A stretch of 64,000 nt of DNA, from positions 2,270 to 66,269 of the forward strand of contig JAHEXZ010000017.1 of assembly GCA_023251835.1 (NCBI GenBank), in the 5' to 3' direction. How positions within the stretch are numbered: the first letter of the stretch is position 1; every line of letters begins with the position of its first letter. This document shows, one piece after another, positions 1 to 64,000 of this stretch. The position numbers and the translations under genes were made by a program. Source of the DNA: Bacteroidota bacterium (GTDB taxonomy: Bacteria > Bacteroidota > Bacteroidia > 2-12-FULL-35-15). The notes beneath the pieces were generated by a model that worked only from the letters and a program-made list of their open reading frames with translations, had not been told where the DNA came from and made no database searches.

Positions 1-1
1 G

Positions 2-595
2 GCTCAGTTTCTTGATGAAAAGAAAAGAAATGAGATAACGAACAAATACAAGATACATGGTAAAAAGCATATTTTGTTTGAAACAGGAGAAGGGAAAGTT
101 TTAGGAACAGCCAATATCAAAAACCTTATTATTCCTTCATGGGCCGATAAAAGTATCGGAGTATTTAAAAACCAATACAAAAACGGATCTCTGCGTAAAC
201 CCTGGATACCACAAGTATTACCATTGCAGTTAGTTATAATTGGTGAGCTTGCCATTGCTGCCTTTCCTGGCGAAATAACTACCGTTGCAGGATGGAGACT
301 GAGAACTACCATTCACAATATTTTGCAAAAACGAGGAATAAAAAAAGTAATTATTTCGCCTTATGCCAATGCTTATTGCGGTTATGTTACTACTTACGAA
401 GAATATCAATGCCAGCTATATGAAGGAGGACATACCGTATATGGCGAGTGGACCCTGGCTGCTTTTCAAACAGCGTTTAAAAAATTAGCATTGCAGATGC
501 TTGAAAAAACCGAAAACAGAAAAACAGACACCAGCATAAAGCCTATAGAGTTTACAAGAGAGGAACTGACCAAAAGAAGTTTTCCGGAAAACTGA
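2..595 (+). CDS. neutral/alkaline ceramidase, C-terminal part (5' end lies outside the window)
   Basis: The frame of ORF 74..595 stays open back to nt 2. The block SPYANAYCGYVTTYEEYQCQLYEGGHTVYGEWTLAAF matches the conserved N-x-Y-x-x-Y-x-TT-x-EEY-x-x-Q-x-YE...YG...TL-x-A region of neutral ceramidases. Confidence 0.65.
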   Translation, partial: AQFLDEKKRNEITNKYKIHGKKHILFETGEGKVLGTANIKNLIIPSWADKSIGVFKNQYKNGSLRKPWIPQVLPLQLVIIGELAIAAFPGEITTVAGWRLRTTIHNILQKRGIKKVIISPYANAYCGYVTTYEEYQCQLYEGGHTVYGEWTLAAFQTAFKKLALQMLEKTENRKTDTSIKPIEFTREELTKRSFPEN

Positions 596-753
596 TTTCA
601 GACTTAAGGTTGTTTATAGTGCACAACGTTACATCAAATTATAATAAAGCCTTCACTGGTATAAATATAAATAAGTTTTAAATTTTACATAATTTTCTTT
701 TAAATTCTGAGTTATTACCGTTGTTCATTTAACATATATTTAACATATCCCCA

Positions 754-3219
754 ATGAAAAAAACAGTAACGCTTTCTTTTCTCACATTCAGTTTATGCTT
801 TAAAATTCAGGCACAATTCCTTCAAACCTATACCGGGGACAATTATTCAGGAATAAATGCTGCTTTACTACAACCTGCTGCTATTGCAGATAGCCGCTTT
901 CTGTTTGATATAAATGTAACAGGGGCACAAAATGCATTATCAAGTAATTATGGAGCTTTTAATGCTAATTATCTCTCAGACCCTACCTCTATCAGTACAT
1001 TTAAATACTATAGGAAAAGTATTGGTAAGAGCTACTATTATCAAAACCAGGAGCTGCATTTTGGATGCTTTATGATTACCCTCACTCCTAAGGATGCAGT
1101 AGGCTTTGTTAAACGAACACGTACAATTTCTAACCTGGATGGCCTTGATCAGGATATGGCACTCCTGCTTTTTAGTGATATGAACAACGCATCACTTAAT
1201 AATCAACTGCTAACCAGCAAAAAACTGAGTTATCAGAAAATGAAATACAAGGAAACAGCTTTTAGCTATGCACGTGTTCTTATAGATGATAGAGAGAAAT
1301 TTATAAAAGCGGGTGCTACATTAAAAGTACTGAATGGTGTAGAAGCATTGTCGCTGTATAGTAAAGATGTAGAACTTACCCCCATCAACTCAGCAAACAC
1401 CCAATTTACAAATACAGAATTTTCCTATGGATATTCTCACAATAATAGTGATGGATTTAACAATAAACTATCTCTGGGGCTGGATTTAGGAGTTGTATAT
1501 GAATTCCGGCCGGATCATAAAACATTTTTTTATGACATGGATGGTAAAAAGGGGCTTCTAAGAAAAGATCTGAACAAATATAAGTTCAGAATAGGTGCTT
1601 CCTTGCTGGATATCGGGCGTATTAAATTTACCAAAACAAACAATAGTCATGATTTTATTGTTAATCAGAGTGTGAATGGAATTACATCTGTGGATAAAAA
1701 TAATTTAGAAAGTATTAATTCATTCATAATCAATAATAATTTTCAGACACCTGCAAGTAATAAAAGTACTTTTAAAATGAACCTGCCCACAGCATTGAGC
1801 ATACAGGCTGATTATTATTTCCGTAATAATATTTATTTCGGATATACATCATACATTCCAATTTGGCTGAGGAGTGATGAAGCAAAGGTTCATAATCTGA
1901 TGAGACATGTTTTCTTAGCTCGTTATGAAAAAAGAAATTTTGGTGTTGCCATCCCGGTTTCAATTGTACGCAATGGACAAATCAATGCAGGTTTGAATGT
2001 TCGTTATGGTGCTATCACAGTAGGTACAACCAACCTGTCATCTTATCTTATGGGAGAACGCAGGCTTTATGATTTAAATATCTATTTTGCTGTAAGGGCT
2101 TTTCGTTTGTATCCTGCACCGGCTGATAAAGATGGAGATAAGGTTTCTGATAAAAAAGATTATTGTCCTACAGAGCCAGGTCTGTTGGCTTTAGAAGGGT
2201 GCCCTGATGCTGACCTTGATGGACTTGCTGATTACAAAGATTATTGCCCGAATGTTGCAGGACCTCTTGATTTAAATGGTTGCCCGGATACTGATAGTGA
2301 TGGTGTTTTGGATTACTTAGATGCCTGTCCGACAGAAAAAGGGTTTGCAATTAATAAGGGTTGCCCCGACAGGGATAAAGATGGTATTTTAGATGTAGCG
2401 GACCGTTGCCCTGATGTTCCGGGTATTCCTAAAAATAATGGTTGTCCCGAAGAACCAATTGTTTGTTGTGCAGACAGTGACGGTGATGGAATATTAGATA
2501 GATTTGATGATTGCCCTACAGTATTTGGAAAGCTTATTAATAAAGGATGTCCGAGTGATTCAATTGGTATTGATAGTCAAATAAGAATAAATAATGCGAA
2601 ACAGAACAAGCCGGAAAATAAAGCTGAAAGTAAAACTAACATCGAAGGAAAAGTAGAAAAAACAACTACTCCGAAGAAAGAGCCAGCGAAAGGTGAAACA
2701 AATTCTGAGAAAAAAATTATACATGATACACTAGTGAAACCTATTGTAGACAGGGTTCCAACAGATCCAATTCCTGTTTATAAAACTGTGCCTATTGAAC
2801 CTGAACACTCAAAAGGAAAAGCTGATAAAAAAGGGAAAGGAAACAAACATGGATTGGATGTTACAACAGTAATGGATACACTTACGGCAACTGTTTATTT
2901 TGATAAGGATGCTGATAAAGTAACGGCCAAATATTATACAGATTTAAATAAAATAATTAAAGCCATGAAAGCAAACCGCACGGCAAAGCTAATAATACAA
3001 GGCCATACAGATAATGATGGTGACGATGAGTATAATATTACCTTGTCACACAAACGAACGATGGCGGTATTAGCTTATATGCGCAAAAGAGGTTTAACGA
3101 AAAATGACGAAGCACGAGTGGAGATACTTTATTTTGGGGAACGTAAACCTGTAATTGAAAATACGGATGAAAAGAAAAAACAAGTCAACAGAAGAGTTGA
3201 ATTAAAGATTATTCCATAA
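754..3219 (+). CDS. OmpA-family outer-membrane protein with thrombospondin type-3-like Ca-binding repeats
   Basis: Signal peptide MKKTVTLSFLTFSLCFKIQAQ. About 8 repeats of the D-x-D-x-DG-x-x-D-x-x-D-x-CP type (DSDGVLDYLDACP, DKDGILDVADRCP). A K/E/P-rich linker follows. The C-terminal OmpA domain reads HTDNDGDDEYNITLSHKRTMAVLAYM...NRRVEL. Confidence 0.85.
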   Translation: MKKTVTLSFLTFSLCFKIQAQFLQTYTGDNYSGINAALLQPAAIADSRFLFDINVTGAQNALSSNYGAFNANYLSDPTSISTFKYYRKSIGKSYYYQNQELHFGCFMITLTPKDAVGFVKRTRTISNLDGLDQDMALLLFSDMNNASLNNQLLTSKKLSYQKMKYKETAFSYARVLIDDREKFIKAGATLKVLNGVEALSLYSKDVELTPINSANTQFTNTEFSYGYSHNNSDGFNNKLSLGLDLGVVYEFRPDHKTFFYDMDGKKGLLRKDLNKYKFRIGASLLDIGRIKFTKTNNSHDFIVNQSVNGITSVDKNNLESINSFIINNNFQTPASNKSTFKMNLPTALSIQADYYFRNNIYFGYTSYIPIWLRSDEAKVHNLMRHVFLARYEKRNFGVAIPVSIVRNGQINAGLNVRYGAITVGTTNLSSYLMGERRLYDLNIYFAVRAFRLYPAPADKDGDKVSDKKDYCPTEPGLLALEGCPDADLDGLADYKDYCPNVAGPLDLNGCPDTDSDGVLDYLDACPTEKGFAINKGCPDRDKDGILDVADRCPDVPGIPKNNGCPEEPIVCCADSDGDGILDRFDDCPTVFGKLINKGCPSDSIGIDSQIRINNAKQNKPENKAESKTNIEGKVEKTTTPKKEPAKGETNSEKKIIHDTLVKPIVDRVPTDPIPVYKTVPIEPEHSKGKADKKGKGNKHGLDVTTVMDTLTATVYFDKDADKVTAKYYTDLNKIIKAMKANRTAKLIIQGHTDNDGDDEYNITLSHKRTMAVLAYMRKRGLTKNDEARVEILYFGERKPVIENTDEKKKQVNRRVELKIIP

Positions 3220-3247
3220 CTTAAACACACTAATTATCAGCTTTTAT

Positions 3248-4447
3248 ATGGAATATAATTTTTTCAGAGATTACAATTACTACAGGAATGTATTTAAAGG
3301 GATATCAATGCCCTTTGCCTTTGTAGATATGGATATGTTTACTAAAAATACTGAAGATATTATTAAAAGATCGGGAAACAAAAAAATAAGAATTGCATCA
3401 AAATCCATACGTTGTGTAGATCTGATAAAAAAAATACTTTCGTCAGACCCCATCTTTCAGGGTATTATGTGCTTTCATCCATTAGAAGCTATACATCTGA
3501 GTGAACAGGGTTTTGATGATCTGTTAATTGCTTATCCTGTTTATGCTAATCAACAAATATCAGCCATTTGTAAAGAGATTAAAAAAAATAAAACGATTAT
3601 TTTAATGGCCGATTTGCCTGATCATGTGCAGCAACTGAACCGAATAGCAGAACAAGAAAACTGCATTATCCCTGTATGTATGGACATTGATATGTCGAGC
3701 AACTTTGGAAGCCTGCATTTTGGAGTCAGACGCTCAAGTATTACAACGGTAGAGCAGGCAGAAATCTTAGGTGAACAAATAAAAAATCTGAAAAATATAC
3801 GTTTTGAAGGTATTATGGGCTATGAAGCTCAAATAGCTGGTGTTGGTGATATTACAGACAGTGTTGCCAGGAATTTAGTGATACCGGTACTAAAAAAACG
3901 CTCAATAAAAGAGCTTGCGCAACGCAGAGCAGCTATTGTAAATAAAATTCAGGCTCAGGGGCATCAATTAAAATTTGTGAATGGCGGTGGTACTGGTAGT
4001 GCAGAAACAACTATAACCGAATCATGTATCACGGAATTAACTGTTGGTTCAGGATTTTATTCTCCAGGTTTGTTCGACCATTACAAACAATTCCGCCACC
4101 TGCCTGCTGCAGCTTATGCTATAGAGATTACCAGAAACCCATATCCAAATATTTATACCTGTTACGGTGGCGGATATACCGCTTCAGGCTCTATTGAAAG
4201 GAATAAGCTTCCGATACCTTATTTACCTGTTGGAGCTAAACTGATTGATACCGAAGGTGCAGGAGAGGTACAAACACCCATTGTATATAAAGGCACAGAA
4301 AAGTTAAAATTGGGTGACCCCATATTCATGCGTCATGCAAAAGCCGGTGAATTATGTGAACGCTTCAACTCGCTGCTACTTGTAAAAGATGGAAAAATTA
4401 TTGATGAAGTAAAAACATACCGAGGCGAAGGAAAATGCTTTTTGTAG
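3248..4447 (+). CDS. PLP-dependent alanine-racemase-fold enzyme (D-amino-acid aldolase/deaminase-like)
   Basis: N-terminal IRIASKSIRC is a candidate PLP-lysine. Also present are GIMGYEAQIAG, VNGGGTGS and a C-terminal beta domain, as in Ala_racemase_N / D-Ser dehydratase-like proteins. The substrate cannot be assigned from sequence. Confidence 0.6.
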   Translation: MEYNFFRDYNYYRNVFKGISMPFAFVDMDMFTKNTEDIIKRSGNKKIRIASKSIRCVDLIKKILSSDPIFQGIMCFHPLEAIHLSEQGFDDLLIAYPVYANQQISAICKEIKKNKTIILMADLPDHVQQLNRIAEQENCIIPVCMDIDMSSNFGSLHFGVRRSSITTVEQAEILGEQIKNLKNIRFEGIMGYEAQIAGVGDITDSVARNLVIPVLKKRSIKELAQRRAAIVNKIQAQGHQLKFVNGGGTGSAETTITESCITELTVGSGFYSPGLFDHYKQFRHLPAAAYAIEITRNPYPNIYTCYGGGYTASGSIERNKLPIPYLPVGAKLIDTEGAGEVQTPIVYKGTEKLKLGDPIFMRHAKAGELCERFNSLLLVKDGKIIDEVKTYRGEGKCFL

Positions 4448-4464
4448 TTTTAGAGACAAAAAAA

Positions 4465-4493
4465 ACCTGACAGGGCTTAAAACCTTATCAGGT
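4465..4493. terminator. possible bidirectional hairpin between convergent genes
   Basis: acctgacagg...ccttatcaggt forms an imperfect stem (6 bp + 3 bp with a bulge), with an A-run upstream. It lies between the stops at 4447 (+) and 4529 (-). Confidence 0.3.
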
Positions 4494-4528
4494 GTATGAA
4501 TTATTTATTACAGGACATCCCGGAAAAA

Positions 4529-4771
4529 TTAAATACTCTCTGCCAGAACAACAATTTTATTATTCAGCACTTCCACCACTCCTCCATTGATCTCTATATT
4601 TTCAACGTGTTTTTTTACATCCGTAATTTTCACAGTGCCTCTTTTAAGTGTAGCAATGATAGGAGCATGGTTTTTCAAAATTCCAAAAGACCCTTCGGCA
4701 CCAGGCAGCTTCACTGCTTCCACGTCACCGCTGTATACTTTTTTATCCGGGGTTATTATTTCTAACTGCAT
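4529..4771 (-). CDS. atpC: F0F1 ATP synthase subunit epsilon
   Basis: MQLEIITPDKKVYSGDVEAVKLPGAEGSFGILKNHAPIIATL is a typical epsilon N-terminal beta-sandwich. The gene sits directly downstream of atpD. Confidence 0.9.
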   Translation of the reverse strand: MQLEIITPDKKVYSGDVEAVKLPGAEGSFGILKNHAPIIATLKRGTVKITDVKKHVENIEINGGVVEVLNNKIVVLAESI

Positions 4772-4827
4772 AGATTTGAGATTTGAGATTTGAGACGATG
4801 TGAGTATGATTTCTCAATACTCACATC
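4772..4827 (-). other. atpD-atpC intercistronic element: 11-bp perfect hairpin plus 3.5 heptamer repeats
   Basis: gatgtgagtat (4797-4807) pairs perfectly with atactcacatc (4817-4827) around a 9-nt loop. (agatttg)x3.5 at 4772-4796 abuts the atpC ATG. Confidence 0.8.
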
Positions 4828-4837
4828 TCATATCTAT

Positions 4838-6346
<1,509 letters not shown>

Positions 6347-6379
6347 TCAGAATAAGGTTTAGTTTTATAAAAAGCGATG

Positions 6380-6387
6380 CAAAAGTA
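6380..6387 (-). promoter_or_regulatory. candidate Bacteroidota -7 box (TACTTTTG) upstream of atpD
   Basis: Exact match to TAnnTTTG on the minus strand, 40 nt upstream of the atpD ATG. No clear -33 TTG was found. Confidence 0.3.
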
Positions 6388-6568
6388 GTATATTTTATCC
6401 ACCTAAAAAAGCGATTGACAATTATTTTTTTCTCGTTTTAAAACCAATATTGATAGTATTTTTAAACGACTTAAGCGCATCTTTTTCATACATTATCGAA
6501 TCCCTCTTAAAGGGAACCTCTGATCCGGTTTCTATTTTGCTTACATACATTGGTATAACAAAATAATG

Positions 6569-6576
6569 TAAATTTG
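6569..6576 (+). promoter_or_regulatory. candidate -7 box (TAAATTTG) upstream of ribF
   Basis: Exact TAnnTTTG 33 nt before the ribF ATG. A TTG lies at 6550-6552, 16 nt upstream. Confidence 0.35.
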
Positions 6577-6609
6577 CTATTGTCTTAAACCAAGAGTAAA
6601 GCGTTTAGA

Positions 6610-7539
6610 ATGAAAGTTTATACCTCTATTGAAGATTTTAAGGATGTAAAAAACCCGGTGGTAACCACAGGAACATTTGATGGGGTACATTTGGGACATC
6701 AAAAAATTATTTCCCGGTTAAAGGATGCGGCAAAAGAAGAAAATGGTGAAACCGTGCTACTTACTTTTTACCCTCATCCCCGCATGGTACTTTTCCCGGA
6801 AGACAATGAACTGAAACTGCTCAATACCCAACAGGAAAAAATTGAGCTTTTAGAAAAATATGGTATTGATCATTTGATTATTTACCCTTTTACCAGGGAA
6901 TTTTCAAGACTTACTTCTGTAGAATTTGTACGCAATATCCTGGTGAACAAAATAAAAACCAAGCGATTGATAATTGGCTATAATCACCATTTTGGCCGTA
7001 ACCGGGAAGGTTCATTTGAACATTTAAAAGAATATGGCCCTCTCTATGGTTTTGAAGTGGAAGAAATACCGGCTAAAGATATCGAACACATTGAAATTAG
7101 CTCTACTAAAATAAGGAAAGCTTTACAAACAGGAGATGTAAAAACTGCCGCAACCTATCTTGGACATCCATATACATTGAGTGGTAAGGTAGTTGAAGGT
7201 CTAAAATTAGGAAGAACTATTGGTTATCCGACTGCAAATATTGTAGTTAATGATATTTACAAGCTAATACCTGCTGATGGTATCTATGCTGTAAAATTAA
7301 AGCACGTTGGTAAAATGTATGGCGGAATGTTAAGCATAGGAAATAACCCGACAGTGAAAGGCAAAGGCAGAAGCATTGAAGTAAATATCTTTGATTTTAA
7401 CCAAACTATCTATGGTGATTCAGTAACTGTTTATTTTATAGAACGGTTAAGGGATGAAATAAAGTTTAATTCTTTGGAAGAATTGAAAACACAATTGGCA
7501 AAGGACGAACAAAATACATTACGAATAACGAACAGTTAA
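6610..7539 (+). CDS. ribF: bifunctional riboflavin kinase / FMN adenylyltransferase
   Basis: VVTTGTFDGVHLGHQKII (nucleotidyltransferase HxGH motif), SSTKIRKAL, and the riboflavin-kinase part GRTIGYPTANI...IEVNIFDF...YG. Confidence 0.95.
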   Translation: MKVYTSIEDFKDVKNPVVTTGTFDGVHLGHQKIISRLKDAAKEENGETVLLTFYPHPRMVLFPEDNELKLLNTQQEKIELLEKYGIDHLIIYPFTREFSRLTSVEFVRNILVNKIKTKRLIIGYNHHFGRNREGSFEHLKEYGPLYGFEVEEIPAKDIEHIEISSTKIRKALQTGDVKTAATYLGHPYTLSGKVVEGLKLGRTIGYPTANIVVNDIYKLIPADGIYAVKLKHVGKMYGGMLSIGNNPTVKGKGRSIEVNIFDFNQTIYGDSVTVYFIERLRDEIKFNSLEELKTQLAKDEQNTLRITNS

Positions 7540-7564
7540 GATTCAGTATAGTTACTGGTTATTG

Positions 7565-8197
7565 ATGACTAAGAAGCTAATCCATAAAAAAGTTTTAAGA
7601 ATAGTAATGACGTGGTTATTACCGGTTTTATTCTTTCAGAAAATATATGGACAAACAGAATTGCTTGATTCCCTTACATTAGATAAAACATATTCCTATA
7701 CCAGCATAGAAGAAGCAATGCAACACCCGGAACAAGTTATCAGGCTGGAGTTAAGAAAAAAAAGATTAAAACAAATTCCACCGGAAGTTTTTCAATTACC
7801 TAACCTGCAATACTTGGATTTAAGTAAAAATAAAATCAGGGATTTGCCGGATGAAATAGGGCAACTAAAGAATCTGCAATATTTAGCACTTTCTAAAAAT
7901 GAGCTTCAGGAAATTAATCCCCAAATTGGAAATTTAAAGAACCTATATTATCTCGAAATCAATAATAATGAACTCACTGCATTACCTCTTGAAATAGGCA
8001 AGCTCGAAAAACTAAAATATCTTGATTTATGGAGCAATGAAATTGGTCGTTTTCCGGATGAAATGAAAAATCTGAAAAATTTAAAGATGCTGGATTTACG
8101 GGTAATTATGATTCCTGATAATGATCAAAGCCATATACAGTGGCTGTTACCATATACGAAAATCTATTTTTCTCCTTATTGCAGGTGTGCACAGTAA
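7565..8197 (+). CDS. leucine-rich-repeat protein (secreted)
   Basis: Six or more 23-aa LRRs of the form LxxLxxLxLsxNxLxxLPxEIGxLKN. An N-terminal hydrophobic signal is present. The ATG at 7565 is preferred over the TTG at 7562. Confidence 0.8.
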   Translation: MTKKLIHKKVLRIVMTWLLPVLFFQKIYGQTELLDSLTLDKTYSYTSIEEAMQHPEQVIRLELRKKRLKQIPPEVFQLPNLQYLDLSKNKIRDLPDEIGQLKNLQYLALSKNELQEINPQIGNLKNLYYLEINNNELTALPLEIGKLEKLKYLDLWSNEIGRFPDEMKNLKNLKMLDLRVIMIPDNDQSHIQWLLPYTKIYFSPYCRCAQ

Positions 8198-8237
8198 GAT
8201 TTGTTGATTTGTTGATTTGGTGATTTGGTGATTTGGT
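8198..8237. repeat. tandem octamer repeat (gatttgkt)x5
   Basis: gatttgtt gatttgtt gatttggt gatttggt gatttggt starts directly after the stop codon at 8195-8197. Confidence 0.95.
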
Positions 8238-8294
8238 AAACTGTTGAACTGGGGGAATTGTTAAATTTTGATTAAACGTTGTCAGTAAAACAAA

Positions 8295-9269
8295 ATGAAT
8301 TTTCATCTTACTTTTTCAATTCCATCTATTGAGCCGGGCATTAATTACAGTGATAAGTTAATGTTCATCGGTTCCTGCTTTGCTGAAAATATTGGTGAAA
8401 CCATGCAACTGTATAAGTTTAATACAGTAATTAACCCGCATGGGGTACTGTATAACCCGGCAAGTATTGCCGTTGCTTTGAATCGGTATATTGATAACAA
8501 ACTGTTGCAGGAACATGAATTATTTTATTCCAATGAATGTTGGAACAGTTGGGAGCATCATAGTCGTTTTTCTGATACAGATAAGGAATTATGTTTGGCT
8601 ACTATTAACAAAAGTATTTCATCTGCCCACGATTTAATAAAGCAGGCAGACTGGCTCTTTATCACATTCGGCTCCGCTTATGCATATAAACTGAATACAA
8701 CCGGTGAATTAGTAGGCAATTGCCACAAGATACCACAAAAAGAGTTTACGAGATTCTTATTAAACATAAATACAATTGTAGAGGATTATACCCATTTACT
8801 TCAGCAACTAAAAGCGATTAATTATAAACTTAAAATCATTTTTACTGTTAGTCCGGTTAGATATATCCGCGATGGAATAATAGAAAATACACTAAGCAAA
8901 GCACGCCTGATAGAAGCGGTTCATCAGCTTATACAAAAGCAGGAGGATACATTTTATTTTCCTGCATACGAATTAATGATGGATGATCTCCGTGACTACC
9001 GCTTTTATAAAAATGACCTGGTGCATCCTACAGAACAGGCTATTTCTTACATTTTTGAAAATCTTATGGATAGTGCATTTTCAAGCGATACCAAACAATT
9101 ATTTGAAAAAATAAAAGACCTTATTACAGCAACCAAACATCGCCCTTTTCATACCAACACCGAAGCGTATAAAAAATTCAAAGACACCTGTTTAATGCGT
9201 TGCCGGGAATTACAAAAGGCATATTCTTTTCTGGATTTAAAGGATGAAATCGTCCACTTTGAAAAATAA
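8295..9269 (+). CDS. GSCFA-domain protein
   Basis: Contains the eponymous motif IGSCFAENIGE near the N-terminus. Its length and layout fit the GSCFA family. Confidence 0.8.
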   Translation: MNFHLTFSIPSIEPGINYSDKLMFIGSCFAENIGETMQLYKFNTVINPHGVLYNPASIAVALNRYIDNKLLQEHELFYSNECWNSWEHHSRFSDTDKELCLATINKSISSAHDLIKQADWLFITFGSAYAYKLNTTGELVGNCHKIPQKEFTRFLLNINTIVEDYTHLLQQLKAINYKLKIIFTVSPVRYIRDGIIENTLSKARLIEAVHQLIQKQEDTFYFPAYELMMDDLRDYRFYKNDLVHPTEQAISYIFENLMDSAFSSDTKQLFEKIKDLITATKHRPFHTNTEAYKKFKDTCLMRCRELQKAYSFLDLKDEIVHFEK

Positions 9270-9292
9270 ATTCTATTTCATTTAAAAATTCG

Positions 9293-9300
9293 TAATTTTG
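9293..9300 (+). promoter_or_regulatory. candidate -7 box (TAATTTTG) driving the thi leader
   Basis: Exact TAnnTTTG about 12 nt upstream of the first riboswitch helix. Confidence 0.4.
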
Positions 9301-9312
9301 TACCTGAAAAAA

Positions 9313-9425
9313 CTTATAGGGGTGTCTTTAAAATTATTAAATTTTTAAAGTCTGAGATTAAACCCTTTGTTCTTCATAGAAAGAACAGGAACCTGATGCA
9401 GATAATGCTGTCGTAGGAAAATAAG
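9313..9425 (+). promoter_or_regulatory. TPP (THI-box) riboswitch
   Basis: The conserved cores are aggggtg(t)c...tctgaga...accctttg...gaacctgatgcagataatgctgtcgtagg(a)aa. P1 pairs cttat with ataag. It lies upstream of thiS-thiC. Confidence 0.9.
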
Positions 9426-9499
9426 TTGTGAGAACATTTCTTGCCACACTTCTTTTGCATCATTTCTCTCCTGTAAGTTTATAATAAAAAAGCTGTATT

Positions 9500-11712
<2,213 letters not shown>

Positions 11713-11991
11713 TTTTTTAGATACAGATTCATAGCCACAGATTCACAGATTGAAGTTGTCAAAAGTTGAATTTTAATAACTCCCAAAAGTATTTACGTAT
11801 TGTAAAACAATACTCATTACCATTGGGAGAAAAAGAAATGAATAAAAATAAAATTTTAAGCAATTCGTCATTGTTTTTTTTAATAAAAACACCTAAACTG
11901 GCAGTTTTTTTGTATTTTTTTCCCTACATTAGCCCCATACTTGTTACACACAACTTCTCACATTCTTAATATAATGGAATTTTTTTACAGG

Positions 11992-13545
11992 ATGAAAAAA
12001 ACTTACCCTCTTTTTCTCGGAATTATAATAGCCTCTTTTGTTCAGCCTCTTAAAGCACAGCTTGAATACAAAGATGTTGCTCCTATATTTTATAGCCGCT
12101 GCACCTCTTGTCATCATGATGGCCAGCAGGCATTCTCCTTTATGACCTATAGTCAGGTATTGCCAATGACCGGAGCAATACAAAATGCTTTACAAACAGA
12201 AATAATGCCTCCCTGGTCACCGGATACAACATATACAAGATTTGCACATGAACGCATTATCACTCAGGCTGAAAAAGATGCTATTCTGAATTGGATTGAT
12301 AGTGGTGCAGTCAAAGGAGATACTACTCTTGCCCCCGCTCCACCTGTTTATTCACAATACCAACTTTATGGCACACCTACTTTAACACTTCAAATACCAA
12401 CATATACAAGCACCGCTACCTCCAATGACATATATGTTTGTTTTTCCCTACCCAGCGGTTTAACTGAAGACCGTGTTTTACGTGCATTTGAAATTGTACC
12501 CGGTAATCCTGAAATTGTTCATCACGTAGTTGTAACAGCAGATACTACTGGTAATACTACTAATGACCTTTCCGGAGCGTGCTTTAACCCTCCCGGTGAC
12601 TTTGGAATTGGAGGATATGCGCCAGGAGCCCCACCTACTGTATACCCGGGTCAGGCACCGCTAAAAACAGGAATAACAATTAAAGCAAGCTCTAAAATTG
12701 TTCTTCAGATGCATTACCCTGCAGGAAGCGCAGGGCAGGTGGATAGCACCAAAATACGAATGTATTTTTATCCTCCTAATGAACCGGGTATAAGGCCTAT
12801 CTATAATACCACTCCATTACAAAACTGGGGGCTTTTAATCCTTGCAAATACTGTAGCCACCTTTTCTGATGAATATCCCAATTCAGGAACACTTTCTACT
12901 CCAATCTCAATATTTTCGACTTTCCCACATTCACACCAGATTTGTAAGAGCATTGTTAATTATGCCTATTCAGGCACTGACACAATTCCTCTTATAAGAA
13001 TTAATCAATGGAACTTTAACTGGCAGGGATTTTATACTTTTTCTAACCTGGTAAAAATTCCAAGTGGATATAAATTATTTTCTGAACACGTGTATGATAA
13101 TACAAGCAATAACCCGTTCAATCCCAATAATCCGCCTGCTACTGTAATTGCAGGAACAAGCACAAGTGATGAAATGCTTTTTGACGGATATATGTGGCTT
13201 TACTATCAGCCGGGAGATGAAACAATTGATATAGCTGCGCTGCTCGCCAACGATACATTATTAAACCCGGCAATTGTTGGTATTCCGGAAAACTCATCAT
13301 CACCTGCTCTTCAGGCATTTATTTATCCAAACCCCATACATGACAAAGTAAATATATACTTGTCAAAAAGTTCGCTATATAAAGCAACCATTTCAACAAT
13401 TTCCGGGCAACACATGCTGCAAACCGAGCGATTTACAGATAACATTACAATTGACCTGAAAAATATCCCTGGAGGAGTATATTTTATTGAAATAAAAGAT
13501 ATTGCAAATAATCGTACGATTGTCAAAAAGATCGTAAGAGAGTAA
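11992..13545 (+). CDS. secreted CxxCH + copper type II (PHM/DBH-like) monooxygenase-fold protein with T9SS type A C-terminal domain
   Basis: Signal MKKTYPLFLGIIIASFVQPLKAQ. CTSCH...IMPPW is cytochrome-like. The ligand pattern is HH, then H after 63 aa, then HxH after 72 aa, then the M of TSDEM after 80 aa. The C-terminus YPNPIHDKVNIYL...GVYFIEIKD...IVKKIVRE is a type A CTD. Confidence 0.7.
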   Translation: MKKTYPLFLGIIIASFVQPLKAQLEYKDVAPIFYSRCTSCHHDGQQAFSFMTYSQVLPMTGAIQNALQTEIMPPWSPDTTYTRFAHERIITQAEKDAILNWIDSGAVKGDTTLAPAPPVYSQYQLYGTPTLTLQIPTYTSTATSNDIYVCFSLPSGLTEDRVLRAFEIVPGNPEIVHHVVVTADTTGNTTNDLSGACFNPPGDFGIGGYAPGAPPTVYPGQAPLKTGITIKASSKIVLQMHYPAGSAGQVDSTKIRMYFYPPNEPGIRPIYNTTPLQNWGLLILANTVATFSDEYPNSGTLSTPISIFSTFPHSHQICKSIVNYAYSGTDTIPLIRINQWNFNWQGFYTFSNLVKIPSGYKLFSEHVYDNTSNNPFNPNNPPATVIAGTSTSDEMLFDGYMWLYYQPGDETIDIAALLANDTLLNPAIVGIPENSSSPALQAFIYPNPIHDKVNIYLSKSSLYKATISTISGQHMLQTERFTDNITIDLKNIPGGVYFIEIKDIANNRTIVKKIVRE

Positions 13546-13557
13546 GCTCGCTTCTTC

Positions 13558-14511
13558 TTAAAACACCTTACTTGCTACCCTTCTTGTAGTTTCTGAAGTA
13601 CCCATAGTATAATAATGTAAACAAGGTGCTTTCTGCTGAATTAGCTCTTTTGATTGATTAATACACCACTCAATACCTGCTTCTTTTACTTCAGCATCGG
13701 TTTTACATTTCTCTATCTCCTCTAATAAAGCCTGTGGAATATCTATATTAAATACCTTAGGCAATAAAGTAGCTTGCTTTTTAGTTGTTAAAATTTTAAG
13801 CCCGGGAATAATAGAAACATGAATGTCCATCTCCCGGCATTTTTTAACAAATTCAAAATATTTGGCATTATCAAAAAACATCTGAGTTACAATATATTCA
13901 GCCCCCGCGTCAATTTTGGCTTTCAAAAATTTTATATCCGAAACCATATTAGGAGCTTCTGAATGTTTCTCCGGATATCCAGCCACACCAATACAAAAAT
14001 TTGTTGGAGAAACATCCGCCAAATCATCCTCAATATATCTCCCTCTGTTCATTTGTTCCATTTGTTTTATCAAATCAACTGCATGAGCATGCCCATTAGG
14101 TTCCGGAATAAATTCCGACTCACTTTTAATAGAATCCCCACGCAATGCAAGTACATTATCAATACCTAAAAAATGCAGGTCAATCAGTGCATTTTCAGTT
14201 TCTTCCCTGCTGAAACCACCACAAATAATATGTGGAACCGCATCTACATGATATTTATTAATTATTGCAGCACATATACCCACTGTACCGGGGCGCTTAC
14301 GTATACTCACCTTTTCAAGATACCCGCCATCACGTTTTTTATATAAATATTCTTCACGGTGGTAAGTTACATCTACAAATGAAGGCTTAAACTCCATCAA
14401 CGGATCTATACCATCAAAAATCGATTGTATGCTTTTACCCTTTAACGGAGGCAATATTTCAATAGAAAACAATGTTGATTTTGCTTGCTTGATACAATCA
14501 ATAACTTTCAT
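13558..14511 (-). CDS. metF: methylenetetrahydrofolate reductase
   Basis: FSIEILPPLKG, FVDVTYH, VPHIICGG, NVLALRGD and AGYPEKH are all typical MetF blocks. Confidence 0.93.
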   Translation of the reverse strand: MKVIDCIKQAKSTLFSIEILPPLKGKSIQSIFDGIDPLMEFKPSFVDVTYHREEYLYKKRDGGYLEKVSIRKRPGTVGICAAIINKYHVDAVPHIICGGFSREETENALIDLHFLGIDNVLALRGDSIKSESEFIPEPNGHAHAVDLIKQMEQMNRGRYIEDDLADVSPTNFCIGVAGYPEKHSEAPNMVSDIKFLKAKIDAGAEYIVTQMFFDNAKYFEFVKKCREMDIHVSIIPGLKILTTKKQATLLPKVFNIDIPQALLEEIEKCKTDAEVKEAGIEWCINQSKELIQQKAPCLHYYTMGTSETTRRVASKVF

Positions 14512-14623
14512 AAAATTTAGAATTTACGGTTAAAATATGTTAAACGGCACAAAGTAACACCACTAATGGCTAAAAAACAAATTAATATTGCCAGAGCTGC
14601 TCTTAATACTCTGCTAAATTGAT

Positions 14624-14631
14624 TAACTTTG
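14624..14631 (+). promoter_or_regulatory. candidate -7 box (TAACTTTG)
   Basis: Exact TAnnTTTG 20 nt before the ATG at 14652. It lies inside the longer TTG-started ORF, which argues for the 14652 start. Confidence 0.35.
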
Positions 14632-14651
14632 TAAGAACCCAAGAAAAAATC

Positions 14652-16217
14652 ATGCACATTTTTTTTAAAATAATCCTACTATTTTTCCCTTTTATACTAT
14701 TTGGACAACCAAATCAGCAAATAAACCCTAATGGATATAATATTTTTTATTTCGATAATGGCAAAATTTCAAGTGAAGGACCTATGAAAGACGGAAAACC
14801 TGATGGATACTGGAAAACTTATTCTCTGAATGGAAATATTAAATCGGAAGGCAACAGAAAAAATTTTCAATTAGATAGCATCTGGAAGTTTTATAATGAA
14901 CAGAGCCAACTCGCTTTCGAATTTAATTATAAAGAAGGAAAGAAAAATGGATCAAAGAAAGCTTTTGATACAAAAGAAAAATCTTTATCAATAACAGAAA
15001 ATTTTGAAAATGATATAAAACATGGTAATACACTCATTTATTACAAACCTTCTGAAGCACAGGGAAAAGCAGGAAAGCTAAAACAAATTATCCCTTTTGT
15101 TAATGGTAAAGAAGAAGGAGTAGGATTGGAATTTGCCCCTGATAGCATCATCATTACTATAACTGAATATAAAATGGGCTATATACAAAAAGAAGAAAAA
15201 ATTAACCGCAAAGATGCCAAAAATCTTAAACAAGGTATTTGGAAAGAGTTTTATCCCACCAGTGCTTTAAAACAAGAAGTAACATATACTGACGATAAAA
15301 TGAATGGCTATTTGAAGGAATATTCTCCTTCAGGAAGCCTTTTAAACACTACTAAGTATATAAATGGAGTAGCACAAACAAATGTTCCTGAACTGGCAAA
15401 ATTAGATATAAAAACTGAATACTATGATAATGGGCTGGTTCATTTTACAAGGTCATATAAAGATGACGTTGCCGAGGGCATACATCGTGAATTTTCTCCT
15501 GAAGGAAAAGTAATCAGTGCCAAAATATATATTGAAGGTGTATTAACTGCCGAAGGTATCCTTGATACGGCTGGTCGTCAACAAGGCATGTGGAAAGAAT
15601 TTTACCCCGATGGTCAGATAAAATCACAAGGTGAATATTTAAACAGTAAACGTGTTGGAGAATGGGTATTTTACCATCCCAATGGAAAAGTAGAACAAAA
15701 AGGTACATACGACAAAAAAGGAAAAGCACAAGGACTCTGGAAATGGTTTTATGAAAGTGGAAATATATTGCTCGAAGAAAACTATAGAAACGGACAAGTA
15801 GATGGCATGATGGCAGAATACAGTGATACAGGAAAAGTTATTACCAAAGGAGAATATGTTGACGGATTAAAAGAAGGCCCATGGATGCTCGAATTACAGG
15901 GTTATAGAGAAGAGGGTGTTTACAAAGTCGACAATCGTGATGGAGAATGGAAACATTTTTATACCGATAATGGTAAACTCCGTTTTGTTGGTAAATTCAT
16001 TGACGGTGTTCCTGATGGAATCCATACTTTTTATTATTCTAACGGAAATGAAAAACAAGTTGGTAAATATATTGCCGGCTCAAAAGAAGGAGATTGGAAA
16101 TTTTATGACGAAACAGGCTATCTCTTTTTAACAATCGTATTCAAAAATGACATTGAAATACGATTTGATGGAATAAAAGTTGTGCCCGAAACAGTACCCG
16201 ATGTTGGTATAAAATAA
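14652..16217 (+). CDS. MORN-repeat-variant (YwqK-like) protein, secreted
   Basis: Signal MHIFFKIILLFFPFILFGQ. About 15 repeats of the form G-x-W-K-x-(F/Y)Y-x-x-G-x-(I/L)-x-x-E-G-x-Y-x-x-G-K. Confidence 0.8.
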   Translation: MHIFFKIILLFFPFILFGQPNQQINPNGYNIFYFDNGKISSEGPMKDGKPDGYWKTYSLNGNIKSEGNRKNFQLDSIWKFYNEQSQLAFEFNYKEGKKNGSKKAFDTKEKSLSITENFENDIKHGNTLIYYKPSEAQGKAGKLKQIIPFVNGKEEGVGLEFAPDSIIITITEYKMGYIQKEEKINRKDAKNLKQGIWKEFYPTSALKQEVTYTDDKMNGYLKEYSPSGSLLNTTKYINGVAQTNVPELAKLDIKTEYYDNGLVHFTRSYKDDVAEGIHREFSPEGKVISAKIYIEGVLTAEGILDTAGRQQGMWKEFYPDGQIKSQGEYLNSKRVGEWVFYHPNGKVEQKGTYDKKGKAQGLWKWFYESGNILLEENYRNGQVDGMMAEYSDTGKVITKGEYVDGLKEGPWMLELQGYREEGVYKVDNRDGEWKHFYTDNGKLRFVGKFIDGVPDGIHTFYYSNGNEKQVGKYIAGSKEGDWKFYDETGYLFLTIVFKNDIEIRFDGIKVVPETVPDVGIK

Positions 16218-16238
16218 AAAGCAAATAGCCCGCTTTTT
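16216..16238. terminator. weak A/U-rich hairpin between convergent genes
   Basis: aaaaagc-aaatagccc-gcttttt is a 7-bp stem, mostly A:T, flanked by T-runs on both strands. Confidence 0.25.
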
Positions 16239-19200
16239 TTATTTACCCCTAACAAGCGAGAAGGTGCCTTTCTCGAAATATTTTTTACCATCAATTCCCT
16301 CTGCACTTATAATATAATAGTAAGTACCATCAGCAGCCTGAACACCACTGGCTGTACGACCATCCCATCCCCCATTGGTAGTATGCCATTCATATTCTTT
16401 TTGACCCCAGCGATTAAATACTTCCGCATCCAGCATTTTTAAACCTATTGCATGAACACTAAATATATCATTTACATTATCGCCATTAGGTGTAAAAATA
16501 TTAGGAATCTGAAAAACAGAGTTTATATATACATTAATCATAGAACAAACACTATCTATACAGTTAGATGCACTCACTGCTGTTAAACAAACAGTAAATG
16601 TGCCCAAAGGAGTATATATATATGATGGGTTAACAGCCGTTGATGAATCACCTGTACCAAAGTACCATAAATAAGTAGCTGCATTTAAGCTTTGATTTGT
16701 AAAATTAACTGTTAAAGGTGTTTCACCTGTGACCGGATCTGCCATAAAACCAGCTACTACAGCAGGCGTTGCATTTACGGTAAATGGCCCTATTACTTTT
16801 GAACAGTTATTACCATCGGTTACTGTTAATGTATAGTTGCCCGGCCCAACATTACTCAAATCTATAGCACTTCCTACCGTTGAGTTTAAAGAATCCTTCC
16901 ACTGATAAATAAAAGGAGTTTGACCTGAAAGTACTGTTATACCAAAAACACCACCTGTATTTGTTCCGCAATTAGCAAGCGTAATAATAGCTAAACTGGT
17001 ATCAGATACTATCGGGCTTACTGTAATAGTAATAGTTGTATCATTTCCTGTACATCCACTGGCATCAGAACTTATTGTATAGGTTGCTGTACCTGCGCCA
17101 CTGCCAGTATTAGTTAAAGTATGTGATATACTATTACCTGAGCCGGGAGAAGCCCCACTCAAACCAGACTGAGCTACTGTCCAACTAAACGTTGTTCCCG
17201 GAATATTACTGCTTAAACCTACTGTTAAATTTGCAGTCCCTGATTCACAAAAAGAGGTTGCATTAGGCACTGCTATAACAACAGGAGCACCATTAATTGT
17301 TATGGTATAGTTGGCATATACATACTGACATACCCCACTTGCAGGAATTGTATTAGTTACCACGTATGTACCGGGAGTGCTGGCTGCCAAATCAATCTCG
17401 CCTGTGTTTACCTGTACAAACACCAAACCGCTTGGGGTAGCCGAATAAGTACCGGCACTGGCTCCTGGAGCATAAGTAGGAAATGGGTTACTACCATTCG
17501 ACTGGCAGAATGGAGAACCTATATAAGTAAAGTTTGCAGAAGATACCGTATCATTTATAGTCATTGTAATTGAGCTGGTGTTAGGACAATTACCAAACGT
17601 TGTATAAGATAAGGTATATACACCTATTGCACTCGTAGACAGGGTGATTGTGCCGGTAGAAGGGTCTAATGTCAAACCTGGGGGAACTGCTGAAAACGTA
17701 CCGCCTGGTAAACCTGTTATTGTTGGAGTTTGAGGATTACCTGTAGTGCAATAGGTTGCAGATGGATAAGTAAAAGATGCATCATCGGCTGGGTTAATAA
17801 CCACTGTTGTAGTTGCAAACACCTCATTGCATATACCACTGGCTGGTATTGTATTGGTTACTGTGTATGTACCTGAAGTGCTCGCTGATAAATCTAATTC
17901 ACCCGTATTAGGATTTACTATTACCAATCCCGGAGGGCTGGAAGTAAAATATCCTGCACTTGCCCCCACTCCAAAGGCAGGATACTGATTAATATCATTT
18001 TGACAAAAATAAGTGGATGAATAGCTGAAATTGGCAAAGGGAATACTATCAGCTATAGTCATTACTATAGAGCTGCTATTTGGACAAGCGCCATTAGTCG
18101 TATATGTCAACGTATAACTACCTATAGCACTATTAGCTAAGTTGATAGTACCTGTTGTTGGATTCAAAAACAAGCCGGGAGGAATAGATGAGAAAGTGCC
18201 ACCAGGCAATCCCGTTATTGCCGGTGTTTGCTCCGGGCCAGTAGTACAATAAGTTGCTGATGTGTACACAAAACTCGCATCATCAGAAGGCCCTATTGTT
18301 ATTGTATATGTATCACTTATTGGCTGGCAAACTCCACTAGCAGGAATTGTATTAGTCACTATATATGTCCCTGGAGTACTTAATGCTAAATCTATTTCGC
18401 CCGTATTCACCTGAGCAAATACTAAGCCTGTTGGATTAGCTGAAAAAATACCTGCGCTAGCATTGGGTCCAAAAAATGGAAAAGGGTTACTTCCATTCTG
18501 ACAAAATGGTGAACCCACATAACTGAAGCTCGCTGATGGAGTGATTGTATCTATTGTCATTGTTATGGTGCTGGTATCAGGACAAACACCATTTGTTGCG
18601 TATGATAATTGGTAAACTCCGTAAGAGCTGTTTGATAGGGTAATGGTTCCTGTAGTCAGATTCAATGCCAGTCCAGATGGCATAGCAAAGAAGGCTCCTC
18701 CTGACAAACCTGTCACCACGGGGGTTTGAGGACTACCTGTAGTACAGTAAGTTGCAGATGAATATACAAAAGATGCATCATCGGAAGCTATTATTACCAC
18801 TGTAGCTGTATCCATGATTCCACTGCAAGGACCACTTGGCGGAATATTGTTAGTAATCATATAAGTTCCGGGATTGCTATTTGCTAAATCAATTTCACCG
18901 GTATTAATATTTACAAAGGCTAATCCAACCGGAGTGACTGAAAATACACCAGCACTCGCTCCTAGTCCAAATACAGGAAAAGGATTAGATCCATTCTGGC
19001 AAAATGGTGAACCCTGATAAGTAAAATCAGCAAAAGGACTGCTGTTATCAATTGTCATAGTTATTGAACTCGAACTTGCACAAGTACCGGTGGTACTATA
19101 TGTTAAGGTATAAGAACCTACCTGACTTCCTGCCAAAGTGATTGTTCCTGTTGATGGGTTGATTACCAAACCTAAAGGGGTAGCAGAAAAGGTTCCACCT

Positions 19201-21368
19201 GGTAAACCAGTTATTATTGGGGTAGGATTAGTGCCTGCAGTACAATATGTTGCTGAGGAGTATACAAAAGAGGCATCATCTAAGGCATTTACTGTAATAT
19301 TTACTGTTACAGAATTCCCGGCACAACCATATATGGATGGTATAATTGTATAAACAGCAGTACCAGAACTACTACCCGAATTGGTCAATGTTTGTACTAT
19401 TACTGAATCTGTACCCGGGATACCACCACTTACTCCCGACTGAAAAACAGTCCATGAAAAACTGGTACCGGGAACTGTGCTGGTTAATGCTATAGAAGTA
19501 CTGTCACCAGAACAAAAGGTCTGAGAAGTTGGAGTTGCGGTAGCTACCGGAGTTGGATTTACGGTTACCGTTACTGTTATCGGATTACCTGTACAACCAT
19601 TTGCTGTTGAAGCAACTGAATACGCTACCGTTCCCGGAACCGGGCCGGCTGTTGTCAACAGATCTGCTATTGTTGAACCAGTACCTGATGTAGCTCCATT
19701 TACCCCTGATGTATTGGCTGTCCATGTAAATACTGTACCTGAAACTGAACTACTTAAGGCTATTGAAGTTGTATTGCCAGAACAAATAGTAGACACTGAA
19801 GGAGTTGCTGTTGCAGTTGAACCAGGGTCAGGATTTATTGTTACTGTGTCAGTTATCGGTGTTGCATTACAACCATTAGCACTTCCATTTATTGTGTATA
19901 CCGCTGTTCCACTGCTACCACTTGTAGCTACTAATGAATCAGATATTACAGAACCATTGCCATTGCTACCTCCTGTAACACCTGTTTCTACAACTGTCCA
20001 GCTAAAAGTAGTACCCGAAACATTACTGCTTAAATTTATCGGAAGTGCACTACCCGCACATATTGTCTGATTCATAGGACTGGCAGTCAATACAGGAATA
20101 GGATCTACATAAACTGTTGCAGTTATTGAATTACCCGCACATCCATTAGCTGTTGGAGTTATAGTGTATACTGCTGTCCCTTGGCTACTGCCTGTTGCAG
20201 TCAATGTTTCAGCTATTGTACTGCCTGAACCATTTGTTCCACCGCTAACACCTGTTTGTGATATTGTCCAGGAAAATGTAGTTCCAGGTACAAAACTCGA
20301 TAAAGCTATTGATGTGGTACCGCCCGAACAAAAAGTTTGAGAAGACGGAGTTGCTATAGCAAAAGGAACAAGATTTACAGTTACTGTTACCTGCACGCAA
20401 TTAGTATTATTACAAGCCCCTTCAGCCCTTACGAAATAGGTGGTAGTTGTAGTAGGAGTTACAGTTATGCTTGAACCTGTTCCTTCAGCAGTTCCTCCAC
20501 AGGAGCCTGAATACCATTTCCACGAAGCCCCGGTTCCTAAAGAACCACCAGATACAGTCAATGTTGTTGGGTTACCACAGGTAGTGCTCAAACTTGCTGA
20601 TGCAGAAGCGGGATCTGTAGAAGGTGTGTTTACAGTTACAGTTACAGATGCACAAGTAGTTGTTCCACAACCACCACCTTCTGCTCTAATAAAATAAGTG
20701 GTAGTAGAAGTTGGGCTAACAGTTACAGAAGCGCCTGTCCCTACCAGGGTTCCACCACAGGAACCGGAATACCATTTCCAGGAAGCACCCGTTCCTAATG
20801 AACCACCTACTTTGTTTAAGGTAACCGAACCTCCGCAAGATGGATTAGGTGTTGCTGTAGCACCTGTTGGAGCAATGGATACAGGAGTATAGGTAAGTGT
20901 GACAACAGCACGTTGAGGGCAAAAAGCGTCATTGGGGCAACATTGGAAGGTATTAGCTCCTCCATAGTTATAACTGGGTAAACCGGTAGGACAGGGAAAA
21001 TTATTACTGACCGGATATTGAGAGCATCCACCACACGAACAATTTCCGTCATTAGGAGCAGACCCAATAAGAACACCATTGAGATAAGTAGGCTCAGCCG
21101 AAGCATAACAACCAGCCCCATAATATGTAACTGAAACTCCTGTTACAATGTTTCCTGCGGGTACCGGATCTATAAATGTTCTGCTATCACATGCAGCCGT
21201 TGTTCCGCAGCCACCCGTATTATTTATACACCAATAATCCACCCCGCAAACATTACAACATCCTTGTGATTGTGCACCACTATAGGTAATAGTAACATTC
21301 ACGGTTGATTGTGAAAAGGCTGAAATGCCAACTACGCAGAATAAAATAATAAGTATTTTTTTTCTCAT
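16239..21368 (-). CDS. giant cell-surface repeat protein (1709 aa) with T9SS type B (gliding-motility CHU_C-type) C-terminal domain
   Basis: Layout, N- to C-terminus: signal MRKKILIILFCVVGISAFSQ, a 14-Cys head, 2 GASWKWYSGSCGG units, 4 A units, 4 B modules, 1 A unit, an SprB-like repeat, a PKD domain (NFTNQS..YLWYFGTGD), and the CTD FTPNGDNVNDIF...FNRWGQ...DGTYYYII. Confidence 0.9.
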   Translation of the reverse strand: MRKKILIILFCVVGISAFSQSTVNVTITYSGAQSQGCCNVCGVDYWCINNTGGCGTTAACDSRTFIDPVPAGNIVTGVSVTYYGAGCYASAEPTYLNGVLIGSAPNDGNCSCGGCSQYPVSNNFPCPTGLPSYNYGGANTFQCCPNDAFCPQRAVVTLTYTPVSIAPTGATATPNPSCGGSVTLNKVGGSLGTGASWKWYSGSCGGTLVGTGASVTVSPTSTTTYFIRAEGGGCGTTTCASVTVTVNTPSTDPASASASLSTTCGNPTTLTVSGGSLGTGASWKWYSGSCGGTAEGTGSSITVTPTTTTTYFVRAEGACNNTNCVQVTVTVNLVPFAIATPSSQTFCSGGTTSIALSSFVPGTTFSWTISQTGVSGGTNGSGSTIAETLTATGSSQGTAVYTITPTANGCAGNSITATVYVDPIPVLTASPMNQTICAGSALPINLSSNVSGTTFSWTVVETGVTGGSNGNGSVISDSLVATSGSSGTAVYTINGSANGCNATPITDTVTINPDPGSTATATPSVSTICSGNTTSIALSSSVSGTVFTWTANTSGVNGATSGTGSTIADLLTTAGPVPGTVAYSVASTANGCTGNPITVTVTVNPTPVATATPTSQTFCSGDSTSIALTSTVPGTSFSWTVFQSGVSGGIPGTDSVIVQTLTNSGSSSGTAVYTIIPSIYGCAGNSVTVNITVNALDDASFVYSSATYCTAGTNPTPIITGLPGGTFSATPLGLVINPSTGTITLAGSQVGSYTLTYSTTGTCASSSSITMTIDNSSPFADFTYQGSPFCQNGSNPFPVFGLGASAGVFSVTPVGLAFVNINTGEIDLANSNPGTYMITNNIPPSGPCSGIMDTATVVIIASDDASFVYSSATYCTTGSPQTPVVTGLSGGAFFAMPSGLALNLTTGTITLSNSSYGVYQLSYATNGVCPDTSTITMTIDTITPSASFSYVGSPFCQNGSNPFPFFGPNASAGIFSANPTGLVFAQVNTGEIDLALSTPGTYIVTNTIPASGVCQPISDTYTITIGPSDDASFVYTSATYCTTGPEQTPAITGLPGGTFSSIPPGLFLNPTTGTINLANSAIGSYTLTYTTNGACPNSSSIVMTIADSIPFANFSYSSTYFCQNDINQYPAFGVGASAGYFTSSPPGLVIVNPNTGELDLSASTSGTYTVTNTIPASGICNEVFATTTVVINPADDASFTYPSATYCTTGNPQTPTITGLPGGTFSAVPPGLTLDPSTGTITLSTSAIGVYTLSYTTFGNCPNTSSITMTINDTVSSANFTYIGSPFCQSNGSNPFPTYAPGASAGTYSATPSGLVFVQVNTGEIDLAASTPGTYVVTNTIPASGVCQYVYANYTITINGAPVVIAVPNATSFCESGTANLTVGLSSNIPGTTFSWTVAQSGLSGASPGSGNSISHTLTNTGSGAGTATYTISSDASGCTGNDTTITITVSPIVSDTSLAIITLANCGTNTGGVFGITVLSGQTPFIYQWKDSLNSTVGSAIDLSNVGPGNYTLTVTDGNNCSKVIGPFTVNATPAVVAGFMADPVTGETPLTVNFTNQSLNAATYLWYFGTGDSSTAVNPSYIYTPLGTFTVCLTAVSASNCIDSVCSMINVYINSVFQIPNIFTPNGDNVNDIFSVHAIGLKMLDAEVFNRWGQKEYEWHTTNGGWDGRTASGVQAADGTYYYIISAEGIDGKKYFEKGTFSLVRGK
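17292..19283 (-). repeat. in-frame array of four ~166-aa B modules
   Basis: Each module starts with DDASF(V/T)Y(S/T/P)SATYCT and contains GSPFCQNGSNPFP...NTGEIDL. Boundaries are +/- 10 nt. Confidence 0.8.
19290..20372 (-). repeat. in-frame array of four ~90-aa A units
   Basis: Units follow the pattern Q(T)(F/I)C(S/A)G..TSI.L(S/T)S.V.GT.F(S/T)WT....GV.G......I...L.....G.(A)VY(T)I.......GC.G...T.TV.V.P.P. Confidence 0.8.
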
Positions 21369-21387
21369 ATATTTTCAGTAGTTACTA

Positions 21388-21828
21388 TTATTGAGCTGAA
21401 ACGATTGTTAATTGAGATGTATGAAATCTCTTAAAGTTATTCTTATCCACAATAAAATCCTTCAGTTTTACTACAAGTTCTGTATTATTACTTTCACATC
21501 CTCCCCTTGCCTCCATTTTTGAAGGAATAATTAATGTTTTTTTATTCCCTTCCCCATCCTTGTTAATCCAGCGAAGTTCCTGTGTAAATACAGCATCAAA
21601 CCATTCTAATTTAACAGAATACTCATTATGATTATTAAATTTAATATACACAACATCTTCATTATTGCATTTAGCCAGTTTAAAACAGGCTTCTACACCA
21701 TCCATTGTATTTGCACCTGTAACAAGAAGATACACGGGCTCCCAATTATCCTTATTTTGAGAAAAAAATTTCGGAACGATAAAGAACAAAATGCCAATCA
21801 GAATAAGAAAATGTTTAGGTTTATTCAT
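21388..21828 (-). CDS. small secreted protein of unknown family, partner 1 (paralog of 36109..36555)
   Basis: Signal MNKPKHFLILIGILFFIVPKFFSQ. It ends 19 nt upstream of the 1709-aa gene. About one third of positions match the 36109..36555 product by hand alignment (NWEPV, V..KF.N.N.Y.V...W.DA..TQ, two conserved Cys, V.KLKD). Confidence 0.75.
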   Translation of the reverse strand: MNKPKHFLILIGILFFIVPKFFSQNKDNWEPVYLLVTGANTMDGVEACFKLAKCNNEDVVYIKFNNHNEYSVKLEWFDAVFTQELRWINKDGEGNKKTLIIPSKMEARGGCESNNTELVVKLKDFIVDKNNFKRFHTSQLTIVSAQ

Positions 21829-22073
21829 ATATAAGTAATTATTACTGATAGAAAAGAAAAATTTAAACTATTAGTAGATGCTGTCAAAAACAGGAAAGTT
21901 GCACCAAAGCAATTATCTTTTCAAGTTTTAATACAACTGCCAAATTAAATATTATTTTTATGAAAAGCAATTAAAATTTCATTAATTCTTCAGCAAATAT
22001 TGGCTTAATATCGCACTTCCATGACAGTGGAATAAATTTAGAAGATAAGTAGACAGTATAATTAGACAAAAAA

Positions 22074-25000
22074 TTATTTGCCTTCACGGATGAGGGAGAA
22101 AGAACCTTTTTCAAAATATTCTTTTCCATCTTTTCCTTTGGCTTTAATGATGTAATAATAGGTTCCGTCAGAAGCTATCCCCCCGCTGGCTGTGCGACCA
22201 TCCCAACCTCCATTAGTTGTATGCCACTCAAATAATTTTTCTCCCCAGCGATTGAATATCTCTGCATCCAGAGTTCTTAAGGATACTCCCTTTACCATAA
22301 ATATATCATTTTCTCCATCACCATTAGGTGTAAATACATTAGGTACAACAAATGAGGAATTCTGTTCTACTTCAATAGTAGTGCATGTTGTATCTGTACA
22401 TGAGAAAGAGTTATATGCAATTAAACATATCTGGAATTCCCCAGGAGGAATAACTACATAAATTGGATTTGTAGCTGTTGAAGTATCAGTCATTCCAAAC
22501 TGCCATAAATAGTGAGTTGCATTTGTACTTCCGTTAGTTAAATTAATCGTTAAAGGCGATTGACCTGTAACAGGGTCTACAGAAAATGCTGAAATAACAC
22601 CTGAAGTAGAATTTATAACATACGGTCCGGCAATACTGGAACAGCCATTAGTATCAGTTATTGTTAATGAATATGAACCGGGAACTGCATTTGACAATTC
22701 AGGACCAACAAGACTTACTGTGTCACCCAATATATTTTGCCAAACAAAAGTTAAAGGACTTTGCCCCTGAGGCACAGCCAATCCTAATATAGCTCCGGCA
22801 CTATCTGCACAATTAGCAGGCACTATAGTCACTGTAATGGTACCCACCGTTGGCAAAGGAATGACTGTAACCGGCACTGTTATAGGATTTCCCTCACAAC
22901 CATTTACATTAGATGTTACAATGTAAGTAGCAATTCCCTGATTAATTCCGCTGGTAGTTAATATTTGAGAAATTGTTGATCCTGTCCCTGCGGTAGCTCC
23001 GGAAACACCCGTTTGATTTACTGTCCAACTATAAATAGTTCCAGCCATAGAGCTTGAAAGGTTTACAGATGTTGTATCACCAGTACATATAGTCTGGCTG
23101 GCTGGTGTTGCAGTTATAACAGGTACTCCATTAATAATGATGATGGTAGATGCACTTGCTGCAAGACAACCACCACTTGCAGGAATATTGTTGGTAACAA
23201 TATAAGTTCCGGGCGCACTTGCCGAAATATCTATCTCGCCCGTATTAACATGTTCAAATACTAGACCGGACGGAGTAGATGAAAATAATCCGGCACTGGC
23301 TCCGGGAGCAAAAATTACATACGGATTATTTCCTCCCTGACAGAATGATGAACTTGAATAAGTAAAACCTGCTAATGGTGTTGTATCAGTTATTGTCATT
23401 GTTATAGAACCAGAACCTGTACAAGTTCCATTTACAGTATAATAGAGCGTATAAACGCCTATATTGCTGGCAGATAAATCAATTGTTCCTGTTGCAGAAT
23501 CAATCGCTAAACCTAAAGGAACGGCTGAAAAAACACCTCCGGATATACCAGTAATTATAGGTGTTGGATCTGAACCGGATTGGCAATAGGTAGCAGAGGT
23601 ATATACAAATGATGCATCGTCAGATGGCGTAATAGTAACTGTACTTGTTGCACTGTCTGAGAAACAATTACCACTTGCAGGGATAGTATTTGTAATAGTA
23701 TATGTACCAGGCTCGCTAAGTGCCAGATTAATCTCTCCGGTATTAACATTTACAAATACCAATCCTGATGGAGCAGAGGAGAAAATTCCTGCACTTCCAC
23801 CAGAGCTGTATGTTGGTGATGGATTATTGCCATTTTGACAGAAAGGGGACGCAGGGTAGCTGAAATCCGAAACTGGGATAGTGTCTGTAATAGTTACCAC
23901 AATAGAATTGGAGTTTTGGCAGATACTATTTGTTGTATAAGTAACTGTATAAGTACCCAGTTGGCTTGTTGATAATGTAATTGTACCGGTTGAATCATTT
24001 ATTACCAATCCTGAAGGGCTTGAAGAAAAGGAGCCTCCACCAACTCCTGTAACGGATGGAGTCGGGTTTGTTCCTGATTGACAATAGGTGGCTGAACTAT
24101 AGTTAAATGAAGCATCATCAGATGAATTTATAATTATGGTATCCGTTGAACTGGAAGACAGGCATGAACCGCTGACAGGTATATAATTGGTAACTATATA
24201 AGTGCCCGGTGAACTCGCAGCTAAATCTATTTCACCTGTATTAACATGCGCAAAAACTAAACCAGGAGGAGTAGCAGAATAAATACCAGCACTTGCTCCT
24301 GTATCATATACAGGAATAGGGTTTATTCCATTCAAACAGAAAGGAGAACCTGTATAATTAAAGTTTGTTGATGGAGTTGTATCTGTTATAGTCATCACTA
24401 TTGAACTTGTTGCAGGGCAGTTTCCATCAGTAGTATAAGATACTGTATAAACTCCCGTATTACTTGCGGAAAGGTCTATTGTACCGGTTAACGAATCAAT
24501 TACCAAACCCGTTGGAATTGAAGTGAAAAGCCCCCCTGGTAAACCTGTAATTGAAGGTGTCGGATTATCTCCCGAAGTACAATAAGTAGCCGAAGTATAA
24601 GCAAAAGAAGCATCATCAGCTAAAGTAACTGTAACTGTTGAAGTCCAGGTGGCAGATAAACACGAACCACTGGCAGGTATATAATTAGTAATGGTATAAG
24701 TGCCTGGAGTACTTGCAGCTAAATCTATTTCCCCGGTATTTTCATGCACAAATACCAGGCCTGAAGAGCTGGCGGAAAAGATACCCGCACTCGCTCCTAA
24801 AGGGAAAATCGGTAATGGATTGGCTCCATTTTGGCAGTAAGATGGGCTCGAATAGCTATATATCGCTGCCGGATTTGTATTACCTATTGTCATTGTAATA
24901 GAACTCGAGCTTACACATGAACCGTTACTTACCGTATACGTAACTGTATAGACACCCAAAGTGCTAACAGACGGATTAATTGTACCAGTTAAAGAATCAA

Positions 25001-28000
25001 TTGATAAACCACCCGGAGAGAATGTGAAAACTCCACCGGTCATTCCTGTTATGGAAGGAGTTTGATTTGTTCCAGACTGGCAATATGTAGCAGAGCTGTA
25101 AACAAATGAGGCATCACCTGAAGGCGTTACACTAACCAAAGCAGTTATTGGAGCACCCGGACAACCATTTGAAGAAGGTATTATAGTATATATTACCATT
25201 CCGGTATCAATGCCGGTAACAGATAATGTTTGAGAAATAACTGTATCAATTGCAGCACTTGCTCCAGAGACTCCTGATTGGCTTACTGTCCAGCTATAAA
25301 TACTACCAGGGATATTGCTTGCAAAATTTATCAGAGCAGTACCACCAGAACATATTGTCTGCGAACTAGGAATAGCAATGGCTATCGGTGGTGGATTTAC
25401 GGTTATATTAACCGATATAGTATCTCCTGTACATGCTCCGGTAGATGGAGTAATTATATATGTAGCTGAGCCAGGTAATGCTCCCTGTAATGTTAAAGTT
25501 TGATTAATCACAGAGTCACTACCTGCTGAAGCTCCGGTAGTACCAGTTTGAGTTACTGTCCAGCTATAACTTGTACCTGAAAGAGAGCTTGATAAAGCTA
25601 TTGAAGTGCTATTTCCTGAACAAATAGATTGTGAAGAAGGAGTGGCCATTGCTATCAGCGGTACTATTGTGATAGTAGTAGAATCAATAAGCGATCCACA
25701 GCCACCATTCGGAACAAGAGTATTTGTAATTACATATGTTCCGATTGTGCTTGCAGCCAGATTAATTTCTCCTGTAGTGCTATCTGCAAAAACTAAACCC
25801 GAAGGAGTGGCTGAGAAAACTCCGGCAACTGCCCCTGAATCTAAAACAGGTAACGGATTAGTACCACTTTGACAGAAAGAAGTATCCGGATATGTGAAAC
25901 CTGCACCTGGTGCTGGTATAATTGTAACATAAACTACGCTGGAATCAGAGCAGGAACCATTTGTTTTATATTGTACGGTATGAAGTCCTACCTGACTGGC
26001 ACTCAAATCAAGTAATCCGGTTAATGAATCTAATAAAACCAAGCCAGATGAAGCCGAAAAAGTTCCTCCTGGTAATCCGGTTACCACAGCCATCGGATCA
26101 ACCCCTGTCTGGCAAAAAACAGGCGAAGAATAGGAGAATTGGGTACTGTCCATCAAATTAACAGTTATCAATACGTGAATGGTGTCACCAAGACAGGTAC
26201 CTCCAACCGGAGTAATTATATACTCAGCCGTACCAGATGTAGTACCTGAAACAGCTAAAGTTTGTGCGATAGAGGTTCCGGAACCAGGAGTAGCTCCTGT
26301 AACCCCAATCTGATTTACTATCCATGAAAAAGAAGTACCAGCAACATCACTAGACAGAGTAATTCCTGTAGTACTTCCGGTACATATAATTTGTGACGAA
26401 GGAGTAGCTTTAATAGTTGGTGAAGGATTTACAAGTATAATAACATCTATAGATGTTCCGGGACAACCTGTAGTTGTATCCGTTGCAGTAACAGTATAAA
26501 CTGCCTTCCCCTGAATACTGTCTGTAGCTATTATTGTTTGATTAATAATTGAACCGCTATCATTCGTAGCTCCAGTAACATCTGTTTGGGTTACCGTCCA
26601 GGCAAAAGTAGATGAATTTATATTGCTATACAGAACCACATTAGAACTTTCACCTGAACAAATAACCTGGGTTGTAGGTGTAGCAGTTAAAGTTGGAGCA
26701 GGATTTACTGTAACTGTTGCCGTAGTTGGTAATCCGGGACATCCGCCTTGAGCCGTAGGTGTAACAGTATAGGTAACTGTTCCGGAAACGCTGCCACTTG
26801 CGGACAGGATATGCATAATTGTATCACCATTTCCATCAGATGCACCAGTAACCCCTAACTGACTTGCAATCCATGCATAAGTGGTACCGGGTACATTACT
26901 TGTTAAAACAATAAAAGCTGAATCGCCTGTACATATAGTTTGTGATACAGGGCTTGCCGTTACTGTTGGCAAGGGATTAACAGTAACTGTTACGGGTATA
27001 GGTATGCCATCACAACCATTAGCAGATAAAGAAACAAGGTAGGTAACAGTACCCACAGAATTGCCTGTTGTTGTTAATGTTTGAGCGATAGCGTCACCAA
27101 TACCATTAGAAGCACCAGTAACACCTGTTGCAGTAGCTGTCCAGGAGAAAGTAGTGCCAATAATGTTACTCGAAAGTGATATTGATGTTGAATTTCCTGA
27201 GCATATTGCCTGAGTGGACGGAATGGAAGTGCCAATGGGACAAGGATTAACAGTAATAGGAACATCTATAGGTTGTCCAGGACAATTCCCCGATGTAGCT
27301 ATTATTGTATATATAGCAGTTCCGGAACTGAGTCCGGTGGTATATAAGGTTTGAGCTATGGTGTCACCAGTTCCTGAGGAAGTTCCTGAAACATTGGTTG
27401 CATTGACTGTCCATGCATAAGTGGTAGCAGGCAATGAACTTGTCAATACAATACCAGTTGAGCCACCAGCACAAATTGTTGCTAATGGCGGAGTTGCAGT
27501 TACTACCGGAGCAGCATCAATTGTTATTGAGTATGTCGCAACAGCTCCCCCACATGATCCACTAGCTGGTATTGTATTGGTAATTGTGTAGGTACCAGGG
27601 GCACTATTCATTAAATCAATTTCACCCGTATTTACCATTACAAATTCTAAACCGGCCGGTGTTGCTGAATAAATACCAGGTGTTGCACCGGCACCATAAA
27701 TTGGCGTTGGATTAGTTCCATATTGACAGAAGGGAGATCCCAGATAGCTAAAACTGGCAGATGGATTGGTATTAGCTATTGTCATATTTATAGAAGCAGT
27801 ATTAGGACAAGTACCATTTGTTGTATAGGAAAGTGTGTATGTGCCTAAAGCGCTTGCAGATAAATCAATTGCACCGGTTGATGGATTAACCATTAAGCTA
27901 AAAGGAGGTGTTGTTGATGCAAATGTTCCACCAGGCAAGCCAGTTATAGTCGGAGTAGGATCAGCACCATCCTGACAATAAGTAGCTGAAGTGTATGCAA

Positions 28001-31000
28001 AAGAAGCATCATCCAAAAGATTAACAGTAGCAGTAACATTGATTGGGGTTCCGGAACAGCCATTTGCTGAAGGGGTAATAGTATATACAGCCGTACCCGG
28101 AATAGTTCCGGTAGTTGTTATTGTTTGAACAATATTTCCTCCTGAACCAGGTGATGCTCCTGTAACATCCGTTTCCACAACAGTCCAGGCATAAGTAGTT
28201 CCCAATACAGTACTCGACAATGCAATTGATGATGTTGCTCCGGAACAGAATGTTTGCGCTGGAGGCGTAGCTGTAATATCCGGTAAAGGATTAACAGTAA
28301 TGCTTACAGTTATTGGCGTACCAGAACAAGTTCCGGAGGCAGGAGTTACAGTATAAACTACAGTACCTACAGTTGATCCGGTTGCTATTAACGTATGAGC
28401 AATAGTATCACCGCTACCGTTGGATGCTCCGGAAGCTCCATTTTGGCTGACTGTCCATGAATAGGTTGTTCCTGCTATATTGCTTGTTAAAAGTATAGTA
28501 ACAGAATCTCCGGAGCAAATCGTTTTATTTGAAGGTAAGGCTGTTGCAACGAGGGTTGGTTTCACAGTAACAGGAACTGAAATTGGAGAGCCGGAACATC
28601 CCCCGGCCACCGGATTAATAATATATAACGCTGTTCCTGGTACTGTTGCCGATAAAGTTTGAGAAATTGATGTACCACTACCAGGTGTTGCACCAGTCAC
28701 ATTATTCTGACTAACTGTCCATGAAAATATTGTACCTGAAACATTGCTGGACAGAGCAATGCTGGTGCTATTACCAGAGCAGATAGTCTGCACATTTGGA
28801 GTTGCAGTAATAACAGGTCTGGGATTTACTGTTACAGTAACTGTTGCAGAATTTCCCGGACAACCGCCTGCTGTTGGAGTTATCGTATATACAGCAGTTC
28901 CAGGAAGCGAATCCGTAGTTGTTAATGACTGTACAATATTTTGTCCTGTACCGGCAATTGCCCCAGCCACGCCATTTTGAGCAACTGTCCAGGAATAAGT
29001 AGTTCCGGAAATATTGCTGGATAGAGCAATTGATGTAGCATCACCAGAACAAATTGTTTGAGCAGAAGGATTAATAGTTACAACAGGTCTTGGCGTTACA
29101 GTTATAACTACAGTAATTGGCGCTCCTGAACATCCGTTAGCGAAGGGTGTAATGGTGTATGTAACCGTACCCGGAGTTGAGCCAAAGGTTGCTGATAAAA
29201 TTTGTGATATTACAGAACCATTACCAGGGGCTGCACCGGAGGCACCACTCTGTGCAGCAGTCCAAGAAAAGGTAGTTCCTGTAACATTACTAGTTAACAC
29301 TATTGAAGTTGAATCACCGGAACAAATTGTTTGTGCTGTCGGTGTGGCAGTTGCAACAGCGGCAGGATTTACAGTTATTGTAACCGAGACAGGAGTACCT
29401 GAACACCCGGCAGCAACAGGGGTTATAGTATAAACAACAGTTCCGGCAAGAGTATCTGTAGCTGTCAATGGTTCTGAAATAAGTTGGCCTGAGCCTGAAT
29501 TTGCACCTGTCACTCCTGTTTGAGTTGCAGTCCAATTAAAATTTGTTCCTGAAACAGTGCTCGTAAGAACTACTAAAGGTGAATTTCCGGAACAAATAAT
29601 TTGTGCTGATGGAACTGCAGTTGCTGAAGGAATTGGATTAACAGTAACTGTTATTGTTATTGGTAACCCCGTACATCCACCAGCATAGGGCGTAATAATA
29701 TATACCGCAGTACCAGGAGAGTTGCTGGTGGTAGCTAATACTTGATCTATTGAAGTTCCGTTTCCATCAGAACCACCGGAAACTCCATTTTGAACAACTG
29801 TCCAGGTATAGATTGTTCCAGGCATTGTGCTTGTTAAATTAAACGATGTGGTATCACCAGAGCATAATGATTGTGTTAAAGCGTTTGCTGTTACTGTAGG
29901 AGCAGAGTCAATTGTAACAGTAAATGAAGCCAGCTCTGCCGCACATGTACCGCCAGGTGGAATTGTATTTGTGACTGTGTAAGTTCCTGGCTGGCTTTGT
30001 GATAGGTCAATTTCACCAGTATTCACGTGAACAAATGCCATACCGGAAGGGGAAGCAGTAAAAATACCGGCACTGGCTCCAACACCAAAAACAGGAACAG
30101 GGTTGGTTCCTTGCTGACAATAAGAGGTAGCAGGATAACTAAATACCGCAGAAGGAGCAATGCTTATAGTCATGGTCATGGAATTAGTTACCGGGCATTG
30201 ACCATTTGTAGTATATGATAATGTATAAGAACCTAAAGCGCTGGTGGAATTGGTAATAGTACCAGTTGTTGGATTGAGCGTCAAACCGGCAGGTGTTGAC
30301 GAAAATACCCCTCCAGGCAAACCAGTAATAGTTGGTGTAGGATTAGGTGCCGTCTGACAATAAGTACCTGATGTATAAGCATAGGTGGCATCATCAGAAG
30401 GCTTTACAGTAACGGTAACATTAATTGGCGTTCCATTACATCCACTTGCTAAAGGGGTGATTGTATATACAGCAGTTCCTGAAGTATGATTTGTGCTTGT
30501 ATTTGTTAATACTTGGGAAATAGTATTTCCTCCATTTGCAATTGCTCCTGAAACATTTGTTTGCAATACATACCAGGAAAAAGTAGTTCCGGCCACATTG
30601 CTTGATAATACAATAGCAGTGGTATCCTCAGAACAAATATTGGGTGACGGAGGAGTAGCTGTGACAACAGGCCGCGGATTTACAGTAACTGTATCAGAAA
30701 CAGGAGTACCCGGGCATGAGTTAAAAGTGGGCGTAACAGTATAAACTACGCTACCAGGAGTTGTGCCGGAAGCAGTTAAAGTTTGAGCAATTGTATTTCC
30801 ACTACTGGCAAAAGCACCTGCAGCACCGATTTGATTGATTGCCCAAATAAAAGTGGTACCAGGAATGTTACTAACCAAAGATATTAAAGTAGTATCACCA
30901 GAACAAATAGTTAAAGGATTAGGGACAGGAGTAACCACAGGTCGTGGTTTCACAGTTATTGTTACAGATATAGGTGTGCCGGAACATCCACCGGCAGCAT

Positions 31001-34000
31001 TAGGAGTAATGGTGTATGCAGCAGTTCCATCTATTATTCCCGTAGCGCTTATTGTATCGGTTATACTGTAGCCGGAACCGGGATTTGCACCAGATACCCC
31101 GGAAGGAACAACAGACCATGTAAAAGTAGTACCTATAACATTACTTGTTAATGCTATCGAAGTTACTCCACCCGAACAAAATGTTTGCGATACGGGTGTT
31201 GCAGTAGCAACCGGAACCGGATAAACGGTAACCGTATCATTTACAGGAGTTCCGGTACAACCAGCGGCTGTAGGTGTTATAGTATATATTGCTGTTCCGC
31301 TTGTAGTACCAGTTGTTGACAATGTTTGATAAATATTAGAACCATTGCTGTTAGACCCACCCGTTACTCCGGATTCTGCAACTGTCCAGGCATAAGTTGT
31401 ACCAGGCACATTGCTGGTTAAGGCTATAGAAGTAGTTCCAAAAGAACACAATGATTCTGACGGAGGAGTGGCTGTTACAACTGGACGTGGGTTTACAGTA
31501 ACTGTGGCAACAATAGATGTTCCTGAACAACCGTATACAGCAGGAGTAATCGTATAAACAACTATTCCAGGAACTGTATTTGTTGCGGTTAAAGTTTGTG
31601 TAATAGAAGAACCATTACCATCAGAAGCTCCGGAAACATTTGTTTGGTTGAATGTCCAGGCAAAAGCAGTTCCCGAAACATCACTTGTTAAATTTATAGA
31701 GGTTGTATCTCCTGAACATATTGTTGGAGCTGCAGGAGTTGCTGTAGCAATAGGTACCGGATTTACATATACACTATCAACTAAAGTGGTTCCACTACAG
31801 CCGTTTGCTGAGGGGGTAATAGTATAAGCAATTGATCCGGGTGCCGGGCTAGTTGTTGTTAATGTTTGTGCAATTGTTAAACCAGAACCAGCTGATCCAC
31901 CAGACACATTTGTATCGGCTATAGTCCATGTGAAAAGAACACCTGCTACGTTACTTGTTAATGTTATATTTGCCGTAGAACCGGAACATATTGTTTGAAC
32001 AGTTGGAGTAGCCGTTATAGAAGGTATTGGGTTTACTGTTACAGTAACAGTTATCGGTTGACCGGAACAACCACTTGGAGCCGTAGGTATAATGGTGTAG
32101 ATAACATTACCAGTTACATTTCCAGTGGTGGATAACGTTTGTGCAATTGAAGTTCCATTTCCATTTGATGCTCCGGATACACCCGTTGGATTTACAGTCC
32201 AGACAAAAGTAGTAGCGGGTATTGAACTTGTTAAATTAATTCCAGTTGTACTTCCGGAACATAAAGTCTGTGAAGCTGGTGTTGCGGTGGCAACTGGTGC
32301 TGTATTAATAACAATTGATACCGAATCAACATCTCCAGGGCAAGCTCCGGGAGCAATTGTATTTTTAACTGTGTATGTACCAGGAGTGCTTAAAGTTAAA
32401 TCAATTACACCTGTTGCAGGATTTACAAATACCAGGCCTGATGGAGTTGCAGAAAAAATTCCCGCACTTGCACCCACAGGAAAAACAGGTGCCCTATTTG
32501 TATCATACTGGCAAACCGGAACAGGAGTATAGCCAAAAGCCGCATCAGGAAGCGTTACAATTGTAACGTTCACGGTACTTGTAGCAGGGCAAGGGCCGTT
32601 AGTTGTATATGTAATAGCATAAGTACCAACAGTGCTTGCTGACAGGTTAATCTTTCCGGAATTCACATTTACAAATACCAATCCGGCAGGAGCTGCAGTG
32701 AACGTACCCCCAGCCAAACCTGTAATTGTAGGTGTAGGATTAGGCTCTGTCTGACAATAGGTTGATGAAGCATAATTAAAAGCAGGGTTATCCTGTTTAT
32801 TCACAGTAACAACAACATTTTCAGGAGCTCCCACACATCCATTTGTGGAAGATGGGGTTATTGAATAAATAACGCTTCCGACTGTGGGACCGGTAAGAGT
32901 TAACGTTTGTGCAATGTTAGAACCAGAACCCGCTGATGCTCCCGTAACCCCCGTTTGGTTAATTGTCCAGGTGAATGTTGTACCACTGATATTGCTTGAT
33001 AATGCAATGGCTGTAGAGGAGCCGGAACAAATTGATTGAGCATTAGGAGTTGCTATAACAGTAGGCCTGGGATTAACTGTTATAGTAACCGTTATTGGCT
33101 GACCGGGGCAATTGCCATAAGTAGGGACAACGGTATACGTTACAGTTCCTGCTGTTATGCCTGTAGCTGATAAAATCTGAGTAATTGCAGTTCCATTGCC
33201 GGCTGTAGCGCCCGATGCACCTGTCTGATTAATCGTCCAGGCGAAAGTGGTTCCAGGTATATTGCTGGTTAATGCAATTGAAGTTGCATCACCGGAACAA
33301 ATTGTTTGAACAGAGGGAGTAGCAGTTGCAACAGGAACTCTGTCTACCTGGATATTGACTATTATAGGAGAACCTATACAACCAGAAGCAGTGGGGGTAA
33401 CTGTATATACAGCAACACCTGATGTACTTCCGGTTGTTGAAAGAGTTTCAGTAATAGAAGTACCGGAAGAAGCAGAGCCCCCGGTTACATTGCTTTGGCT
33501 TATTGTCCAGGAAAAGGAAGCTCCCACAACATTGCTTGTTAGTGCAATTCCTGTAATATTTCCGGAGCATATTGTTTGCGAAGGAGGTACTGCACTGGCG
33601 GTTGGTATTGGGTTTACTGTCACCGGAACAGTAATAGGAACGCCCACACATCCTGTTCCGCTAACTGTTGGAGTAACTGTATAAACAGCCGTTCCTATAG
33701 AAGAACCTGTAGTAGATAGTGGTTGAACAATACTGGAGCCATTGCCCGGAGAACCTCCTGTTACACCCGTTTGGGCAACAGTCCATGCAAAAGTAGTACC
33801 TGGTAAGTTACTTGAAAGTGAGATAGAGGTTGTACTTCCTGAACACAAACTTTGTGATGAAGGTGTAGCTGTAGCAGTTGGTTTAGGATTAACAGTAATT
33901 GTTACCTGGATAGAGCTGCCAATACAGGAACCCACAGAAGGAGTGATGGTGTATGTGACGGTTCCGGATGAAGTACCTGTTGCAGATAGACTTTGCGCAA

Positions 34001-36002
34001 TTGTAGAACCACTTCCCGAAGTAGCTCCTGTAGCACCAACCTGATTAGCAGTCCAGTTAAAAATAGTTCCTGCAACATTGCTTGTTAATATAATTGATGT
34101 TGCATCCCCGGAGCAGACCGTTTGTGTAGCTGGCATAGCAGTGGCAACCGGCAGAGGATTTACGGTAACAGTAGCAGTGATTGGTGTTCCCGTACAATTT
34201 ACTGTAGAAGGAGTAATTGTATACACGGCAGTTCCAGACGTACTTCCTGTAGTTGCAAGGGTTTGTGAAATCGAAGAACCAGAACCCGGTGCACCTCCTG
34301 TCACACCACTTTGATTTATTGACCAGTTAAAGGAGGCTGTTGATACATTGCTTGACAAGGCTATTGATGTTATACCCCCCGAACAGATTATCTGAGTGGA
34401 CGGTGTAGCCGTTGCATTTGGAACAGGGTTAACAACAATTGTTACAGTTATTGGACTACCCACACAACCGCCTGCTGTTGGAGTAACAGTGTACACAGCA
34501 GTTCCTGTAGTACTACCTGTGGTAGACAATGTCTGTGATATGGTAGAACCATTTCCAGGGGAAGCACCTGATACTCCGGATTGTGAAACTGTCCAGCTAT
34601 AGGTAGTACCACCGATAGAACTGCTTAATGCAACAGAAGTAGTATTTCCGGAACATATTGATTGAGTGGAAGGAGAAGCTGTTGCAACAGGAGCAGAATT
34701 AACATTAACTGTAACTTGAGCACAACCAGTTGTATTGCAGGTTCCGGATGCTAAAACATAATAAGTAGTTGAGGAGGAAGGAGATACCGTAATTGAGTTA
34801 CCTGTTCCAATGAATGTTCCAGCACAAGCTCCGGAATACCAGAGGTAAGAAGCTCCAATACCTAAGGAGCCACCATTTTGTGTAAGGGTAACGGAACCAC
34901 CGCAACTGGGGTTAGGACTTGCAGTAATAGAGCTTGGAGCAGTTGATGAAGCACCGGCAATTACAGTAACTGAGGCACATGCCGTAGTATTACAAGCACC
35001 TTCAGCTCTTACAAAATAAGCAGTAGTACCACTTGGCGTGACGCTAATGGAAGATCCGGAACCAACATAAGTTCCTCCACAACTTCCGGAATACCATTTC
35101 CAAGAAGCACCTGTTCCTAATGAACCACCGGAAACGCTTAATACAGTGGAACCACCACCGCAAACGGGGTTAGGGCTGGCACTGGCAGAAGAAGGAGCAG
35201 TAGATGATGAATTAACGGTAACTGTAACTGAAGCACAACCGGTAGTATTACAATTTCCTTCAGCTCTTACATAGTATGTTGTAGTTGAGCCAGGTGATAC
35301 GTTGATAGAGGAGCCACTTCCAACATAAGAACCACCACAGCCTCCTGTGTACCATTTCCACGATGCACCGGTACCAAGTGAGCCACCATTTACATTTAAT
35401 GTTGTAGAGCCACCACAGGTTGTAATCGGGCTAGCGCTTGCTGAAGAAGGGGCTGCAGACTGAACGCATACAGGAGCATAAGTGAATGTAATTGTAGCAC
35501 TAGATACACATACTGCCTGGTAGCTGTCACCACCGCTAACAGTTATTTGTAAACAATTGCTTCCACCATAACTATAGCCAGAAATAGGGCCAGACAAACA
35601 GTATGTCTGTGGCCAGCAATTCCCACACCAACAGTCACCTATAGGGGGCAAACATTGAATAGTTGTTCCATCTATTGATGTGCATAAAGTTCCGTAACCG
35701 CAATCAGCTTTATAAACTGTTACACATGTACTGGTAATTACGTTTCCCGGGGGTATTGGATCTGTAAAACATTTAATGCCATTGTTCCAATCTCCACTTC
35801 CAGACCACGGTGGATTACAGGCATAAGAAGCACCACCACAAATAGTACACCAACCAGTTGACCAATATACTGTTGTTGAGACGGATTGGGCATTTCCTTT
35901 ATGCGACAATAAAAAAGCAAATACAAAAAAAACACATAAAAATACGTTCTTACGCAGAGTCTGGTAAAAAAGGCTGATTGGTCTATTAGTAGTTATACCC
36001 AT
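22074..36002 (-). CDS. giant cell-surface repeat protein (about 4640 aa) with T9SS type B C-terminal domain
   Basis: One uninterrupted ORF. The track starts it at TTG 36035, but ATG 36002 (MGITTNRPI...) is more likely. It has a signal, a 14-Cys head, 3 WKWY units, 29 A units, 8 B modules, an SprB-like repeat, a PKD domain, and the CTD FTPNGDGENDIF...FNRWGEK...DGTYYYIIKA. Confidence 0.9.
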   Translation of the reverse strand: MGITTNRPISLFYQTLRKNVFLCVFFVFAFLLSHKGNAQSVSTTVYWSTGWCTICGGASYACNPPWSGSGDWNNGIKCFTDPIPPGNVITSTCVTVYKADCGYGTLCTSIDGTTIQCLPPIGDCWCGNCWPQTYCLSGPISGYSYGGSNCLQITVSGGDSYQAVCVSSATITFTYAPVCVQSAAPSSASASPITTCGGSTTLNVNGGSLGTGASWKWYTGGCGGSYVGSGSSINVSPGSTTTYYVRAEGNCNTTGCASVTVTVNSSSTAPSSASASPNPVCGGGSTVLSVSGGSLGTGASWKWYSGSCGGTYVGSGSSISVTPSGTTAYFVRAEGACNTTACASVTVIAGASSTAPSSITASPNPSCGGSVTLTQNGGSLGIGASYLWYSGACAGTFIGTGNSITVSPSSSTTYYVLASGTCNTTGCAQVTVNVNSAPVATASPSTQSICSGNTTSVALSSSIGGTTYSWTVSQSGVSGASPGNGSTISQTLSTTGSTTGTAVYTVTPTAGGCVGSPITVTIVVNPVPNATATPSTQIICSGGITSIALSSNVSTASFNWSINQSGVTGGAPGSGSSISQTLATTGSTSGTAVYTITPSTVNCTGTPITATVTVNPLPVATAMPATQTVCSGDATSIILTSNVAGTIFNWTANQVGATGATSGSGSTIAQSLSATGTSSGTVTYTITPSVGSCIGSSIQVTITVNPKPTATATPSSQSLCSGSTTSISLSSNLPGTTFAWTVAQTGVTGGSPGNGSSIVQPLSTTGSSIGTAVYTVTPTVSGTGCVGVPITVPVTVNPIPTASAVPPSQTICSGNITGIALTSNVVGASFSWTISQSNVTGGSASSGTSITETLSTTGSTSGVAVYTVTPTASGCIGSPIIVNIQVDRVPVATATPSVQTICSGDATSIALTSNIPGTTFAWTINQTGASGATAGNGTAITQILSATGITAGTVTYTVVPTYGNCPGQPITVTITVNPRPTVIATPNAQSICSGSSTAIALSSNISGTTFTWTINQTGVTGASAGSGSNIAQTLTLTGPTVGSVIYSITPSSTNGCVGAPENVVVTVNKQDNPAFNYASSTYCQTEPNPTPTITGLAGGTFTAAPAGLVFVNVNSGKINLSASTVGTYAITYTTNGPCPATSTVNVTIVTLPDAAFGYTPVPVCQYDTNRAPVFPVGASAGIFSATPSGLVFVNPATGVIDLTLSTPGTYTVKNTIAPGACPGDVDSVSIVINTAPVATATPASQTLCSGSTTGINLTSSIPATTFVWTVNPTGVSGASNGNGTSIAQTLSTTGNVTGNVIYTIIPTAPSGCSGQPITVTVTVNPIPSITATPTVQTICSGSTANITLTSNVAGVLFTWTIADTNVSGGSAGSGLTIAQTLTTTSPAPGSIAYTITPSANGCSGTTLVDSVYVNPVPIATATPAAPTICSGDTTSINLTSDVSGTAFAWTFNQTNVSGASDGNGSSITQTLTATNTVPGIVVYTITPAVYGCSGTSIVATVTVNPRPVVTATPPSESLCSFGTTSIALTSNVPGTTYAWTVAESGVTGGSNSNGSNIYQTLSTTGTTSGTAIYTITPTAAGCTGTPVNDTVTVYPVPVATATPVSQTFCSGGVTSIALTSNVIGTTFTWSVVPSGVSGANPGSGYSITDTISATGIIDGTAAYTITPNAAGGCSGTPISVTITVKPRPVVTPVPNPLTICSGDTTLISLVSNIPGTTFIWAINQIGAAGAFASSGNTIAQTLTASGTTPGSVVYTVTPTFNSCPGTPVSDTVTVNPRPVVTATPPSPNICSEDTTAIVLSSNVAGTTFSWYVLQTNVSGAIANGGNTISQVLTNTSTNHTSGTAVYTITPLASGCNGTPINVTVTVKPSDDATYAYTSGTYCQTAPNPTPTITGLPGGVFSSTPAGLTLNPTTGTITNSTSALGSYTLSYTTNGQCPVTNSMTMTISIAPSAVFSYPATSYCQQGTNPVPVFGVGASAGIFTASPSGMAFVHVNTGEIDLSQSQPGTYTVTNTIPPGGTCAAELASFTVTIDSAPTVTANALTQSLCSGDTTSFNLTSTMPGTIYTWTVVQNGVSGGSDGNGTSIDQVLATTSNSPGTAVYIITPYAGGCTGLPITITVTVNPIPSATAVPSAQIICSGNSPLVVLTSTVSGTNFNWTATQTGVTGANSGSGQLISEPLTATDTLAGTVVYTITPVAAGCSGTPVSVTITVNPAAVATATPTAQTICSGDSTSIVLTSNVTGTTFSWTAAQSGASGAAPGNGSVISQILSATFGSTPGTVTYTITPFANGCSGAPITVVITVTPRPVVTINPSAQTICSGDATSIALSSNISGTTYSWTVAQNGVAGAIAGTGQNIVQSLTTTDSLPGTAVYTITPTAGGCPGNSATVTVTVNPRPVITATPNVQTICSGNSTSIALSSNVSGTIFSWTVSQNNVTGATPGSGTSISQTLSATVPGTALYIINPVAGGCSGSPISVPVTVKPTLVATALPSNKTICSGDSVTILLTSNIAGTTYSWTVSQNGASGASNGSGDTIAHTLIATGSTVGTVVYTVTPASGTCSGTPITVSITVNPLPDITATPPAQTFCSGATSSIALSSTVLGTTYAWTVVETDVTGASPGSGGNIVQTITTTGTIPGTAVYTITPSANGCSGTPINVTATVNLLDDASFAYTSATYCQDGADPTPTITGLPGGTFASTTPPFSLMVNPSTGAIDLSASALGTYTLSYTTNGTCPNTASINMTIANTNPSASFSYLGSPFCQYGTNPTPIYGAGATPGIYSATPAGLEFVMVNTGEIDLMNSAPGTYTITNTIPASGSCGGAVATYSITIDAAPVVTATPPLATICAGGSTGIVLTSSLPATTYAWTVNATNVSGTSSGTGDTIAQTLYTTGLSSGTAIYTIIATSGNCPGQPIDVPITVNPCPIGTSIPSTQAICSGNSTSISLSSNIIGTTFSWTATATGVTGASNGIGDAIAQTLTTTGNSVGTVTYLVSLSANGCDGIPIPVTVTVNPLPTVTASPVSQTICTGDSAFIVLTSNVPGTTYAWIASQLGVTGASDGNGDTIMHILSASGSVSGTVTYTVTPTAQGGCPGLPTTATVTVNPAPTLTATPTTQVICSGESSNVVLYSNINSSTFAWTVTQTDVTGATNDSGSIINQTIIATDSIQGKAVYTVTATDTTTGCPGTSIDVIILVNPSPTIKATPSSQIICTGSTTGITLSSDVAGTSFSWIVNQIGVTGATPGSGTSIAQTLAVSGTTSGTAEYIITPVGGTCLGDTIHVLITVNLMDSTQFSYSSPVFCQTGVDPMAVVTGLPGGTFSASSGLVLLDSLTGLLDLSASQVGLHTVQYKTNGSCSDSSVVYVTIIPAPGAGFTYPDTSFCQSGTNPLPVLDSGAVAGVFSATPSGLVFADSTTGEINLAASTIGTYVITNTLVPNGGCGSLIDSTTITIVPLIAMATPSSQSICSGNSTSIALSSSLSGTSYSWTVTQTGTTGASAGSDSVINQTLTLQGALPGSATYIITPSTGACTGDTISVNITVNPPPIAIAIPSSQTICSGGTALINFASNIPGSIYSWTVSQSGVSGASAAIDTVISQTLSVTGIDTGMVIYTIIPSSNGCPGAPITALVSVTPSGDASFVYSSATYCQSGTNQTPSITGMTGGVFTFSPGGLSIDSLTGTINPSVSTLGVYTVTYTVSNGSCVSSSSITMTIGNTNPAAIYSYSSPSYCQNGANPLPIFPLGASAGIFSASSSGLVFVHENTGEIDLAASTPGTYTITNYIPASGSCLSATWTSTVTVTLADDASFAYTSATYCTSGDNPTPSITGLPGGLFTSIPTGLVIDSLTGTIDLSASNTGVYTVSYTTDGNCPATSSIVMTITDTTPSTNFNYTGSPFCLNGINPIPVYDTGASAGIYSATPPGLVFAHVNTGEIDLAASSPGTYIVTNYIPVSGSCLSSSSTDTIIINSSDDASFNYSSATYCQSGTNPTPSVTGVGGGSFSSSPSGLVINDSTGTITLSTSQLGTYTVTYTTNSICQNSNSIVVTITDTIPVSDFSYPASPFCQNGNNPSPTYSSGGSAGIFSSAPSGLVFVNVNTGEINLALSEPGTYTITNTIPASGNCFSDSATSTVTITPSDDASFVYTSATYCQSGSDPTPIITGISGGVFSAVPLGLAIDSATGTIDLSASNIGVYTLYYTVNGTCTGSGSITMTITDTTPLAGFTYSSSSFCQGGNNPYVIFAPGASAGLFSSTPSGLVFEHVNTGEIDISASAPGTYIVTNNIPASGGCLAASASTIIIINGVPVITATPASQTICTGDTTSVNLSSSMAGTIYSWTVNQTGVSGATAGTGSTISQILTTSGINQGIATYIVTSNVNGCEGNPITVPVTVIPLPTVGTITVTIVPANCADSAGAILGLAVPQGQSPLTFVWQNILGDTVSLVGPELSNAVPGSYSLTITDTNGCSSIAGPYVINSTSGVISAFSVDPVTGQSPLTINLTNGSTNATHYLWQFGMTDTSTATNPIYVVIPPGEFQICLIAYNSFSCTDTTCTTIEVEQNSSFVVPNVFTPNGDGENDIFMVKGVSLRTLDAEIFNRWGEKLFEWHTTNGGWDGRTASGGIASDGTYYYIIKAKGKDGKEYFEKGSFSLIREGK
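23140..25125 (-). repeat. array of four consecutive B modules (B5-B8)
   Basis: Modules start at GDASFVYSSATYCQ, DDASFAYTSATYCT, DDASFNYSSATYCQ and DDASFVYTSATYCQ. Spacing is about 166 aa. Confidence 0.8.
27512..34694 (-). repeat. three tandem ~2.4-kb super-repeats, each seven A units plus one B module
   Basis: B modules begin at aa ~1082, ~1881 and ~2675, a period of about 795-800 aa. Seven Q-x-(I/L/F/V)-C-S-G-initiated A units sit between them. Confidence 0.8.
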
Positions 36003-36036
36003 ATTTTTTAATGCGCCTAAAAAACAATAATACAAT

Positions 36037-36096
36037 TATACTTCGACTAAATGACCCCGATAGCTATCGGGGCTGCAAACTCATTCGCTCAGTATA
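36037..36096 (+). repeat. dispersed hairpin repeat, module-1 copy with GC palindrome in the loop
   Basis: tatacttcgactaaatga-ccccgatagctatcgggg-ctgcaaactcattcgctcagtata. It lies between the small partner gene and the giant gene. Confidence 0.8.
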
Positions 36097-36108
36097 TTTT
36101 AATACAAC

Positions 36109-36555
36109 TTACTTTTTTACCTCAAGTACTTCAAACCGATAAATAGCATATAATCTGTAGTCAGATAATTTATCAAGATAATCTTTAAGTTTAATAACAC
36201 ATTCAATGTATTCATCAGATGAACAATTGCCTTTGATTTCTTTATTGGGGTCAATGTTTAAAAACTTTTTTGCCGTGGAATTGTCTTTCTTAATCCATGT
36301 ATTTCCCTGGGTAAGAATTGCATCATACCATTTAATAGTTACAGGGTATTTGTTGTTGTTTGTAAATTTAACAATAATAACTTCTTCGCCATCACTGCAT
36401 AAACTTTTTTGAAAAGAGGCATCTATACCATTGACACTGCTATGGCCAGCAACATCAAGTTTAACAGGTTCCCAAGCATTACTATTCTGTGCGAAAGCCG
36501 GGTAACAGGATGAAAGAAAGAATAAAAAGAAAAGGGAATGTAATTTTTTTTCCAT
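36109..36555 (-). CDS. small secreted (possibly lipo-)protein of unknown family, partner 2 (paralog of 21388..21828)
   Basis: ATG at 36555 (MEKKLHSLFFLFFLSSCYPAFAQ, with LSSC as a possible lipobox). It sits directly upstream of the 4.6-kaa gene and is a paralog of 21388..21828. Confidence 0.75.
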   Translation of the reverse strand: MEKKLHSLFFLFFLSSCYPAFAQNSNAWEPVKLDVAGHSSVNGIDASFQKSLCSDGEEVIIVKFTNNNKYPVTIKWYDAILTQGNTWIKKDNSTAKKFLNIDPNKEIKGNCSSDEYIECVIKLKDYLDKLSDYRLYAIYRFEVLEVKK

Positions 36556-36841
36556 GAATTTTAATTTTAGCAAATACCACTTTATTCTAACTTTCCAAAA
36601 TATACTTGTCGCATTTTTAACTACACCAACAGAACCTTAACGAAAAAATCTCCTAACAGTTTCAAATGAAGTTGTGATAAAATTATTGAATTCTTATTTC
36701 AAAAGCAAGGATAATCAAAAAAAAACAATCTATTAATGCTAAATATATATATAAGGTTTGAGTTTTGAACTAAGAATGAAATTCAAACAAATCATTTTAT
36801 CAGCATTGATAACTAAAATTATAAAAAGGTTGCATTAAGTA

Positions 36842-39800
36842 TTACTTTGCACGAATCAATATAAAAGTGCCTTTTTCAAAATATTCCTTTCCATCTATCC
36901 CTGAAGCTTTAATTATATAATAATATGATCCATCAGAAGCATTAATACCGGCAGAAGTACGGCCACTCCATCCACCATTAACAGTATGCCATTCAAATAT
37001 TTTTTCACCCCAACGGTTGTATATTTCTGCATCCATTTTTACAAGTCCAACACCTTGCACAGTAAATATATCATTGATGTTATCATCATTTGGAGTAAAT
37101 ACATTCGGAATAACAAATACAGAATTAAGGAAAACATCAACTGTGTCGCAAATACTATCTATACATCCGGTTGGGCTAATTGCTGTCAGGCAAACAGTAG
37201 ACTGTCCGAGCGGTAAATAGGTATATACAGGGTTAATCAGATTTGATGTATCGCCAGTACCGAAATCCCAAAGATAGTTTGATGCACCAATACTTGTATT
37301 CGTAAAATTAATTGTAAACGGTGTTTGACCAATTAATGTATCGGCAGTATATTGTGCAATAACGGGAGGTGTGGCAATTATAGAGAATGAAGCGGCAGTA
37401 ATGGTACAACCATTTGTATCAGTAACTGTTAATGTGTATATTCCAGGAGGAACACTATCCAAATCAACATTATTTTCTACAACAGTTCCTAATGTATCTG
37501 TCCAAACATATTGAAAAGGAGGTTGTCCTGTTATCATTGTTATACCAGAAATACCACCTGTAGGATTCCCACAGTTGGCAAGTGTTGTAACTGCGGATGA
37601 TATATTGGCAACAGGCAAAAAGTTAACATATACAATAACGTCAATGGGTGCCCCTGCACAACCGCCAGCAGTTGAAGTAACTGTATATACTGCTGTTCCA
37701 GGAATATTTCCCGTAAGGTTTAGAGTTTGTGTAATAGAAGGCCCTGTGCCTGCAGAAGCTCCAGATACACCCGTTTCAACAACTGTCCAGAAACAGTTTG
37801 TCCCCCCCATGGAACTACTTAGCGTAATAGAAGTGGATCCTCCTATACATATAGTTTGAGGAGAAGGCGTGGCAGTAATAACAGGAGCGGGATTAATAAT
37901 AACTACAGCTGTTCCGGTTGCTGAATCACAAGAGCCACTTGCAGGAATGGTATTAATTACGTTATAGGTACCGGCAGCACTGGCTGTTAAATCAATTTCA
38001 CCGGTATTTACATTTACAAATACCAAACCGGCAGGGGTGGCAGAAAAAATTCCGGCACTTGAACCCGGAACAAAAGCAGGTAAAGGGTTTGGTGCACCCT
38101 GACAATAAGGGTCATCAATATAGCTGAAAAATGCAGAAGGTGTAGTATCTGCTATTGTCATCATTATAGAACTTGAGTTAGGACAAGCACCATTTGTTGT
38201 ATATGTGAGGGTGTATGTTCCCAGGGCACTTGTAAATAAATTGATTGTACCAGTTGAGGGGTTAATTGACAGCCCAACAGGAGAGGAAGAAAAGGTTCCC
38301 CCAGGCAGGCCGGTTATTACAGGTGTGGGGTTCGTTCCGGAAGTACAATATGTTGCAGAAGAGTAGGTAAAAGAGGCATCATCGCTCGCAGATACTGTGA
38401 TGGTAGTTGTAGCGCTTACCGCATTACAAGAACCACTTACAGGTATAGTATTGGTGACGGTATAAGTACCAGGAGTACTGGCAGCCAAATCAATTTCTCC
38501 GGTATTAACATGCACAAACACTAAACCTGAAGGAGTGACGGAGAAAATACCTGCACTTGCACCAGTAGCAAAAACAGGAAAAACACTACCAACCTGGCAA
38601 AAAGAGGCAGTTGAATAAGTGAAAGTAGCAGCAGGGTTAGCATTAATGATAGTCATTGTAATGGAACTGGCATTGGGACAGCTTCCATTTGTTGTGTATG
38701 AGAGCGTATAGGTTCCCAAATTACTGACAGATAAATTAATAGTTCCTGTAGAAGGATTAATTGATAACCCGGGAGGAATTGCTGAAAAAACACCACCGCT
38801 TAAACCAGTAATTGAAGGTGTTGGATTTATTCCGGAAGTACAATATGTTGCAGAAGAGTAGACAAAGGATGCGTCATCCGGTGCATTTATGGTAACTGTA
38901 TCTATAGCACTTATAGCATTGCAGGTACCACTTTGAGGAATTGTATTTGTAACAATATAGGTACCAGGAGCACTTGCAGAAAGGTCTACCTCACCAGTAT
39001 TTACATGCGCAAATATCAGCCCAACAGGAGTGGCTGAAAAAATACCTGCACTTGCACCAAAGGCAAAAGTTGGGAAAGGACTTGTTGTATTTTGACAGAA
39101 AGGTGAACCAGCATAGCTGAAAGTTGCAGAAGGGTTTGCATCAATGATTGTCATTGTTATTGAGCTGGCGTTTGGACAAACACCATTTGTTGTGTATGAC
39201 AATGTATATATACCTAACGCACTTGCAGACAAATTGATTTCGCCTGTTGAAGGGTTGATTGATAATCCGTTAGGAATTGCAGAAAATGTGCCACCAGATA
39301 AACCGGTAATTGCAGGTGTTGGGTTATTTCCAGACTGGCAATAGGTTGCAGATGTATATACAAAAGAGGCATCATCAGCAGAAATTATAATAACAGTTGT
39401 TGATGCACTTATTGCATTACATGTTCCACTGGAAGGGATAGAATTGGTAACTGTATAGGTACCAGGAGCAGAGGAAGATAAATCTATTTCACCTGTATTC
39501 AAATTGGAAAACACTAACCCCACAGGAATTGCAGAAAAAATACCTGCACTTGCACCGGGAGCGTAAACAGGAAGGAGATTACTTCCATTTTGACAAAAGG
39601 CAGGAGAAGTATAACTAAACATAGCTGATGGTGTGGTATTAGTAATTGTCATCGTTATAGAACTTATACCCGGACATGAGCCGCTTGTTGTATAAGTAAG
39701 CGTATAGCTACCTAAAGCACTATTCGCAAGATCAATAGTACCTGTGGAAGGATTTAGTGCCAATCCTATGGGAGTGGAAGAAAAAATTCCTCCAGGCACT

Positions 39801-42172
39801 CCTGTAATAACAGGGGTAGGATTACTACCAGATATACAATAAGTTGCAGAAGAATATACAAAAGAGGCATCATCATTTGGCGTAATGGTAATTGTTGTTG
39901 TTGCTGTTGCAGTTGCACAGGTACCACTTGCCGGAATAGTATTGGTAACGGTATATGTTCCGGGAGCGCTTGCAGAAAGATCAATCTGACCGGTATTAAC
40001 ATGAACGAATGTTAAACCAGCGGGTGTTGCCGAAAATATACCAGCACTTGAACCTGGAGCAAAAAGTGGAAAAGGGTCATTTCCATTTTGACAAAACGGA
40101 GCACCTATGTAGCTGAAGTTTGCAGCTGGGTTGGCGTTAGTAATAGTCATTGTTATAGAACTGGTATCAGGACATGCACCGTTTGTAGTATAAGAAAGCG
40201 TGTAAGCGCCCACTCCACTTGCTGATAAATTAATCGTACCAGTTAGCGAATCTAATGATAAGCCAACAGGTGTTGAAGAAAATATACCTCCCGGTAAACC
40301 TGTAATTGTTGGAGTTTGATTTGGACCGGATATACAATAGGTTGCAGAAGGATATATAAAAGAGGCGTTGTCAGAAGACGTTATAATAATGGTAGTTGAA
40401 GCTGTATCAGCAAGGCAGGTGCCACTGACAGGGATTATATTAGTAACAATATAAGTACCGGGAGTGCTTGCAGCTAAATCTATTTCTCCTGTATTTACAT
40501 GGACAAATACTAAACCAGCAGGTACAGATGAAAATATTCCGGCACTGGCACCAGCATTGAATACAGGAAGAGGGTTATTAGCATTCTGACAATATAAAGC
40601 ATTAGCATAGGCGAAGCTGGCAGAAGGATTCGTATTTGTAATGGTAACTGTTATAGAACTTGTGCTTTGACAAAGCCCATTTGTAGTATATGAAAGTGTA
40701 TATATACCAATTGTACTTGAAGCTAAGTTAATTACGCCAGTAGTTGAATTTACAGCTAAACCGACAGGAATGGCAGAGAATGTTCCTCCCGTAAAACCTG
40801 TAATTGTAGGTGTTGGATCAGTTCCTGACTGGCAAAAAGTTGCGGAAGGATAAGTAAATGAAGCATCATCGGCAGGATTTACAGTTGTTGTAGCATTAAC
40901 GGGCACTCCTGAACATCCATTAGCAGAAGGAGTAATTGAATAAATTGCAGCACCGGTACTGCTTCCCACAGTAGTTAACACTTGTGATAGCATAGCAGTA
41001 TCTGAACCTAATGTTGCACCGGTTATTCCCGACTGAAAAACAGTCCAATAAAAGGTTGTACCAATAACGTTGCTGGTCAAAGAAATAGCAGTAGGTTCCC
41101 CGGAACAAATTGTTTGTGTTACAGGATTTGCAGTTGCGACAGGGATAGGGTTTACAATAACAACAGCCGTTACAGTATCCCCCATACAAAGCCCCGTTGT
41201 AGGAATGATTGTATAAATTGCAGTATCCGGAATAGCTCCTGTTGCAGTTAAAAGTTGAGTAATAACAGAATCACTTGCAGAAAAGGCCCCTAAAGAATTT
41301 GTTTGAGTAACAGTCCACGTAAAGGTTGTTCCTGCCAGAGTACTTGTCAGAACAATTGATGTGCTGTCACCGGAACAAATTGGCTGCACTGCAGGTGTAG
41401 CAGTAGCAACAGGTAAAGGATTCACTGTTACTATAACAATATTACTGGCGGTATCTGCCACACCTCCACAACTGGATGCCATACGCCTATACCATCTTGT
41501 TGCAATGAGGCCGGCAGGAGGGTCATAAAACAGGCCTGTTTCTCCGGTAATATCATTCCATGTAGTACCATTATCATCACTATATTGCCATTGATAATTT
41601 GCATAAGTACTACCAGCAAGTATATTTTGCAGGGTATCAGGGTTGTCTCCTGCGCAAATAGTATCATCACCAGATATAGTTCCAGGGTCTATGGATTGAT
41701 AATACCAGTAATAACTCCAATAAACTGAGTAAGTACCGCTACCGCAAACCTTTTGGTGTGTATTATAATTCCACTGACATGGCGGGTTTGAATTTATTGT
41801 CACACTACCAACATTGGTATATCCTCCACAAACATTATCATCTGCACCACAGAGAAAACTATCAGATTCCCAGCCATCCATGGATAAAGAGAGGGAAGAA
41901 CCAGCCAACAGAACCTGAGGAGCTACCCAACTGTAGTTTGCAATACCGGACCATCCACAAACTTCGTCTTCATCCACATTCCAGCTATATGTTCCGTTGT
42001 TAGTAGTAACATTTGTTCTCCAGCGGGGATCCGGATCTCCCCAGCAATCAGAGCATCCGGGTTCGGAATAATATAAGTCGTCTCCATCAATTTCAACAAC
42101 AACATTCTGCGAATACACATTCACAAAAAGGCAAAGTAAAAAAGAGAGGTTCAGTAAATATATTTTTTTCAT
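36842..42172 (-). CDS. giant cell-surface repeat protein (1776 aa) with T9SS type B C-terminal domain
   Basis: Signal MKKIYLLNLSFLLCLFVNVYSQ, followed by a different Cys/Trp-rich head. Then come 2 A units, 6 B modules, 1 A unit, an SprB-like repeat, a PKD domain, and the CTD FTPNDDNINDIF...YNRWGEK...DGSYYYIIKA. Confidence 0.9.
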   Translation of the reverse strand: MKKIYLLNLSFLLCLFVNVYSQNVVVEIDGDDLYYSEPGCSDCWGDPDPRWRTNVTTNNGTYSWNVDEDEVCGWSGIANYSWVAPQVLLAGSSLSLSMDGWESDSFLCGADDNVCGGYTNVGSVTINSNPPCQWNYNTHQKVCGSGTYSVYWSYYWYYQSIDPGTISGDDTICAGDNPDTLQNILAGSTYANYQWQYSDDNGTTWNDITGETGLFYDPPAGLIATRWYRRMASSCGGVADTASNIVIVTVNPLPVATATPAVQPICSGDSTSIVLTSTLAGTTFTWTVTQTNSLGAFSASDSVITQLLTATGAIPDTAIYTIIPTTGLCMGDTVTAVVIVNPIPVATANPVTQTICSGEPTAISLTSNVIGTTFYWTVFQSGITGATLGSDTAMLSQVLTTVGSSTGAAIYSITPSANGCSGVPVNATTTVNPADDASFTYPSATFCQSGTDPTPTITGFTGGTFSAIPVGLAVNSTTGVINLASSTIGIYTLSYTTNGLCQSTSSITVTITNTNPSASFAYANALYCQNANNPLPVFNAGASAGIFSSVPAGLVFVHVNTGEIDLAASTPGTYIVTNIIPVSGTCLADTASTTIIITSSDNASFIYPSATYCISGPNQTPTITGLPGGIFSSTPVGLSLDSLTGTINLSASGVGAYTLSYTTNGACPDTSSITMTITNANPAANFSYIGAPFCQNGNDPFPLFAPGSSAGIFSATPAGLTFVHVNTGQIDLSASAPGTYTVTNTIPASGTCATATATTTITITPNDDASFVYSSATYCISGSNPTPVITGVPGGIFSSTPIGLALNPSTGTIDLANSALGSYTLTYTTSGSCPGISSITMTITNTTPSAMFSYTSPAFCQNGSNLLPVYAPGASAGIFSAIPVGLVFSNLNTGEIDLSSSAPGTYTVTNSIPSSGTCNAISASTTVIIISADDASFVYTSATYCQSGNNPTPAITGLSGGTFSAIPNGLSINPSTGEINLSASALGIYTLSYTTNGVCPNASSITMTIIDANPSATFSYAGSPFCQNTTSPFPTFAFGASAGIFSATPVGLIFAHVNTGEVDLSASAPGTYIVTNTIPQSGTCNAISAIDTVTINAPDDASFVYSSATYCTSGINPTPSITGLSGGVFSAIPPGLSINPSTGTINLSVSNLGTYTLSYTTNGSCPNASSITMTIINANPAATFTYSTASFCQVGSVFPVFATGASAGIFSVTPSGLVFVHVNTGEIDLAASTPGTYTVTNTIPVSGSCNAVSATTTITVSASDDASFTYSSATYCTSGTNPTPVITGLPGGTFSSSPVGLSINPSTGTINLFTSALGTYTLTYTTNGACPNSSSIMMTIADTTPSAFFSYIDDPYCQGAPNPLPAFVPGSSAGIFSATPAGLVFVNVNTGEIDLTASAAGTYNVINTIPASGSCDSATGTAVVIINPAPVITATPSPQTICIGGSTSITLSSSMGGTNCFWTVVETGVSGASAGTGPSITQTLNLTGNIPGTAVYTVTSTAGGCAGAPIDVIVYVNFLPVANISSAVTTLANCGNPTGGISGITMITGQPPFQYVWTDTLGTVVENNVDLDSVPPGIYTLTVTDTNGCTITAASFSIIATPPVIAQYTADTLIGQTPFTINFTNTSIGASNYLWDFGTGDTSNLINPVYTYLPLGQSTVCLTAISPTGCIDSICDTVDVFLNSVFVIPNVFTPNDDNINDIFTVQGVGLVKMDAEIYNRWGEKIFEWHTVNGGWSGRTSAGINASDGSYYYIIKASGIDGKEYFEKGTFILIRAK
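37905..40871 (-). repeat. array of six consecutive ~166-aa B modules
   Basis: Module starts are DDASFTYPSATFCQ, DNASFIYPSATYCI, DDASFVYSSATYCI, DDASFVYTSATYCQ, DDASFVYSSATYCT and DDASFTYSSATYCT. Confidence 0.8.
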
Positions 42173-42200
42173 CTCTATCTGTTAATATTTTTGTTTAGTG

Positions 42201-42322
42201 TATACTTCGACTGAATGAGTTTGCGATAGTTCGACAAACTAACTAATCATTACAAACTCATTCGCTCAGTATAACTGAATCTAAACATCTTTGCCTTTGC
42301 AAATCTGCTAAGATTCAGTATA
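42201..42322 (+). repeat. dispersed double-hairpin repeat, full copy (module 1 + module 2)
   Basis: Module 1 is tatacttcgactgaatgagtttgc...acaaactcattcgctcagtata. Module 2 is actgaatctaaacatctttgcctttgcaaatctgctaagattcagtata. Confidence 0.85.
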
Positions 42323-43271
42323 AATCTGTTTCAGTGTTGTGCACTTTTGTTTTCGGCAGTTTCTCTCTTACTTCATCGATCTCTTTTTGAGAAATATTAG
42401 TTTTCCAACAGCTTAAATAAGATAATTGTTTAAGACGAGTAATCTCTTCAGGAAAAGTTGCCAATGGATTATAGTAAATGCCCAAATAATCAAGATTCGC
42501 CATTTCTTTAATAGCAGGAGAAATGGAATTTATTTTATTATAACCCAAGTTGATGTAAGTAATATTTTTAAGTGAATACAATTCTTCCGGAATATTAGAA
42601 ATTGCATTGTTGGTCAAACAAAGTGCATCAAGTTGTTTAAATTGAGCTATTGAAACAGGTATTTCAGTAAGGTTTGCATTTGTAATTTTTAATTTTCTTA
42701 AACCTGTTAAGTTCCATAATTCTGCAGGGATAGCACATTTAGAGGAGATTTCACCAATTGTAATTTCTTTCAATGATTTCATATTTCCTAATCCTGCACT
42801 TATATTTTCAAGAGGGTTGTTTTGTATCTGTAATACTTCGAGTTGAGTGCATGAAGTTATTTCATGGCCAAGGGAAACGAGTTTATTTTTATTGACATGT
42901 AATTCTTTCAGATTTTTAAATTCCTTTAATCTTAAAGGAAGTGCTGTAATATTATTTCGGGAAATATCAATTTCTTCTAAATTCGAAAAGAGAAATAATT
43001 GTTCGGGAAAGTCGGTTAACCCTGATGCGCTAAAACGTGCACTTTTATATATTTCAGGATTTTTGAGTGCTTCGGTTAAATTAGCAGGCGAAACAACGGA
43101 GCCGTATTTTGAGTCGGGCACAAACCGTGCAAGGTGAGAATATTTATCAGGATTTGATTTTTTGAGATACGATTTATCTTCAGGTTGAGCCAGTGCATTG
43201 CAACAGCTAAATAGGCTTATAGCAACAAAGGGACTATTTTTTAAAAAAAACAAGAGTAAAGCTTTCTTCAT
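42315..43271 (-). CDS. leucine-rich-repeat protein (secreted)
   Basis: Signal MKKALLLFFLKNSPFVAISLFSCCNALAQ. About 9 LRRs (LEEIDISRNNITALPLRLKEFKNLKELHVNKNKL...). Confidence 0.8.
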   Translation of the reverse strand: MKKALLLFFLKNSPFVAISLFSCCNALAQPEDKSYLKKSNPDKYSHLARFVPDSKYGSVVSPANLTEALKNPEIYKSARFSASGLTDFPEQLFLFSNLEEIDISRNNITALPLRLKEFKNLKELHVNKNKLVSLGHEITSCTQLEVLQIQNNPLENISAGLGNMKSLKEITIGEISSKCAIPAELWNLTGLRKLKITNANLTEIPVSIAQFKQLDALCLTNNAISNIPEELYSLKNITYINLGYNKINSISPAIKEMANLDYLGIYYNPLATFPEEITRLKQLSYLSCWKTNISQKEIDEVREKLPKTKVHNTETDLY

Positions 43272-43373
43272 AAGTATATAATTTGTTTTTTAGCAGTAGC
43301 TGAAATAACACGTAAAAATAACAAAAAAGCAATAATAACAGCCTACAAACAGATATACTGTTTACCCTAAATG

Positions 43374-46300
43374 CTACCTTATAATGGATACTGTACCAAT
43401 GTAATTATGTTTTTTTCTAAAAACATCAGTAAGTTTTACTTTCCAGACATAGGTATCTTGTTGTGCTTTTTCGGCACCTTGATTTGCTTTTCCATCCCAT
43501 GTTTTATCCAGCTCATCAGAGTAAAAAATCAGGTTTCCCCAACGGTCAAAAATCATCAACTCGTATACTTCAATTCCCATACCTTTAGCTCCAAAATAAT
43601 CATTTAATCCATCTCCATTAGGAGAGAATGCATTGGGTATAAAAAAGCTAAATTCAGGATTGATGACTATTTGATGCATTGTAGTGTCGGTACATCCGAG
43701 CAAATTCTGTACAATTAAAGAGGTAAGATATTCATCCGAAGAATCACCTGGATATTCATGTATTATATCAGAGATAGATGCTGTTATTGTATCTCCATCC
43801 CCGAAATCCCAGAACCATAAGGTGACATCCTGAGAAGATAAATCATTTAAAGTAATAAGTGAAGTTGTTATTGTTGCAGGATTGGGGCTGTATTCAAATT
43901 CAGCTGATGGTAACGGGTATACCTGAATTATCTGAGGGATTGTTAAGGTATCGGAGCAATTATTATCGGATATGACAGCTAAGGTAACATCATACCAGCC
44001 TGTTTGTGAATAACAATGCGAAGGAGCAGCTATATTGGAAACAGGGCTGTTATCGCCAAAGTTCCAACTATAATTTGTAATAGAACTTCCATTGCCTGGC
44101 ATGGTTAAATCTGTGAAATTTACGCAGTGAAGCGGACATCCAGCCGAATCGTCAACTGAAAAATTTACTACAGGGTTTTTATAGAAGTGAATAGTAACAT
44201 CGGATGAAGAAGTGGTACAAGGGAACCCAATAGAATTATCTGTTGTAAGTGTCAGTATTATTGAATCGGCAGAATACTCATTAGCAGCAGGTGTATATAC
44301 AGCATTCAAAGCTGTATTATCAGGTGAAAAGTTACCTGCACCGCCACTCCATGTGGCACTTGTTGCAGAACCACTTATTGAACCATTCAATGTTATTGCA
44401 GCACCTTCACAGACAGATTGTGCAGATCCGGCATTTGCAGTGGGAGACATATTAATATAAATTGCAACAACATCACTTACTGCAGGGCAAGGGCCTGGAG
44501 GATCAGCTGTAGTATATGTTAAGTTAACAATACCTGCTTCTGTTTCTGCTATAGTTGGTGTATATATAGCATTTAGCGAAGTATTGTCAGGATTATAAGT
44601 TCCTCCTCCCCCACTCCATGTGCCACTTGTTGCAGCGCCTCCGATAACAGCATTTAAAGCAACTGTGTTACCGGCACAGATAGTATCGTTTGTTCCTGCA
44701 TTTACTATTGCCTGGGGATTAATAGTAATCACGATTGAATCAACTACCGCAGGACAATTGCCCGGAGGATCATCTGATGTAAGTGTTAAAGTAACAGAGC
44801 CTGCGCTGATTTCATTTATATCCGGAGTATATAATGTATTGAGAGAATTATTGCCAGGCGAATAACTACCAGCACCACCATTCCATATTCCATTAGTAGC
44901 AGCGCCTCCTATTACTCCATTCAAGACAACATCGGAACCGGCACAGATTACCTGATTAGTACCAGCGTTGGCAGTTGCTAAAATATTAACCGTTACATTT
45001 ACAGTATCTGTTGATGAGCATCCTCCGGCAGTTGTAGTAACAATATATTCAGCTATTTGAGGAGCAGAGCCAGAATTTATTAATGTTATAAAAGGATTTG
45101 AAGTTGTATCAGTTATAAGGCCAGTAGTTGGCAACCATGAATAGGTACTTCCAAGAATTGCATTACTTCCAATTTGTCCGGTATCGCCAGTACATAAAAA
45201 AATATCAGCACCAGCATTTGAAACAGGGTTATCTACAACTGTAATTATAGCAGTATCACCTCCTGCACATGTTCCGGCCACAGTATAAATTATTTCGTTA
45301 TCTCCAACAGATGCTGCTGCAGGATTAAAAGTGCCTGTTGAAGTATTGGTAATTCCTAGTCCTGACCATGTGCCGCCAGCTATGCTTGCTGTGAAATTAG
45401 TTGCGGGCCCTGTTTTACAAAAGGGGCCTGCAGGATTTATAGAAGGTTTTGGATTTACTGTTATTACTAATTGATCGAGACCCTGGCAACCAGTAGCAGC
45501 ATCCGTAGTTATCAGAGAATAATTGACTATCAACGGAACCGTATCATTATTTGTCAATGTGAGGCTTGGATTGGAAGCAGATGTACTGCTTAATCCAGTA
45601 GATGGTGTCCATGAATAAAAATATCCGGCTACAGGTGGCCCTCCGATATATATTGTTTCTTCAGAGCATATTGTTGTATCATTAATTGCATTACCATTGG
45701 GAGGGGCATTTACAACAATTGTAATCGTATCAGAACGCGGGCAATCGCCTCCTCCGGGAAGTGTATAAAAAACAGAATTATTTCCGACATTAGCCGCTGC
45801 CGGGTTAAAAACCCCGTTTACGGTATCAGTGATACCTGCCCCCCCCCAAACTCCACCGGCAACATTTGCAGTAAGAGAAGTAGCAGGATCATATTTACAA
45901 AACGGTCCTGCAGATGAAATTACAGGGGGATTGTTGTATGGAACCACAGTAGCTGTAGCACGATTACAATTACTACCCGCTGTAGTAGCTAAAATATATG
46001 TGCCAGCAGGTAAGCTATCGGCAGATACATTCAGGGTAAGCGATGTTTCACCTACAATGGCTATACCGTTTAAATACCATTGATAAGTGGCGCCAGGGAC
46101 AGAATCACCAGTAAGTACAGTGGTATGAGCGCACCAACTGCCTGTTTGTGTAATAGAATTGACAAGATCGGATTTATTAAGAAACAGGTTATCAAAATAA
46201 AAATAAGGATAACAGGGAGATCCGGTATAGTTAGCTGGTAAAGTGCAAGGAGAACCAATAATTATAGCATTTATATTTACAGCTGGAGTAAAATTAATGG

Positions 46301-46961
46301 TTATGACTCCCCAGGAATTAACCGGGGTATAAAGTGTTGATCCTAAAATTTGCCATTGAGGTGATGGTGGACAGCCCATTCCGGAAAATGGAAGATCTGC
46401 ACAATTGGTACTTCCATATAATACAATATCAGAGGGACTATAACTAATTACTCCACCGTTACAAACATTCCCCCAACCATCTATTGGTGTAGATGCAATA
46501 CTCATCTGTATGGAGTAAGCAGTATCCTTAAGCATAGGAGAAGTGAGGCATGCACCAATATATTCCTGATAACCAATAGAAGAAATAAGTCCAGCCATTC
46601 CATTCCCGTCAGGTGGAGGCATAAGCCCTGCAGCGGTTGCAGCCTGAAAAACAAACCCGCAGGTATTCATATAGTCTGATGTAGCACTGGAAGCCTGTAT
46701 CCAACCCTGGGAACAGTTAAGTTGGCTATAAGTACTCGGGCAACAAGACATCTGCTCAAAGGAGGCATTGGGGATAAGGGAAGGAGCGGGAACAACACAG
46801 CTGCAGCCAGCAGTATCATTCAAATCAATTAATCCATTGCCATTATCATCGATTCCGTTATTGCATATTTCCTGGGCGTAACTGAGTGTGGAAAACAGCA
46901 ACAGTATGGCTATTGTAACGGTTCTGTTAAAATAGGTAAACAGTATTTTAACAATGGGCAT
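43374..46961 (-). CDS. 1195-aa cell-surface protein with T9SS type B C-terminal domain
   Basis: Signal peptide, then CNNGIDDNGNGLIDLNDTAGC (Ca-binding-like). Three ~95-aa NAGT(N/D)..ICAG units and two PKD-like domains (NYSWNFGDNS, LWFWDFGDGD) follow. The CTD reads FSPNGDGLNDYF...FDRWGNLIF. Confidence 0.88.
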   Translation of the reverse strand: MPIVKILFTYFNRTVTIAILLLFSTLSYAQEICNNGIDDNGNGLIDLNDTAGCSCVVPAPSLIPNASFEQMSCCPSTYSQLNCSQGWIQASSATSDYMNTCGFVFQAATAAGLMPPPDGNGMAGLISSIGYQEYIGACLTSPMLKDTAYSIQMSIASTPIDGWGNVCNGGVISYSPSDIVLYGSTNCADLPFSGMGCPPSPQWQILGSTLYTPVNSWGVITINFTPAVNINAIIIGSPCTLPANYTGSPCYPYFYFDNLFLNKSDLVNSITQTGSWCAHTTVLTGDSVPGATYQWYLNGIAIVGETSLTLNVSADSLPAGTYILATTAGSNCNRATATVVPYNNPPVISSAGPFCKYDPATSLTANVAGGVWGGAGITDTVNGVFNPAAANVGNNSVFYTLPGGGDCPRSDTITIVVNAPPNGNAINDTTICSEETIYIGGPPVAGYFYSWTPSTGLSSTSASNPSLTLTNNDTVPLIVNYSLITTDAATGCQGLDQLVITVNPKPSINPAGPFCKTGPATNFTASIAGGTWSGLGITNTSTGTFNPAAASVGDNEIIYTVAGTCAGGDTAIITVVDNPVSNAGADIFLCTGDTGQIGSNAILGSTYSWLPTTGLITDTTSNPFITLINSGSAPQIAEYIVTTTAGGCSSTDTVNVTVNILATANAGTNQVICAGSDVVLNGVIGGAATNGIWNGGAGSYSPGNNSLNTLYTPDINEISAGSVTLTLTSDDPPGNCPAVVDSIVITINPQAIVNAGTNDTICAGNTVALNAVIGGAATSGTWSGGGGTYNPDNTSLNAIYTPTIAETEAGIVNLTYTTADPPGPCPAVSDVVAIYINMSPTANAGSAQSVCEGAAITLNGSISGSATSATWSGGAGNFSPDNTALNAVYTPAANEYSADSIILTLTTDNSIGFPCTTSSSDVTIHFYKNPVVNFSVDDSAGCPLHCVNFTDLTMPGNGSSITNYSWNFGDNSPVSNIAAPSHCYSQTGWYDVTLAVISDNNCSDTLTIPQIIQVYPLPSAEFEYSPNPATITTSLITLNDLSSQDVTLWFWDFGDGDTITASISDIIHEYPGDSSDEYLTSLIVQNLLGCTDTTMHQIVINPEFSFFIPNAFSPNGDGLNDYFGAKGMGIEVYELMIFDRWGNLIFYSDELDKTWDGKANQGAEKAQQDTYVWKVKLTDVFRKKHNYIGTVSIIR

Positions 46962-46992
46962 TTTTATTGTTATTTAAAGATATAAATGTATT

Positions 46993-47000
46993 CAAATTTA
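46993..47000 (-). promoter_or_regulatory. candidate -7 box (TAAATTTG) upstream of the 1195-aa gene
   Basis: Exact TAnnTTTG on the minus strand, 31 nt upstream of the ATG at 46961, inside a 175-nt gap. Confidence 0.3.
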
Positions 47001-47136
47001 TTTTTAGATACAATCTAAATATGGCATTGAACAAAGTATAAATTTTGGCAATTATGAAATATTGGAATAATGGATGAATGATTTTTGTGTAGATGCAAAG
47101 AATGTGATATGAGTTGCACTATACTTCGGCTGAGTT

Positions 47137-49782
47137 CTATTTTGCTTTTCGGGCTATCTGAAATTCTGTTCTGCGGTTTTTGGCGTGTTCCTCTTCAGAA
47201 CACTCCACAGCATCTGCACACTTGTTTATAAGTTTACTTTCGCCATATCCTTTGCCAGAGATACGATCTTTAGTGATTCCATTTTTTACAATATAATCAA
47301 CAGCAGCCATTGCTCTTTGTTGAGACAGTTTCATATTGTATTCTTTAGAAGAACGAGAATCGGTATGAGAAGAAATTTCGATTACCAGTACCGAATCTCT
47401 CTCCATTAAGTTAATTACTTTATCCAAAATCTTAGCGGCCTCCGGTAATATTTCGTATTTGCCATAATTGTAATACACTTTTTCAACAATTGTCAGGTTT
47501 GTCTTAGCTTCAGAGCCATTGTTTTTCAATTTCATTACTTTTAACCAAGGGTCGTCCACATATACAACTCCCAGCTTAGTTTTTTCACTTGGTAATATTG
47601 AAAACCTAAATACACCTTCATCAATTTTAATCTCTTTCACTACATTATCCTTATTATCAGTCAGAACAATTTTTTTCAGATTTTTCAACTGAGGATCGGT
47701 TTCATCGACAGTAAATAATACATTTTGATCAGCAGGTAAATTTTCAAAATGGAAGGCTCCAAATTTGTCTGTTTTTGCAGACTGGATTATTTCTCCTTTT
47801 TCGTTTACTAAATTAATGGTTGTGTTAGCAATAGGCTTTTTGTTATCTCCAACAAACTTACCTTTGAAATCGATACGTAAGTCCACGTTTGGCACCTCCA
47901 TAAGTTTCAACATGTTTTTATCAGAAGCGAGGAAAGTAAATGTAAAGCTTCCTTTAGCACTGGTATTGGTAGATTGAAGCTCTTTTCCACTTTTGTTAGT
48001 AAGTATAATTCTGGTATTGGCAGGCAGGGAGACATCGTTTTCTTCTACTTTTACCAGATAATTGTTATCCGGTGGTAAATTTGTAAAAACAAAGGAACCA
48101 AATTCATTAGTAATAACAGTTTGCACTATTTTTCCATTTTCATCTACCAGATTGATTTTTGTATTGGACAAGGGTTTTGTTGTACCTTTTCCAACTAATA
48201 AATTGCCAGCCAGGGTAACTCCATCATTAGTGATTTGTGTTGCTTCATTAGGGTTAGCAGGTAAATTCCTAAATACAAATTTTCCACCTGTACCATCACT
48301 ACCTGTTTGGCGAATAAACTTTTCTTTATCGTCAAGAAGATAGTATTTTATTTTGGAATCTGTTGCATTATCTAATTTAACAAGGTACTTTTTTGTGGAT
48401 TCGAGATTTTCGAATTTAAAAAAGCCCATTTCATCAGAAGTTGTGACATCCCAAATTTTTCCATCTTCCGACAAAAGGCTTACATCCTGTTTTTTGAAAG
48501 GCATATTTGTGTTTTGGCCTATTACAATTTTGCCGGCAATAGTGATTTCATTATTGAGCAATGTGAAGCTATATATATCATCAAGGCCTTTACCCCCAGG
48601 TCTGTCAGAAGAAAAATATCCAGATGTATTATCGTCAGAAAATGAAATACCAAAATCATCGGAATAGGAATTTAGTATGGCACCTATATTTTTAATATTG
48701 GAATAATTATCGTTATTTTTTATAGCCGAAAACACGTCCAAACCACCAAATCCGGAATGACCATCTGAAGAAAAGAATAAAGTTCCATCCTTACGGATAT
48801 AAGGGAAAACCTCTTCACCTGCTGTATTCACTGTGTTTCCCATATTCTTTGGTGTTCCCCAGTTTTCACCATCTTTTTCACAAACATAAATATCCATTCC
48901 GCCTTGTCCTCCAGGCATATCGGATGCAAAAAAGAGTTGTTTTCCATCAGCAGAAATGCATGCATGGGCAATAGAAAAATCATCACTATTGTATTGAAAA
49001 GGAATAGGCTTTGACCACTTTTTTTCTTTCAGATTAGAAACATAAAGTTTGGAGCGGTTAACAAAATTTTTATCGCGTTTACCAATTAAATCCACATGCG
49101 TAATCAGCATCATATTTTGTTCTGCATTAAAGCTGACCGGGCCATCGTGAAACTCAGTATTTACAGGATAGGGGAATGGCTCTGCTTTTTTATTTTCACC
49201 AGTCCCTTTTTTTATTTTCGTGAAATAAACGTGAAGGTAGTTGTACTTTTCACTACTCATATTCTGAATTCTGTCAGAAACGAATACTAATTGGTCTTTA
49301 AAAAATACGGGTGAAAATTCAGAGGCTTCAGTATTAATGTCAGAAACGGGGTTGACGTCAACTTGTTTTATTTTTTTTGCCAGTGTTTTAATATCATCAC
49401 ATGATTTTATCAACAGCTCAGTTTTCTTATCATTCGATGCAGCAGCATATAATTTAAACTCTTCTTTTGCTTCATCAAACTTATTGTTACCTTTCAGTAC
49501 AAGTCCATAATACAGGTGATTAAGAGGCTCAATGTTATTTTGCAGCATTAACTTTTCATAATATAATTCAGCCTGTGTATAATCTTTTAGGATACGATAG
49601 GAATTAGCAATTTTTTCGAGTGCTTCAGTATTTTCTCCTTTTTTCAATGCATTTTCATATAGTTTTATTGCTTTTGTATATTCTTTATCATCATAGAATT
49701 TATTGGCTCTGTCAAGCTGAGCAAAAGAAGAAGGAGAGAGCAGGAGAAATAAGACTATTTTTATCAGAGCAACCCTTTTCAT
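47137..49782 (-). CDS. TPR / TolB-like beta-propeller / CarboxypepD_reg-like repeats / OmpA-domain protein
   Basis: Signal MKRVALIKIVLFLLLSPSSFAQ and TPR-like helices. PD40-type blades are present (ISADGKQLFFASDMPGGQGGMDIYV, FSSDRPGGKGLDDIYSF). About 4 repeats of the G.(F)(V/H)F.NLP type follow. The OmpA part reads SHTDSRSSKEYNMKLSQQRA...NRRTEF. Confidence 0.88.
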   Translation of the reverse strand: MKRVALIKIVLFLLLSPSSFAQLDRANKFYDDKEYTKAIKLYENALKKGENTEALEKIANSYRILKDYTQAELYYEKLMLQNNIEPLNHLYYGLVLKGNNKFDEAKEEFKLYAAASNDKKTELLIKSCDDIKTLAKKIKQVDVNPVSDINTEASEFSPVFFKDQLVFVSDRIQNMSSEKYNYLHVYFTKIKKGTGENKKAEPFPYPVNTEFHDGPVSFNAEQNMMLITHVDLIGKRDKNFVNRSKLYVSNLKEKKWSKPIPFQYNSDDFSIAHACISADGKQLFFASDMPGGQGGMDIYVCEKDGENWGTPKNMGNTVNTAGEEVFPYIRKDGTLFFSSDGHSGFGGLDVFSAIKNNDNYSNIKNIGAILNSYSDDFGISFSDDNTSGYFSSDRPGGKGLDDIYSFTLLNNEITIAGKIVIGQNTNMPFKKQDVSLLSEDGKIWDVTTSDEMGFFKFENLESTKKYLVKLDNATDSKIKYYLLDDKEKFIRQTGSDGTGGKFVFRNLPANPNEATQITNDGVTLAGNLLVGKGTTKPLSNTKINLVDENGKIVQTVITNEFGSFVFTNLPPDNNYLVKVEENDVSLPANTRIILTNKSGKELQSTNTSAKGSFTFTFLASDKNMLKLMEVPNVDLRIDFKGKFVGDNKKPIANTTINLVNEKGEIIQSAKTDKFGAFHFENLPADQNVLFTVDETDPQLKNLKKIVLTDNKDNVVKEIKIDEGVFRFSILPSEKTKLGVVYVDDPWLKVMKLKNNGSEAKTNLTIVEKVYYNYGKYEILPEAAKILDKVINLMERDSVLVIEISSHTDSRSSKEYNMKLSQQRAMAAVDYIVKNGITKDRISGKGYGESKLINKCADAVECSEEEHAKNRRTEFQIARKAK

Positions 49783-49821
49783 AAAAATCTATTCAAAAAC
49801 AGTAAACATTACAACAAAAAT

Positions 49822-50790
49822 TTAGAAATAACGCGGTGAAACAAATGGTGGTTTTGACATACTGAAGTCATAACTTAACATTATTTCGTGGGTGCTGCCT
49901 AATTGTCTTGCCGGTTTATTAATGCCAAAATCATAGGCATATCCTATTTTAAATTTATTATTGATATAGAACTGGGTATAAGCCACAATTCCGTATTTTA
50001 TGCGAGCAGAAATTCCCAGCCATAAGCGTTGTTGAAGTAAGAAACTAAGATTAATATCAGCGGTTGGTGGACTGTTCTTCACAGCTTTCAGCATAAAGGA
50101 AGGGTTGAAAATTAATTTTTCGGACAGTTCCCAGGCTTTGCCACCTGTTAAAAAGACATGGTATTCTAACCTTGAAGAATCGATCGTACTTCCTATTGGT
50201 TTTTGAAGGTGCCCCCTATCGAGGTGTGTCATACTAAGACCTGCATACGTAGTATTTGTATAATAGTAAACCCCGGCATCAGCTGTATACGTTATGACGG
50301 TTGAAGGGGCATTGAATTGATCGTTTGCCTCCTCAAAATCATGCTCTCCATAGCTATATTTATATTGATAAATACCTAATCTTAAACCCATGGACAGTTT
50401 ACCTTTTCCAAGTTTTATACGATATGCGTAAGAACCTAATATCCCATTGGTATTCTTAGGCCCTATCCTATCATTTGTAAAAGCAAAACCCAAAGCCACT
50501 TTTCTTTTGCGCATGGGACTATGTACTGTTAGAGAACCTGTTTTCGGAGCGCCATCAAAACCCCACTGATCTCGATAAAACATAGTAGTACTGATTGCTT
50601 CTTTAGCTCCTGCGTAGGCAGGGTTTATTGCCAACTGATTAAACATATACTGACTATACTGAGGGTCTTGTTGAGCAAATATGTTTATTTTTAAGGAGAA
50701 AAAAAACAATAAAGAAAAAGACAATAAAACTATCTCTTTTCTATAATTCCATTGAGGGAGGTAATTTACTTTATTATTTTTTTTTTTCAT
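49822..50790 (-). CDS. PorP/SprF-family type IX secretion system membrane protein
   Basis: The N-terminal hallmark is QQDPQYSQYMFNQLAINPAYAG. Its size and its alternating beta-strand character fit PorP/SprF. Confidence 0.9.
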   Translation of the reverse strand: MKKKNNKVNYLPQWNYRKEIVLLSFSLLFFFSLKINIFAQQDPQYSQYMFNQLAINPAYAGAKEAISTTMFYRDQWGFDGAPKTGSLTVHSPMRKRKVALGFAFTNDRIGPKNTNGILGSYAYRIKLGKGKLSMGLRLGIYQYKYSYGEHDFEEANDQFNAPSTVITYTADAGVYYYTNTTYAGLSMTHLDRGHLQKPIGSTIDSSRLEYHVFLTGGKAWELSEKLIFNPSFMLKAVKNSPPTADINLSFLLQQRLWLGISARIKYGIVAYTQFYINNKFKIGYAYDFGINKPARQLGSTHEIMLSYDFSMSKPPFVSPRYF

Positions 50791-50800
50791 TTAAATAAAC

Positions 50801-51568
50801 TTAACGGATTAATTCAACCCATCCTTTTTTTGGGTCTTTATCGTTTCCTTTTTCTCTTTCAATCAGATAAAAATAAGTAGCAGCGGGGAGTATTCTCTCT
50901 TTATTATCCGTTCCCATCCAAACTACTTCAGTGTTATCATATTTTTCACGTGACCAAACCATGTCACCCCAGCGGTTAAATATGGAAACTTTATTATTTT
51001 TATAATTAGTAATACCCGCTATTATCCATGTTTCATTAATCCCATCATGGTTAACCGTAATTACATGATATGGATCAAGTAAATCATTACACTTAATATT
51101 GTCATCTTCAGTTATCTTTATTTCGTTAGTGACAGTGATGTTATCATCTTTCACATAATATTCATAGGTTCCAGGAGGCAGATTATTAATTTTGAAAACA
51201 GTATCGTATATGCCGTTTCCCCATTTTAAATAAACAATCCCGGTAGCGCTTATCACCTTGAAATATACACTTCCATTGTTAGCACCATCACAAGGAGAAT
51301 TTGATATGACAGGCTTTACAATTAAAGGATTAAGGTCAGGCTGCTGAAAGCCCTGAGTAAGCCATTTAACTGTAGGGAAAGAAGAAGCTGACTCGGTGGT
51401 TACCACAGGTTCGCCTATTGTATAATCGATTGTGCCCCAACCAGGTATTATTCCGGAACTACCAGTAGTGCTTAACACTTGACGCATAGGCGGGTCAGTC
51501 TGCATCTGGGCAGATGCTGAATGTATTACCAGAAGTAAAAAATAAAAAAGTAATAATTTGATTTTCAT
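50801..51568 (-). CDS. small (about 255 aa) protein with T9SS type B C-terminal domain
   Basis: Signal MKIKLLLFYFLLLVIHSASAQ. An SprB-like unit reads CDGANNGSVYFKV...LPPGTYEYYV. The CTD reads ITVNHDGINETW...IFNRWGDMVW...ATYFYLI. Confidence 0.8.
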   Translation of the reverse strand: MKIKLLLFYFLLLVIHSASAQMQTDPPMRQVLSTTGSSGIIPGWGTIDYTIGEPVVTTESASSFPTVKWLTQGFQQPDLNPLIVKPVISNSPCDGANNGSVYFKVISATGIVYLKWGNGIYDTVFKINNLPPGTYEYYVKDDNITVTNEIKITEDDNIKCNDLLDPYHVITVNHDGINETWIIAGITNYKNNKVSIFNRWGDMVWSREKYDNTEVVWMGTDNKERILPAATYFYLIEREKGNDKDPKKGWVELIR

Positions 51569-51632
51569 GCTCGATTTACGAAAATACAAATATATATTGA
51601 TTAGTTAAAGAAAAATATAATTTCAAAGAGGT

Positions 51633-53576
51633 TTATACGCCCTCGCTTAATTCTAACCACCGTAATGACTTTTCGTCAAGCTGCTGAACAATAAAACCAA
51701 TACGTTCACTATATTTTACCATTTCCTGATGATTTTCAATGCCTGCATTCAGTTTATCGGTAATAGCAGTTTTTTCGGCCTCTAACAGCGTAATCTCTTT
51801 TTCAAGTTCCTGAAATTCCAATTTTTCTTTGAAACCAAGCTTTTTCTTTTGGTTGGGTGTTTTGGAAGCAAGCGATGCATCGTTAAGAGCAGTTGATATG
51901 TTTTCCTGGTTGGCTTCAGGCAGATATTTAGAAGCCTGATTCTGAACTGCTTTTGTTTCCCTGACACTTAACTTTGCTTCCTGTTCTTTTTTATCGCGAT
52001 ATTCTGTATAGTTTCCGGGAAAGTCACGAATCATGCCCTCTCCTTCAAATACGAACAAGTGATCAACCATTTTATCCATAAAATAACGATCATGTGTTAC
52101 CACCAGTAAGCAGCCCTGGAAGTTAGTTAAAAAGTCTTCTAATACACTGAGTGTTGCAATATCCAAATCATTGGTAGGTTCATCAAGAATTAAAAAGTTG
52201 GGATTTTTTATAAGTATTGTCATCAGGTATAATCTGCGCCTTTCGCCTCCACTGAGCTTTGAAACAAAGCTATACTGAACCTCAGGGGGAAATAAAAATT
52301 TAGTCAGCAGTGCTGATGCCGAAAGCTTTGAACCATCGGCAAGAGGAATAAATTCCGCAATATCTTTTACAACATCAATTACACGTTTGTCTTCATTAAG
52401 TTTTAAACCCTCCTGTGAATAATAACCGAATATAATAGTTTCACCAGGTGATATATGTCCAGAATCAGGCTTTTCAAGCCCCATTATCATATTTAAGAGA
52501 GTAGATTTTCCTACTCCATTTTTTCCCACAACGCCAATTTTTTCGCCCTTTTTAAAGATGTATGAAAAATCATTGGCAATTTTTGTTTCACCAAAAGCCT
52601 TTTTAACTCTGTTAAATTCAAGTATTTTGCCACCGACACGTGACATTTTTATACCCAGCTCAAGTTTATCTTCTGTTTGTTTACTGAATGCTTTGTTTTT
52701 AATTTCATGAAACGAATCAACTCTGTATTTGGCTTTAGTACCACGTGCTTTAGGCATTTTACGTACCCATTCCAGCTCTCTTCTGTATAAGTTTCTGGCT
52801 TTATCAATTTCACTGTTTTCTATTGCCTCTCTTTCCGCCTTTTTTTCAATAAAATATTGGAAATTACCTTTATAATGAAAGAGTTTACCAGCATCTAACT
52901 CAATAATTTCAGTACATACACTATCTAAAAAATATCGATCGTGAGTTACAAGTAACAGAGTAATATCTCTGGAAACCAAATAATTTTCGAGCCATTCAAT
53001 CATTTCTACATCTAAGTGATTGGTAGGCTCATCAAGTATAAGCAGATGAGGTTCATCAATCAGCACTTTTGCCAGTGCCAGCCTTTTCTTTTGCCCTCCT
53101 GAAAGCGTAGCAATTTTTTTATCGAGGAAAGCAATTTTCAAACGTTGTAGTATTTCATGAACCTTGGCTTCAACAGCCCATGCCTCCAATTTATCCATTT
53201 GTGCATTACATGCTTCCAAACGGCTTGCTGTTTGTTCATTGTATTCTTGTTCAAAATCCACTAATGCTGTTTCGTAATCACGAACAGCGTTCAACACAGG
53301 ATTATCTGTATTATAAACAGCTTCAATTACAGTGATATCAGAATCAAATACAGGATTTTGGTCGAGGTAAGTAACGGTGATATCCTTTCTGAAAGTTATA
53401 GTTCCTTCATCCTGAATTTCTTTTCCGGTGATAATTTTAAGAAGAGTTGATTTTCCGGCACCATTTTTTGCAATCAGGGCAATACGCTGACCCTGGTTAA
53501 GTCCAAAACTTATTCTTTCAAACAGCATTTTGGAGCCATACGATTTTGATACAGATTCTATTGAGAGATAGTTCAA
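51633..53576 (-). CDS. ABC-F family ATPase (Uup-like)
   Basis: Two ABC cassettes (GKNGAGKST, LSGGQKKRLALA / GKNGVGKST, LSGGERRRL) and a C-terminal coiled coil. The start appears to be TTG, since there is no in-frame ATG upstream before a stop. Confidence 0.92.
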   Translation of the reverse strand: MNYLSIESVSKSYGSKMLFERISFGLNQGQRIALIAKNGAGKSTLLKIITGKEIQDEGTITFRKDITVTYLDQNPVFDSDITVIEAVYNTDNPVLNAVRDYETALVDFEQEYNEQTASRLEACNAQMDKLEAWAVEAKVHEILQRLKIAFLDKKIATLSGGQKKRLALAKVLIDEPHLLILDEPTNHLDVEMIEWLENYLVSRDITLLLVTHDRYFLDSVCTEIIELDAGKLFHYKGNFQYFIEKKAEREAIENSEIDKARNLYRRELEWVRKMPKARGTKAKYRVDSFHEIKNKAFSKQTEDKLELGIKMSRVGGKILEFNRVKKAFGETKIANDFSYIFKKGEKIGVVGKNGVGKSTLLNMIMGLEKPDSGHISPGETIIFGYYSQEGLKLNEDKRVIDVVKDIAEFIPLADGSKLSASALLTKFLFPPEVQYSFVSKLSGGERRRLYLMTILIKNPNFLILDEPTNDLDIATLSVLEDFLTNFQGCLLVVTHDRYFMDKMVDHLFVFEGEGMIRDFPGNYTEYRDKKEQEAKLSVRETKAVQNQASKYLPEANQENISTALNDASLASKTPNQKKKLGFKEKLEFQELEKEITLLEAEKTAITDKLNAGIENHQEMVKYSERIGFIVQQLDEKSLRWLELSEGV

Positions 53577-53605
53577 TTTAAAAATATTTAGGGTAAAAAG
53601 GTTAC

Positions 53606-53685
53606 GGATAACGAATGGTTACGAATTTACGAAAAATAGATGTTAGGATAACGAATGGTTACGAATTTACGAAAAACAGGTATTT
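53606..53685. repeat. two direct repeats, period 40 bp, with a 31-bp identical core
   Basis: ggataacgaatggttacgaatttacgaaaaa occurs at 53606-53636 and again at 53646-53676. The internal sub-motif is ttacgaat / aacgaat. Confidence 0.95.
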
Positions 53686-53694
53686 AGATTAAGT

Positions 53695-54405
53695 TCAGGA
53701 ATCCTTTTCTGTATCTTTAGGGACATAATTATAATTGATAGATGAATTTTCGTCAGTGGTTTCTGAATTTTCAAAAGGGTCATAATCGCCACTAACATCT
53801 ATTTTTTCATTTTCTTCATCATCGCCTAAATCATAGGTTCGGTTTGGCGGCCCTTCTTTACGGAAATGGTATGCGGTAATTAAACCAGCCAATGAGCCCA
53901 ACAGGTGAGATTCCCATGACATGCCATTTTTCAAAGGCAATACTCCCCAAATGGTACCACCATATAAAAACACAACAAATAAGGACAAAGCCATAAAGCG
54001 CGTATCTTTTCTAAAGATGCCACTAAAGAATAAAAAAGTTACAAAACCATATATAATGCCACTTGCCCCAATATGATAGGCATCACGACCGATTGCCCAA
54101 ACCCATATTCCAGTCATTAAATAAACCCAGAAAAAAATCTGAAAAGCAATTGAACGATAAAAATATAATATCACAGTTCCTAATATCAATAAAGGAATAG
54201 TGTTAGCCGTCAGATGAGAATAATCAGCATGCAATAAAGGTGAAACAGCAATACCAATTAGACCATGAAACGTTCTGGGAAAAAGCCCATACCATGACAG
54301 ATTCACATTTTCAGCTACTTCAAATAACTTAACACCCCATAATAGTAATACAAACAAACCAGGGTATAAAAGGCTAAAAAATAATTTAGATGTGGTATTG
54401 CGCAT
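53695..54405 (-). CDS. rhomboid-family intramembrane serine protease
   Basis: Six TM segments. HIGASGIIYG is the catalytic GxSG, and SWESHLLGSLAG carries the catalytic His. The C-terminal tail is acidic. Confidence 0.85.
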   Translation of the reverse strand: MRNTTSKLFFSLLYPGLFVLLLWGVKLFEVAENVNLSWYGLFPRTFHGLIGIAVSPLLHADYSHLTANTIPLLILGTVILYFYRSIAFQIFFWVYLMTGIWVWAIGRDAYHIGASGIIYGFVTFLFFSGIFRKDTRFMALSLFVVFLYGGTIWGVLPLKNGMSWESHLLGSLAGLITAYHFRKEGPPNRTYDLGDDEENEKIDVSGDYDPFENSETTDENSSINYNYVPKDTEKDS

Positions 54406-54583
54406 GACCGTTCTTATATACTTTCAGTATAATAATTTAGTACCTATAGACAAGAGAGAACTTATCTATTAATAGTTGCATCAAAGATAAATCTCTCAAT
54501 GTTTATACCATATTCTAATAATGCCATTACGGCATAATTATGTTTAAAACTTATTTATACATTTGCTATTCTTAAATACTCTT

Positions 54584-55129
54584 ATGAGAAAAGTAACCAT
54601 TGTACTATTACTTAGTGTTTTCCTGTTTAATACAGCAGGCTATATTGTTACTTTTAAAATTCTTCAATACCAGGTAAAAAAAGAAATCAAAACAAAAATA
54701 AAGCAACATCTAAACGCTTCTCAGTTAACAACTATAACCATTGGTAAGAAACAACTTAAATCTATTATCTGGGCAGAAAAGGACAGAGAATTTTATTATT
54801 GTGATGAGTTGTATGATATCATTAGAGTTATTGAAGATAGTTCAACTGTTACGTATTATTGTATAAATGATAAAAAGGAAGAAGCTTTATTTGAGAATTT
54901 AGACGCACATATTGACAGATATGTTAGAACAAGTGATTCTTTTAAAAACCGGACAGAAAAAAAGTTGAGTAATCAGATAGTTAAATTATACTTTACAGAT
55001 TCAGTTTTTTTTGTTCCTGATTTTAATTACTCAAGCGTTATTTTTTATTATATACATTTAGTTTATACTCCCGCTTTCATAAAAATAAATTCACCTCCGC
55101 CTGAAATTATTTATACTTCGGCTGAATGA
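54584..55129 (+). CDS. hypothetical membrane-anchored protein
   Basis: One N-terminal TM (MRKVTIVLLLSVFLFNTAGYIV). I recognise no family. The last codons run into the dispersed repeat, so the true 3' end is uncertain. Confidence 0.45.
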   Translation: MRKVTIVLLLSVFLFNTAGYIVTFKILQYQVKKEIKTKIKQHLNASQLTTITIGKKQLKSIIWAEKDREFYYCDELYDIIRVIEDSSTVTYYCINDKKEEALFENLDAHIDRYVRTSDSFKNRTEKKLSNQIVKLYFTDSVFFVPDFNYSSVIFYYIHLVYTPAFIKINSPPPEIIYTSAE

Positions 55130-55217
55130 GTTTGCCAAAAACTGCAAACTCATTCGCTCAGTATTACCGACTCTAACCTGCTTTGCTATCGCAAACCCGG
55201 TAAAGTATTCAGTATAA
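55112..55217 (+). repeat. dispersed double-hairpin repeat, copy C
   Basis: tatacttcggctgaatgagtttgccaaaaactgcaaactcattcgctcagtat + taccgactctaacctgctttgctatcgcaaacccggtaaagtattcagtata. Confidence 0.85.
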
Positions 55218-55275
55218 CTTCCTGTTTTTTTAGAATTAATTTTTAATTACTCTATCGGATATCAAACAAGTCGGT

Positions 55276-55379
55276 TATACTTCGGCTGAATGAGTTCGCA
55301 AAAACCAGCAAACTCACTCGCTCACTATTACTGAATCTAAGTGCCTTTGCTATCACAAATTCAGTAAGATTCGGTATAA
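55276..55379 (+). repeat. dispersed double-hairpin repeat, copy D
   Basis: tatacttcggctgaatgagttcgcaaaaaccagcaaactcactcgctcactat + tactgaatctaagtgcctttgctatcacaaattcagtaagattcggtata. Confidence 0.85.
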
Positions 55380-55427
55380 TATGAATACCAAATGAATTTA
55401 AACACATTATTAATTACAACAAATAGT

Positions 55428-57680
55428 ATGAAAAAAAATATATTACTTTCTACATTGGCACTACTTATCGTTACAACCATTAGGGCTCAAATCAATTCAA
55501 ATAAGGATAGTATTCCTATGCGTTTAATCAATCTGAATGAAGTAGTATTTTCAGCTAATAAAGCTGAAGAAAAAAAGTCAGATATACCTTATACAATTGA
55601 TGTTATAAAAATCAAAGATTTGGAATTAAACAATTCGCAGACTTCGGCAGATATGATAACCAATACGGGTAATATCATGGTGCAGAAAAGTCAGGGGGGA
55701 GCCGGAAGCCCAATTATAAGGGGGTTTGAAGCAAACCGTGTTTTGATGGTTATTGATGGGGTACGATTAAACAATGCCATATACCGTGCAGGGCATTTAC
55801 AGGATGTAATTACAGTTGATAACGCAATGCTGGAACGTACCGAAATTATTTACGGCCCCAGCTCTGTGATGTACGGCAGTGATGCACTTGGGGGTGTAAT
55901 GCATTTTTATACAAAAAAGCCTGTATTCGGAGAGGATAAAATAAATTTTAAGCTCAATTCTTATATGCGTTATTCAACTGCAAATAAAGAGCAGACGGGG
56001 CATGTGGATTTTAATTTAGGGTTCAAAAAATTAGCCTCATTAACAAGCATTACATATAGTGATTTTGACGATTTACGTACCGGCTATGCACGTACACCTA
56101 ATCCGGATTTTGGCCGTAATTATTACTATGCAGAAAGGAAGCCGGATAACTTAGGAGATACGATGGTTTATAATACAAATCCTAATATTCAGAAAAACAG
56201 TGGCTATTCACAAACAGATGTAATGGAAAAATTATTATACAAAGCCAATGATAATATTAATATCGGCTTGAATATGCAATACTCTACCTCCTCCACTATT
56301 GACAGGTATGACAGGCTACAGGAATATTCTGGCAGTACTTTAAAATATGCAGAATGGTATTACGGCCCCCAAAACCGATTATTTGCTTCATTATATTCAA
56401 CTATAAAGTTAACCGGGAAATTATTTGACAATTTGCGTATTGCCGCCACCTATCAGGATATTGACCAATCGCGGATAAGCAGAAAGTTTAATAATAGTAA
56501 GAAAACATCCCAGATTGAAAATGTAAAAGTGTATTCATTTAACGCTGATTTCAGAAAAAAAGTAAAAGAAAAACATGAATTAAGCTACGGTCTGGAAGCA
56601 TTACAAAACAATGTTACTTCTAAAGCAACCAGCGTAAATATTTTAACGAATGCAGAAACCCCTTCTGCAACAAGGTATCCGGATGGAGGAAGCACAATGA
56701 TAACAACTGCTGCCTATTTTACCCACAGTTGGGAAATAAATGAACAATTGATTTTATCTGACGGTTTGCGTTATAGTTATAATATTTTAAGCTCTGATTT
56801 TGTTGATACCACTTTTTATCCATTTCCGTTTAAGTCGGCAACACAAAAAAATGGAGCATTAAATGGCAATATGGGGTTAATCATTATGCCCGAAAAAAGT
56901 GTTCGTTTTAATATTTTAGGTTCAACAGGTTATCGTTCGCCAAATATAGATGATATGACTAAAGTATTTGAATCTGTTGGTGGAAATATTATTATTCCTA
57001 ATGAGAAGTTAAAGCCTGAATATGCTTATAATATTGAAGCAGGTTTTAGTATCATGGCATTTGAAGATAAAATAAAATTTGAAGGCAACTATTATTATAC
57101 GTTATTAAAAAATGCTATTGTAACTAAAAATGCACAATATCAGGGCAAAGACTCTATTTATTATAGTGGTGCTATGAGCAGGGTTCAGTCGGCTCAAAAT
57201 GCAGATGAGGCATACTTACAAGGAGTATATGGTGCTATAGTGTCTGACTTGTCAGATTATGTTTCTTTTAAAACCTCATTGACATATACTTTTGGTCAAT
57301 ACTATCAGGAACTAACACCAACTACAAATAATCCCAACCATGATACTATAGTACCTTTAGATCATATTCCCCCCATGTTTGGACAAACAAGCCTGTTTTT
57401 TCATTTAAAAAAATTTGAAAGCCAGGTGTATGCACGTTATAGTGCTGCTAAAGAGCTAAAAGATTACAGCCCGGGTGGAGAGGATAATTTATCACAGGCC
57501 ACTCCCAGTGGTATGCCCGGCTGGGTTACTTTTAATGTAAAAACCGCTTATCATCTAACAAGGCATTTCACCGTTAATTTAGGAGTTGAAAATTTATTTG
57601 ATACACACTATCGCGTATTTGGATCAGGAATTAGTGCGCCAGGCAGGAATATTATGGTTACGGTCAGGTATAAAATATAA
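55428..57680 (+). CDS. TonB-dependent receptor
   Basis: Signal MKKNILLSTLALLIVTTIRAQ. Plug-domain blocks are IIRGFEANRVLMVIDGVRLNNA and YGPSSVMYGSDALGGVMHFYTK. A large beta-barrel ends in NLFDTHYR...GRNIMVTVRYKI. Confidence 0.88.
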   Translation: MKKNILLSTLALLIVTTIRAQINSNKDSIPMRLINLNEVVFSANKAEEKKSDIPYTIDVIKIKDLELNNSQTSADMITNTGNIMVQKSQGGAGSPIIRGFEANRVLMVIDGVRLNNAIYRAGHLQDVITVDNAMLERTEIIYGPSSVMYGSDALGGVMHFYTKKPVFGEDKINFKLNSYMRYSTANKEQTGHVDFNLGFKKLASLTSITYSDFDDLRTGYARTPNPDFGRNYYYAERKPDNLGDTMVYNTNPNIQKNSGYSQTDVMEKLLYKANDNINIGLNMQYSTSSTIDRYDRLQEYSGSTLKYAEWYYGPQNRLFASLYSTIKLTGKLFDNLRIAATYQDIDQSRISRKFNNSKKTSQIENVKVYSFNADFRKKVKEKHELSYGLEALQNNVTSKATSVNILTNAETPSATRYPDGGSTMITTAAYFTHSWEINEQLILSDGLRYSYNILSSDFVDTTFYPFPFKSATQKNGALNGNMGLIIMPEKSVRFNILGSTGYRSPNIDDMTKVFESVGGNIIIPNEKLKPEYAYNIEAGFSIMAFEDKIKFEGNYYYTLLKNAIVTKNAQYQGKDSIYYSGAMSRVQSAQNADEAYLQGVYGAIVSDLSDYVSFKTSLTYTFGQYYQELTPTTNNPNHDTIVPLDHIPPMFGQTSLFFHLKKFESQVYARYSAAKELKDYSPGGEDNLSQATPSGMPGWVTFNVKTAYHLTRHFTVNLGVENLFDTHYRVFGSGISAPGRNIMVTVRYKI

Positions 57681-57877
57681 AAAAGTCATTATCAGAATTT
57701 ATATCGAATTAGATTGTTACGAACTATTTCTCGCAGAGTTTAACTATCTAATATTCATGGAGTTTAAAAATCCTTTTATTTTCCTGTTAAAATTATTTTT
57801 AAATCATTAACTTTACCGCTTAATCAAAAAAAGCAACCATTAAATAATTTCAATTATTATTAAATACTTTATTAAGG

Positions 57878-57885
57878 TATATTTG
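57878..57885 (+). promoter_or_regulatory. candidate -7 box (TATATTTG)
   Basis: Exact TAnnTTTG 27 nt before the ATG at 57913. It overlaps the TTG start at 57883 used by the ORF track, which argues against that start. Confidence 0.35.
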
Positions 57886-57912
57886 ACTGAAAATATTAAA
57901 ATCCGGATACCT

Positions 57913-60630
57913 ATGGAAAAGAAATCTTACAAATACGTTTTGCTTGGTGCGTTTACATTCTTCATACAATCAGAACTAACTTTTGCTCAAAGTGAAAAAC
58001 ATTGTGGAACAACCAAAGCAGATCAAACACTTAAGGCAGCAAATCCTGAACTAATAGAAAAAGAGGCTAATTATAACAAACTATTAGCCCAGGAAATTGA
58101 GAATAAAAAGCAGCAAAAGTCGGCACAGTCATCAGAAACAGTATATAGGATTCCTATAGTGTTCCACATTATCCATCAAAATGGTTCTGAAAACATTTCA
58201 GATGCTCAAATACTTGACCAGGTAGATATCCTTAACAGGGATTACGCCAAGCTGAATGCAGATACATCTCAAATTATTGGAAACACTCCGTTTGATACAT
58301 TGGCAAGAGATATGAAAATTGAATTCCGTCTGGCAAGGATAGACCCGGATGGTAACTGTACTAATGGTATTGACAGGATATACTCTCATAAAACCAATGA
58401 GGCCAGTGATGCAGCTAAACTAAATCCATGGCCAAGAAACAAATATTTAAATGTATGGGTTGTAAAAACAATAGGTGATGCAGGGGTTGCCGGATATGCT
58501 TATTTTCCTTCTGGTGTAGATGCTTCACCCAATATAGACGGAGTTTTGATTTTACACGATTATATTGGCAGTATAGGTACCGGGCAGGTAGGACGCTCTA
58601 GGGCTTTAACACATGAAGTAGGCCATTATCTTAGCTTGTATCATCCATGGGGAGGCACTAATGACCCGGAGGTTGCCTGTGGTGATGATGCAGTAGACGA
58701 TACTCCAATGACAAAAGGGCATCTGTCTTGCAACTTATATACTCCTGTATGTGAGGTAGGGAATTTTGCTAGCCCTTATAATTTCGGCACAGTAACCCCA
58801 ACTTCGGGCACAACAGATACCACTCAGCTACAATCTTCTTTAGGAGTAGATTTCGGACAGTTTTCGGCAGTTGGGGTTTCGGGCAATTCAACTGATTCTA
58901 TGCGTTTTTCGTTTACAGACTGGGATACAGGAGCTCCAGACAGTACAATTTCGTATGATTCTTTAACAGGGAGTATTAATACTTCTAAATATTATGAAGT
59001 TACTGTAACTCCTGCTTATGGTAGCAGCATGACCATGACAGGTCTTACATTCTCTTTCCAGCGTTCAGCTGCAGGAGTAAGAACATATTCAGTACGTTCC
59101 AGTGTTAACGGGTTTGCAAGCAACCTTTCAGCGTCAATTAGCCCTGCAAATAGCAATTTAAATATCAAAGGATCGAATGAATTTTTTATTAATACTGATG
59201 CCACATCTGTTCAGAATGGCAGCAAAATCACATTAAGCGGTTCATCGTATTCTAATATAATTACCCCTATTACCTTCCGTTTTTACGGCTGGAATGCAGA
59301 GGATAGCCTTGGAACCTTCAGTATTGACAATGTAAGTTTTACAGGTTCTGCCGGAACTATAGAAAATACGCAGAACTATATGGATTATTCCTATTGTTCG
59401 GTGATGTTTACAAAAGGACAAAAGGAAAGAATGCGAATAGCATTAGAACAATCGGTTTCGGGAAGAAACAATTTATGGAAAGCCTCTAATCTGGCAGCTA
59501 CCGGAGCTGATGATGCAGGACAGGCTATGGCTGCGTGTATTCCTCATCCTGATTTTTATGCTAATCGTATAGCAATATGTGCCGGTAGTACTATAACTTT
59601 TAGTAAAACTATAACTTTGGGGACAGCAACAAGTACAACATGGACTTTTGATGGGGGCAGCCCGGCTACTTCAACAGCCACCAGCCCGGTTGTTACTTAT
59701 AATACACCCGGAGATTATGCAGTGAAACTTAAAGCAAGTAATTCTTCCGGTTCTGATTCTACAGAAAAACAATATTTTATTCATGTGAGTCAGCCATGGG
59801 TACAATATAATGGGCTTGCATCCGAGAATTTCGAAAGCGCATCCTCTTATTATTGGAACTGGTGGTCAAATAATTATGACAATAATCCTGAAGGTTACTG
59901 GATACATACTACCACTGCAGGTTATAGCGGAACCGGCAGTATGATTATGTATGGTTACGGTAATTATGCCAATGATGTAGATGATTTTATTACCCCACCA
60001 TTTGATTTGTCGTATGTGACTGGTGCATCGCTAACTTTCCGTTGTGCAGCAGCTTCAAAGGCACTTAATTCCACCGATTTAAATGATATATTGAAAATAT
60101 ATACCTCCAACAACTGTGGACAAAGCTGGACATTACGTTCAACATTACAAGGCAGTGCATTAAATAATAATTCCTTTCACCCTGAATACTTTGTACCATC
60201 TTCACCAAGCCAATGGGCATTACAAACTATAACAATACCTAACAGCATCGCTACTGATAATGTTCGCTTTAAATTTGAATATACAACGGGTAATGCGAGC
60301 AATAATATTTATATTGATGATATAAATATTACCGGTACATTGGGAGTTAATGAAAATAGCTCAGATGTTTTAAGCATCTCTATCTATCCTAATCCTGCAA
60401 ATCAAACGGCTGTTGTTTCTTATCATTTAAATAAGAAAGGAAATGTAAAAGTTGAATTGGTAGATTTATTAGGAAAAAAGGTGATGGATATTACTAACAA
60501 TAATCAGGCAGAAGGAGATTATTTTGTTGAACTATCAAAACAGCAATATGCTATCAATAGTGGTATTTATTTTGTAAAACTATCTGTTGATGGTAATACA
60601 ACCACTAAAAAAATAATTTTTACAGAATAA
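57913..60630 (+). CDS. M43 (pappalysin/cytophagalysin-like) zinc metalloprotease with PKD domain and T9SS type A C-terminal domain
   Basis: The zinc site is HEVGHYLSLYH. A PKD-like stretch reads WTFDGGSPATS...PGDYAVKLKASN. The CTD reads IYPNPANQTAVVSYHL...GIYFVKLSVDGNTTTKKIIFTE. Confidence 0.85.
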   Translation: MEKKSYKYVLLGAFTFFIQSELTFAQSEKHCGTTKADQTLKAANPELIEKEANYNKLLAQEIENKKQQKSAQSSETVYRIPIVFHIIHQNGSENISDAQILDQVDILNRDYAKLNADTSQIIGNTPFDTLARDMKIEFRLARIDPDGNCTNGIDRIYSHKTNEASDAAKLNPWPRNKYLNVWVVKTIGDAGVAGYAYFPSGVDASPNIDGVLILHDYIGSIGTGQVGRSRALTHEVGHYLSLYHPWGGTNDPEVACGDDAVDDTPMTKGHLSCNLYTPVCEVGNFASPYNFGTVTPTSGTTDTTQLQSSLGVDFGQFSAVGVSGNSTDSMRFSFTDWDTGAPDSTISYDSLTGSINTSKYYEVTVTPAYGSSMTMTGLTFSFQRSAAGVRTYSVRSSVNGFASNLSASISPANSNLNIKGSNEFFINTDATSVQNGSKITLSGSSYSNIITPITFRFYGWNAEDSLGTFSIDNVSFTGSAGTIENTQNYMDYSYCSVMFTKGQKERMRIALEQSVSGRNNLWKASNLAATGADDAGQAMAACIPHPDFYANRIAICAGSTITFSKTITLGTATSTTWTFDGGSPATSTATSPVVTYNTPGDYAVKLKASNSSGSDSTEKQYFIHVSQPWVQYNGLASENFESASSYYWNWWSNNYDNNPEGYWIHTTTAGYSGTGSMIMYGYGNYANDVDDFITPPFDLSYVTGASLTFRCAAASKALNSTDLNDILKIYTSNNCGQSWTLRSTLQGSALNNNSFHPEYFVPSSPSQWALQTITIPNSIATDNVRFKFEYTTGNASNNIYIDDINITGTLGVNENSSDVLSISIYPNPANQTAVVSYHLNKKGNVKVELVDLLGKKVMDITNNNQAEGDYFVELSKQQYAINSGIYFVKLSVDGNTTTKKIIFTE

Positions 60631-60653
60631 TTAATTTTATCTGCGATAGCAGA

Positions 60654-60694
60654 AAAAGGGAGGTAATTTAAAAATTATCTCCCTTTTTATTTTT
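60654..60694 (+). terminator. Rho-independent terminator after the protease gene
   Basis: aaaagggag (60654-60662) pairs perfectly with ctccctttt (60679-60687). The stem extends inward by gtaat/attat, and a T-rich tail (tatttttag) follows. Confidence 0.7.
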
Positions 60695-60727
60695 AGTCAG
60701 TGTTTGTTTTTGTTAATTAATACCATT

Positions 60728-60798
60728 ACTTATTATATTTTAGTCCAAAATAGTTGATAACTATTTTTTCGTTTATATTGGACTAAAATATAATAAGT
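60728..60798. repeat. 21-bp perfect inverted repeat with 29-bp spacer
   Basis: acttattatattttagtccaa (60728-60748) is the exact reverse complement of ttggactaaaatataataagt (60778-60798). Confidence 0.95.
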
Positions 60799-60817
60799 TG
60801 TCTTTGTAAAAAAAAAC

Positions 60818-61027
60818 ATGTCAGTACCAAAACTATTTACCATCAAGGAAAGCGAAAATAAGATTAAAAAACTAATAAAATCAAGCACTCCTATAATAAG
60901 CAAGCGGTTTCAAGCATTATTAATTTTTAAAAGGCATGAGAAAACCGGTATATCAAAACGTGAAGTTGTAGATGAAATTGGTGTTAATTATTTAAGAAAT
61001 ACTCTGAAGAAAATAGAACATATTTAA
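60818..61027 (+). pseudogene. probable remnant of a transposase N-terminal helix-turn-helix (IS630-like)
   Basis: The 69-aa ORF (...KRFQALLIFKRHEKTGISKREVVDEIGVN...) resembles the HTH start of IS630-type transposases. It stops where the DDE part should follow, and no catalytic domain is present. Confidence 0.4.
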
Positions 61028-61045
61028 GCGTTTTTATTTTCATTA

Positions 61046-63223
61046 TTATATTCTTATGCCCATAACTAGTACATCATCTGTTTGTTGAAAGTGGCCTTTC
61101 CATTCTTTGTGGGTGGCAGCGATAATTTCTTTTTGTTTTTCCATACTGTTATGATAATGATTAGACAATAACTTCTGGAATTTGTGCGCACTAAATTTTT
61201 TTCTTTCATTGCCTCCAAATTGATCTAAATAGCCATCCGTAAACATATATATACAAGTGCCTTTTTCTATTTGAATAACATGGTTAGTAAATTGTATTTC
61301 AGGGACGTTTTTCTTTGTTGTCCGGAAACTGTTTCCGCCAATGGTTTGCCTATCGCCTTTAATAATAGTTATTTCATTGCCTATAAACAGATAGAGAGGA
61401 TTTTTTGCTCCGGCATACTGTAACTCATTGTTTGAAAAGTCAAAACAACACAAAGCGATATCCATACCGTCACGCGACAAAGTTTTGTCTTTCCCCTGTC
61501 GCAATGCCTTATAGATGCCGGTGTTTAAATACAAAAGTATTTCAGATGGCCGGGTAATATGATTTTCATTTACAATTTGGTTTAATAAAGTATTTCCTAT
61601 TATGCTCATAAAAGCGCCAGGAACACCATGACCAGTACAATCAATAGCCGCAAGTATGATTTTGTTCCCTATTTTGGAGTACCAGTAAAAATCTCCACTT
61701 ACAATGTCTTTAGGCTGATAATAAATGAAACTGTCAGGAAACCAATGTTTTATTTCATCTTCTTCGATTAAAATGCTTTGTTGAATATGTTGTGCATAGG
61801 TTATACTGTCAATAATTTTTTCTTTTTGTTTTTCTACGATTTCTTTTTGTTTTTCTACGATTTCTTTTTGTTTAGATACTTCATTTTTTTGAAGTTCAAT
61901 AATGTTCTTTTGTTTATTAGTAATATGTAAAGAACGATAAATAAAACCGGCAAAAATTAATACAAGAAATAGCCCGCTAATAATGGACCACAAAATAATT
62001 TGTTGTTTTTTCTTTTCCGCTTCCTGTTGTGCAATAAGTTTTTCCTGTTCTGCTTTTGCGGCTAATTCGCTTTTACTGAGTTCATAACTCATTTCTTTAC
62101 GTAAGAGTTCATAGTTTTTTGCTTCATTAAAAATAGAGTCTCTTGCAATCATTGATTTTTTGTAATGATCCATTGCTTTTTGATGCTTGCCCATTTGTGA
62201 GTACAATACACTTAAGTATTCGTTAGCATCTTTTATGTCGGCCAGACTTCCAATCTCCTCTGCTATGGATAATGATTTTTTTAGATATTTTTCAGCTTCA
62301 GTATAATTTTTTATAGAAGTATAAAGGGAGCCAATATTTCCCATTTTAATAGCAATTCCATTTTTATTACCTAACTCTTCATCTATTTTTAAAGCTTTAG
62401 AATAAAAGTTAAGAGCAGCGAAATAATTTTTCTTTGCATTATAAACGCTGCCAATATTACCAAGATCGCCAGCAATAATTTTTTTATTATCTAATTCTTG
62501 CGCTATTTCCAGTGATTTAAAATAATATTCTAATGCAGCATCATATTCTCCTAAGTTATCATGGATGATCCCAATATTGCCAAGGCTATTAGCAACTCCA
62601 CTTTTGTCGTCAAGAAGCTCAGATATTTTTAATGCTTTGGAGAAATAATTAAGGGCTTTCAGGTAATCTTTTTTATATTTATAAATAATTCCGATATTGT
62701 TACAAACGGAAGCAATTCCTTTTTTATCATCCATTTTTTCTGAGATATTCAATGCTTTAAAATAATATCCTAAGGATTTAGGATAATCTCCCTGTCGACA
62801 AAACACAACACCAATATTTCCAAGCCATCGAACAATGAGCTTTTTATCTCCGATCTCTTCAGCAATTTTTAGCGTTTTGAAATAATAATCCAGTGCTTTA
62901 GGATAATCTCCCAATTCGTAGTACGCGTTAGCAATATTGCCGTAAGCACCTACAATACCCTTTTTAAAGCTAAGCTGTTCTGCCAATTGTAATGCATCAT
63001 TTCCATAATGCATAGCAGAATCATAGAGCCCGGCTCTAATATATTCCCAGCATAACTTGTATGAATGGATTACTTTATTGGTATCTGCTTTATCCGTTTT
63101 TAACAGAGTAAGAAGGGAATCAATATTTTTATTTTGCGAAAAGGCCTCACAGTAAGTACCACTCCACAGGAGAGGACAGAGGTAAAGAAAAAGGATAAAG
63201 GAGATTTTATAATTTTTTTTCAT
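61046..63223 (-). CDS. TPR-repeat sensor with transmembrane helix, coiled coil and PP2C/SpoIIE phosphatase domain
   Basis: About 8 TPRs of the type G(N)IG..Y...DY.KAL.YY.KAL.I.E. One TM (IILWSIISGLFLVLIFAGFIY). The SpoIIE part reads SGDFYW...AIDCTGHGVPGA...FTDGYLDQFGG...DDVLVMGIRI. Confidence 0.88.
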   Translation of the reverse strand: MKKNYKISFILFLYLCPLLWSGTYCEAFSQNKNIDSLLTLLKTDKADTNKVIHSYKLCWEYIRAGLYDSAMHYGNDALQLAEQLSFKKGIVGAYGNIANAYYELGDYPKALDYYFKTLKIAEEIGDKKLIVRWLGNIGVVFCRQGDYPKSLGYYFKALNISEKMDDKKGIASVCNNIGIIYKYKKDYLKALNYFSKALKISELLDDKSGVANSLGNIGIIHDNLGEYDAALEYYFKSLEIAQELDNKKIIAGDLGNIGSVYNAKKNYFAALNFYSKALKIDEELGNKNGIAIKMGNIGSLYTSIKNYTEAEKYLKKSLSIAEEIGSLADIKDANEYLSVLYSQMGKHQKAMDHYKKSMIARDSIFNEAKNYELLRKEMSYELSKSELAAKAEQEKLIAQQEAEKKKQQIILWSIISGLFLVLIFAGFIYRSLHITNKQKNIIELQKNEVSKQKEIVEKQKEIVEKQKEKIIDSITYAQHIQQSILIEEDEIKHWFPDSFIYYQPKDIVSGDFYWYSKIGNKIILAAIDCTGHGVPGAFMSIIGNTLLNQIVNENHITRPSEILLYLNTGIYKALRQGKDKTLSRDGMDIALCCFDFSNNELQYAGAKNPLYLFIGNEITIIKGDRQTIGGNSFRTTKKNVPEIQFTNHVIQIEKGTCIYMFTDGYLDQFGGNERKKFSAHKFQKLLSNHYHNSMEKQKEIIAATHKEWKGHFQQTDDVLVMGIRI
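61819..61873 (-). repeat. in-frame 21-bp tandem repeat, 2.6 copies
   Basis: tttctttttgtttttctacga x2 plus a partial copy. It encodes KQKEIVE-KQKEIVE-KQKEK in the coiled-coil linker. Confidence 0.95.
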
Positions 63224-63306
63224 GCGTATAGAATCTGTTTTTAGTTGCCACATGAAGTACGCCATATCCATTTTGGGGTTGGTATACCTTTAAGGTAAAG
63301 GCTATT

Positions 63307-63627
63307 TCATTTGAATTCATAATCCCTTTCCACTAAACAGATTCTTGTTTTATACTGCTTATACCAGGCTGTCTGACCCTTATGCTGGGCGATTAAATGT
63401 TCTGTATTCAATTTCCATTTTTTGATGGATGCGAGGTCTTTCCAATAAGAAACAGTAATACCTAATTTATCCCTTGCGGATTCCATTCCAAGGAAACCTT
63501 CTTGTTGTTTTGCCAACTTTCTAATTTGTGTGGCCATATCAGCATATCCCTGATCATTTCCAGTTTGTTCAGAGGTGAAAATTACAGCGTAATATGGAGG
63601 CGAGGGAGTATTTGCAAAATCTGACAT
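63307..63627 (-). CDS. antibiotic-biosynthesis-monooxygenase (ABM/Dabb-fold) domain protein
   Basis: 106 aa. The pattern YYAVIFTS...GFLGMESARD...ITVSYWKDLASIKKWK is typical of ABM-domain proteins. Confidence 0.7.
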   Translation of the reverse strand: MSDFANTPSPPYYAVIFTSEQTGNDQGYADMATQIRKLAKQQEGFLGMESARDKLGITVSYWKDLASIKKWKLNTEHLIAQHKGQTAWYKQYKTRICLVERDYEFK

Positions 63628-63647
63628 AGTTGTAAATAAAAGGTAGA

Positions 63648-63700
63648 TATACTGACCCTATCCTGCTTTGCTAATCGCAAACCCGGTAAGATTCAGTATA
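63648..63700 (+). repeat. dispersed hairpin repeat, module-2-only copy
   Basis: tatactgaccctatcctgctttgctaatcgcaaacccggtaagattcagtata abuts the atpG stop codon. Confidence 0.8.

Positions 63701-64000
<300 letters not shown>

Follow-up and report, generated by a model that had tools for sequence, protein, structure and literature searches.

Organization of the locus

The locus covers positions 16239–51589 of the window, i.e., of the whole stretch of 64,000 nucleotides that was analysed, and consists of ten consecutive genes that all lie on the minus strand (Table 1). The ORF listing of the window bore out the gene content and order given in an earlier description from the letters alone, in the following called the sequence-only reading. 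With the ABC-F and rhomboid genes upstream of the island, which also are on the minus strand, the same-strand run amounts to 12 genes. By inspection, all ten island products start with an N-terminal signal peptide, judged from their hydrophobic N-termini, which in the five type-B proteins are followed by AQ/SQ cleavage-type sites. For the small type-B protein, below also called the 262-aa protein, the ATG is the more likely start.

Table 1. Features of the island in transcription order, with positions in the window
Feature	Position	Strand	Remarks
Small type-B CTD protein	50801–51589	-	262 aa from TTG; 255 aa from ATG at 51568
PorP/SprF	49822–50790	-	322 aa
PorE-like protein	47137–49782	-	881 aa
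Type-B cargo with PKD domains	43374–46961	-	1195 aa
LRR protein, secreted	42315–43271	-	318 aa
Intergenic gap with REP-like palindromic hairpin	42173–42314	-	genome-wide repeat copy
Type-B cargo	36842–42172	-	1776 aa
Small partner sp154, secreted	36109–36573	-	154 aa; 148 aa from ATG at 36555
Intergenic gap, second REP-like hairpin copy	36036–36108	-	genome-wide repeat copy
Type-B cargo with PKD_5/Ig_7 repeats	22074–36035	-	4653 aa
Small partner sp146, secreted	21388–21828	-	146 aa
Type-B cargo with PKD_5, Ig_7 and PKD_4 repeats	16239–21368	-	1709 aa

The small type-B gene is separated from the PorP gene by 10 bp and the PorP gene from the PorE-like gene by 39 bp; farther downstream, 19 bp lie between the sp146 and the 1709-aa gene. 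The gap between the PorE-like and the 1195-aa gene measures 175 bp, is AT-rich and contains a TAnnTTTG motif 31 nt before the 1195-aa ATG. A promoter and terminator scan from 36 to 52 kb, run with a tool that does not cover Bacteroidota promoters, returned 53 promoter-like and 14 terminator-like sites, compared with 58.7 and 11.8 in shuffles. Because these counts are near those of the shuffles, the scan was uninformative, and read-through transcription from the first three genes into the downstream cargo genes is hence possible. All transcription units named in this work are putative. Two intergenic gaps hold copies of a REP-like repeat, of which the genome contains about 145 half-sites, with 137 located between genes. 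The hairpin between the LRR and the 1776-aa gene has a fold energy of −36.5 kcal/mol (z = −4.3), and the one between the sp154 and the 4653-aa gene has −19.7 kcal/mol (z = −2.6).

A triad of small type-B protein, PorP and PorE-like protein

In the small type-B protein, a passenger of some 150 aa separates the signal peptide from the CTD, and some members of its family match PF13573 (SprB repeat). Directly downstream, the island PorP gene occupies the canonical cargo–carrier position. Its product scored 241.9 bits with PF11751 (cut-off 22.3) and 249.2 bits with TIGR03519 (cut-off 90.55), the latter match spanning profile positions 6–292 of 292, and falls into clade 1 of the PorP tree with a support of 100/99. 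It contains no cysteine and thus lacks the C-tail cysteines of the SprF type. The third gene encodes an 881-aa protein with PorE architecture, i.e., TPR (TPR_2/TPR_16), PD40, two CarboxypepD_reg/SdrD_B and OmpA domains were assigned by Pfam. Its N-terminal 470 residues align to positions 4–472 of the PorE profile NF052230, but with 345 bits the match stays below the equivalog cut-off of 600, and we hence call the protein PorE-like rather than PorE. The match to NF053607 (433 bits) is below cut-off as well.

The same genome encodes a T9SS with GldK (571 bits), GldL, GldM, GldN, GldJ (473 bits) and PorU (1358 bits), all above cut-offs. We considered the triad as the core PorP and PorE of this system and rejected the assignment, since a PorP paralog on another contig (C136) heads a porP-gldK-L-M-N cluster and the best PorE match of the genome (512 bits) is found on C145. 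The island triad therefore is a paralogous module.

The order of the triad, including the PorE-like ortholog after PorP, is kept in five genomes of the same genus (G002, G021, G006, G007 and G056) and in two from other genera (G016 and G017). Within the genus, the small type-B protein occurs as a single-copy ortholog in 39 of 60 genomes. The cassette of small partners and giants, as we call the 1776-aa, 4653-aa and 1709-aa cargos, is present in 10 of the 60, nine of which also have the triad, and at least 30 genomes contain the small type-B protein without the cassette. Across relatives, none to six same-strand type-B cargos follow the triad, and in G007 the only type-B gene downstream is convergent. 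Island PorP is 49–61% identical to its orthologs in relatives, and the CTD of the small protein diverges similarly across genome pairs (47–53%). As the small protein is encoded directly upstream and the triad is kept with or without the giants, the most plausible role of the island PorP is to serve the small type-B protein exclusively, the latter probably being its cognate cargo or cap. On comparative sequence evidence, it is the triad, not the whole island, that is the self-contained conserved operon.

Large cargos and their type-B CTDs

None of the four large cargo genes (0/4) has a PorP gene directly downstream. The adhesin-like 4653-aa cargo matches PKD_5 with 980 bits in 29 stretches and Ig_7 with 245 bits in 11 repeats; PKD_5 (179 bits) and Ig_7 (99.7 bits) were also found in the 1709-aa cargo, and PKD_4 (78.7 bits) in the 1195-aa cargo. 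The passenger of the 1776-aa cargo is mostly without assigned domain and features repeats common to the 4653-aa and 1709-aa proteins. Orthologs of the 4653-aa cargo have 4643 aa in G002 (70% identity) and G056 (64%), and the 1709-aa cargo has orthologs in the same two genomes (73% and 65%). The small partners sp154 and sp146 are paralogs (35% identity, E = 1e-29) and the only two copies of their family in the genome. For sp154, the protein database yielded 14 clusters, all of them lacking Pfam domains. Its AF2 model predicts an Ig-like beta-sandwich (pLDDT 80), and a fold search gave generic beta-sandwich matches, with the best PDB entry, DUF1425, reaching a TM of only 0.45/0.58. The 318-aa protein shows LRR_4, LRR_8 and LRR_14 matches and has syntenic orthologs in G002 and G021 at 61–68% identity.

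Profile scores agree with the sequence-only reading, which had seen five type-B CTDs next to a single PorP/SprF. All five CTDs passed TIGR04131 (cut-off 35 bits) with 40.0–49.7 bits, i.e., 49.6 for the 262-aa, 48.8 for the 1195-aa, 40.0 for the 1776-aa, 49.7 for the 4653-aa and 42.4 for the 1709-aa protein. They also passed PF13585 (CHU_C; cut-off 27 bits) with 60–87 bits (86.7 for the 262-aa, 62 for the 1776-aa, 65 for the 4653-aa and 60 for the 1709-aa protein), and all matches end at most 15 residues from the stop codon. That reading had furthermore put the CTDs of the giants at about 70% identity and found them far less similar to the two others, and our measurements (65–74% among giants) concur. 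BLASTP gave 67–74%, with 71.7% over 92 positions for the 4653-aa and 1709-aa pair, which exactly reproduces the earlier hand count of 66/92. Among themselves, the giants share 65–71% of their last 100 aa (65–70% for the 1776-aa CTD with the other two), compared with 32–36% shared with the 1195-aa CTD, and the 262-aa CTD shares 26–33% with the giants as with the four large cargos altogether.

In comparisons of the last 95–100 residues, the four large cargos reach 37–41% at best with any PorP-adjacent CTD in the genome. The closest one is that of the C39 cargo for the 4653-aa and 1776-aa proteins (39–41%) and that of the C67 cargo, which pairs with a clade-1 PorP, for the 1709-aa protein (40%); the top identity of the 1195-aa CTD is 37%. 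None of the other CTDs in the genome reaches 44% identity to the 262-aa CTD. As many as 235 C-terminal residues can be required for type-B recognition, more than these comparisons covered.

Genome-wide inventory of cargos and carriers

Throughout the genome, we counted 78 type-B CTD matches (72 above cut-off) and 17 PorP/SprF genes. A type-B gene lies immediately upstream on the same strand in 12 of the 17 cases, with gaps of 11–471 bp, and one further type-B gene is located 3.5 kb upstream of the C113 PorP. Six PorP genes (C5, C25, C115, C39, C89 and C165) are followed by a PorE-like gene. Hence, 66 type-B genes without adjacent PorP face five PorP paralogs without adjacent cargo, although in an assembly of 171 contigs, with the C134 PorP at a contig end, some of these orphan calls may be artefacts. 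For 55 of the 78 type-B genes, no PorP lies within 10 kb, and contigs devoid of any PorP carry arrays of four (C168, C131) or three (C139) cargos. In related genomes, type-B CTDs outnumber PorP genes in 20 of 21 cases, with ratios of 1.8–7.7. Five cargos beside one PorP, which the sequence-only reading had singled out as remarkable, are thus ordinary in this lineage.

The CTDs fell into the groups that had been seen within the island. Single-linkage clustering at 44% identity joined 73 of the 78 CTDs in a single group and was useless as a classifier, and we therefore grouped CTDs by their tree and best-match identities. In the trees, CTDs of PorP-adjacent cargos form two small clades, which correspond to the two PorP clades for all 12 cargo–carrier pairs. 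The large cargos belong to two CTD clades made up almost exclusively of orphans (46/47 and 8/8 members, respectively), with the 1195-aa CTD placed in the large orphan clade. These orphan clades share one side of a 95%-supported split with the clade-B CTDs, the partners of PorP clade 2.

Which carrier serves the large cargos

We found no PorP/SprF dedicated to individual giants elsewhere in the genome; the genome does contain five PorP paralogs without adjacent cargo (C69, C136, C113, C123b and C134), two of which (C69 and C136) lie inside core T9SS/gliding operons. The sequence-only reading had left a choice between one adaptor for a whole CTD family and unlinked adaptors, and the evidence favours the latter. 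It is rather unlikely that the island PorP is a promiscuous carrier for all five cargos, with clustering giving co-regulation. Such a role would fit the full island order kept in G002 and G021 (also listed as G040) at 49–73% protein identity, and the shared contig of triad and small-partner gene, 17–22 kb apart, in G053 and G054. With the triad present in nearly all cassette genomes, service in trans would be compatible too, and carrier crosstalk with one-to-many pairing is known in F. johnsoniae (PMC12618676). However, the housekeeping genes flanking the island also are syntenic in relatives, and the conserved order can therefore be plain vertical inheritance. In G056, the triad resides in the same rhomboid/ABC-F context, but the orthologous giants (64%, 65% and 59% identity) are on two other contigs, with no PorP in about 14 kb of upstream and 5–12 kb of downstream flanks. 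The many genus genomes with the small protein but no cassette, and the equal-sized arrays on PorP-less contigs, likewise argue against a single adaptor. Moreover, the island PorP evolves faster than the CTDs of the large cargos, which are 68–75% conserved in the same genome pairs. In F. johnsoniae, a shuttle was shared at 68% CTD identity and not at 43% or 26% (PMC12618676), and the identity between large-cargo and small-protein CTDs falls into the range without crosstalk.

The latter calibration also bears on the idea that the large cargos are handled by a clade-2 PorP that has its own adjacent cargo, e.g., of the C39 or C25 type, which we hold to be very unlikely. The position of the orphan clades on the clade-B side of the CTD split and the C39 cargo as nearest adjacent-type CTD of two giants speak for it, as does the ability of Fjoh_1646 to handle the CTD of Fjoh_3952 (PMC12618676), with the 1709-aa cargo pointing to C67 and thus to clade 1 instead. 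Yet by the threshold of F. johnsoniae, the CTDs of the large cargos would be too divergent from carrier-linked CTDs for crosstalk, their 37–41% being lower than the 43% of the pair that failed. Type-B carriers in F. johnsoniae are made in low, roughly stoichiometric amounts and are not recycled (PMC12618676), so that a carrier with its own cargo would hardly be suited to handle about 60 additional ones. Stoichiometric use would likewise put a heavy load on the five cargo-less PorPs, which might suggest that orphan type-B CTDs need no PorP/SprF at all, but another shuttle or LPS-dependent anchoring. T9SS substrates of Cytophaga hutchinsonii are reportedly anchored in an LPS-dependent manner, as the title of PMC12860637 has it. 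[quoted passage not shown]

We hence consider it probable that the island is a composite in which a triad anchor operon stands beside an array of orphan cargos that would use carriers encoded elsewhere. Judged by gene position, phylogeny and identity cut-offs derived from another genus, on which our carrier–CTD pairing is built, the most likely carrier of the large cargos would be the gldJ-linked C69 paralog (G000:C69:48258-49226), with the C136 paralog of the porP-gldKLMN cluster as second choice. The C69 PorP gene immediately precedes gldJ and is oriented divergently to porU. A PorP of this type likewise immediately precedes gldJ in 13 of 15 relatives, with 53–92% identity where gldJ-adjacent, and 10 genomes from at least seven genera share an invariant C-x12-C motif in its C-tail. 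The C-x-C tail of SprF is disulfide-linked to GldK (PMC12635249). We may tentatively speculate that the C69 PorP could be a generalist type-B carrier for most of the roughly 60 orphan adhesin-like proteins, including the four of the island, and be disulfide-coupled to the gliding track.

Proposed assembly and relation to known systems

In the composite island, the small type-B protein would be exported via the T9SS translocon, by analogy with PG1035-PorP-PorE and Fjoh_3952-3951-3950, and then be collected by the island PorP, to which it would stay bound at the cell surface. The PorE-like protein may tie the PorP barrel to the peptidoglycan of the cell wall and thereby create a static complex. 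In one sub-lineage of the genus, the four PKD/Ig-repeat orphan cargos would have been added downstream of the triad; two of them are accompanied by a small beta-sandwich partner and one by the LRR protein. Exported by the same T9SS, these large cargos would be collected by one or several unlinked PorP/SprF carriers. The three-protein complex on peptidoglycan is predicted from its described counterparts (PMC9143113, PMC12618676), and the static or mobile fate of the island proteins likewise is assigned by analogy.

The nearest parallel to the triad is Fjoh_3952/3951/3950 (PMC12618676; Kulkarni 2019 cited therein), with the same order of type-B protein, carrier and PorE-like OmpA-domain protein, the same tight spacing, a carrier presumed to recognise specifically the CTD encoded upstream and a predicted static wall anchoring. 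F. johnsoniae contains five such operons of type-B, SprF-like and PorE-like proteins, which were read as static anchors (PMC12618676). In contrast, the triad has a very short cargo (about 255 aa), retained as a single-copy ortholog both within the genus and outside it, and a longer PorE-like protein (881 aa; 890–1259 in relatives) with extra CarboxypepD_reg/SdrD_B sandwiches. A PorE-PorP-PG1035 complex was shown in P. gingivalis (PMC9143113), where a type-B protein sits on PorP and PorP on PorE, which binds peptidoglycan and has TPR, beta-propeller, CRD and OmpA_C domains; in analogy, the small type-B protein may cap the barrel. In P. gingivalis, however, there is only one PorP and one type-B protein, and porP is found together with porKLMN, whereas here the porP-gldKLMN paralog is a separate gene (G000:C136).

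The large cargos resemble the three orphan cargos of Fjoh_1677 in that no carrier gene lies directly downstream, orphan PorP/SprF paralogs exist in the genome and the CTDs are closer to one another than to carrier-linked CTDs. The scale differs, with three orphan cargos and one carrier there and 66 and five here, spread over several orphan CTD clades. Like SprB, the giants are repetitive type-B adhesin-like proteins, and the C69 PorP resembles SprF in its conserved C-tail cysteines. Unlike in the SprB/SprF system, no carrier gene directly follows the island giants, the island PorP is cysteine-free and followed by a PorE-like gene, and the C69 PorP has a C-x12-C instead of a C-x-C tail and neighbours gldJ rather than an adhesin gene. 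Both layouts are already published for F. johnsoniae (Paillat 2025, Gorasia 2022). The island thus is real but ordinary, an anchor operon beside four large orphan adhesin-like cargo genes, and does not call for a new mechanism.

The lineage presents an extreme orphan-cargo case, in which dozens of orphan type-B adhesin-like proteins meet a handful of orphan carriers. If the C69 PorP were indeed a generalist, its role for type-B proteins would be equivalent to that of PorV, and the PorE-linked PorPs, such as that of the island, would be private static anchors. [quoted passage not shown] It could also serve to test whether the conserved gldJ-linked twin-cysteine PorP delivers type-B proteins in general to the gliding track.

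Gene content and layout of the island

An ORF listing returned ten consecutive minus-strand genes in the order and with the lengths claimed by the sequence-only reading. Together with Pfam and NCBIfam scans, by which the products were identified, and CTD identities, it bore out every feature claimed for the island. By inspection, all ten products carry an N-terminal signal peptide. [quoted passage not shown] The domain set of the latter is the PorE architecture; since it reaches only 345 bits against the PorE equivalog NF052230 (cut-off 600), we call it PorE-like and not PorE. A type-A CTD protein with a copper monooxygenase domain lies just outside the island.

Coordinates and features of the island, its surroundings and related loci
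Feature	Location	Description
Island	window 16239-51589, minus strand	ten genes, listed next in transcription order
Small type-B protein		262 aa; 255 aa if ATG at 51568 is the start; CTD in last 85 residues
PorP/SprF		322 aa; TIGR03519 249 bits, PF11751 242 bits
PorE-like protein		881 aa; TPR, PD40 propeller, two CarboxypepD_reg/SdrD_B sandwiches, OmpA domain
Large cargo		1195 aa; type-B CTD
LRR protein		318 aa; after 1195-aa cargo
Giant cargo		1776 aa; type-B CTD
Small partner	window 36109-36573	154 aa; directly before 4653-aa cargo gene
Giant cargo		4653 aa; 29 PKD_5 and 11 Ig_7 repeats, type-B CTD
Small partner	window 21388-21828	146 aa; downstream of 4653-aa cargo gene
Giant cargo		1709 aa; type-B CTD
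REP-like repeat copies	window 36036-36108, 42173-42314, about 55145, about 55309	palindromic
Type-A CTD protein	window 11941-13545	TIGR04183 43 bits; copper type II monooxygenase C-terminal domain
porP-gldK-gldL-gldM-gldN	G000:C136:24893-31100	outside window
gldJ-linked PorP	G000:C69:48258-49226	outside window
C113 PorP locus	G000:C113:31782-36678	outside window
Extended PorP/SprF paralogs	G000:C123:6218-9245, C76:49-1434, C58:3970-5352	outside window; 460-521 aa in total
Split ABC-F ortholog	L001:5889-7823	two ORFs, 128 and 499 aa
530-aa ORF of G021	L001:17102-18694	between 1361-aa cargo and LRR gene

The triad is tightly packed, with 10 bp between the small type-B gene and the PorP gene downstream of it and a second gap of 39 bp. 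Beyond it the gaps are AT-rich and span 73-268 bp, except that only 19 bp precede the last gene; in the 175 bp ahead of the 1195-aa gene, a TAnnTTTG motif precedes the start codon by 31 nt. A consensus promoter/terminator scan performed no better than on shuffles, and we hence only infer the operon structure, predicting a single transcript for the triad and independent starts within the gaps of 175, 268 and 245 bp. A REP-like palindromic repeat (TATACTGAGCGAATGAGTTTGC ... GCAAACTCATTCAGCCGAAGTATA), of which the genome has about 145 half-sites, 137 in intergenic positions, provides stable hairpins in two island gaps (at 36036, -19.7 kcal/mol, z = -2.6; at 42173, -36.5 kcal/mol, z = -4.3), which may punctuate transcripts.

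The 154-aa small partner is a paralog of the 146-aa one (35% identity, E = 1e-29), and the genome has no further copy. Their family is narrow; its 14 clusters in a set of 5.8 billion proteins all lack a Pfam domain. It features two invariant cysteines and one that is nearly so. An AF2 model gave a small beta-sandwich (pLDDT 80, pTM 0.73), for which a structure search found generic structural neighbours only. Because small partners always directly precede a giant type-B cargo, in the window as well as in the relatives G002 and G056, the observations support partner and giant as a two-gene cassette.

Cargos and carriers across the genome

The proposed genome-wide count of PorP/SprF and type-B genes with clustering of the CTDs was carried out on the window's genome (4.1 Mb, 171 contigs, 96.6% complete). 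It gave 17 PorP/SprF genes over cut-off and 78 TIGR04131 matches, 72 of them over cut-off, and the CTDs fell into separate clades. Forty-six of the 78 type-B genes are located on contigs without PorP, including arrays on C168 (four), C131 (four) and C139 (three), and nine others lie more than 10 kb from the nearest one. Type-B matches also outnumber PorP matches in 20 of 21 related genomes, at ratios of 1.8-7.7. Five cargos to one PorP is thus not unusual, and the premise that this arrangement stands out was not upheld.

Of the 17 PorP genes, 12 directly follow a type-B gene on their own strand, at distances of 11-471 bp; experiments in F. johnsoniae have shown that this placement marks cognate pairs (PMC12618676). 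In the island the neighbour so placed is the small type-B gene. Six of the 17, the island's included, precede a PorE-like gene. The island PorP contains no cysteine anywhere in its sequence and has the PorE-like gene behind it, a combination that has been proposed as the hallmark of static complexes anchored to the wall (PMC9143113, PMC12618676).

The tree of the 17 PorP paralogs splits into two clades (support 100/99). In the tree of all 78 CTDs, those of PorP-adjacent cargos form two small clades, in agreement with the PorP clades in 12 of 12 pairs, and the small protein's CTD falls in the one corresponding to the clade of the island PorP. The 1195-aa CTD belongs to a clade of 47 members, of which 46 are orphans, that is, lack an adjacent PorP gene; the three giants' CTDs sit in a clade of eight, all orphan. 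The earlier estimate that the giants' CTDs are about 70% identical was confirmed by BLASTP (67-74%), and its hand count of 66 of 92 positions matches the 71.7% over 92 positions of the 4653/1709 pair. Over the last 100 residues, giants share 65-71% identity with each other and, as had been claimed, far less with the 1195-aa CTD (32-36%) and the small protein's CTD (26-33%).

Conservation and uncoupling in relatives

L001, from the Bacteroidota MAG G021, is colinear with the island at 52-81% identity through rhomboid, ABC-F, triad, an ortholog of the 1195-aa cargo that is 1361 aa long, LRR gene and 1776-type cargo. The island is longer in G021, where the same contig adds type-B genes of 4645, 5548 and 1525 aa, and in G002, with six cargos and three small partners behind the triad. 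The ABC-F ortholog of L001 is split, probably by a frameshift or assembly error. The 530-aa ORF of G021 has no counterpart in the window or in G002, indicating that the cargo array gains and loses genes.

Elsewhere the triad is followed by no type-B gene (G006, same genus; G017, another genus), by one convergent type-B gene (G007, same genus) or by a 2454-aa protein and a 666-aa type-B protein (G016, another genus). Among 60 sampled genus genomes, 39 have a single-copy ortholog of the small type-B protein, and ten contain the small-partner family, the marker of giant cassettes. The most telling comparative case is G056 (100% complete), in which the triad keeps its rhomboid/ABC-F context and is then followed by two different type-B genes. 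Orthologs of the giants lie elsewhere, each with its own small partner: a 4643-aa protein on contig C25 (64% identity to the 4653-aa protein), and 1717-aa and 2388-aa proteins on C65 (65% to the 1709-aa and 59% to the 1776-aa protein). Their retrieved flanks, about 14 kb on the upstream side and 5-12 kb on the downstream side, contain no PorP gene.

When this genome is compared with the same relatives, identity is 47-53% for the CTD of the small protein and 49-61% for the island PorP; for the CTDs of the large cargos it is 68-75%, above the 51-65% of their adjacent passenger regions. These rates fit a triad separate from the large cargos.

Candidate carriers elsewhere in the genome

No cargo gene directly precedes five of the PorP paralogs (C136, C69, C113, C123b and C134, named by contig). 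C136 PorP opens a porP-gldK-gldL-gldM-gldN operon (GldK 571 bits; GldL, GldM and GldN all over cut-off), has no adjacent type-B cargo and shares the PorP clade of the island's copy. C113 departs from the usual cargo-PorP arrangement by an inserted gene: a 165-aa type-B gene lies 3.5 kb upstream of PorP, and the order is this CTD protein, a 1155-aa collagen-like G-x-T/S repeat protein, then PorP. C123b comes second in a tandem pair, and C134 is located at a contig end. Some PorP/SprF paralogs bear C-terminal extensions of 140-200 aa, and two of these stand in tandem on C123 beside a convergent array of type-B cargos.

C69 PorP immediately precedes gldJ (473 bits) and is oriented divergently from porU (1358 bits). 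Its gldJ-adjoining orthologs are 53-92% identical. Of the 15 relatives with GldJ detected, 13 have the ortholog right before gldJ; in one other a 1.1-kb gap intervenes, and in the last the genes are split across contigs. Alone among the 17 paralogs, C69 has two cysteines in its C-tail (FECKPKKKKFRLVSCPSF). The motif C-KPKKKK-FR-x-(V/I)-S-C-P-(S/A)-F is kept across ten genomes, which represent at least seven genera; neither cysteine varies, and their spacing is retained.

Discussion

We consider it likely that the island is composite, a private anchor operon joined to an array of orphan cargos probably relying on carriers elsewhere, with the gldJ-linked paralog as best candidate. Its head would be a conserved operon of a small SprB-repeat-like type-B protein, its cognate PorP and a PorE-like tether. 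The body would be an array, specific to the lineage, of adhesin-like orphan cargos with type-B CTDs, probably served by carriers encoded elsewhere, for which the gldJ-linked PorP is the best candidate.

The main alternative, in which the island PorP carries all five proteins, appears improbable to us. In F. johnsoniae, a pair of CTDs with 68% identity used a common shuttle, pairs with 43% and 26% did not, and three orphans using one shuttle were more than 44% identical (PMC12618676). Structure prediction of carrier-CTD complexes gave ipTM values above 0.8 for cognate pairs in Paillat 2025. Among the 78 CTDs of the whole genome, none is at least 44% identical to that of the small protein, and the best identity of the four large cargos' CTDs to PorP-adjacent ones is only 37-41%, in a comparison that covered the last 100 residues only; recognition can need up to 235, which leaves some room for a shared carrier. 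A single carrier would also fit the whole gene order kept in G002 and G021, the triad and small-partner gene on one contig in G053 and G054, and the triad's presence in nine of ten cassette-bearing genomes.

Both layouts combined in this reading are already published, type-B/SprF-like/PorE-like operons as well as orphan cargos on a common orphan shuttle. In the literature searched, we found no description of a conserved gldJ-linked twin-cysteine PorP paralog. This paralog, the scale of the orphan expansion and the natural uncoupling of triad and giants within one genus go beyond that literature.

Follow-up and report, generated by a model that had tools for sequence, protein, structure and literature searches.

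The giant gene and its locus

The window (the whole stretch of DNA that was analysed, 64,000 nucleotides) carries on its minus strand a very large gene whose 4,653-residue product is a surface protein, a giant adhesin, of an uncultured Bacteroidota bacterium (Table 1). The figure of 4653 codons takes a TTG as the start; in the database the gene is called from the ATG at 36002, for a product of 4642 aa, and P0022, likewise 4642 aa long, is 100% identical to the giant protein. Pfam assigned PKD_5, Ig_7 and CHU_C domains to the protein, PKD_5 (PF19406) being matched above its gathering score in 29 stretches totalling 980 bits. The body consists almost wholly of about 50 small beta-sandwich domains.

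Table 1. Features of the giant gene and of its surroundings (window coordinates)
Feature	Position	Strand	Basis
Whole giant gene	22074..36035	minus	ORF list, translation
Head, aa 1-450: putative signal peptide, Cys-rich N-terminal domain, three Ig_7 (PF19081)	34686..36035	minus	translation, Pfam
Super-repeat copy 1, aa 451-1248: seven PKD_5 (aa 451-1083) + B1 (aa 1084-1248)	32292..34685	minus	HMM domain tables, blastn HSPs at offsets 2394 and 4791
Super-repeat copy 2, aa 1249-2047: seven PKD_5 (aa 1249-1882) + B2 (aa 1883-2047)	29895..32291	minus	as copy 1
Super-repeat copy 3, aa 2048-2844: seven PKD_5 (aa 2048-2675) + B3 (aa 2676-2844)	27504..29894	minus	as copy 1
Probable truncated fourth copy, aa 2845-3461: five PKD_5 + divergent B4	25653..27503	minus	
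Two PKD_5 units, aa 3462-3641	25113..25652	minus	
Four tandem B modules, aa 3642-4306	23118..25112	minus	
Last PKD_5 unit, aa 4307-4396	22848..23117	minus	
C-terminal region, aa 4397-4653 + stop codon	22074..22847	minus	Pfam, TIGR04131
1709-aa paralogue, layout A4-B4-A1	16239..21368	minus	HMM parsing
1776-aa paralogue, layout A2-B6-A1	36842..42172	minus	HMM parsing
PorP/SprF-family T9SS outer-membrane protein	49822..50790	minus	PF11751, 241.9 bits, E 1.2e-71

At the N-terminus, the translation shows a hydrophobic stretch followed by ...GNAQ; Pfam had no family for aa 41-190 of the head. The C-terminal region contains an SprB-repeat-like stretch without Pfam confirmation, a weak PKD match and a T9SS type B sorting domain, detected both by TIGR04131 at aa 4564-4650 (49.7 bits, cut-off 35) and as CHU_C, PF13585 (65.4 bits, cut-off 27). 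The SprB repeat family PF13573 was matched neither in the whole protein at E<=0.01 nor in the C-terminal 258 aa at E<=0.1. By these sequence matches, the giant protein is a predicted T9SS type-B cargo. Three further CHU_C proteins are encoded on the same strand, in addition to a PorP/SprF gene that heads the same-strand cluster about 14 kb upstream of the giant gene, four genes away.

Domain layout and the 2.39-kb period

PKD_5 domains (A units) and B modules were called with profile HMMs trained on units of the gene itself, which recovered the same 29 A units as Pfam. The resulting layout is head - A7-B - A7-B - A7-B - A5-B - A2 - B4 - A1 - C-terminal region, that is, 29 A units and 8 B modules. 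The A-blocks begin at aa 451, 1249 and 2048 and so recur every 798/799 aa (2394/2397 nt), and the three full blocks together cover 27504-34685 of the minus strand. An initial annotation made from the sequence had proposed the same layout, with 29+5+3 A units in the gene and its two neighbours, a span of 27512-34694 for the three blocks, B modules starting at about aa 1082, 1881 and 2675 and a period of about 795-800 aa. HMM parsing of all three genes returned this layout and these counts, and placed the B starts at aa 1084, 1883 and 2676/2677. The A4-B4-A1 layout given there for the 1709-aa paralogue was also recovered, and it is plausible that this neighbour represents an unexpanded version of the giant gene.

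No Pfam family scored above cut-off on the B module, and an AlphaFold2 model of one B module (pLDDT 93.9) consists of two tandem beta-sandwiches. A tree of the B modules of the window alone was a star and became informative only when orthologue consensus sequences were included. One branch of moderate support (84/93) then separated the interspersed from the tandem modules; the latter (aa 3642-4306) belong to the type found in the B arrays of the two neighbouring paralogues (1709 and 1776 aa). B4 paired with the B4 of a longer paralogue (support 100/100), and modules 1-3 were not resolved as mutual closest relatives in either the window-only or the consensus tree.

The period is also visible in the DNA. 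When the gene was compared with itself by blastn, the top off-diagonal HSP lay at offset 2394 and aligned gene nt 1379-6151 with 3773-8542 (4.9 kb, 62.5% identity, 353 bits), while the fourth-strongest lay at offset 4791 (2632 nt, 62.4% identity); thus both diagonals anticipated in the initial annotation, at about 2.39 and 4.8 kb, are present. Tandem Repeats Finder reported no arrays between 20 and 38 kb of the window, because the copies are too diverged. A global profile of DNA identity per offset showed peaks at many multiples of 270 nt, its 2.39-kb signal being divided by indels over offsets 2391, 2394 and 2397; this profile was dropped as uninformative and unit-based tests were used instead.

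Family members were collected within a length filter of 0.55-1.75x. Thirteen metagenomic orthologues of 4639-4658 aa have a layout identical to that of the giant protein, so that the copy-number variation hoped for in the initial annotation was not seen among them. Their units are about 70% identical in amino acids to those of the window, far closer than in-register paralogous units are to each other (about 57%), which indicates that the units have evolved independently since before speciation. The family also comprises a long paralogue class of about 5,520 aa. Scored only against blocks 1 and 2 of the short class, its block 3 maps to positions 1-7 in order. Blocks 1 and 2 of the long class contain 11 and 12 units, so block size has not been immutable, and these units gave no clean order when mapped onto positions 1-7.

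In-register similarity of the A units

In the window protein, mean amino acid identity was 57.5% between units at the same position of different blocks, 54.3% between adjacent units and 53.2% between units at different positions of other blocks. With orthologues included, pairs within a block (54.6%) were about as similar as different-position pairs between blocks (54.1%). The earlier claim that equivalent positions resemble each other more than neighbours do therefore holds on average (57.5% vs about 54%) but is weak: the in-register excess is only about 3 identity points, and the raw best match was in register for only 4 of the 21 units of the window protein. The motifs cited as an example, in unit 6 of blocks 1 and 2, were found in the translation.

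The in-register similarity, small as it is, is real. When each unit's general consensus-likeness was removed by double-centring before permutation, the excess reached z 4.4-4.5 in the window protein, a value attained in 0/20,000 permutations, and z 5.2 with profiles from 14 orthologues. For all three block pairs, register 0 beat every other cyclic shift of the seven positions (+2.3 to +2.4 vs -1.9 to +0.8 points). In leave-one-block-out typing, 14/21 units were assigned correctly when orthologue profiles were used and 12 when the window protein was the only source, where 3 are expected by chance; each orthologue taken singly gave 6-13 correct assignments.

In the unit trees, position labels clustered (4/300 shuffles as low), as expected in the initial annotation, and block labels did not (253/300). 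Seven clean position-specific clades were not recovered; single-unit trees inferred by maximum likelihood over 90 columns, whether from the window or from orthologue consensus sequences, were mostly unresolved, with only one starred branch of 26-34. Positions 3 and 6 form one indistinguishable type, position 1 resembles 4 and position 5 resembles 7, which suggests that the cassette of seven A units and one B module holds an older three-unit sub-repeat. A nested three-unit period is also seen as 810/813-nt HSPs in each block. The units of block 4 were typed 1, 2, 3, ambiguous and 7, and the two units of block 5, weakly, as positions 1 and 7; by this typing, both blocks resemble cassettes that have been truncated.

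The signal is not evenly spread: it is strongest at positions 1 and 7 and almost absent at position 2. Units flanking B modules are of type 7 before and type 1 after the module in other family members also, namely the 1709-aa and 1776-aa neighbours and P0024, a 2658-aa relative. Part of the in-register signal could thus come from junction constraints instead of ancestry. This bears on a convergent origin, in which the blocks would have reached seven units separately, by duplicating one unit at a time, their same-position likeness reflecting not common descent of the block but shared structural or functional constraint (how far a unit lies from the B module, the interfaces between domains, or a periodic partner). 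The strength of positions 1 and 7, the flanking types across the wider family and the lack of a synonymous-site signal that would prove descent are what such an origin would lead one to see. However, the internal positions 2-6, with the B-adjacent positions 1 and 7 dropped, are significant alone (z 3.7; in an exhaustive permutation, 0.056% of 14,400 arrangements reached the observed value, p 6e-4). Moreover, local expansion predicts that units cluster by block, which they do not (54.6% vs 54.1%), three separate arrivals at seven units in the same type order are unparsimonious, and the DNA aligns over long, unbroken stretches at offsets 2394 and 4791, as expected of a single duplicated segment. 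We therefore regard convergence as unlikely.

That the 7-7-7 pattern and its weak similarity arose by chance, or by an assembly or alignment artefact, might be suggested by the mostly out-of-register raw best matches and by the blank Tandem Repeats Finder result. This reading is refuted by the layout shared identically by 13 independent assemblies, by the register tests (several permutation and cross-validation tests being significant), by the DNA diagonals and by the mapping of the long paralogue; besides, an assembler can neither collapse nor inflate copies with only 62% DNA identity. We give it practically no credence.

Origin of the cassette and comparison with known systems

The block duplication is ancient, and synonymous sites are saturated: comparison of synonymous sites or third positions between blocks showed no in-register excess (z 0.2-1.0), so that synonymous sites cannot date or order the duplications. 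The same result speaks against register-preserving gene conversion between blocks, a form of concerted evolution that would not need a single duplication origin. Codon identity at identical residues is raised at position 7 (0.51-0.60 vs a background of about 0.43), and two units share a 101-nt patch that is 81% identical, as conversion might leave behind. However, that patch connects the out-of-register units 1.6 and 3.4, DNA identity between blocks is only about 62%, and the orthologous units are far closer to each other than the in-register paralogous ones. Conversion as the source of the register is accordingly very improbable.

All together, the comparisons of sequence make it quite likely that the A7+B cassette of 2.39 kb was duplicated in tandem as a whole, long ago, and is now frozen at three full copies. 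The segmental duplication of the whole eight-domain block put forward in the initial annotation is thus supported by the diagonals, the register tests, the clustering by position and block 3 of the long paralogue. An evolutionary scenario may be suggested. The cassette itself would have been assembled earlier from the three-unit sub-repeat; seven PKD_5 units and one two-lobed B module would then have been duplicated in tandem as a single piece, likely by unequal recombination or replication slippage between similar units. The outcome would be three complete copies, probably with a fourth from which internal units were later lost. This duplication would be older than the divergence of all 14 orthologues examined, and older than, or of about the same age as, the split from the ~5,520-aa class. 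The copies would since have drifted to about 57% amino acid and 61-62% nucleotide identity, probably too low for homologous recombination, which would leave the layout frozen and account for the constant copy number.

The duplication may have lengthened a stalk by which the Cys-rich N-terminal head is kept at a distance from the cell. Given the size of Ig-like domains, each cassette of about nine domains would add some 30-35 nm. The B modules would act as regular punctuation of this stalk, the adjoining units having their own conserved types, 7 before and 1 after. It is also conceivable, if rather doubtful, that the cassette register is kept by selection and that the fibril serves as a periodic scaffold or molecular ruler. 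If so, position-specific surfaces recurring every nine or so beta-sandwich domains would engage a partner that is itself periodic, which might be adjacent fibrils of the same kind, the paralogues encoded alongside, or a cell-surface or substrate structure with regular spacing. The constancy of 29 A units and 8 B modules in 14 orthologues would then reflect function and not only lost recombination substrates, as would the position identities across the two paralogue classes, and the protein would be a bacterial analogue of the A-band super-repeats of titin.

The duplication scenario traces a growth path for a giant bacterial surface protein, from a three-unit repeat to an eight-module cassette to whole-gene paralogues, after which the copies diverged and the architecture became exactly fixed across related lineages. 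This is useful for annotation and assembly: divergence between the repeats is sufficient for reliable assembly, and the domain count is therefore trustworthy. A defined cassette and its junction unit types (7-B-1) are also available for structural work on T9SS fibrils.

A literature search for super-repeats in T9SS adhesins returned nothing on topic. The G5-E repeats of SasG/Aap and the FIVAR-GA modules of Ebh are two-domain units, often near-identical and of variable copy number. The giant protein is like them in using a repeated unit of more than one domain as a stalk; unlike them, its unit comprises eight modules (nine beta-sandwiches), diverged long ago and occurs in a constant number of copies. 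It shares with SprB and the giant T9SS adhesins with type-B C-terminal domains the TIGR04131/PF13585 domain, its very large size, a body of repeated beta-sandwiches and the presence of a PorP/SprF gene at the locus (PMC9143113), but, unlike SprB, it has no PF13573 match and its body is made of PKD_5 units and B modules.

The mechanism is not new: block duplication of domain repeats is well documented, and duplication of several domains at once is a known mode of repeat growth (PMC1553488). The closest parallels are the super-repeats of the titin A-band (7- and 11-domain Ig/FnIII) and of nebulin (seven-module), in which a fixed domain order is likewise repeated blockwise, several domains were duplicated at once and domains at equivalent positions are more alike than neighbours (PMC10665226, PMC1553488). 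Indeed, A7-B occurs three times in tandem, with greater similarity between equivalent positions, as in such multi-domain super-repeats. The giant protein differs from titin and nebulin in being bacterial and extracellular, in being built of PKD_5 and a two-lobed B module and not of Ig/FnIII, and in having only three full copies with a much weaker in-register identity. Finally, the titin and nebulin super-repeats match the periodicity of the thick and thin filaments, whereas the giant protein has no known periodic binding partner.

Gene, product and domain layout

The super-repeat is contained within a single minus-strand ORF of 4653 codons from TTG. The ORF list takes this TTG (36035) as the gene start, whereas the database call (P0022, the identical protein at 4642 aa) starts 11 codons in, at ATG 36002, the likelier of the two; residues are numbered here on the 4653-aa version, following the initial annotation. 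Pfam matched PKD_5 (PF19406) 29 times, Ig_7 (PF19081) in the head and CHU_C at the C-terminus, NCBIfam matched the T9SS type B sorting domain (TIGR04131), and the 4653-codon protein was classed both as a T9SS type B cargo and as a PKD_5 array. From these domain matches and the same-strand gene run (Table), the product is therefore a giant surface protein exported by the T9SS in an uncultured member of the Bacteroidota. Residues 4397-4482 (window 22590-22847), initially labelled SprB-like, do have the look of an SprB repeat (…NCADSAGAI…PLTFVW…), but Pfam matched no SprB repeat (PF13573) there at E<=0.1, and we do not class the protein as SprB.

Profile HMMs were built from the gene's own A units (~90-aa PKD_5 repeats) and B modules (~166 aa, two-lobed) and run against the three window paralogues. 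They reproduced exactly the layout first proposed for the giant protein, with a block period of 798/799 aa (2394/2397 nt), and gave A4-B4-A1 and A2-B6-A1 for the neighbours. AlphaFold2 modelled the B module, from the window's 18 B copies, as two tandem beta-sandwiches (mean pLDDT 93.9), which makes one A7-B cassette nine beta-sandwich domains; Foldseek searches with this model returned only generic two-domain Ig/cadherin-like tandems.

Table. Genes of the locus, segments of the giant protein and position-7 units (nt, window positions; unit x.y, block x, position y)
Feature	Position	Remark
PorP/SprF gene	nt 49822-50790	same strand as giant gene
TPR/PD40/CarboxypepD_reg/OmpA protein	nt 47137-49782	same strand as giant gene
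1195-aa CHU_C protein		same-strand run, listed after TPR/PD40/CarboxypepD_reg/OmpA protein
LRR protein		same-strand run, between 1195-aa CHU_C protein and 1776-aa paralogue
Giant gene	nt 22074-36035	same-strand run, between 1776-aa and 1709-aa paralogues
Head	aa 1-450	
A7, first	aa 451-1083	HMM
B, first	aa 1084-1248	HMM
A7, second	aa 1249-1882	HMM
B, second	aa 1883-2047	HMM
A7, third	aa 2048-2675	HMM
B, third	aa 2676-2844	HMM
A5	aa 2845-3297	HMM
B, fourth	aa 3298-3461	HMM
A2	aa 3462-3641	HMM
B4 (tandem)	aa 3642-4306	HMM
A1	aa 4307-4396	HMM
C-terminal region	aa 4397-4653	
Unit 1.7	nt 31818-32093	
Unit 2.7	nt 29418-29693	
Unit 3.7	nt 28011-28277	

Block period and position-specific similarity

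Tandem Repeats Finder detected no arrays, and a naive identity profile per offset was blurred by indels. By sensitive blastn self-comparison, the top off-diagonal HSP (offset 2394, 353 bits) ran continuously over 4856 columns at 62.5% identity, pairing blocks 1+2 with blocks 2+3, and the fourth-best (offset 4791) paired block 1 with block 3 over 2632 columns at 62.4%; the ~2.39- and ~4.8-kb diagonals predicted for a duplicated block are thus present. All three blocks also contain internal HSPs at offsets 810/813, the mark of a nested period of three units. With only ~62% DNA identity between the copies, an assembly artefact is ruled out, and we consider chance or artefact a scarcely credible source of the pattern.

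The architecture itself accounts in part for the long in-register HSPs, because an alignment can cross a B module only in register, and position-specific similarity therefore needed a separate test. In the window protein, same-position units across blocks shared 57.5% raw identity (range 46-64%), compared with 54.3% for adjacent units and 53.2% for different positions in other blocks. The raw best match was in register for just 4/21 units, because a few consensus-like units (1.1, 1.4, 3.3) resemble all. Once this general consensus-likeness had been removed by double-centring, the in-register statistic exceeded all 20,000 random position reassignments (z 4.4-4.5); the proposal that equivalent positions are more alike than neighbours thus holds on average, but not for raw best matches. 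The in-register excess was also seen at the nucleotide level (z 4.0) and was absent from third positions (z 1.0) and from codon identity at identical residues (z 0.2), indicating that synonymous sites are saturated and the duplication is old. Gene conversion that preserved the register is in our judgement a very improbable origin of the similarity.

Two local features were noted. Codon identity at identical residues was raised in position-7 units alone (0.51-0.60, background ~0.43), which could reflect later conversion near the A-to-B junction or nucleotide-level constraint. A 101-nt patch of 81% identity (background ~62%; window 33235-33335 and 28987-29087, gene nt 2701-2801 and 6949-7049) joins the start of unit 1.6 to that of unit 3.4, an out-of-register pair; it could represent a small tract of gene conversion or an N-terminal strand under strong constraint (QTICSGDATSIAL.SNI.GTT).

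Orthologues, unit types and age

Relatives were gathered by a search with the head region. It returned 13 full-length orthologues (4639-4658 aa, heads 66-86% identical) from independent metagenome assemblies, named 'MAG: PKD-like domain-containing protein [Bacteroidota / Bacteroidia bacterium]' at source, and eight members of a second, long class (~5,520 aa), which shares contigs with the first in several assemblies. The layout A7-B-A7-B-A7-B-A5-B-A2-B4-A1 was identical in 13/13 orthologues; that of the long class is A11-B-A12-B-A7-B-A5-B-A2-B4-A1. Orthologous units were ~70% identical, well above the ~54% between different positions, and each position is therefore an orthologous group.

With position profiles built from 14 orthologues, all three block pairs showed an in-register excess (+2.3 to +2.4 points; z 5.2), and all other cyclic shifts gave -1.9 to +0.8 points. 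Leave-one-block-out typing put 14/21 units in the correct position where chance would give 3 (binomial tail ~6e-8); it scored 12/21 when the window protein was used by itself and 6-13 of 21 with single orthologues. Block 3 of the long class, scored against short-class blocks 1 and 2 only, typed 1, 2, 3, 4, 5, 6, 7 in order. In the neighbours and a 2658-aa relative, B-flanking units tend to type 7 before and type 1 after, so part of the signal at positions 1 and 7 may come from the junction and not from descent; with these positions omitted, z was 3.7 and the observed value was reached in only 0.056% of all 14,400 permutations. That the units converged by position is, in our estimate, unlikely.

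Unit trees were largely without resolution, yet in the tree built from 21 consensus units the position labels did cluster as anticipated, needing fewer changes than 296/300 shuffles. Block labels were no better than random, showing that units had not multiplied locally within blocks. A tree of orthologue-consensus B modules separated the interspersed B of both classes from all tandem B, including those of the neighbours, by one branch of moderate support (84/93).

In a 7x7 position matrix, 3 and 6 fell together as a single type, 1 was similar to 4 and 5 to 7, and 2 was almost without a signature of its own; these shared types, like the 810-nt HSPs, fit a cassette that had in turn been built from a three-unit repeat. 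The units of block 4 typed as 1, 2, 3, ambiguous, 7 and those of block 5 as 1, 7, so that both blocks look like further copies minus internal units. In the long class, the blocks of 11 and 12 units did not map cleanly to positions. In the 2658-aa metagenomic relative (P0024), laid out A3-B-A3-B-A1-B3-A1, the family also has a 3A+B cassette repeated twice, perhaps a previous step in the same kind of growth or one parallel to it.

In-register similarity was 58.7% between short and long block 3; comparisons of short-class blocks with each other, and of short blocks 1 or 2 with long block 3, gave 56.1-57.7%. Judged by these values, the block duplication took place before the gene duplication or at about the same time, and it preceded the divergence of all 14 orthologues. 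Copy number, which the initial annotation proposed to compare among related strains, did not vary among the 14 orthologues including this gene, most simply because cassettes at ~62% DNA identity are too dissimilar to be substrates for homologous recombination any more.

Of 24 other species of the genus, only one was found to have the gene; there, three successive reading frames encode a 4644-aa orthologue, a long-class protein of 5573 aa and a 1740-aa relative (G002:C44:55373-92000). Searched with the head, the window's own genome returned this gene and the 1709-aa neighbour only; with no long-class head found in this assembly (96.6% complete, 171 contigs), the long paralogue is either lost here or missing from the assembly. 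The same genome has 99 PKD_5 matches, among them at least 17 tandem units in a 1876-aa frame running to a contig end (G000:C13:28-4746) and arrays on C89, C76, C132, C27 and C58, and therefore encodes several more giant repeat proteins, some cut by the assembly.

Origin of the cassettes and known systems

Taken as sequence evidence, these comparisons show a common origin of the cassettes, which are best explained as products of an ancient duplication, in tandem, of a 2.39-kb segment holding seven PKD_5 units and one B module. The segmental duplication of the whole eight-domain block put forward in the initial annotation is thus upheld, with the caveats given above. The cassette would have been duplicated by unequal recombination or slippage, lengthening the stalk of a T9SS-anchored fibril (by ~30-35 nm for each cassette, taking Ig-like domains at their usual size), and the super-repeat would since have been frozen by divergence.

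The principle of multi-domain block duplication is not new, and a literature search found no paper on such a super-repeat in T9SS cargo. Growth of domain repeats by duplications of several domains is documented across proteomes, with the seven-domain unit of nebulin as the textbook case (PMC1553488), and tandem duplication of the cassette would resemble nebulin in growing by several domains at a time. Position-specific conservation is seen both here and in the A-band super-repeats of titin (PMC10665226). Like titin, the fibril might engage a periodic partner, and selection might keep the register for that reason, a reading to which we give little weight.

Follow-up and report, generated by a model that had tools for sequence, protein, structure and literature searches.

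Small Sec-exported beta-sandwich proteins encoded directly upstream of head-bearing T9SS cargo in Bacteroidota: candidate periplasmic partners of the N-terminal head

[quoted passage not shown] Research on the T9SS has so far centred on the translocon, on the signal at the C-terminus and on shuttle or anchor proteins (PorV, PorP-like), and the locus directs attention to the opposite end of the cargo. The window analysed here, a stretch of 64,000 nucleotides from a Bacteroidota bacterium (contig JAHEXZ010000017.1), holds two such small genes, denoted sA and sB, which precede the giants G2 and G1, respectively (Table 1). The original prediction, made from the sequence of the window, read the two pairs as a duplicated cassette and proposed that the small protein is a dedicated accessory factor for a Cys-rich head domain carried by both giants.

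Table 1. Features of the window referred to in the text (coordinates in nucleotides of the window).
Feature	Coordinates	Strand	Description
sA	36109..36555	-	ATG 36555 to stop 36109; 148 aa; ORF and translation
sB	21388..21828	-	146 aa; paralog of sA
G1	16239..21368	-	1709 aa; T9SS type-B cargo; Cys-rich head, Ig_7/PKD_5/PKD_4 repeats, CHU_C CTD
Cys-rich head of G1	20871..21311	-	14 Cys; head HMM E 1e-69
G2	22074..36002	-	~4640 aa; T9SS type-B cargo; putative signal peptide, Cys-rich head, Ig_7/PKD_5, CHU_C CTD
Cys-rich head of G2	35457..35888	-	~144 aa, 15 Cys; predicted jelly-roll beta-sandwich
Palindrome CCCCGATAGCTATCGGGG	36055..36072	-	perfect, 18 nt; hairpin in sA-G2 spacer
G3	36842..42172	-	1776 aa; T9SS type-B cargo; different head; no small-family partner; contrast case
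LRR protein	42315..43271	-	318 aa; signal peptide; directly upstream of G3
T9SS context region	47137..51589	-	three genes: CHU_C protein, PorP/SprF, PorE-like
PorE-like protein	47137..49782	-	PD40, CarboxypepD_reg and OmpA domains
PorP/SprF-family protein	49822..50790	-	PF11751 match, 242 bits
Short CHU_C protein	50801..51589	-	T9SS context

The two cassettes of the window

The coordinates and strand originally assigned to the two small genes were found to be correct, and all four cassette genes (sA, sB, G1 and G2) are located on the minus strand; the sA reading frame could be extended to a TTG codon at 36573. The two proteins, judged by hand to be identical at about one third of their positions, align over their full length with 34% identity in BLASTP at E = 9e-31, and their paralogy is therefore far beyond chance. 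sA and sB were also the only two genes found in the window by the small-protein HMM. As had been anticipated, both proteins display signal-peptide-like N-termini with an A/S-Q ending: the type-I signal peptide of sA ends in AFA and is followed by Q, and that of sB ends in FFS, likewise followed by Q. The N-termini of G1 and G2 are hydrophobic and end, as judged by eye, in FSQ or NAQ.

The distances between the small genes and the giants are also as first described. The ATG of G1 at 21368 lies 19 nt after the stop codon of sB, and the sA stop is separated from G2 by 73 nt if the giant starts at the alternative TTG (36035), or by 106 nt if it starts at the ATG (36002). At their C-termini the giants match CHU_C, with 60 bits for G1 (and 42 bits for TIGR04131) and 68.5 bits for G2. 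At the N-terminal end, the heads of G1 and G2 share 34% identity across 108 aa (E = 2e-14), and the head HMM recognises each of them, showing that the two partnered giants do carry a homologous Cys-rich head, albeit with 14 to 15 rather than a fixed number of 14 Cys. The third giant of the window, G3, indeed bears another head and has no small partner; the gene upstream of it instead encodes the LRR protein, and relatives retain this LRR-G3 pair.

The hairpin in the sA-G2 spacer could attenuate read-through from the small gene into the giant; it is not conserved, and the spacers of relatives at this junction measure 28-39 nt. No usable signal emerged ahead of the genes or in the gaps between them when the window was scanned for sigma-70 promoters, for terminators and for the -7 motif of Bacteroidota (TAnnTTTG). 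The spacers of the sB group, 15-19 nt in length, are too short for a separate promoter, which could only be placed inside the small gene. Because of these short spacers, and because the scan detected no terminator-like site in the window, the small gene and its giant are probably co-transcribed.

A family of small exported proteins

The small ORFs are conserved far outside this genome, as is evident from an exhaustive profile search of 1.84 billion representatives, which yielded 269 clusters at 50% identity with E <= 1e-3, 99 of them with E <= 1e-10. All sequences of the family stem from MAGs or metagenomes of uncultured organisms. A word-index search with sA retrieved 16 close relatives, all of them without a name, and orthologs of sB with 41-60% identity were found in nine Bacteroidota MAG loci. 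Members of the family are nearly all standalone proteins of 130-160 aa; among the best 150 of the 269 clusters, all at most 211 aa long, the small domain was never observed as part of a larger fusion protein. A domain that stays unfused in this manner would be consistent with a separable partner.

The sequence blocks first noted as shared between sA and sB (W.P, KF.N.N, W.DA..T, two Cys and KLKD) correspond to columns conserved family-wide. In sA numbering, the conserved columns are W28, G37, C53, N66, N68, W76, G109, C111, L123 and D125. A scan of 183 members showed that most have exactly two Cys in the mature region, and that the type-I A/S-Q cleavage motif is present in 112. Lipobox-like strings of any kind were found in 14 of these members, at variable positions. 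The possible lipobox of sA (LSSC), pointed out in the original prediction, is thus not a conserved feature, and an assignment of the family as conserved lipoproteins was rejected.

The earlier failure to recognise a family for sA and sB was borne out by systematic searches. Pfam and NCBIfam scans of sA, sB and 46 diverse family members gave no consistent match, and the family profile gave no match when searched against PDB sequences. Neither a type A (Por_Secre_tail) nor a type B (CHU_C) CTD was detected in sA, sB and the same 46 members, even at E <= 1. Likewise, scans of viral contigs with the small-family alignments (A1 and A6) returned no match.

An AlphaFold2 model of sA, computed from a 33-row alignment, is all-beta with eight strands (pLDDT 84.6, pTM 0.75), and the pLDDT exceeds 90 in the mature domain. 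The small protein is accordingly modelled with confidence as an Ig-like beta-sandwich, a single domain of ~125 aa with two conserved Cys. A Foldseek comparison of this model with the PDB returned generic Ig-like sandwiches only (E >= 1.2e-3), including DUF1425 (3o0l), the C-terminal barrels of transglutaminases, Ipi, Cj0090 and ApaG, and as far as the model goes the fold is without a close structural relative. Three specific assignments were tried and discarded. A DUF1425/YcfL-like identity finds no Pfam match, and the Foldseek alignment with 3o0l (E 1.2e-3, TM 0.43/0.55), at 9% identity, stays below significance. A PapD-like chaperone (PF00345/PF02753) is not indicated either, the small protein consisting of one 125-aa domain with no Pfam match, and no match to PorP/SprF (PF11751) was obtained with the small proteins. 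In combination, these data describe a real and conserved family of Sec-exported, standalone beta-sandwich proteins that has no curated description.

Linkage to the N-terminal heads of T9SS cargo

The gene linkage seen in the window is real and broader than the window itself. The gene context could be read for 27 distinct small genes, of which 23-24 are located 1-106 nt upstream of, and on the same strand as, a gene for T9SS cargo; this count comprises 17 pairs with Cys-head giants, six pairs with glycine-rich-head (GRD) cargo and one partial case (L024), in which only the first residues of the downstream gene are present. The loci were mostly found via the small protein, which introduces an ascertainment bias into the count, and all of them are from uncultured MAGs or metagenomes.

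In the 17 Cys-head pairs the distance to the giant is 6-106 nt. Relatives of sA at four loci (L001-L004) keep the same giant downstream, with G2 orthologs of 4643-4654 aa, and a homolog ~36% identical to sA (P0169) precedes by 6 nt the gene of an 876-aa SprB/PKD/CHU_C protein that has the same Cys-rich head. The scan of species-representative genomes, which covered the sB subgroup only, gave nine loci in which a Cys-head giant follows an sB-like gene after 15-38 nt. All nine are from MAGs classed as Bacteroidota, Bacteroidia or Bacteroidales, and tandem arrangements of two successive small-giant cassettes are frequent among them.

A second clade of small proteins, ~25-30% identical to sA, is always encoded upstream of proteins with a glycine-rich head. 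It is represented by the loci L007, L008 and L009, two tandem cassettes in L025, L027 and the partial L024, and the distance between the genes is 1-65 nt in these six pairs and the partial case; a metagenome scan of this subgroup gave two truncated loci. The head of the L009 partner matches PF12810 (ALK_LTK_GRD) with 43.3 bits, against a cut-off of 24.5, and precomputed matches place PF12810 in both L008 and L009, the Cys-rich heads of G1 and G2 giving no match. The L009 partner is a protein of 474 aa with a type A CTD; SprB repeats together with a CTD of type B characterise the remaining partners of the clade. The cargo thus ranges from 474 to ~4650 aa, on stalks of either SprB or PKD/Ig repeats, and the pairing holds regardless of CTD type (A or B), of the repeats in the body and of cargo length.

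The element common to the partners is a head at the N-terminus. The Cys-rich head has no match in Pfam, NCBIfam or the sequences of the PDB, the GRD-head profile likewise found no match among PDB sequences, and no enzymatic Pfam or NCBIfam match was observed in the heads. An AlphaFold2 model of the Cys-rich head is a beta jelly-roll (pLDDT 84.4, pTM 0.82), for which Foldseek returned PDB matches with E-values from 7e-6 to 5e-4 and TM-scores of ~0.45-0.53. These matches are carbohydrate-binding or TNF-like modules and include the BcsB CBD, CBM36, CBM35, domain III of Cry1Aa and the Pgp3 C-terminal domain, and further the furin/Kex2 P-domain and the N-terminal lectin of BC2L-C; in a library of viral structures, C1q-domain and collagen-like fibre heads were matched. 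As modelled, the Cys-rich head resembles jelly-roll binding modules of the CBM, C1q or TNF-like kind. Its position at the far end of an Ig/PKD stalk that is anchored via a type-B CTD is the architecture of an adhesin tip.

Homology of the Cys-rich head with the GRD head was considered but is not supported, since hhalign E-values of 0.19 and 0.087 are not significant; the best local alignment contains one shared strand (PVPAGN.VT.V.V..GA) and is suggestive only. With the two heads not demonstrably homologous, a single binding mode is not guaranteed. Nor is any charge complementarity between small protein and head evident.

In a neighbour-joining tree, the small proteins fall into two cleanly separated clades, one GRD-linked and the other Cys-head-linked, and pairwise identities among small proteins correlate with those of the adjacent heads (Mantel r = 0.865, p = 2e-4). 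Paralogs within one genome show similar identities in small protein and head (in the window, for instance, 0.35 and 0.31), and the cassette therefore duplicates and diverges as a unit. Co-divergence of this kind is also expected from the simple co-inheritance of neighbouring genes. For the proposed dedicated head factor, the outcome is divided: the linkage does track the N-terminal head, with which the small protein co-diverges, and this agrees with a factor dedicated to the head, but the family is not specific to the 14-Cys head on which the proposal was built.

The three exceptions among the 27 small genes form one tight subclade. Two of these (L015b and L018) are orphan small genes located downstream of a G1-type giant, and the third (L017b) is followed, at a distance of 282 nt, by a giant whose head is of another kind. 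Heads without a small partner were observed as well, namely in a 223-aa protein of crAss-like phage contigs, in which a signal-like N-terminus precedes the head and a short tail follows it, and in a split chromosomal gene for head, Ig_7, PKD and type-A CTD with an IS element upstream. In both of the independent contexts that were ascertained through the head (two of two) the small partner is thus missing, and the partner is therefore not universally required for folding of the head. One GRD/SprB/CHU_C protein was also seen without it. A scan of viral contigs with the phage head (P0207) gave no match.

A putative cognate partner and its rivals

Tentatively, and with a confidence just short of even, we favour a reading in which the N-terminal head has a cognate partner in the periplasm, namely the small protein, which would serve as its chaperone or cap. 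The cassette would be read with the small gene first, followed by the T9SS surface protein, which begins with its distal head. The small protein would be synthesised ahead of the giant and would already be waiting in the periplasm, where it could bind the head as the N-terminus of the giant emerges from Sec; in a giant of 1700-4600 aa, this would occur well before the C-terminal signal is synthesised. The head would then be chaperoned or capped until the cargo is exported by means of that signal, and the cap would prevent premature oligomerisation, ligand binding or mis-oxidation of the head. A location in the periplasm, binding to the head and a function as chaperone or cap are inferred; for the binding, the linkage and the co-divergence give indirect support. 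In a paper on the T9SS translocon (PMC10994853), the generic SkpA is the one chaperone described, so a cargo-specific partner would fill an open slot, and a review of T9SS effectors leaves chaperones unmentioned.

The linkage, the specificity for the head and the co-divergence would fit equally well if the small protein were a co-secreted tip subunit or ligand, which binds the folded head in the periplasm and leaves through the T9SS translocon without a CTD of its own to form a heterodimeric, polymorphic adhesive tip. Export of folded proteins by the T9SS is established (PMC10994853). The conserved residues W28, N66, N68, W76 and D78 would suit a ligand-binding surface, and the tandem, strongly diverged cassettes resemble polymorphic recognition loci. 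However, we know of no precedent for piggy-back export of a CTD-less protein by the T9SS, and the partnerless heads of the phage and of the IS-disrupted gene, as well as the orphan small genes, speak against it; we consider this possibility unlikely. Its fullest form, in which the small protein leaves the cell piggy-back on the giant, the tip consists of two chains and is polymorphic, and the cassettes constitute a surface-recognition locus for kin or substrate, appears quite unlikely, but if true it would be the first case of CTD-less hitch-hiking through the T9SS.

The same polymorphic tandem cassettes, co-divergence and orphans are reminiscent of toxin-immunity arrays, and a Sec-exported beta-sandwich with a Cys pair could serve as a periplasmic immunity protein or inhibitor that neutralises a harmful activity of the head (lytic, pore-forming or directed at self-glycans) in the producer. 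A weak likeness of the fold to the B. subtilis inhibitor Ipi (3isy, E 1.4e-2) points in the same direction, but the match is not significant. The heads, moreover, look like binding modules of the CBM/C1q/TNF type and have no catalytic signature, and the partners are of adhesin architecture, with long Ig/PKD/SprB stalks. The gene order is also the reverse of the usual one, as immunity genes are usually placed downstream of the toxin gene, and we regard an immunity function as unlikely.

A function in which small protein and head do not interact at all, for example in periplasmic binding or sensing, with the gene co-regulated or hitch-hiking beside the cargo, would readily accommodate the orphan small genes and the heads without a partner. 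It would also agree with the unrelated small genes found upstream of other giants of the cluster, such as the LRR gene before G3 and a gene for a 117-aa protein before a 1070-aa cargo, which could reflect a general habit of these operons. Against it stand the adjacency, which is kept down to ~25% identity between small proteins and across two head types, both CTD types and spacers of 1-106 nt, the split of the tree by head type, and the duplication of the cassette as a unit; such an independent role is very unlikely. Finally, a secretion or anchoring adaptor was among the functions originally suggested, and an outer-membrane lipoprotein that anchors or adapts the cargo would be in line with the LSSC in the signal region of sA and with the cargo-specific PorP-like anchors known for type B cargo (PMC9143113). 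Lipobox-like strings are, however, as rare in the family (14/183) as they are unconserved in position, and the A/S-Q type-I site is common. Furthermore, the pairing is independent of whether the CTD is of type A or B, and the window already holds a PorP/SprF gene, which together disfavour the adaptor and make this role highly improbable.

Relation to known systems

In the literature searched, a cargo-specific periplasmic partner for the N-terminus of T9SS substrates is not described, and bacterial PF12810 is not treated either. We infer that the small proteins are a new family of putative cargo-specific periplasmic accessory proteins, which would serve an end of the T9SS substrate for which none has been described. 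The family is sizeable, with at least 269 clusters at 50% identity and a confidently predicted fold, and it has no entry in Pfam, NCBIfam or the PDB. The heads to which it is linked are of two kinds, one of them a bacterial counterpart of the ALK/LTK glycine-rich domain, as seen from the PF12810 matches of the clade-II partners. The other, the Cys-rich head, yields a model similar to C1q/TNF-like or CBM jelly-rolls, with TM-scores of only 0.4-0.5. The cassette thereby offers a testable hypothesis on how giant adhesins are handled in the periplasm, or on how adhesin tips are built, and the small gene can serve as a simple genomic marker for head-bearing adhesins in uncultured Bacteroidota.

Within the T9SS, the closest functional likeness is to the PorP/SprF-like proteins (PF11751), outer-membrane proteins that act as cargo-specific accessories by binding type B CTDs (PMC9143113). 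In both cases an accessory gene stands beside that of its own T9SS cargo and is specific for this neighbour. The PorP-like proteins are, however, outer-membrane beta-barrels of ~300 aa that recognise the type B CTD and whose genes usually follow that of the cargo, whereas the small family consists of soluble beta-sandwiches of ~125 aa, encoded upstream, which pair with cargo of types A and B and track the N-terminal head; the two have no sequence relationship.

Outside the T9SS, the putative chaperone or cap role would parallel that of Lif foldases, PapD-type chaperones and AprI-type inhibitors, by analogy and with no homology implied. Like the small proteins in the favoured reading, Lif (of T2SS lipases) and the PapD-type chaperones are periplasmic, cargo-specific and encoded in the same operon as a cargo that crosses the outer membrane in a two-step process, and PapD-type chaperones are Ig-like as well, but no homology of the small family to Lif or PapD was found (no Pfam match). 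Lif is helical and membrane-anchored, PapD comprises two Ig domains (~220 aa) and acts by donor-strand complementation, and neither of them acts in the T9SS. The inhibitors AprI/Inh of serralysins and the Tsi proteins of the T6SS are similarly small, Sec-exported, all-beta, cognate and polymorphic, often with one disulfide. The small family differs from these in that its partners are adhesin-like rather than enzymes and in that the partner gene comes first, and no sequence match or significant fold match connects them. With DUF1425/YcfL and the C-terminal sandwiches of transglutaminases, the small proteins share a common topology of seven to eight strands at 8-9% identity, a likeness that extends to the fold class only.

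Small genes upstream of the giants

The giant G3, a T9SS type B cargo whose head differs from the Cys-rich head of G1 and G2, is preceded by a gene for an LRR protein, at a distance of 142 nt in the window. The same pairing is retained in relatives, where the gap is ~15 nt. Every giant of the cluster is thus preceded by a small gene of its own, the families all being different. In close relatives, a further small secreted protein (117-146 aa, not related to the paralogous small proteins sA and sB) is encoded immediately 5' of a 1070-aa PKD/CHU_C protein. This entire cassette is absent from the window, where a 268-nt spacer is left at 36574-36841. Gain and loss seem to affect a small gene and its cargo gene together, as one cassette.

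The sB-like small genes regarded as 'orphaned' lie directly 3' of a G1-type giant, and downstream of them is either a convergent gene or, 282 nt away, a giant whose head is of another, unclassified type. The hairpin in the spacer between sA and G2 lacks a T-tract. Relatives do not conserve this hairpin, and the corresponding spacer in them measures just 28-39 nt.

Features of the window and of related loci (L numbers)
Feature	Position	Strand	Setting or content
LRR protein, 318 aa, signal peptide	window 42315-43271	-	upstream of G3 (36842-42172, -)
Unrelated small secreted protein and 1070-aa PKD/CHU_C cargo	L001:6247-9824, L004:6212-9876		between G3 and sA orthologs
Short CHU_C protein (262 aa), PorP/SprF-family gene, PorE-like gene	window 47137-51589	-	
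T9SS type A cargo, copper monooxygenase-like domain (Cu2_monoox_C plus Por_Secre_tail), and MORN-repeat protein	window 11941-13545 and 14619-16217	+	just past G1
Perfect 18-nt palindrome CCCCGATAGCTATCGGGG	window 36055-36072		8-bp hairpin in sA-G2 spacer
'Orphaned' sB-like small genes	L015:9965-10453, L018:1032-1484, L017:9923-10366		single tight subclade
Split Cys-head gene	L013:6770-12134		PKD_6, Ig_7, PKD, type A CTD
223-aa head protein	L010:6001-6672, L011:6001-6672, L012:3968-4639		crAss-like phage contigs

Other T9SS-related genes

The stretch with the PorE-like gene, whose product combines PD40, CarboxypepD_reg and OmpA domains, opens the series of T9SS cargo genes lying on this strand.

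The Cys-rich head in other settings

A DDE transposase precedes the split Cys-head gene, whose two ORFs encode 115 and 1254 aa; a small partner was not detected. P0206, a 186-aa protein from a Bacteroidota MAG, has the look of a small-family protein's first ~50 residues fused straight onto a Cys-rich head, and probably arose by deletion from a small-gene/giant cassette. A head-like region (E 9e-17) was also observed outside Bacteroidota, in P0214, a 158-aa fragment from a Deltaproteobacteria MAG; the same protein has PF11617 as well. The range of the head may extend beyond T9SS organisms.

The phage head protein, encoded near Crass_capsid and CrAss_Ring_3_4 genes and without an adjacent small partner on the three contigs, consists of a signal-peptide-like N-terminus, the Cys-rich head and a short C-terminal tail. 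G1 and G2 carry homologs of this head (HMM E 3.6e-30), and the adhesin tip may have been borrowed by a crAss-like phage.
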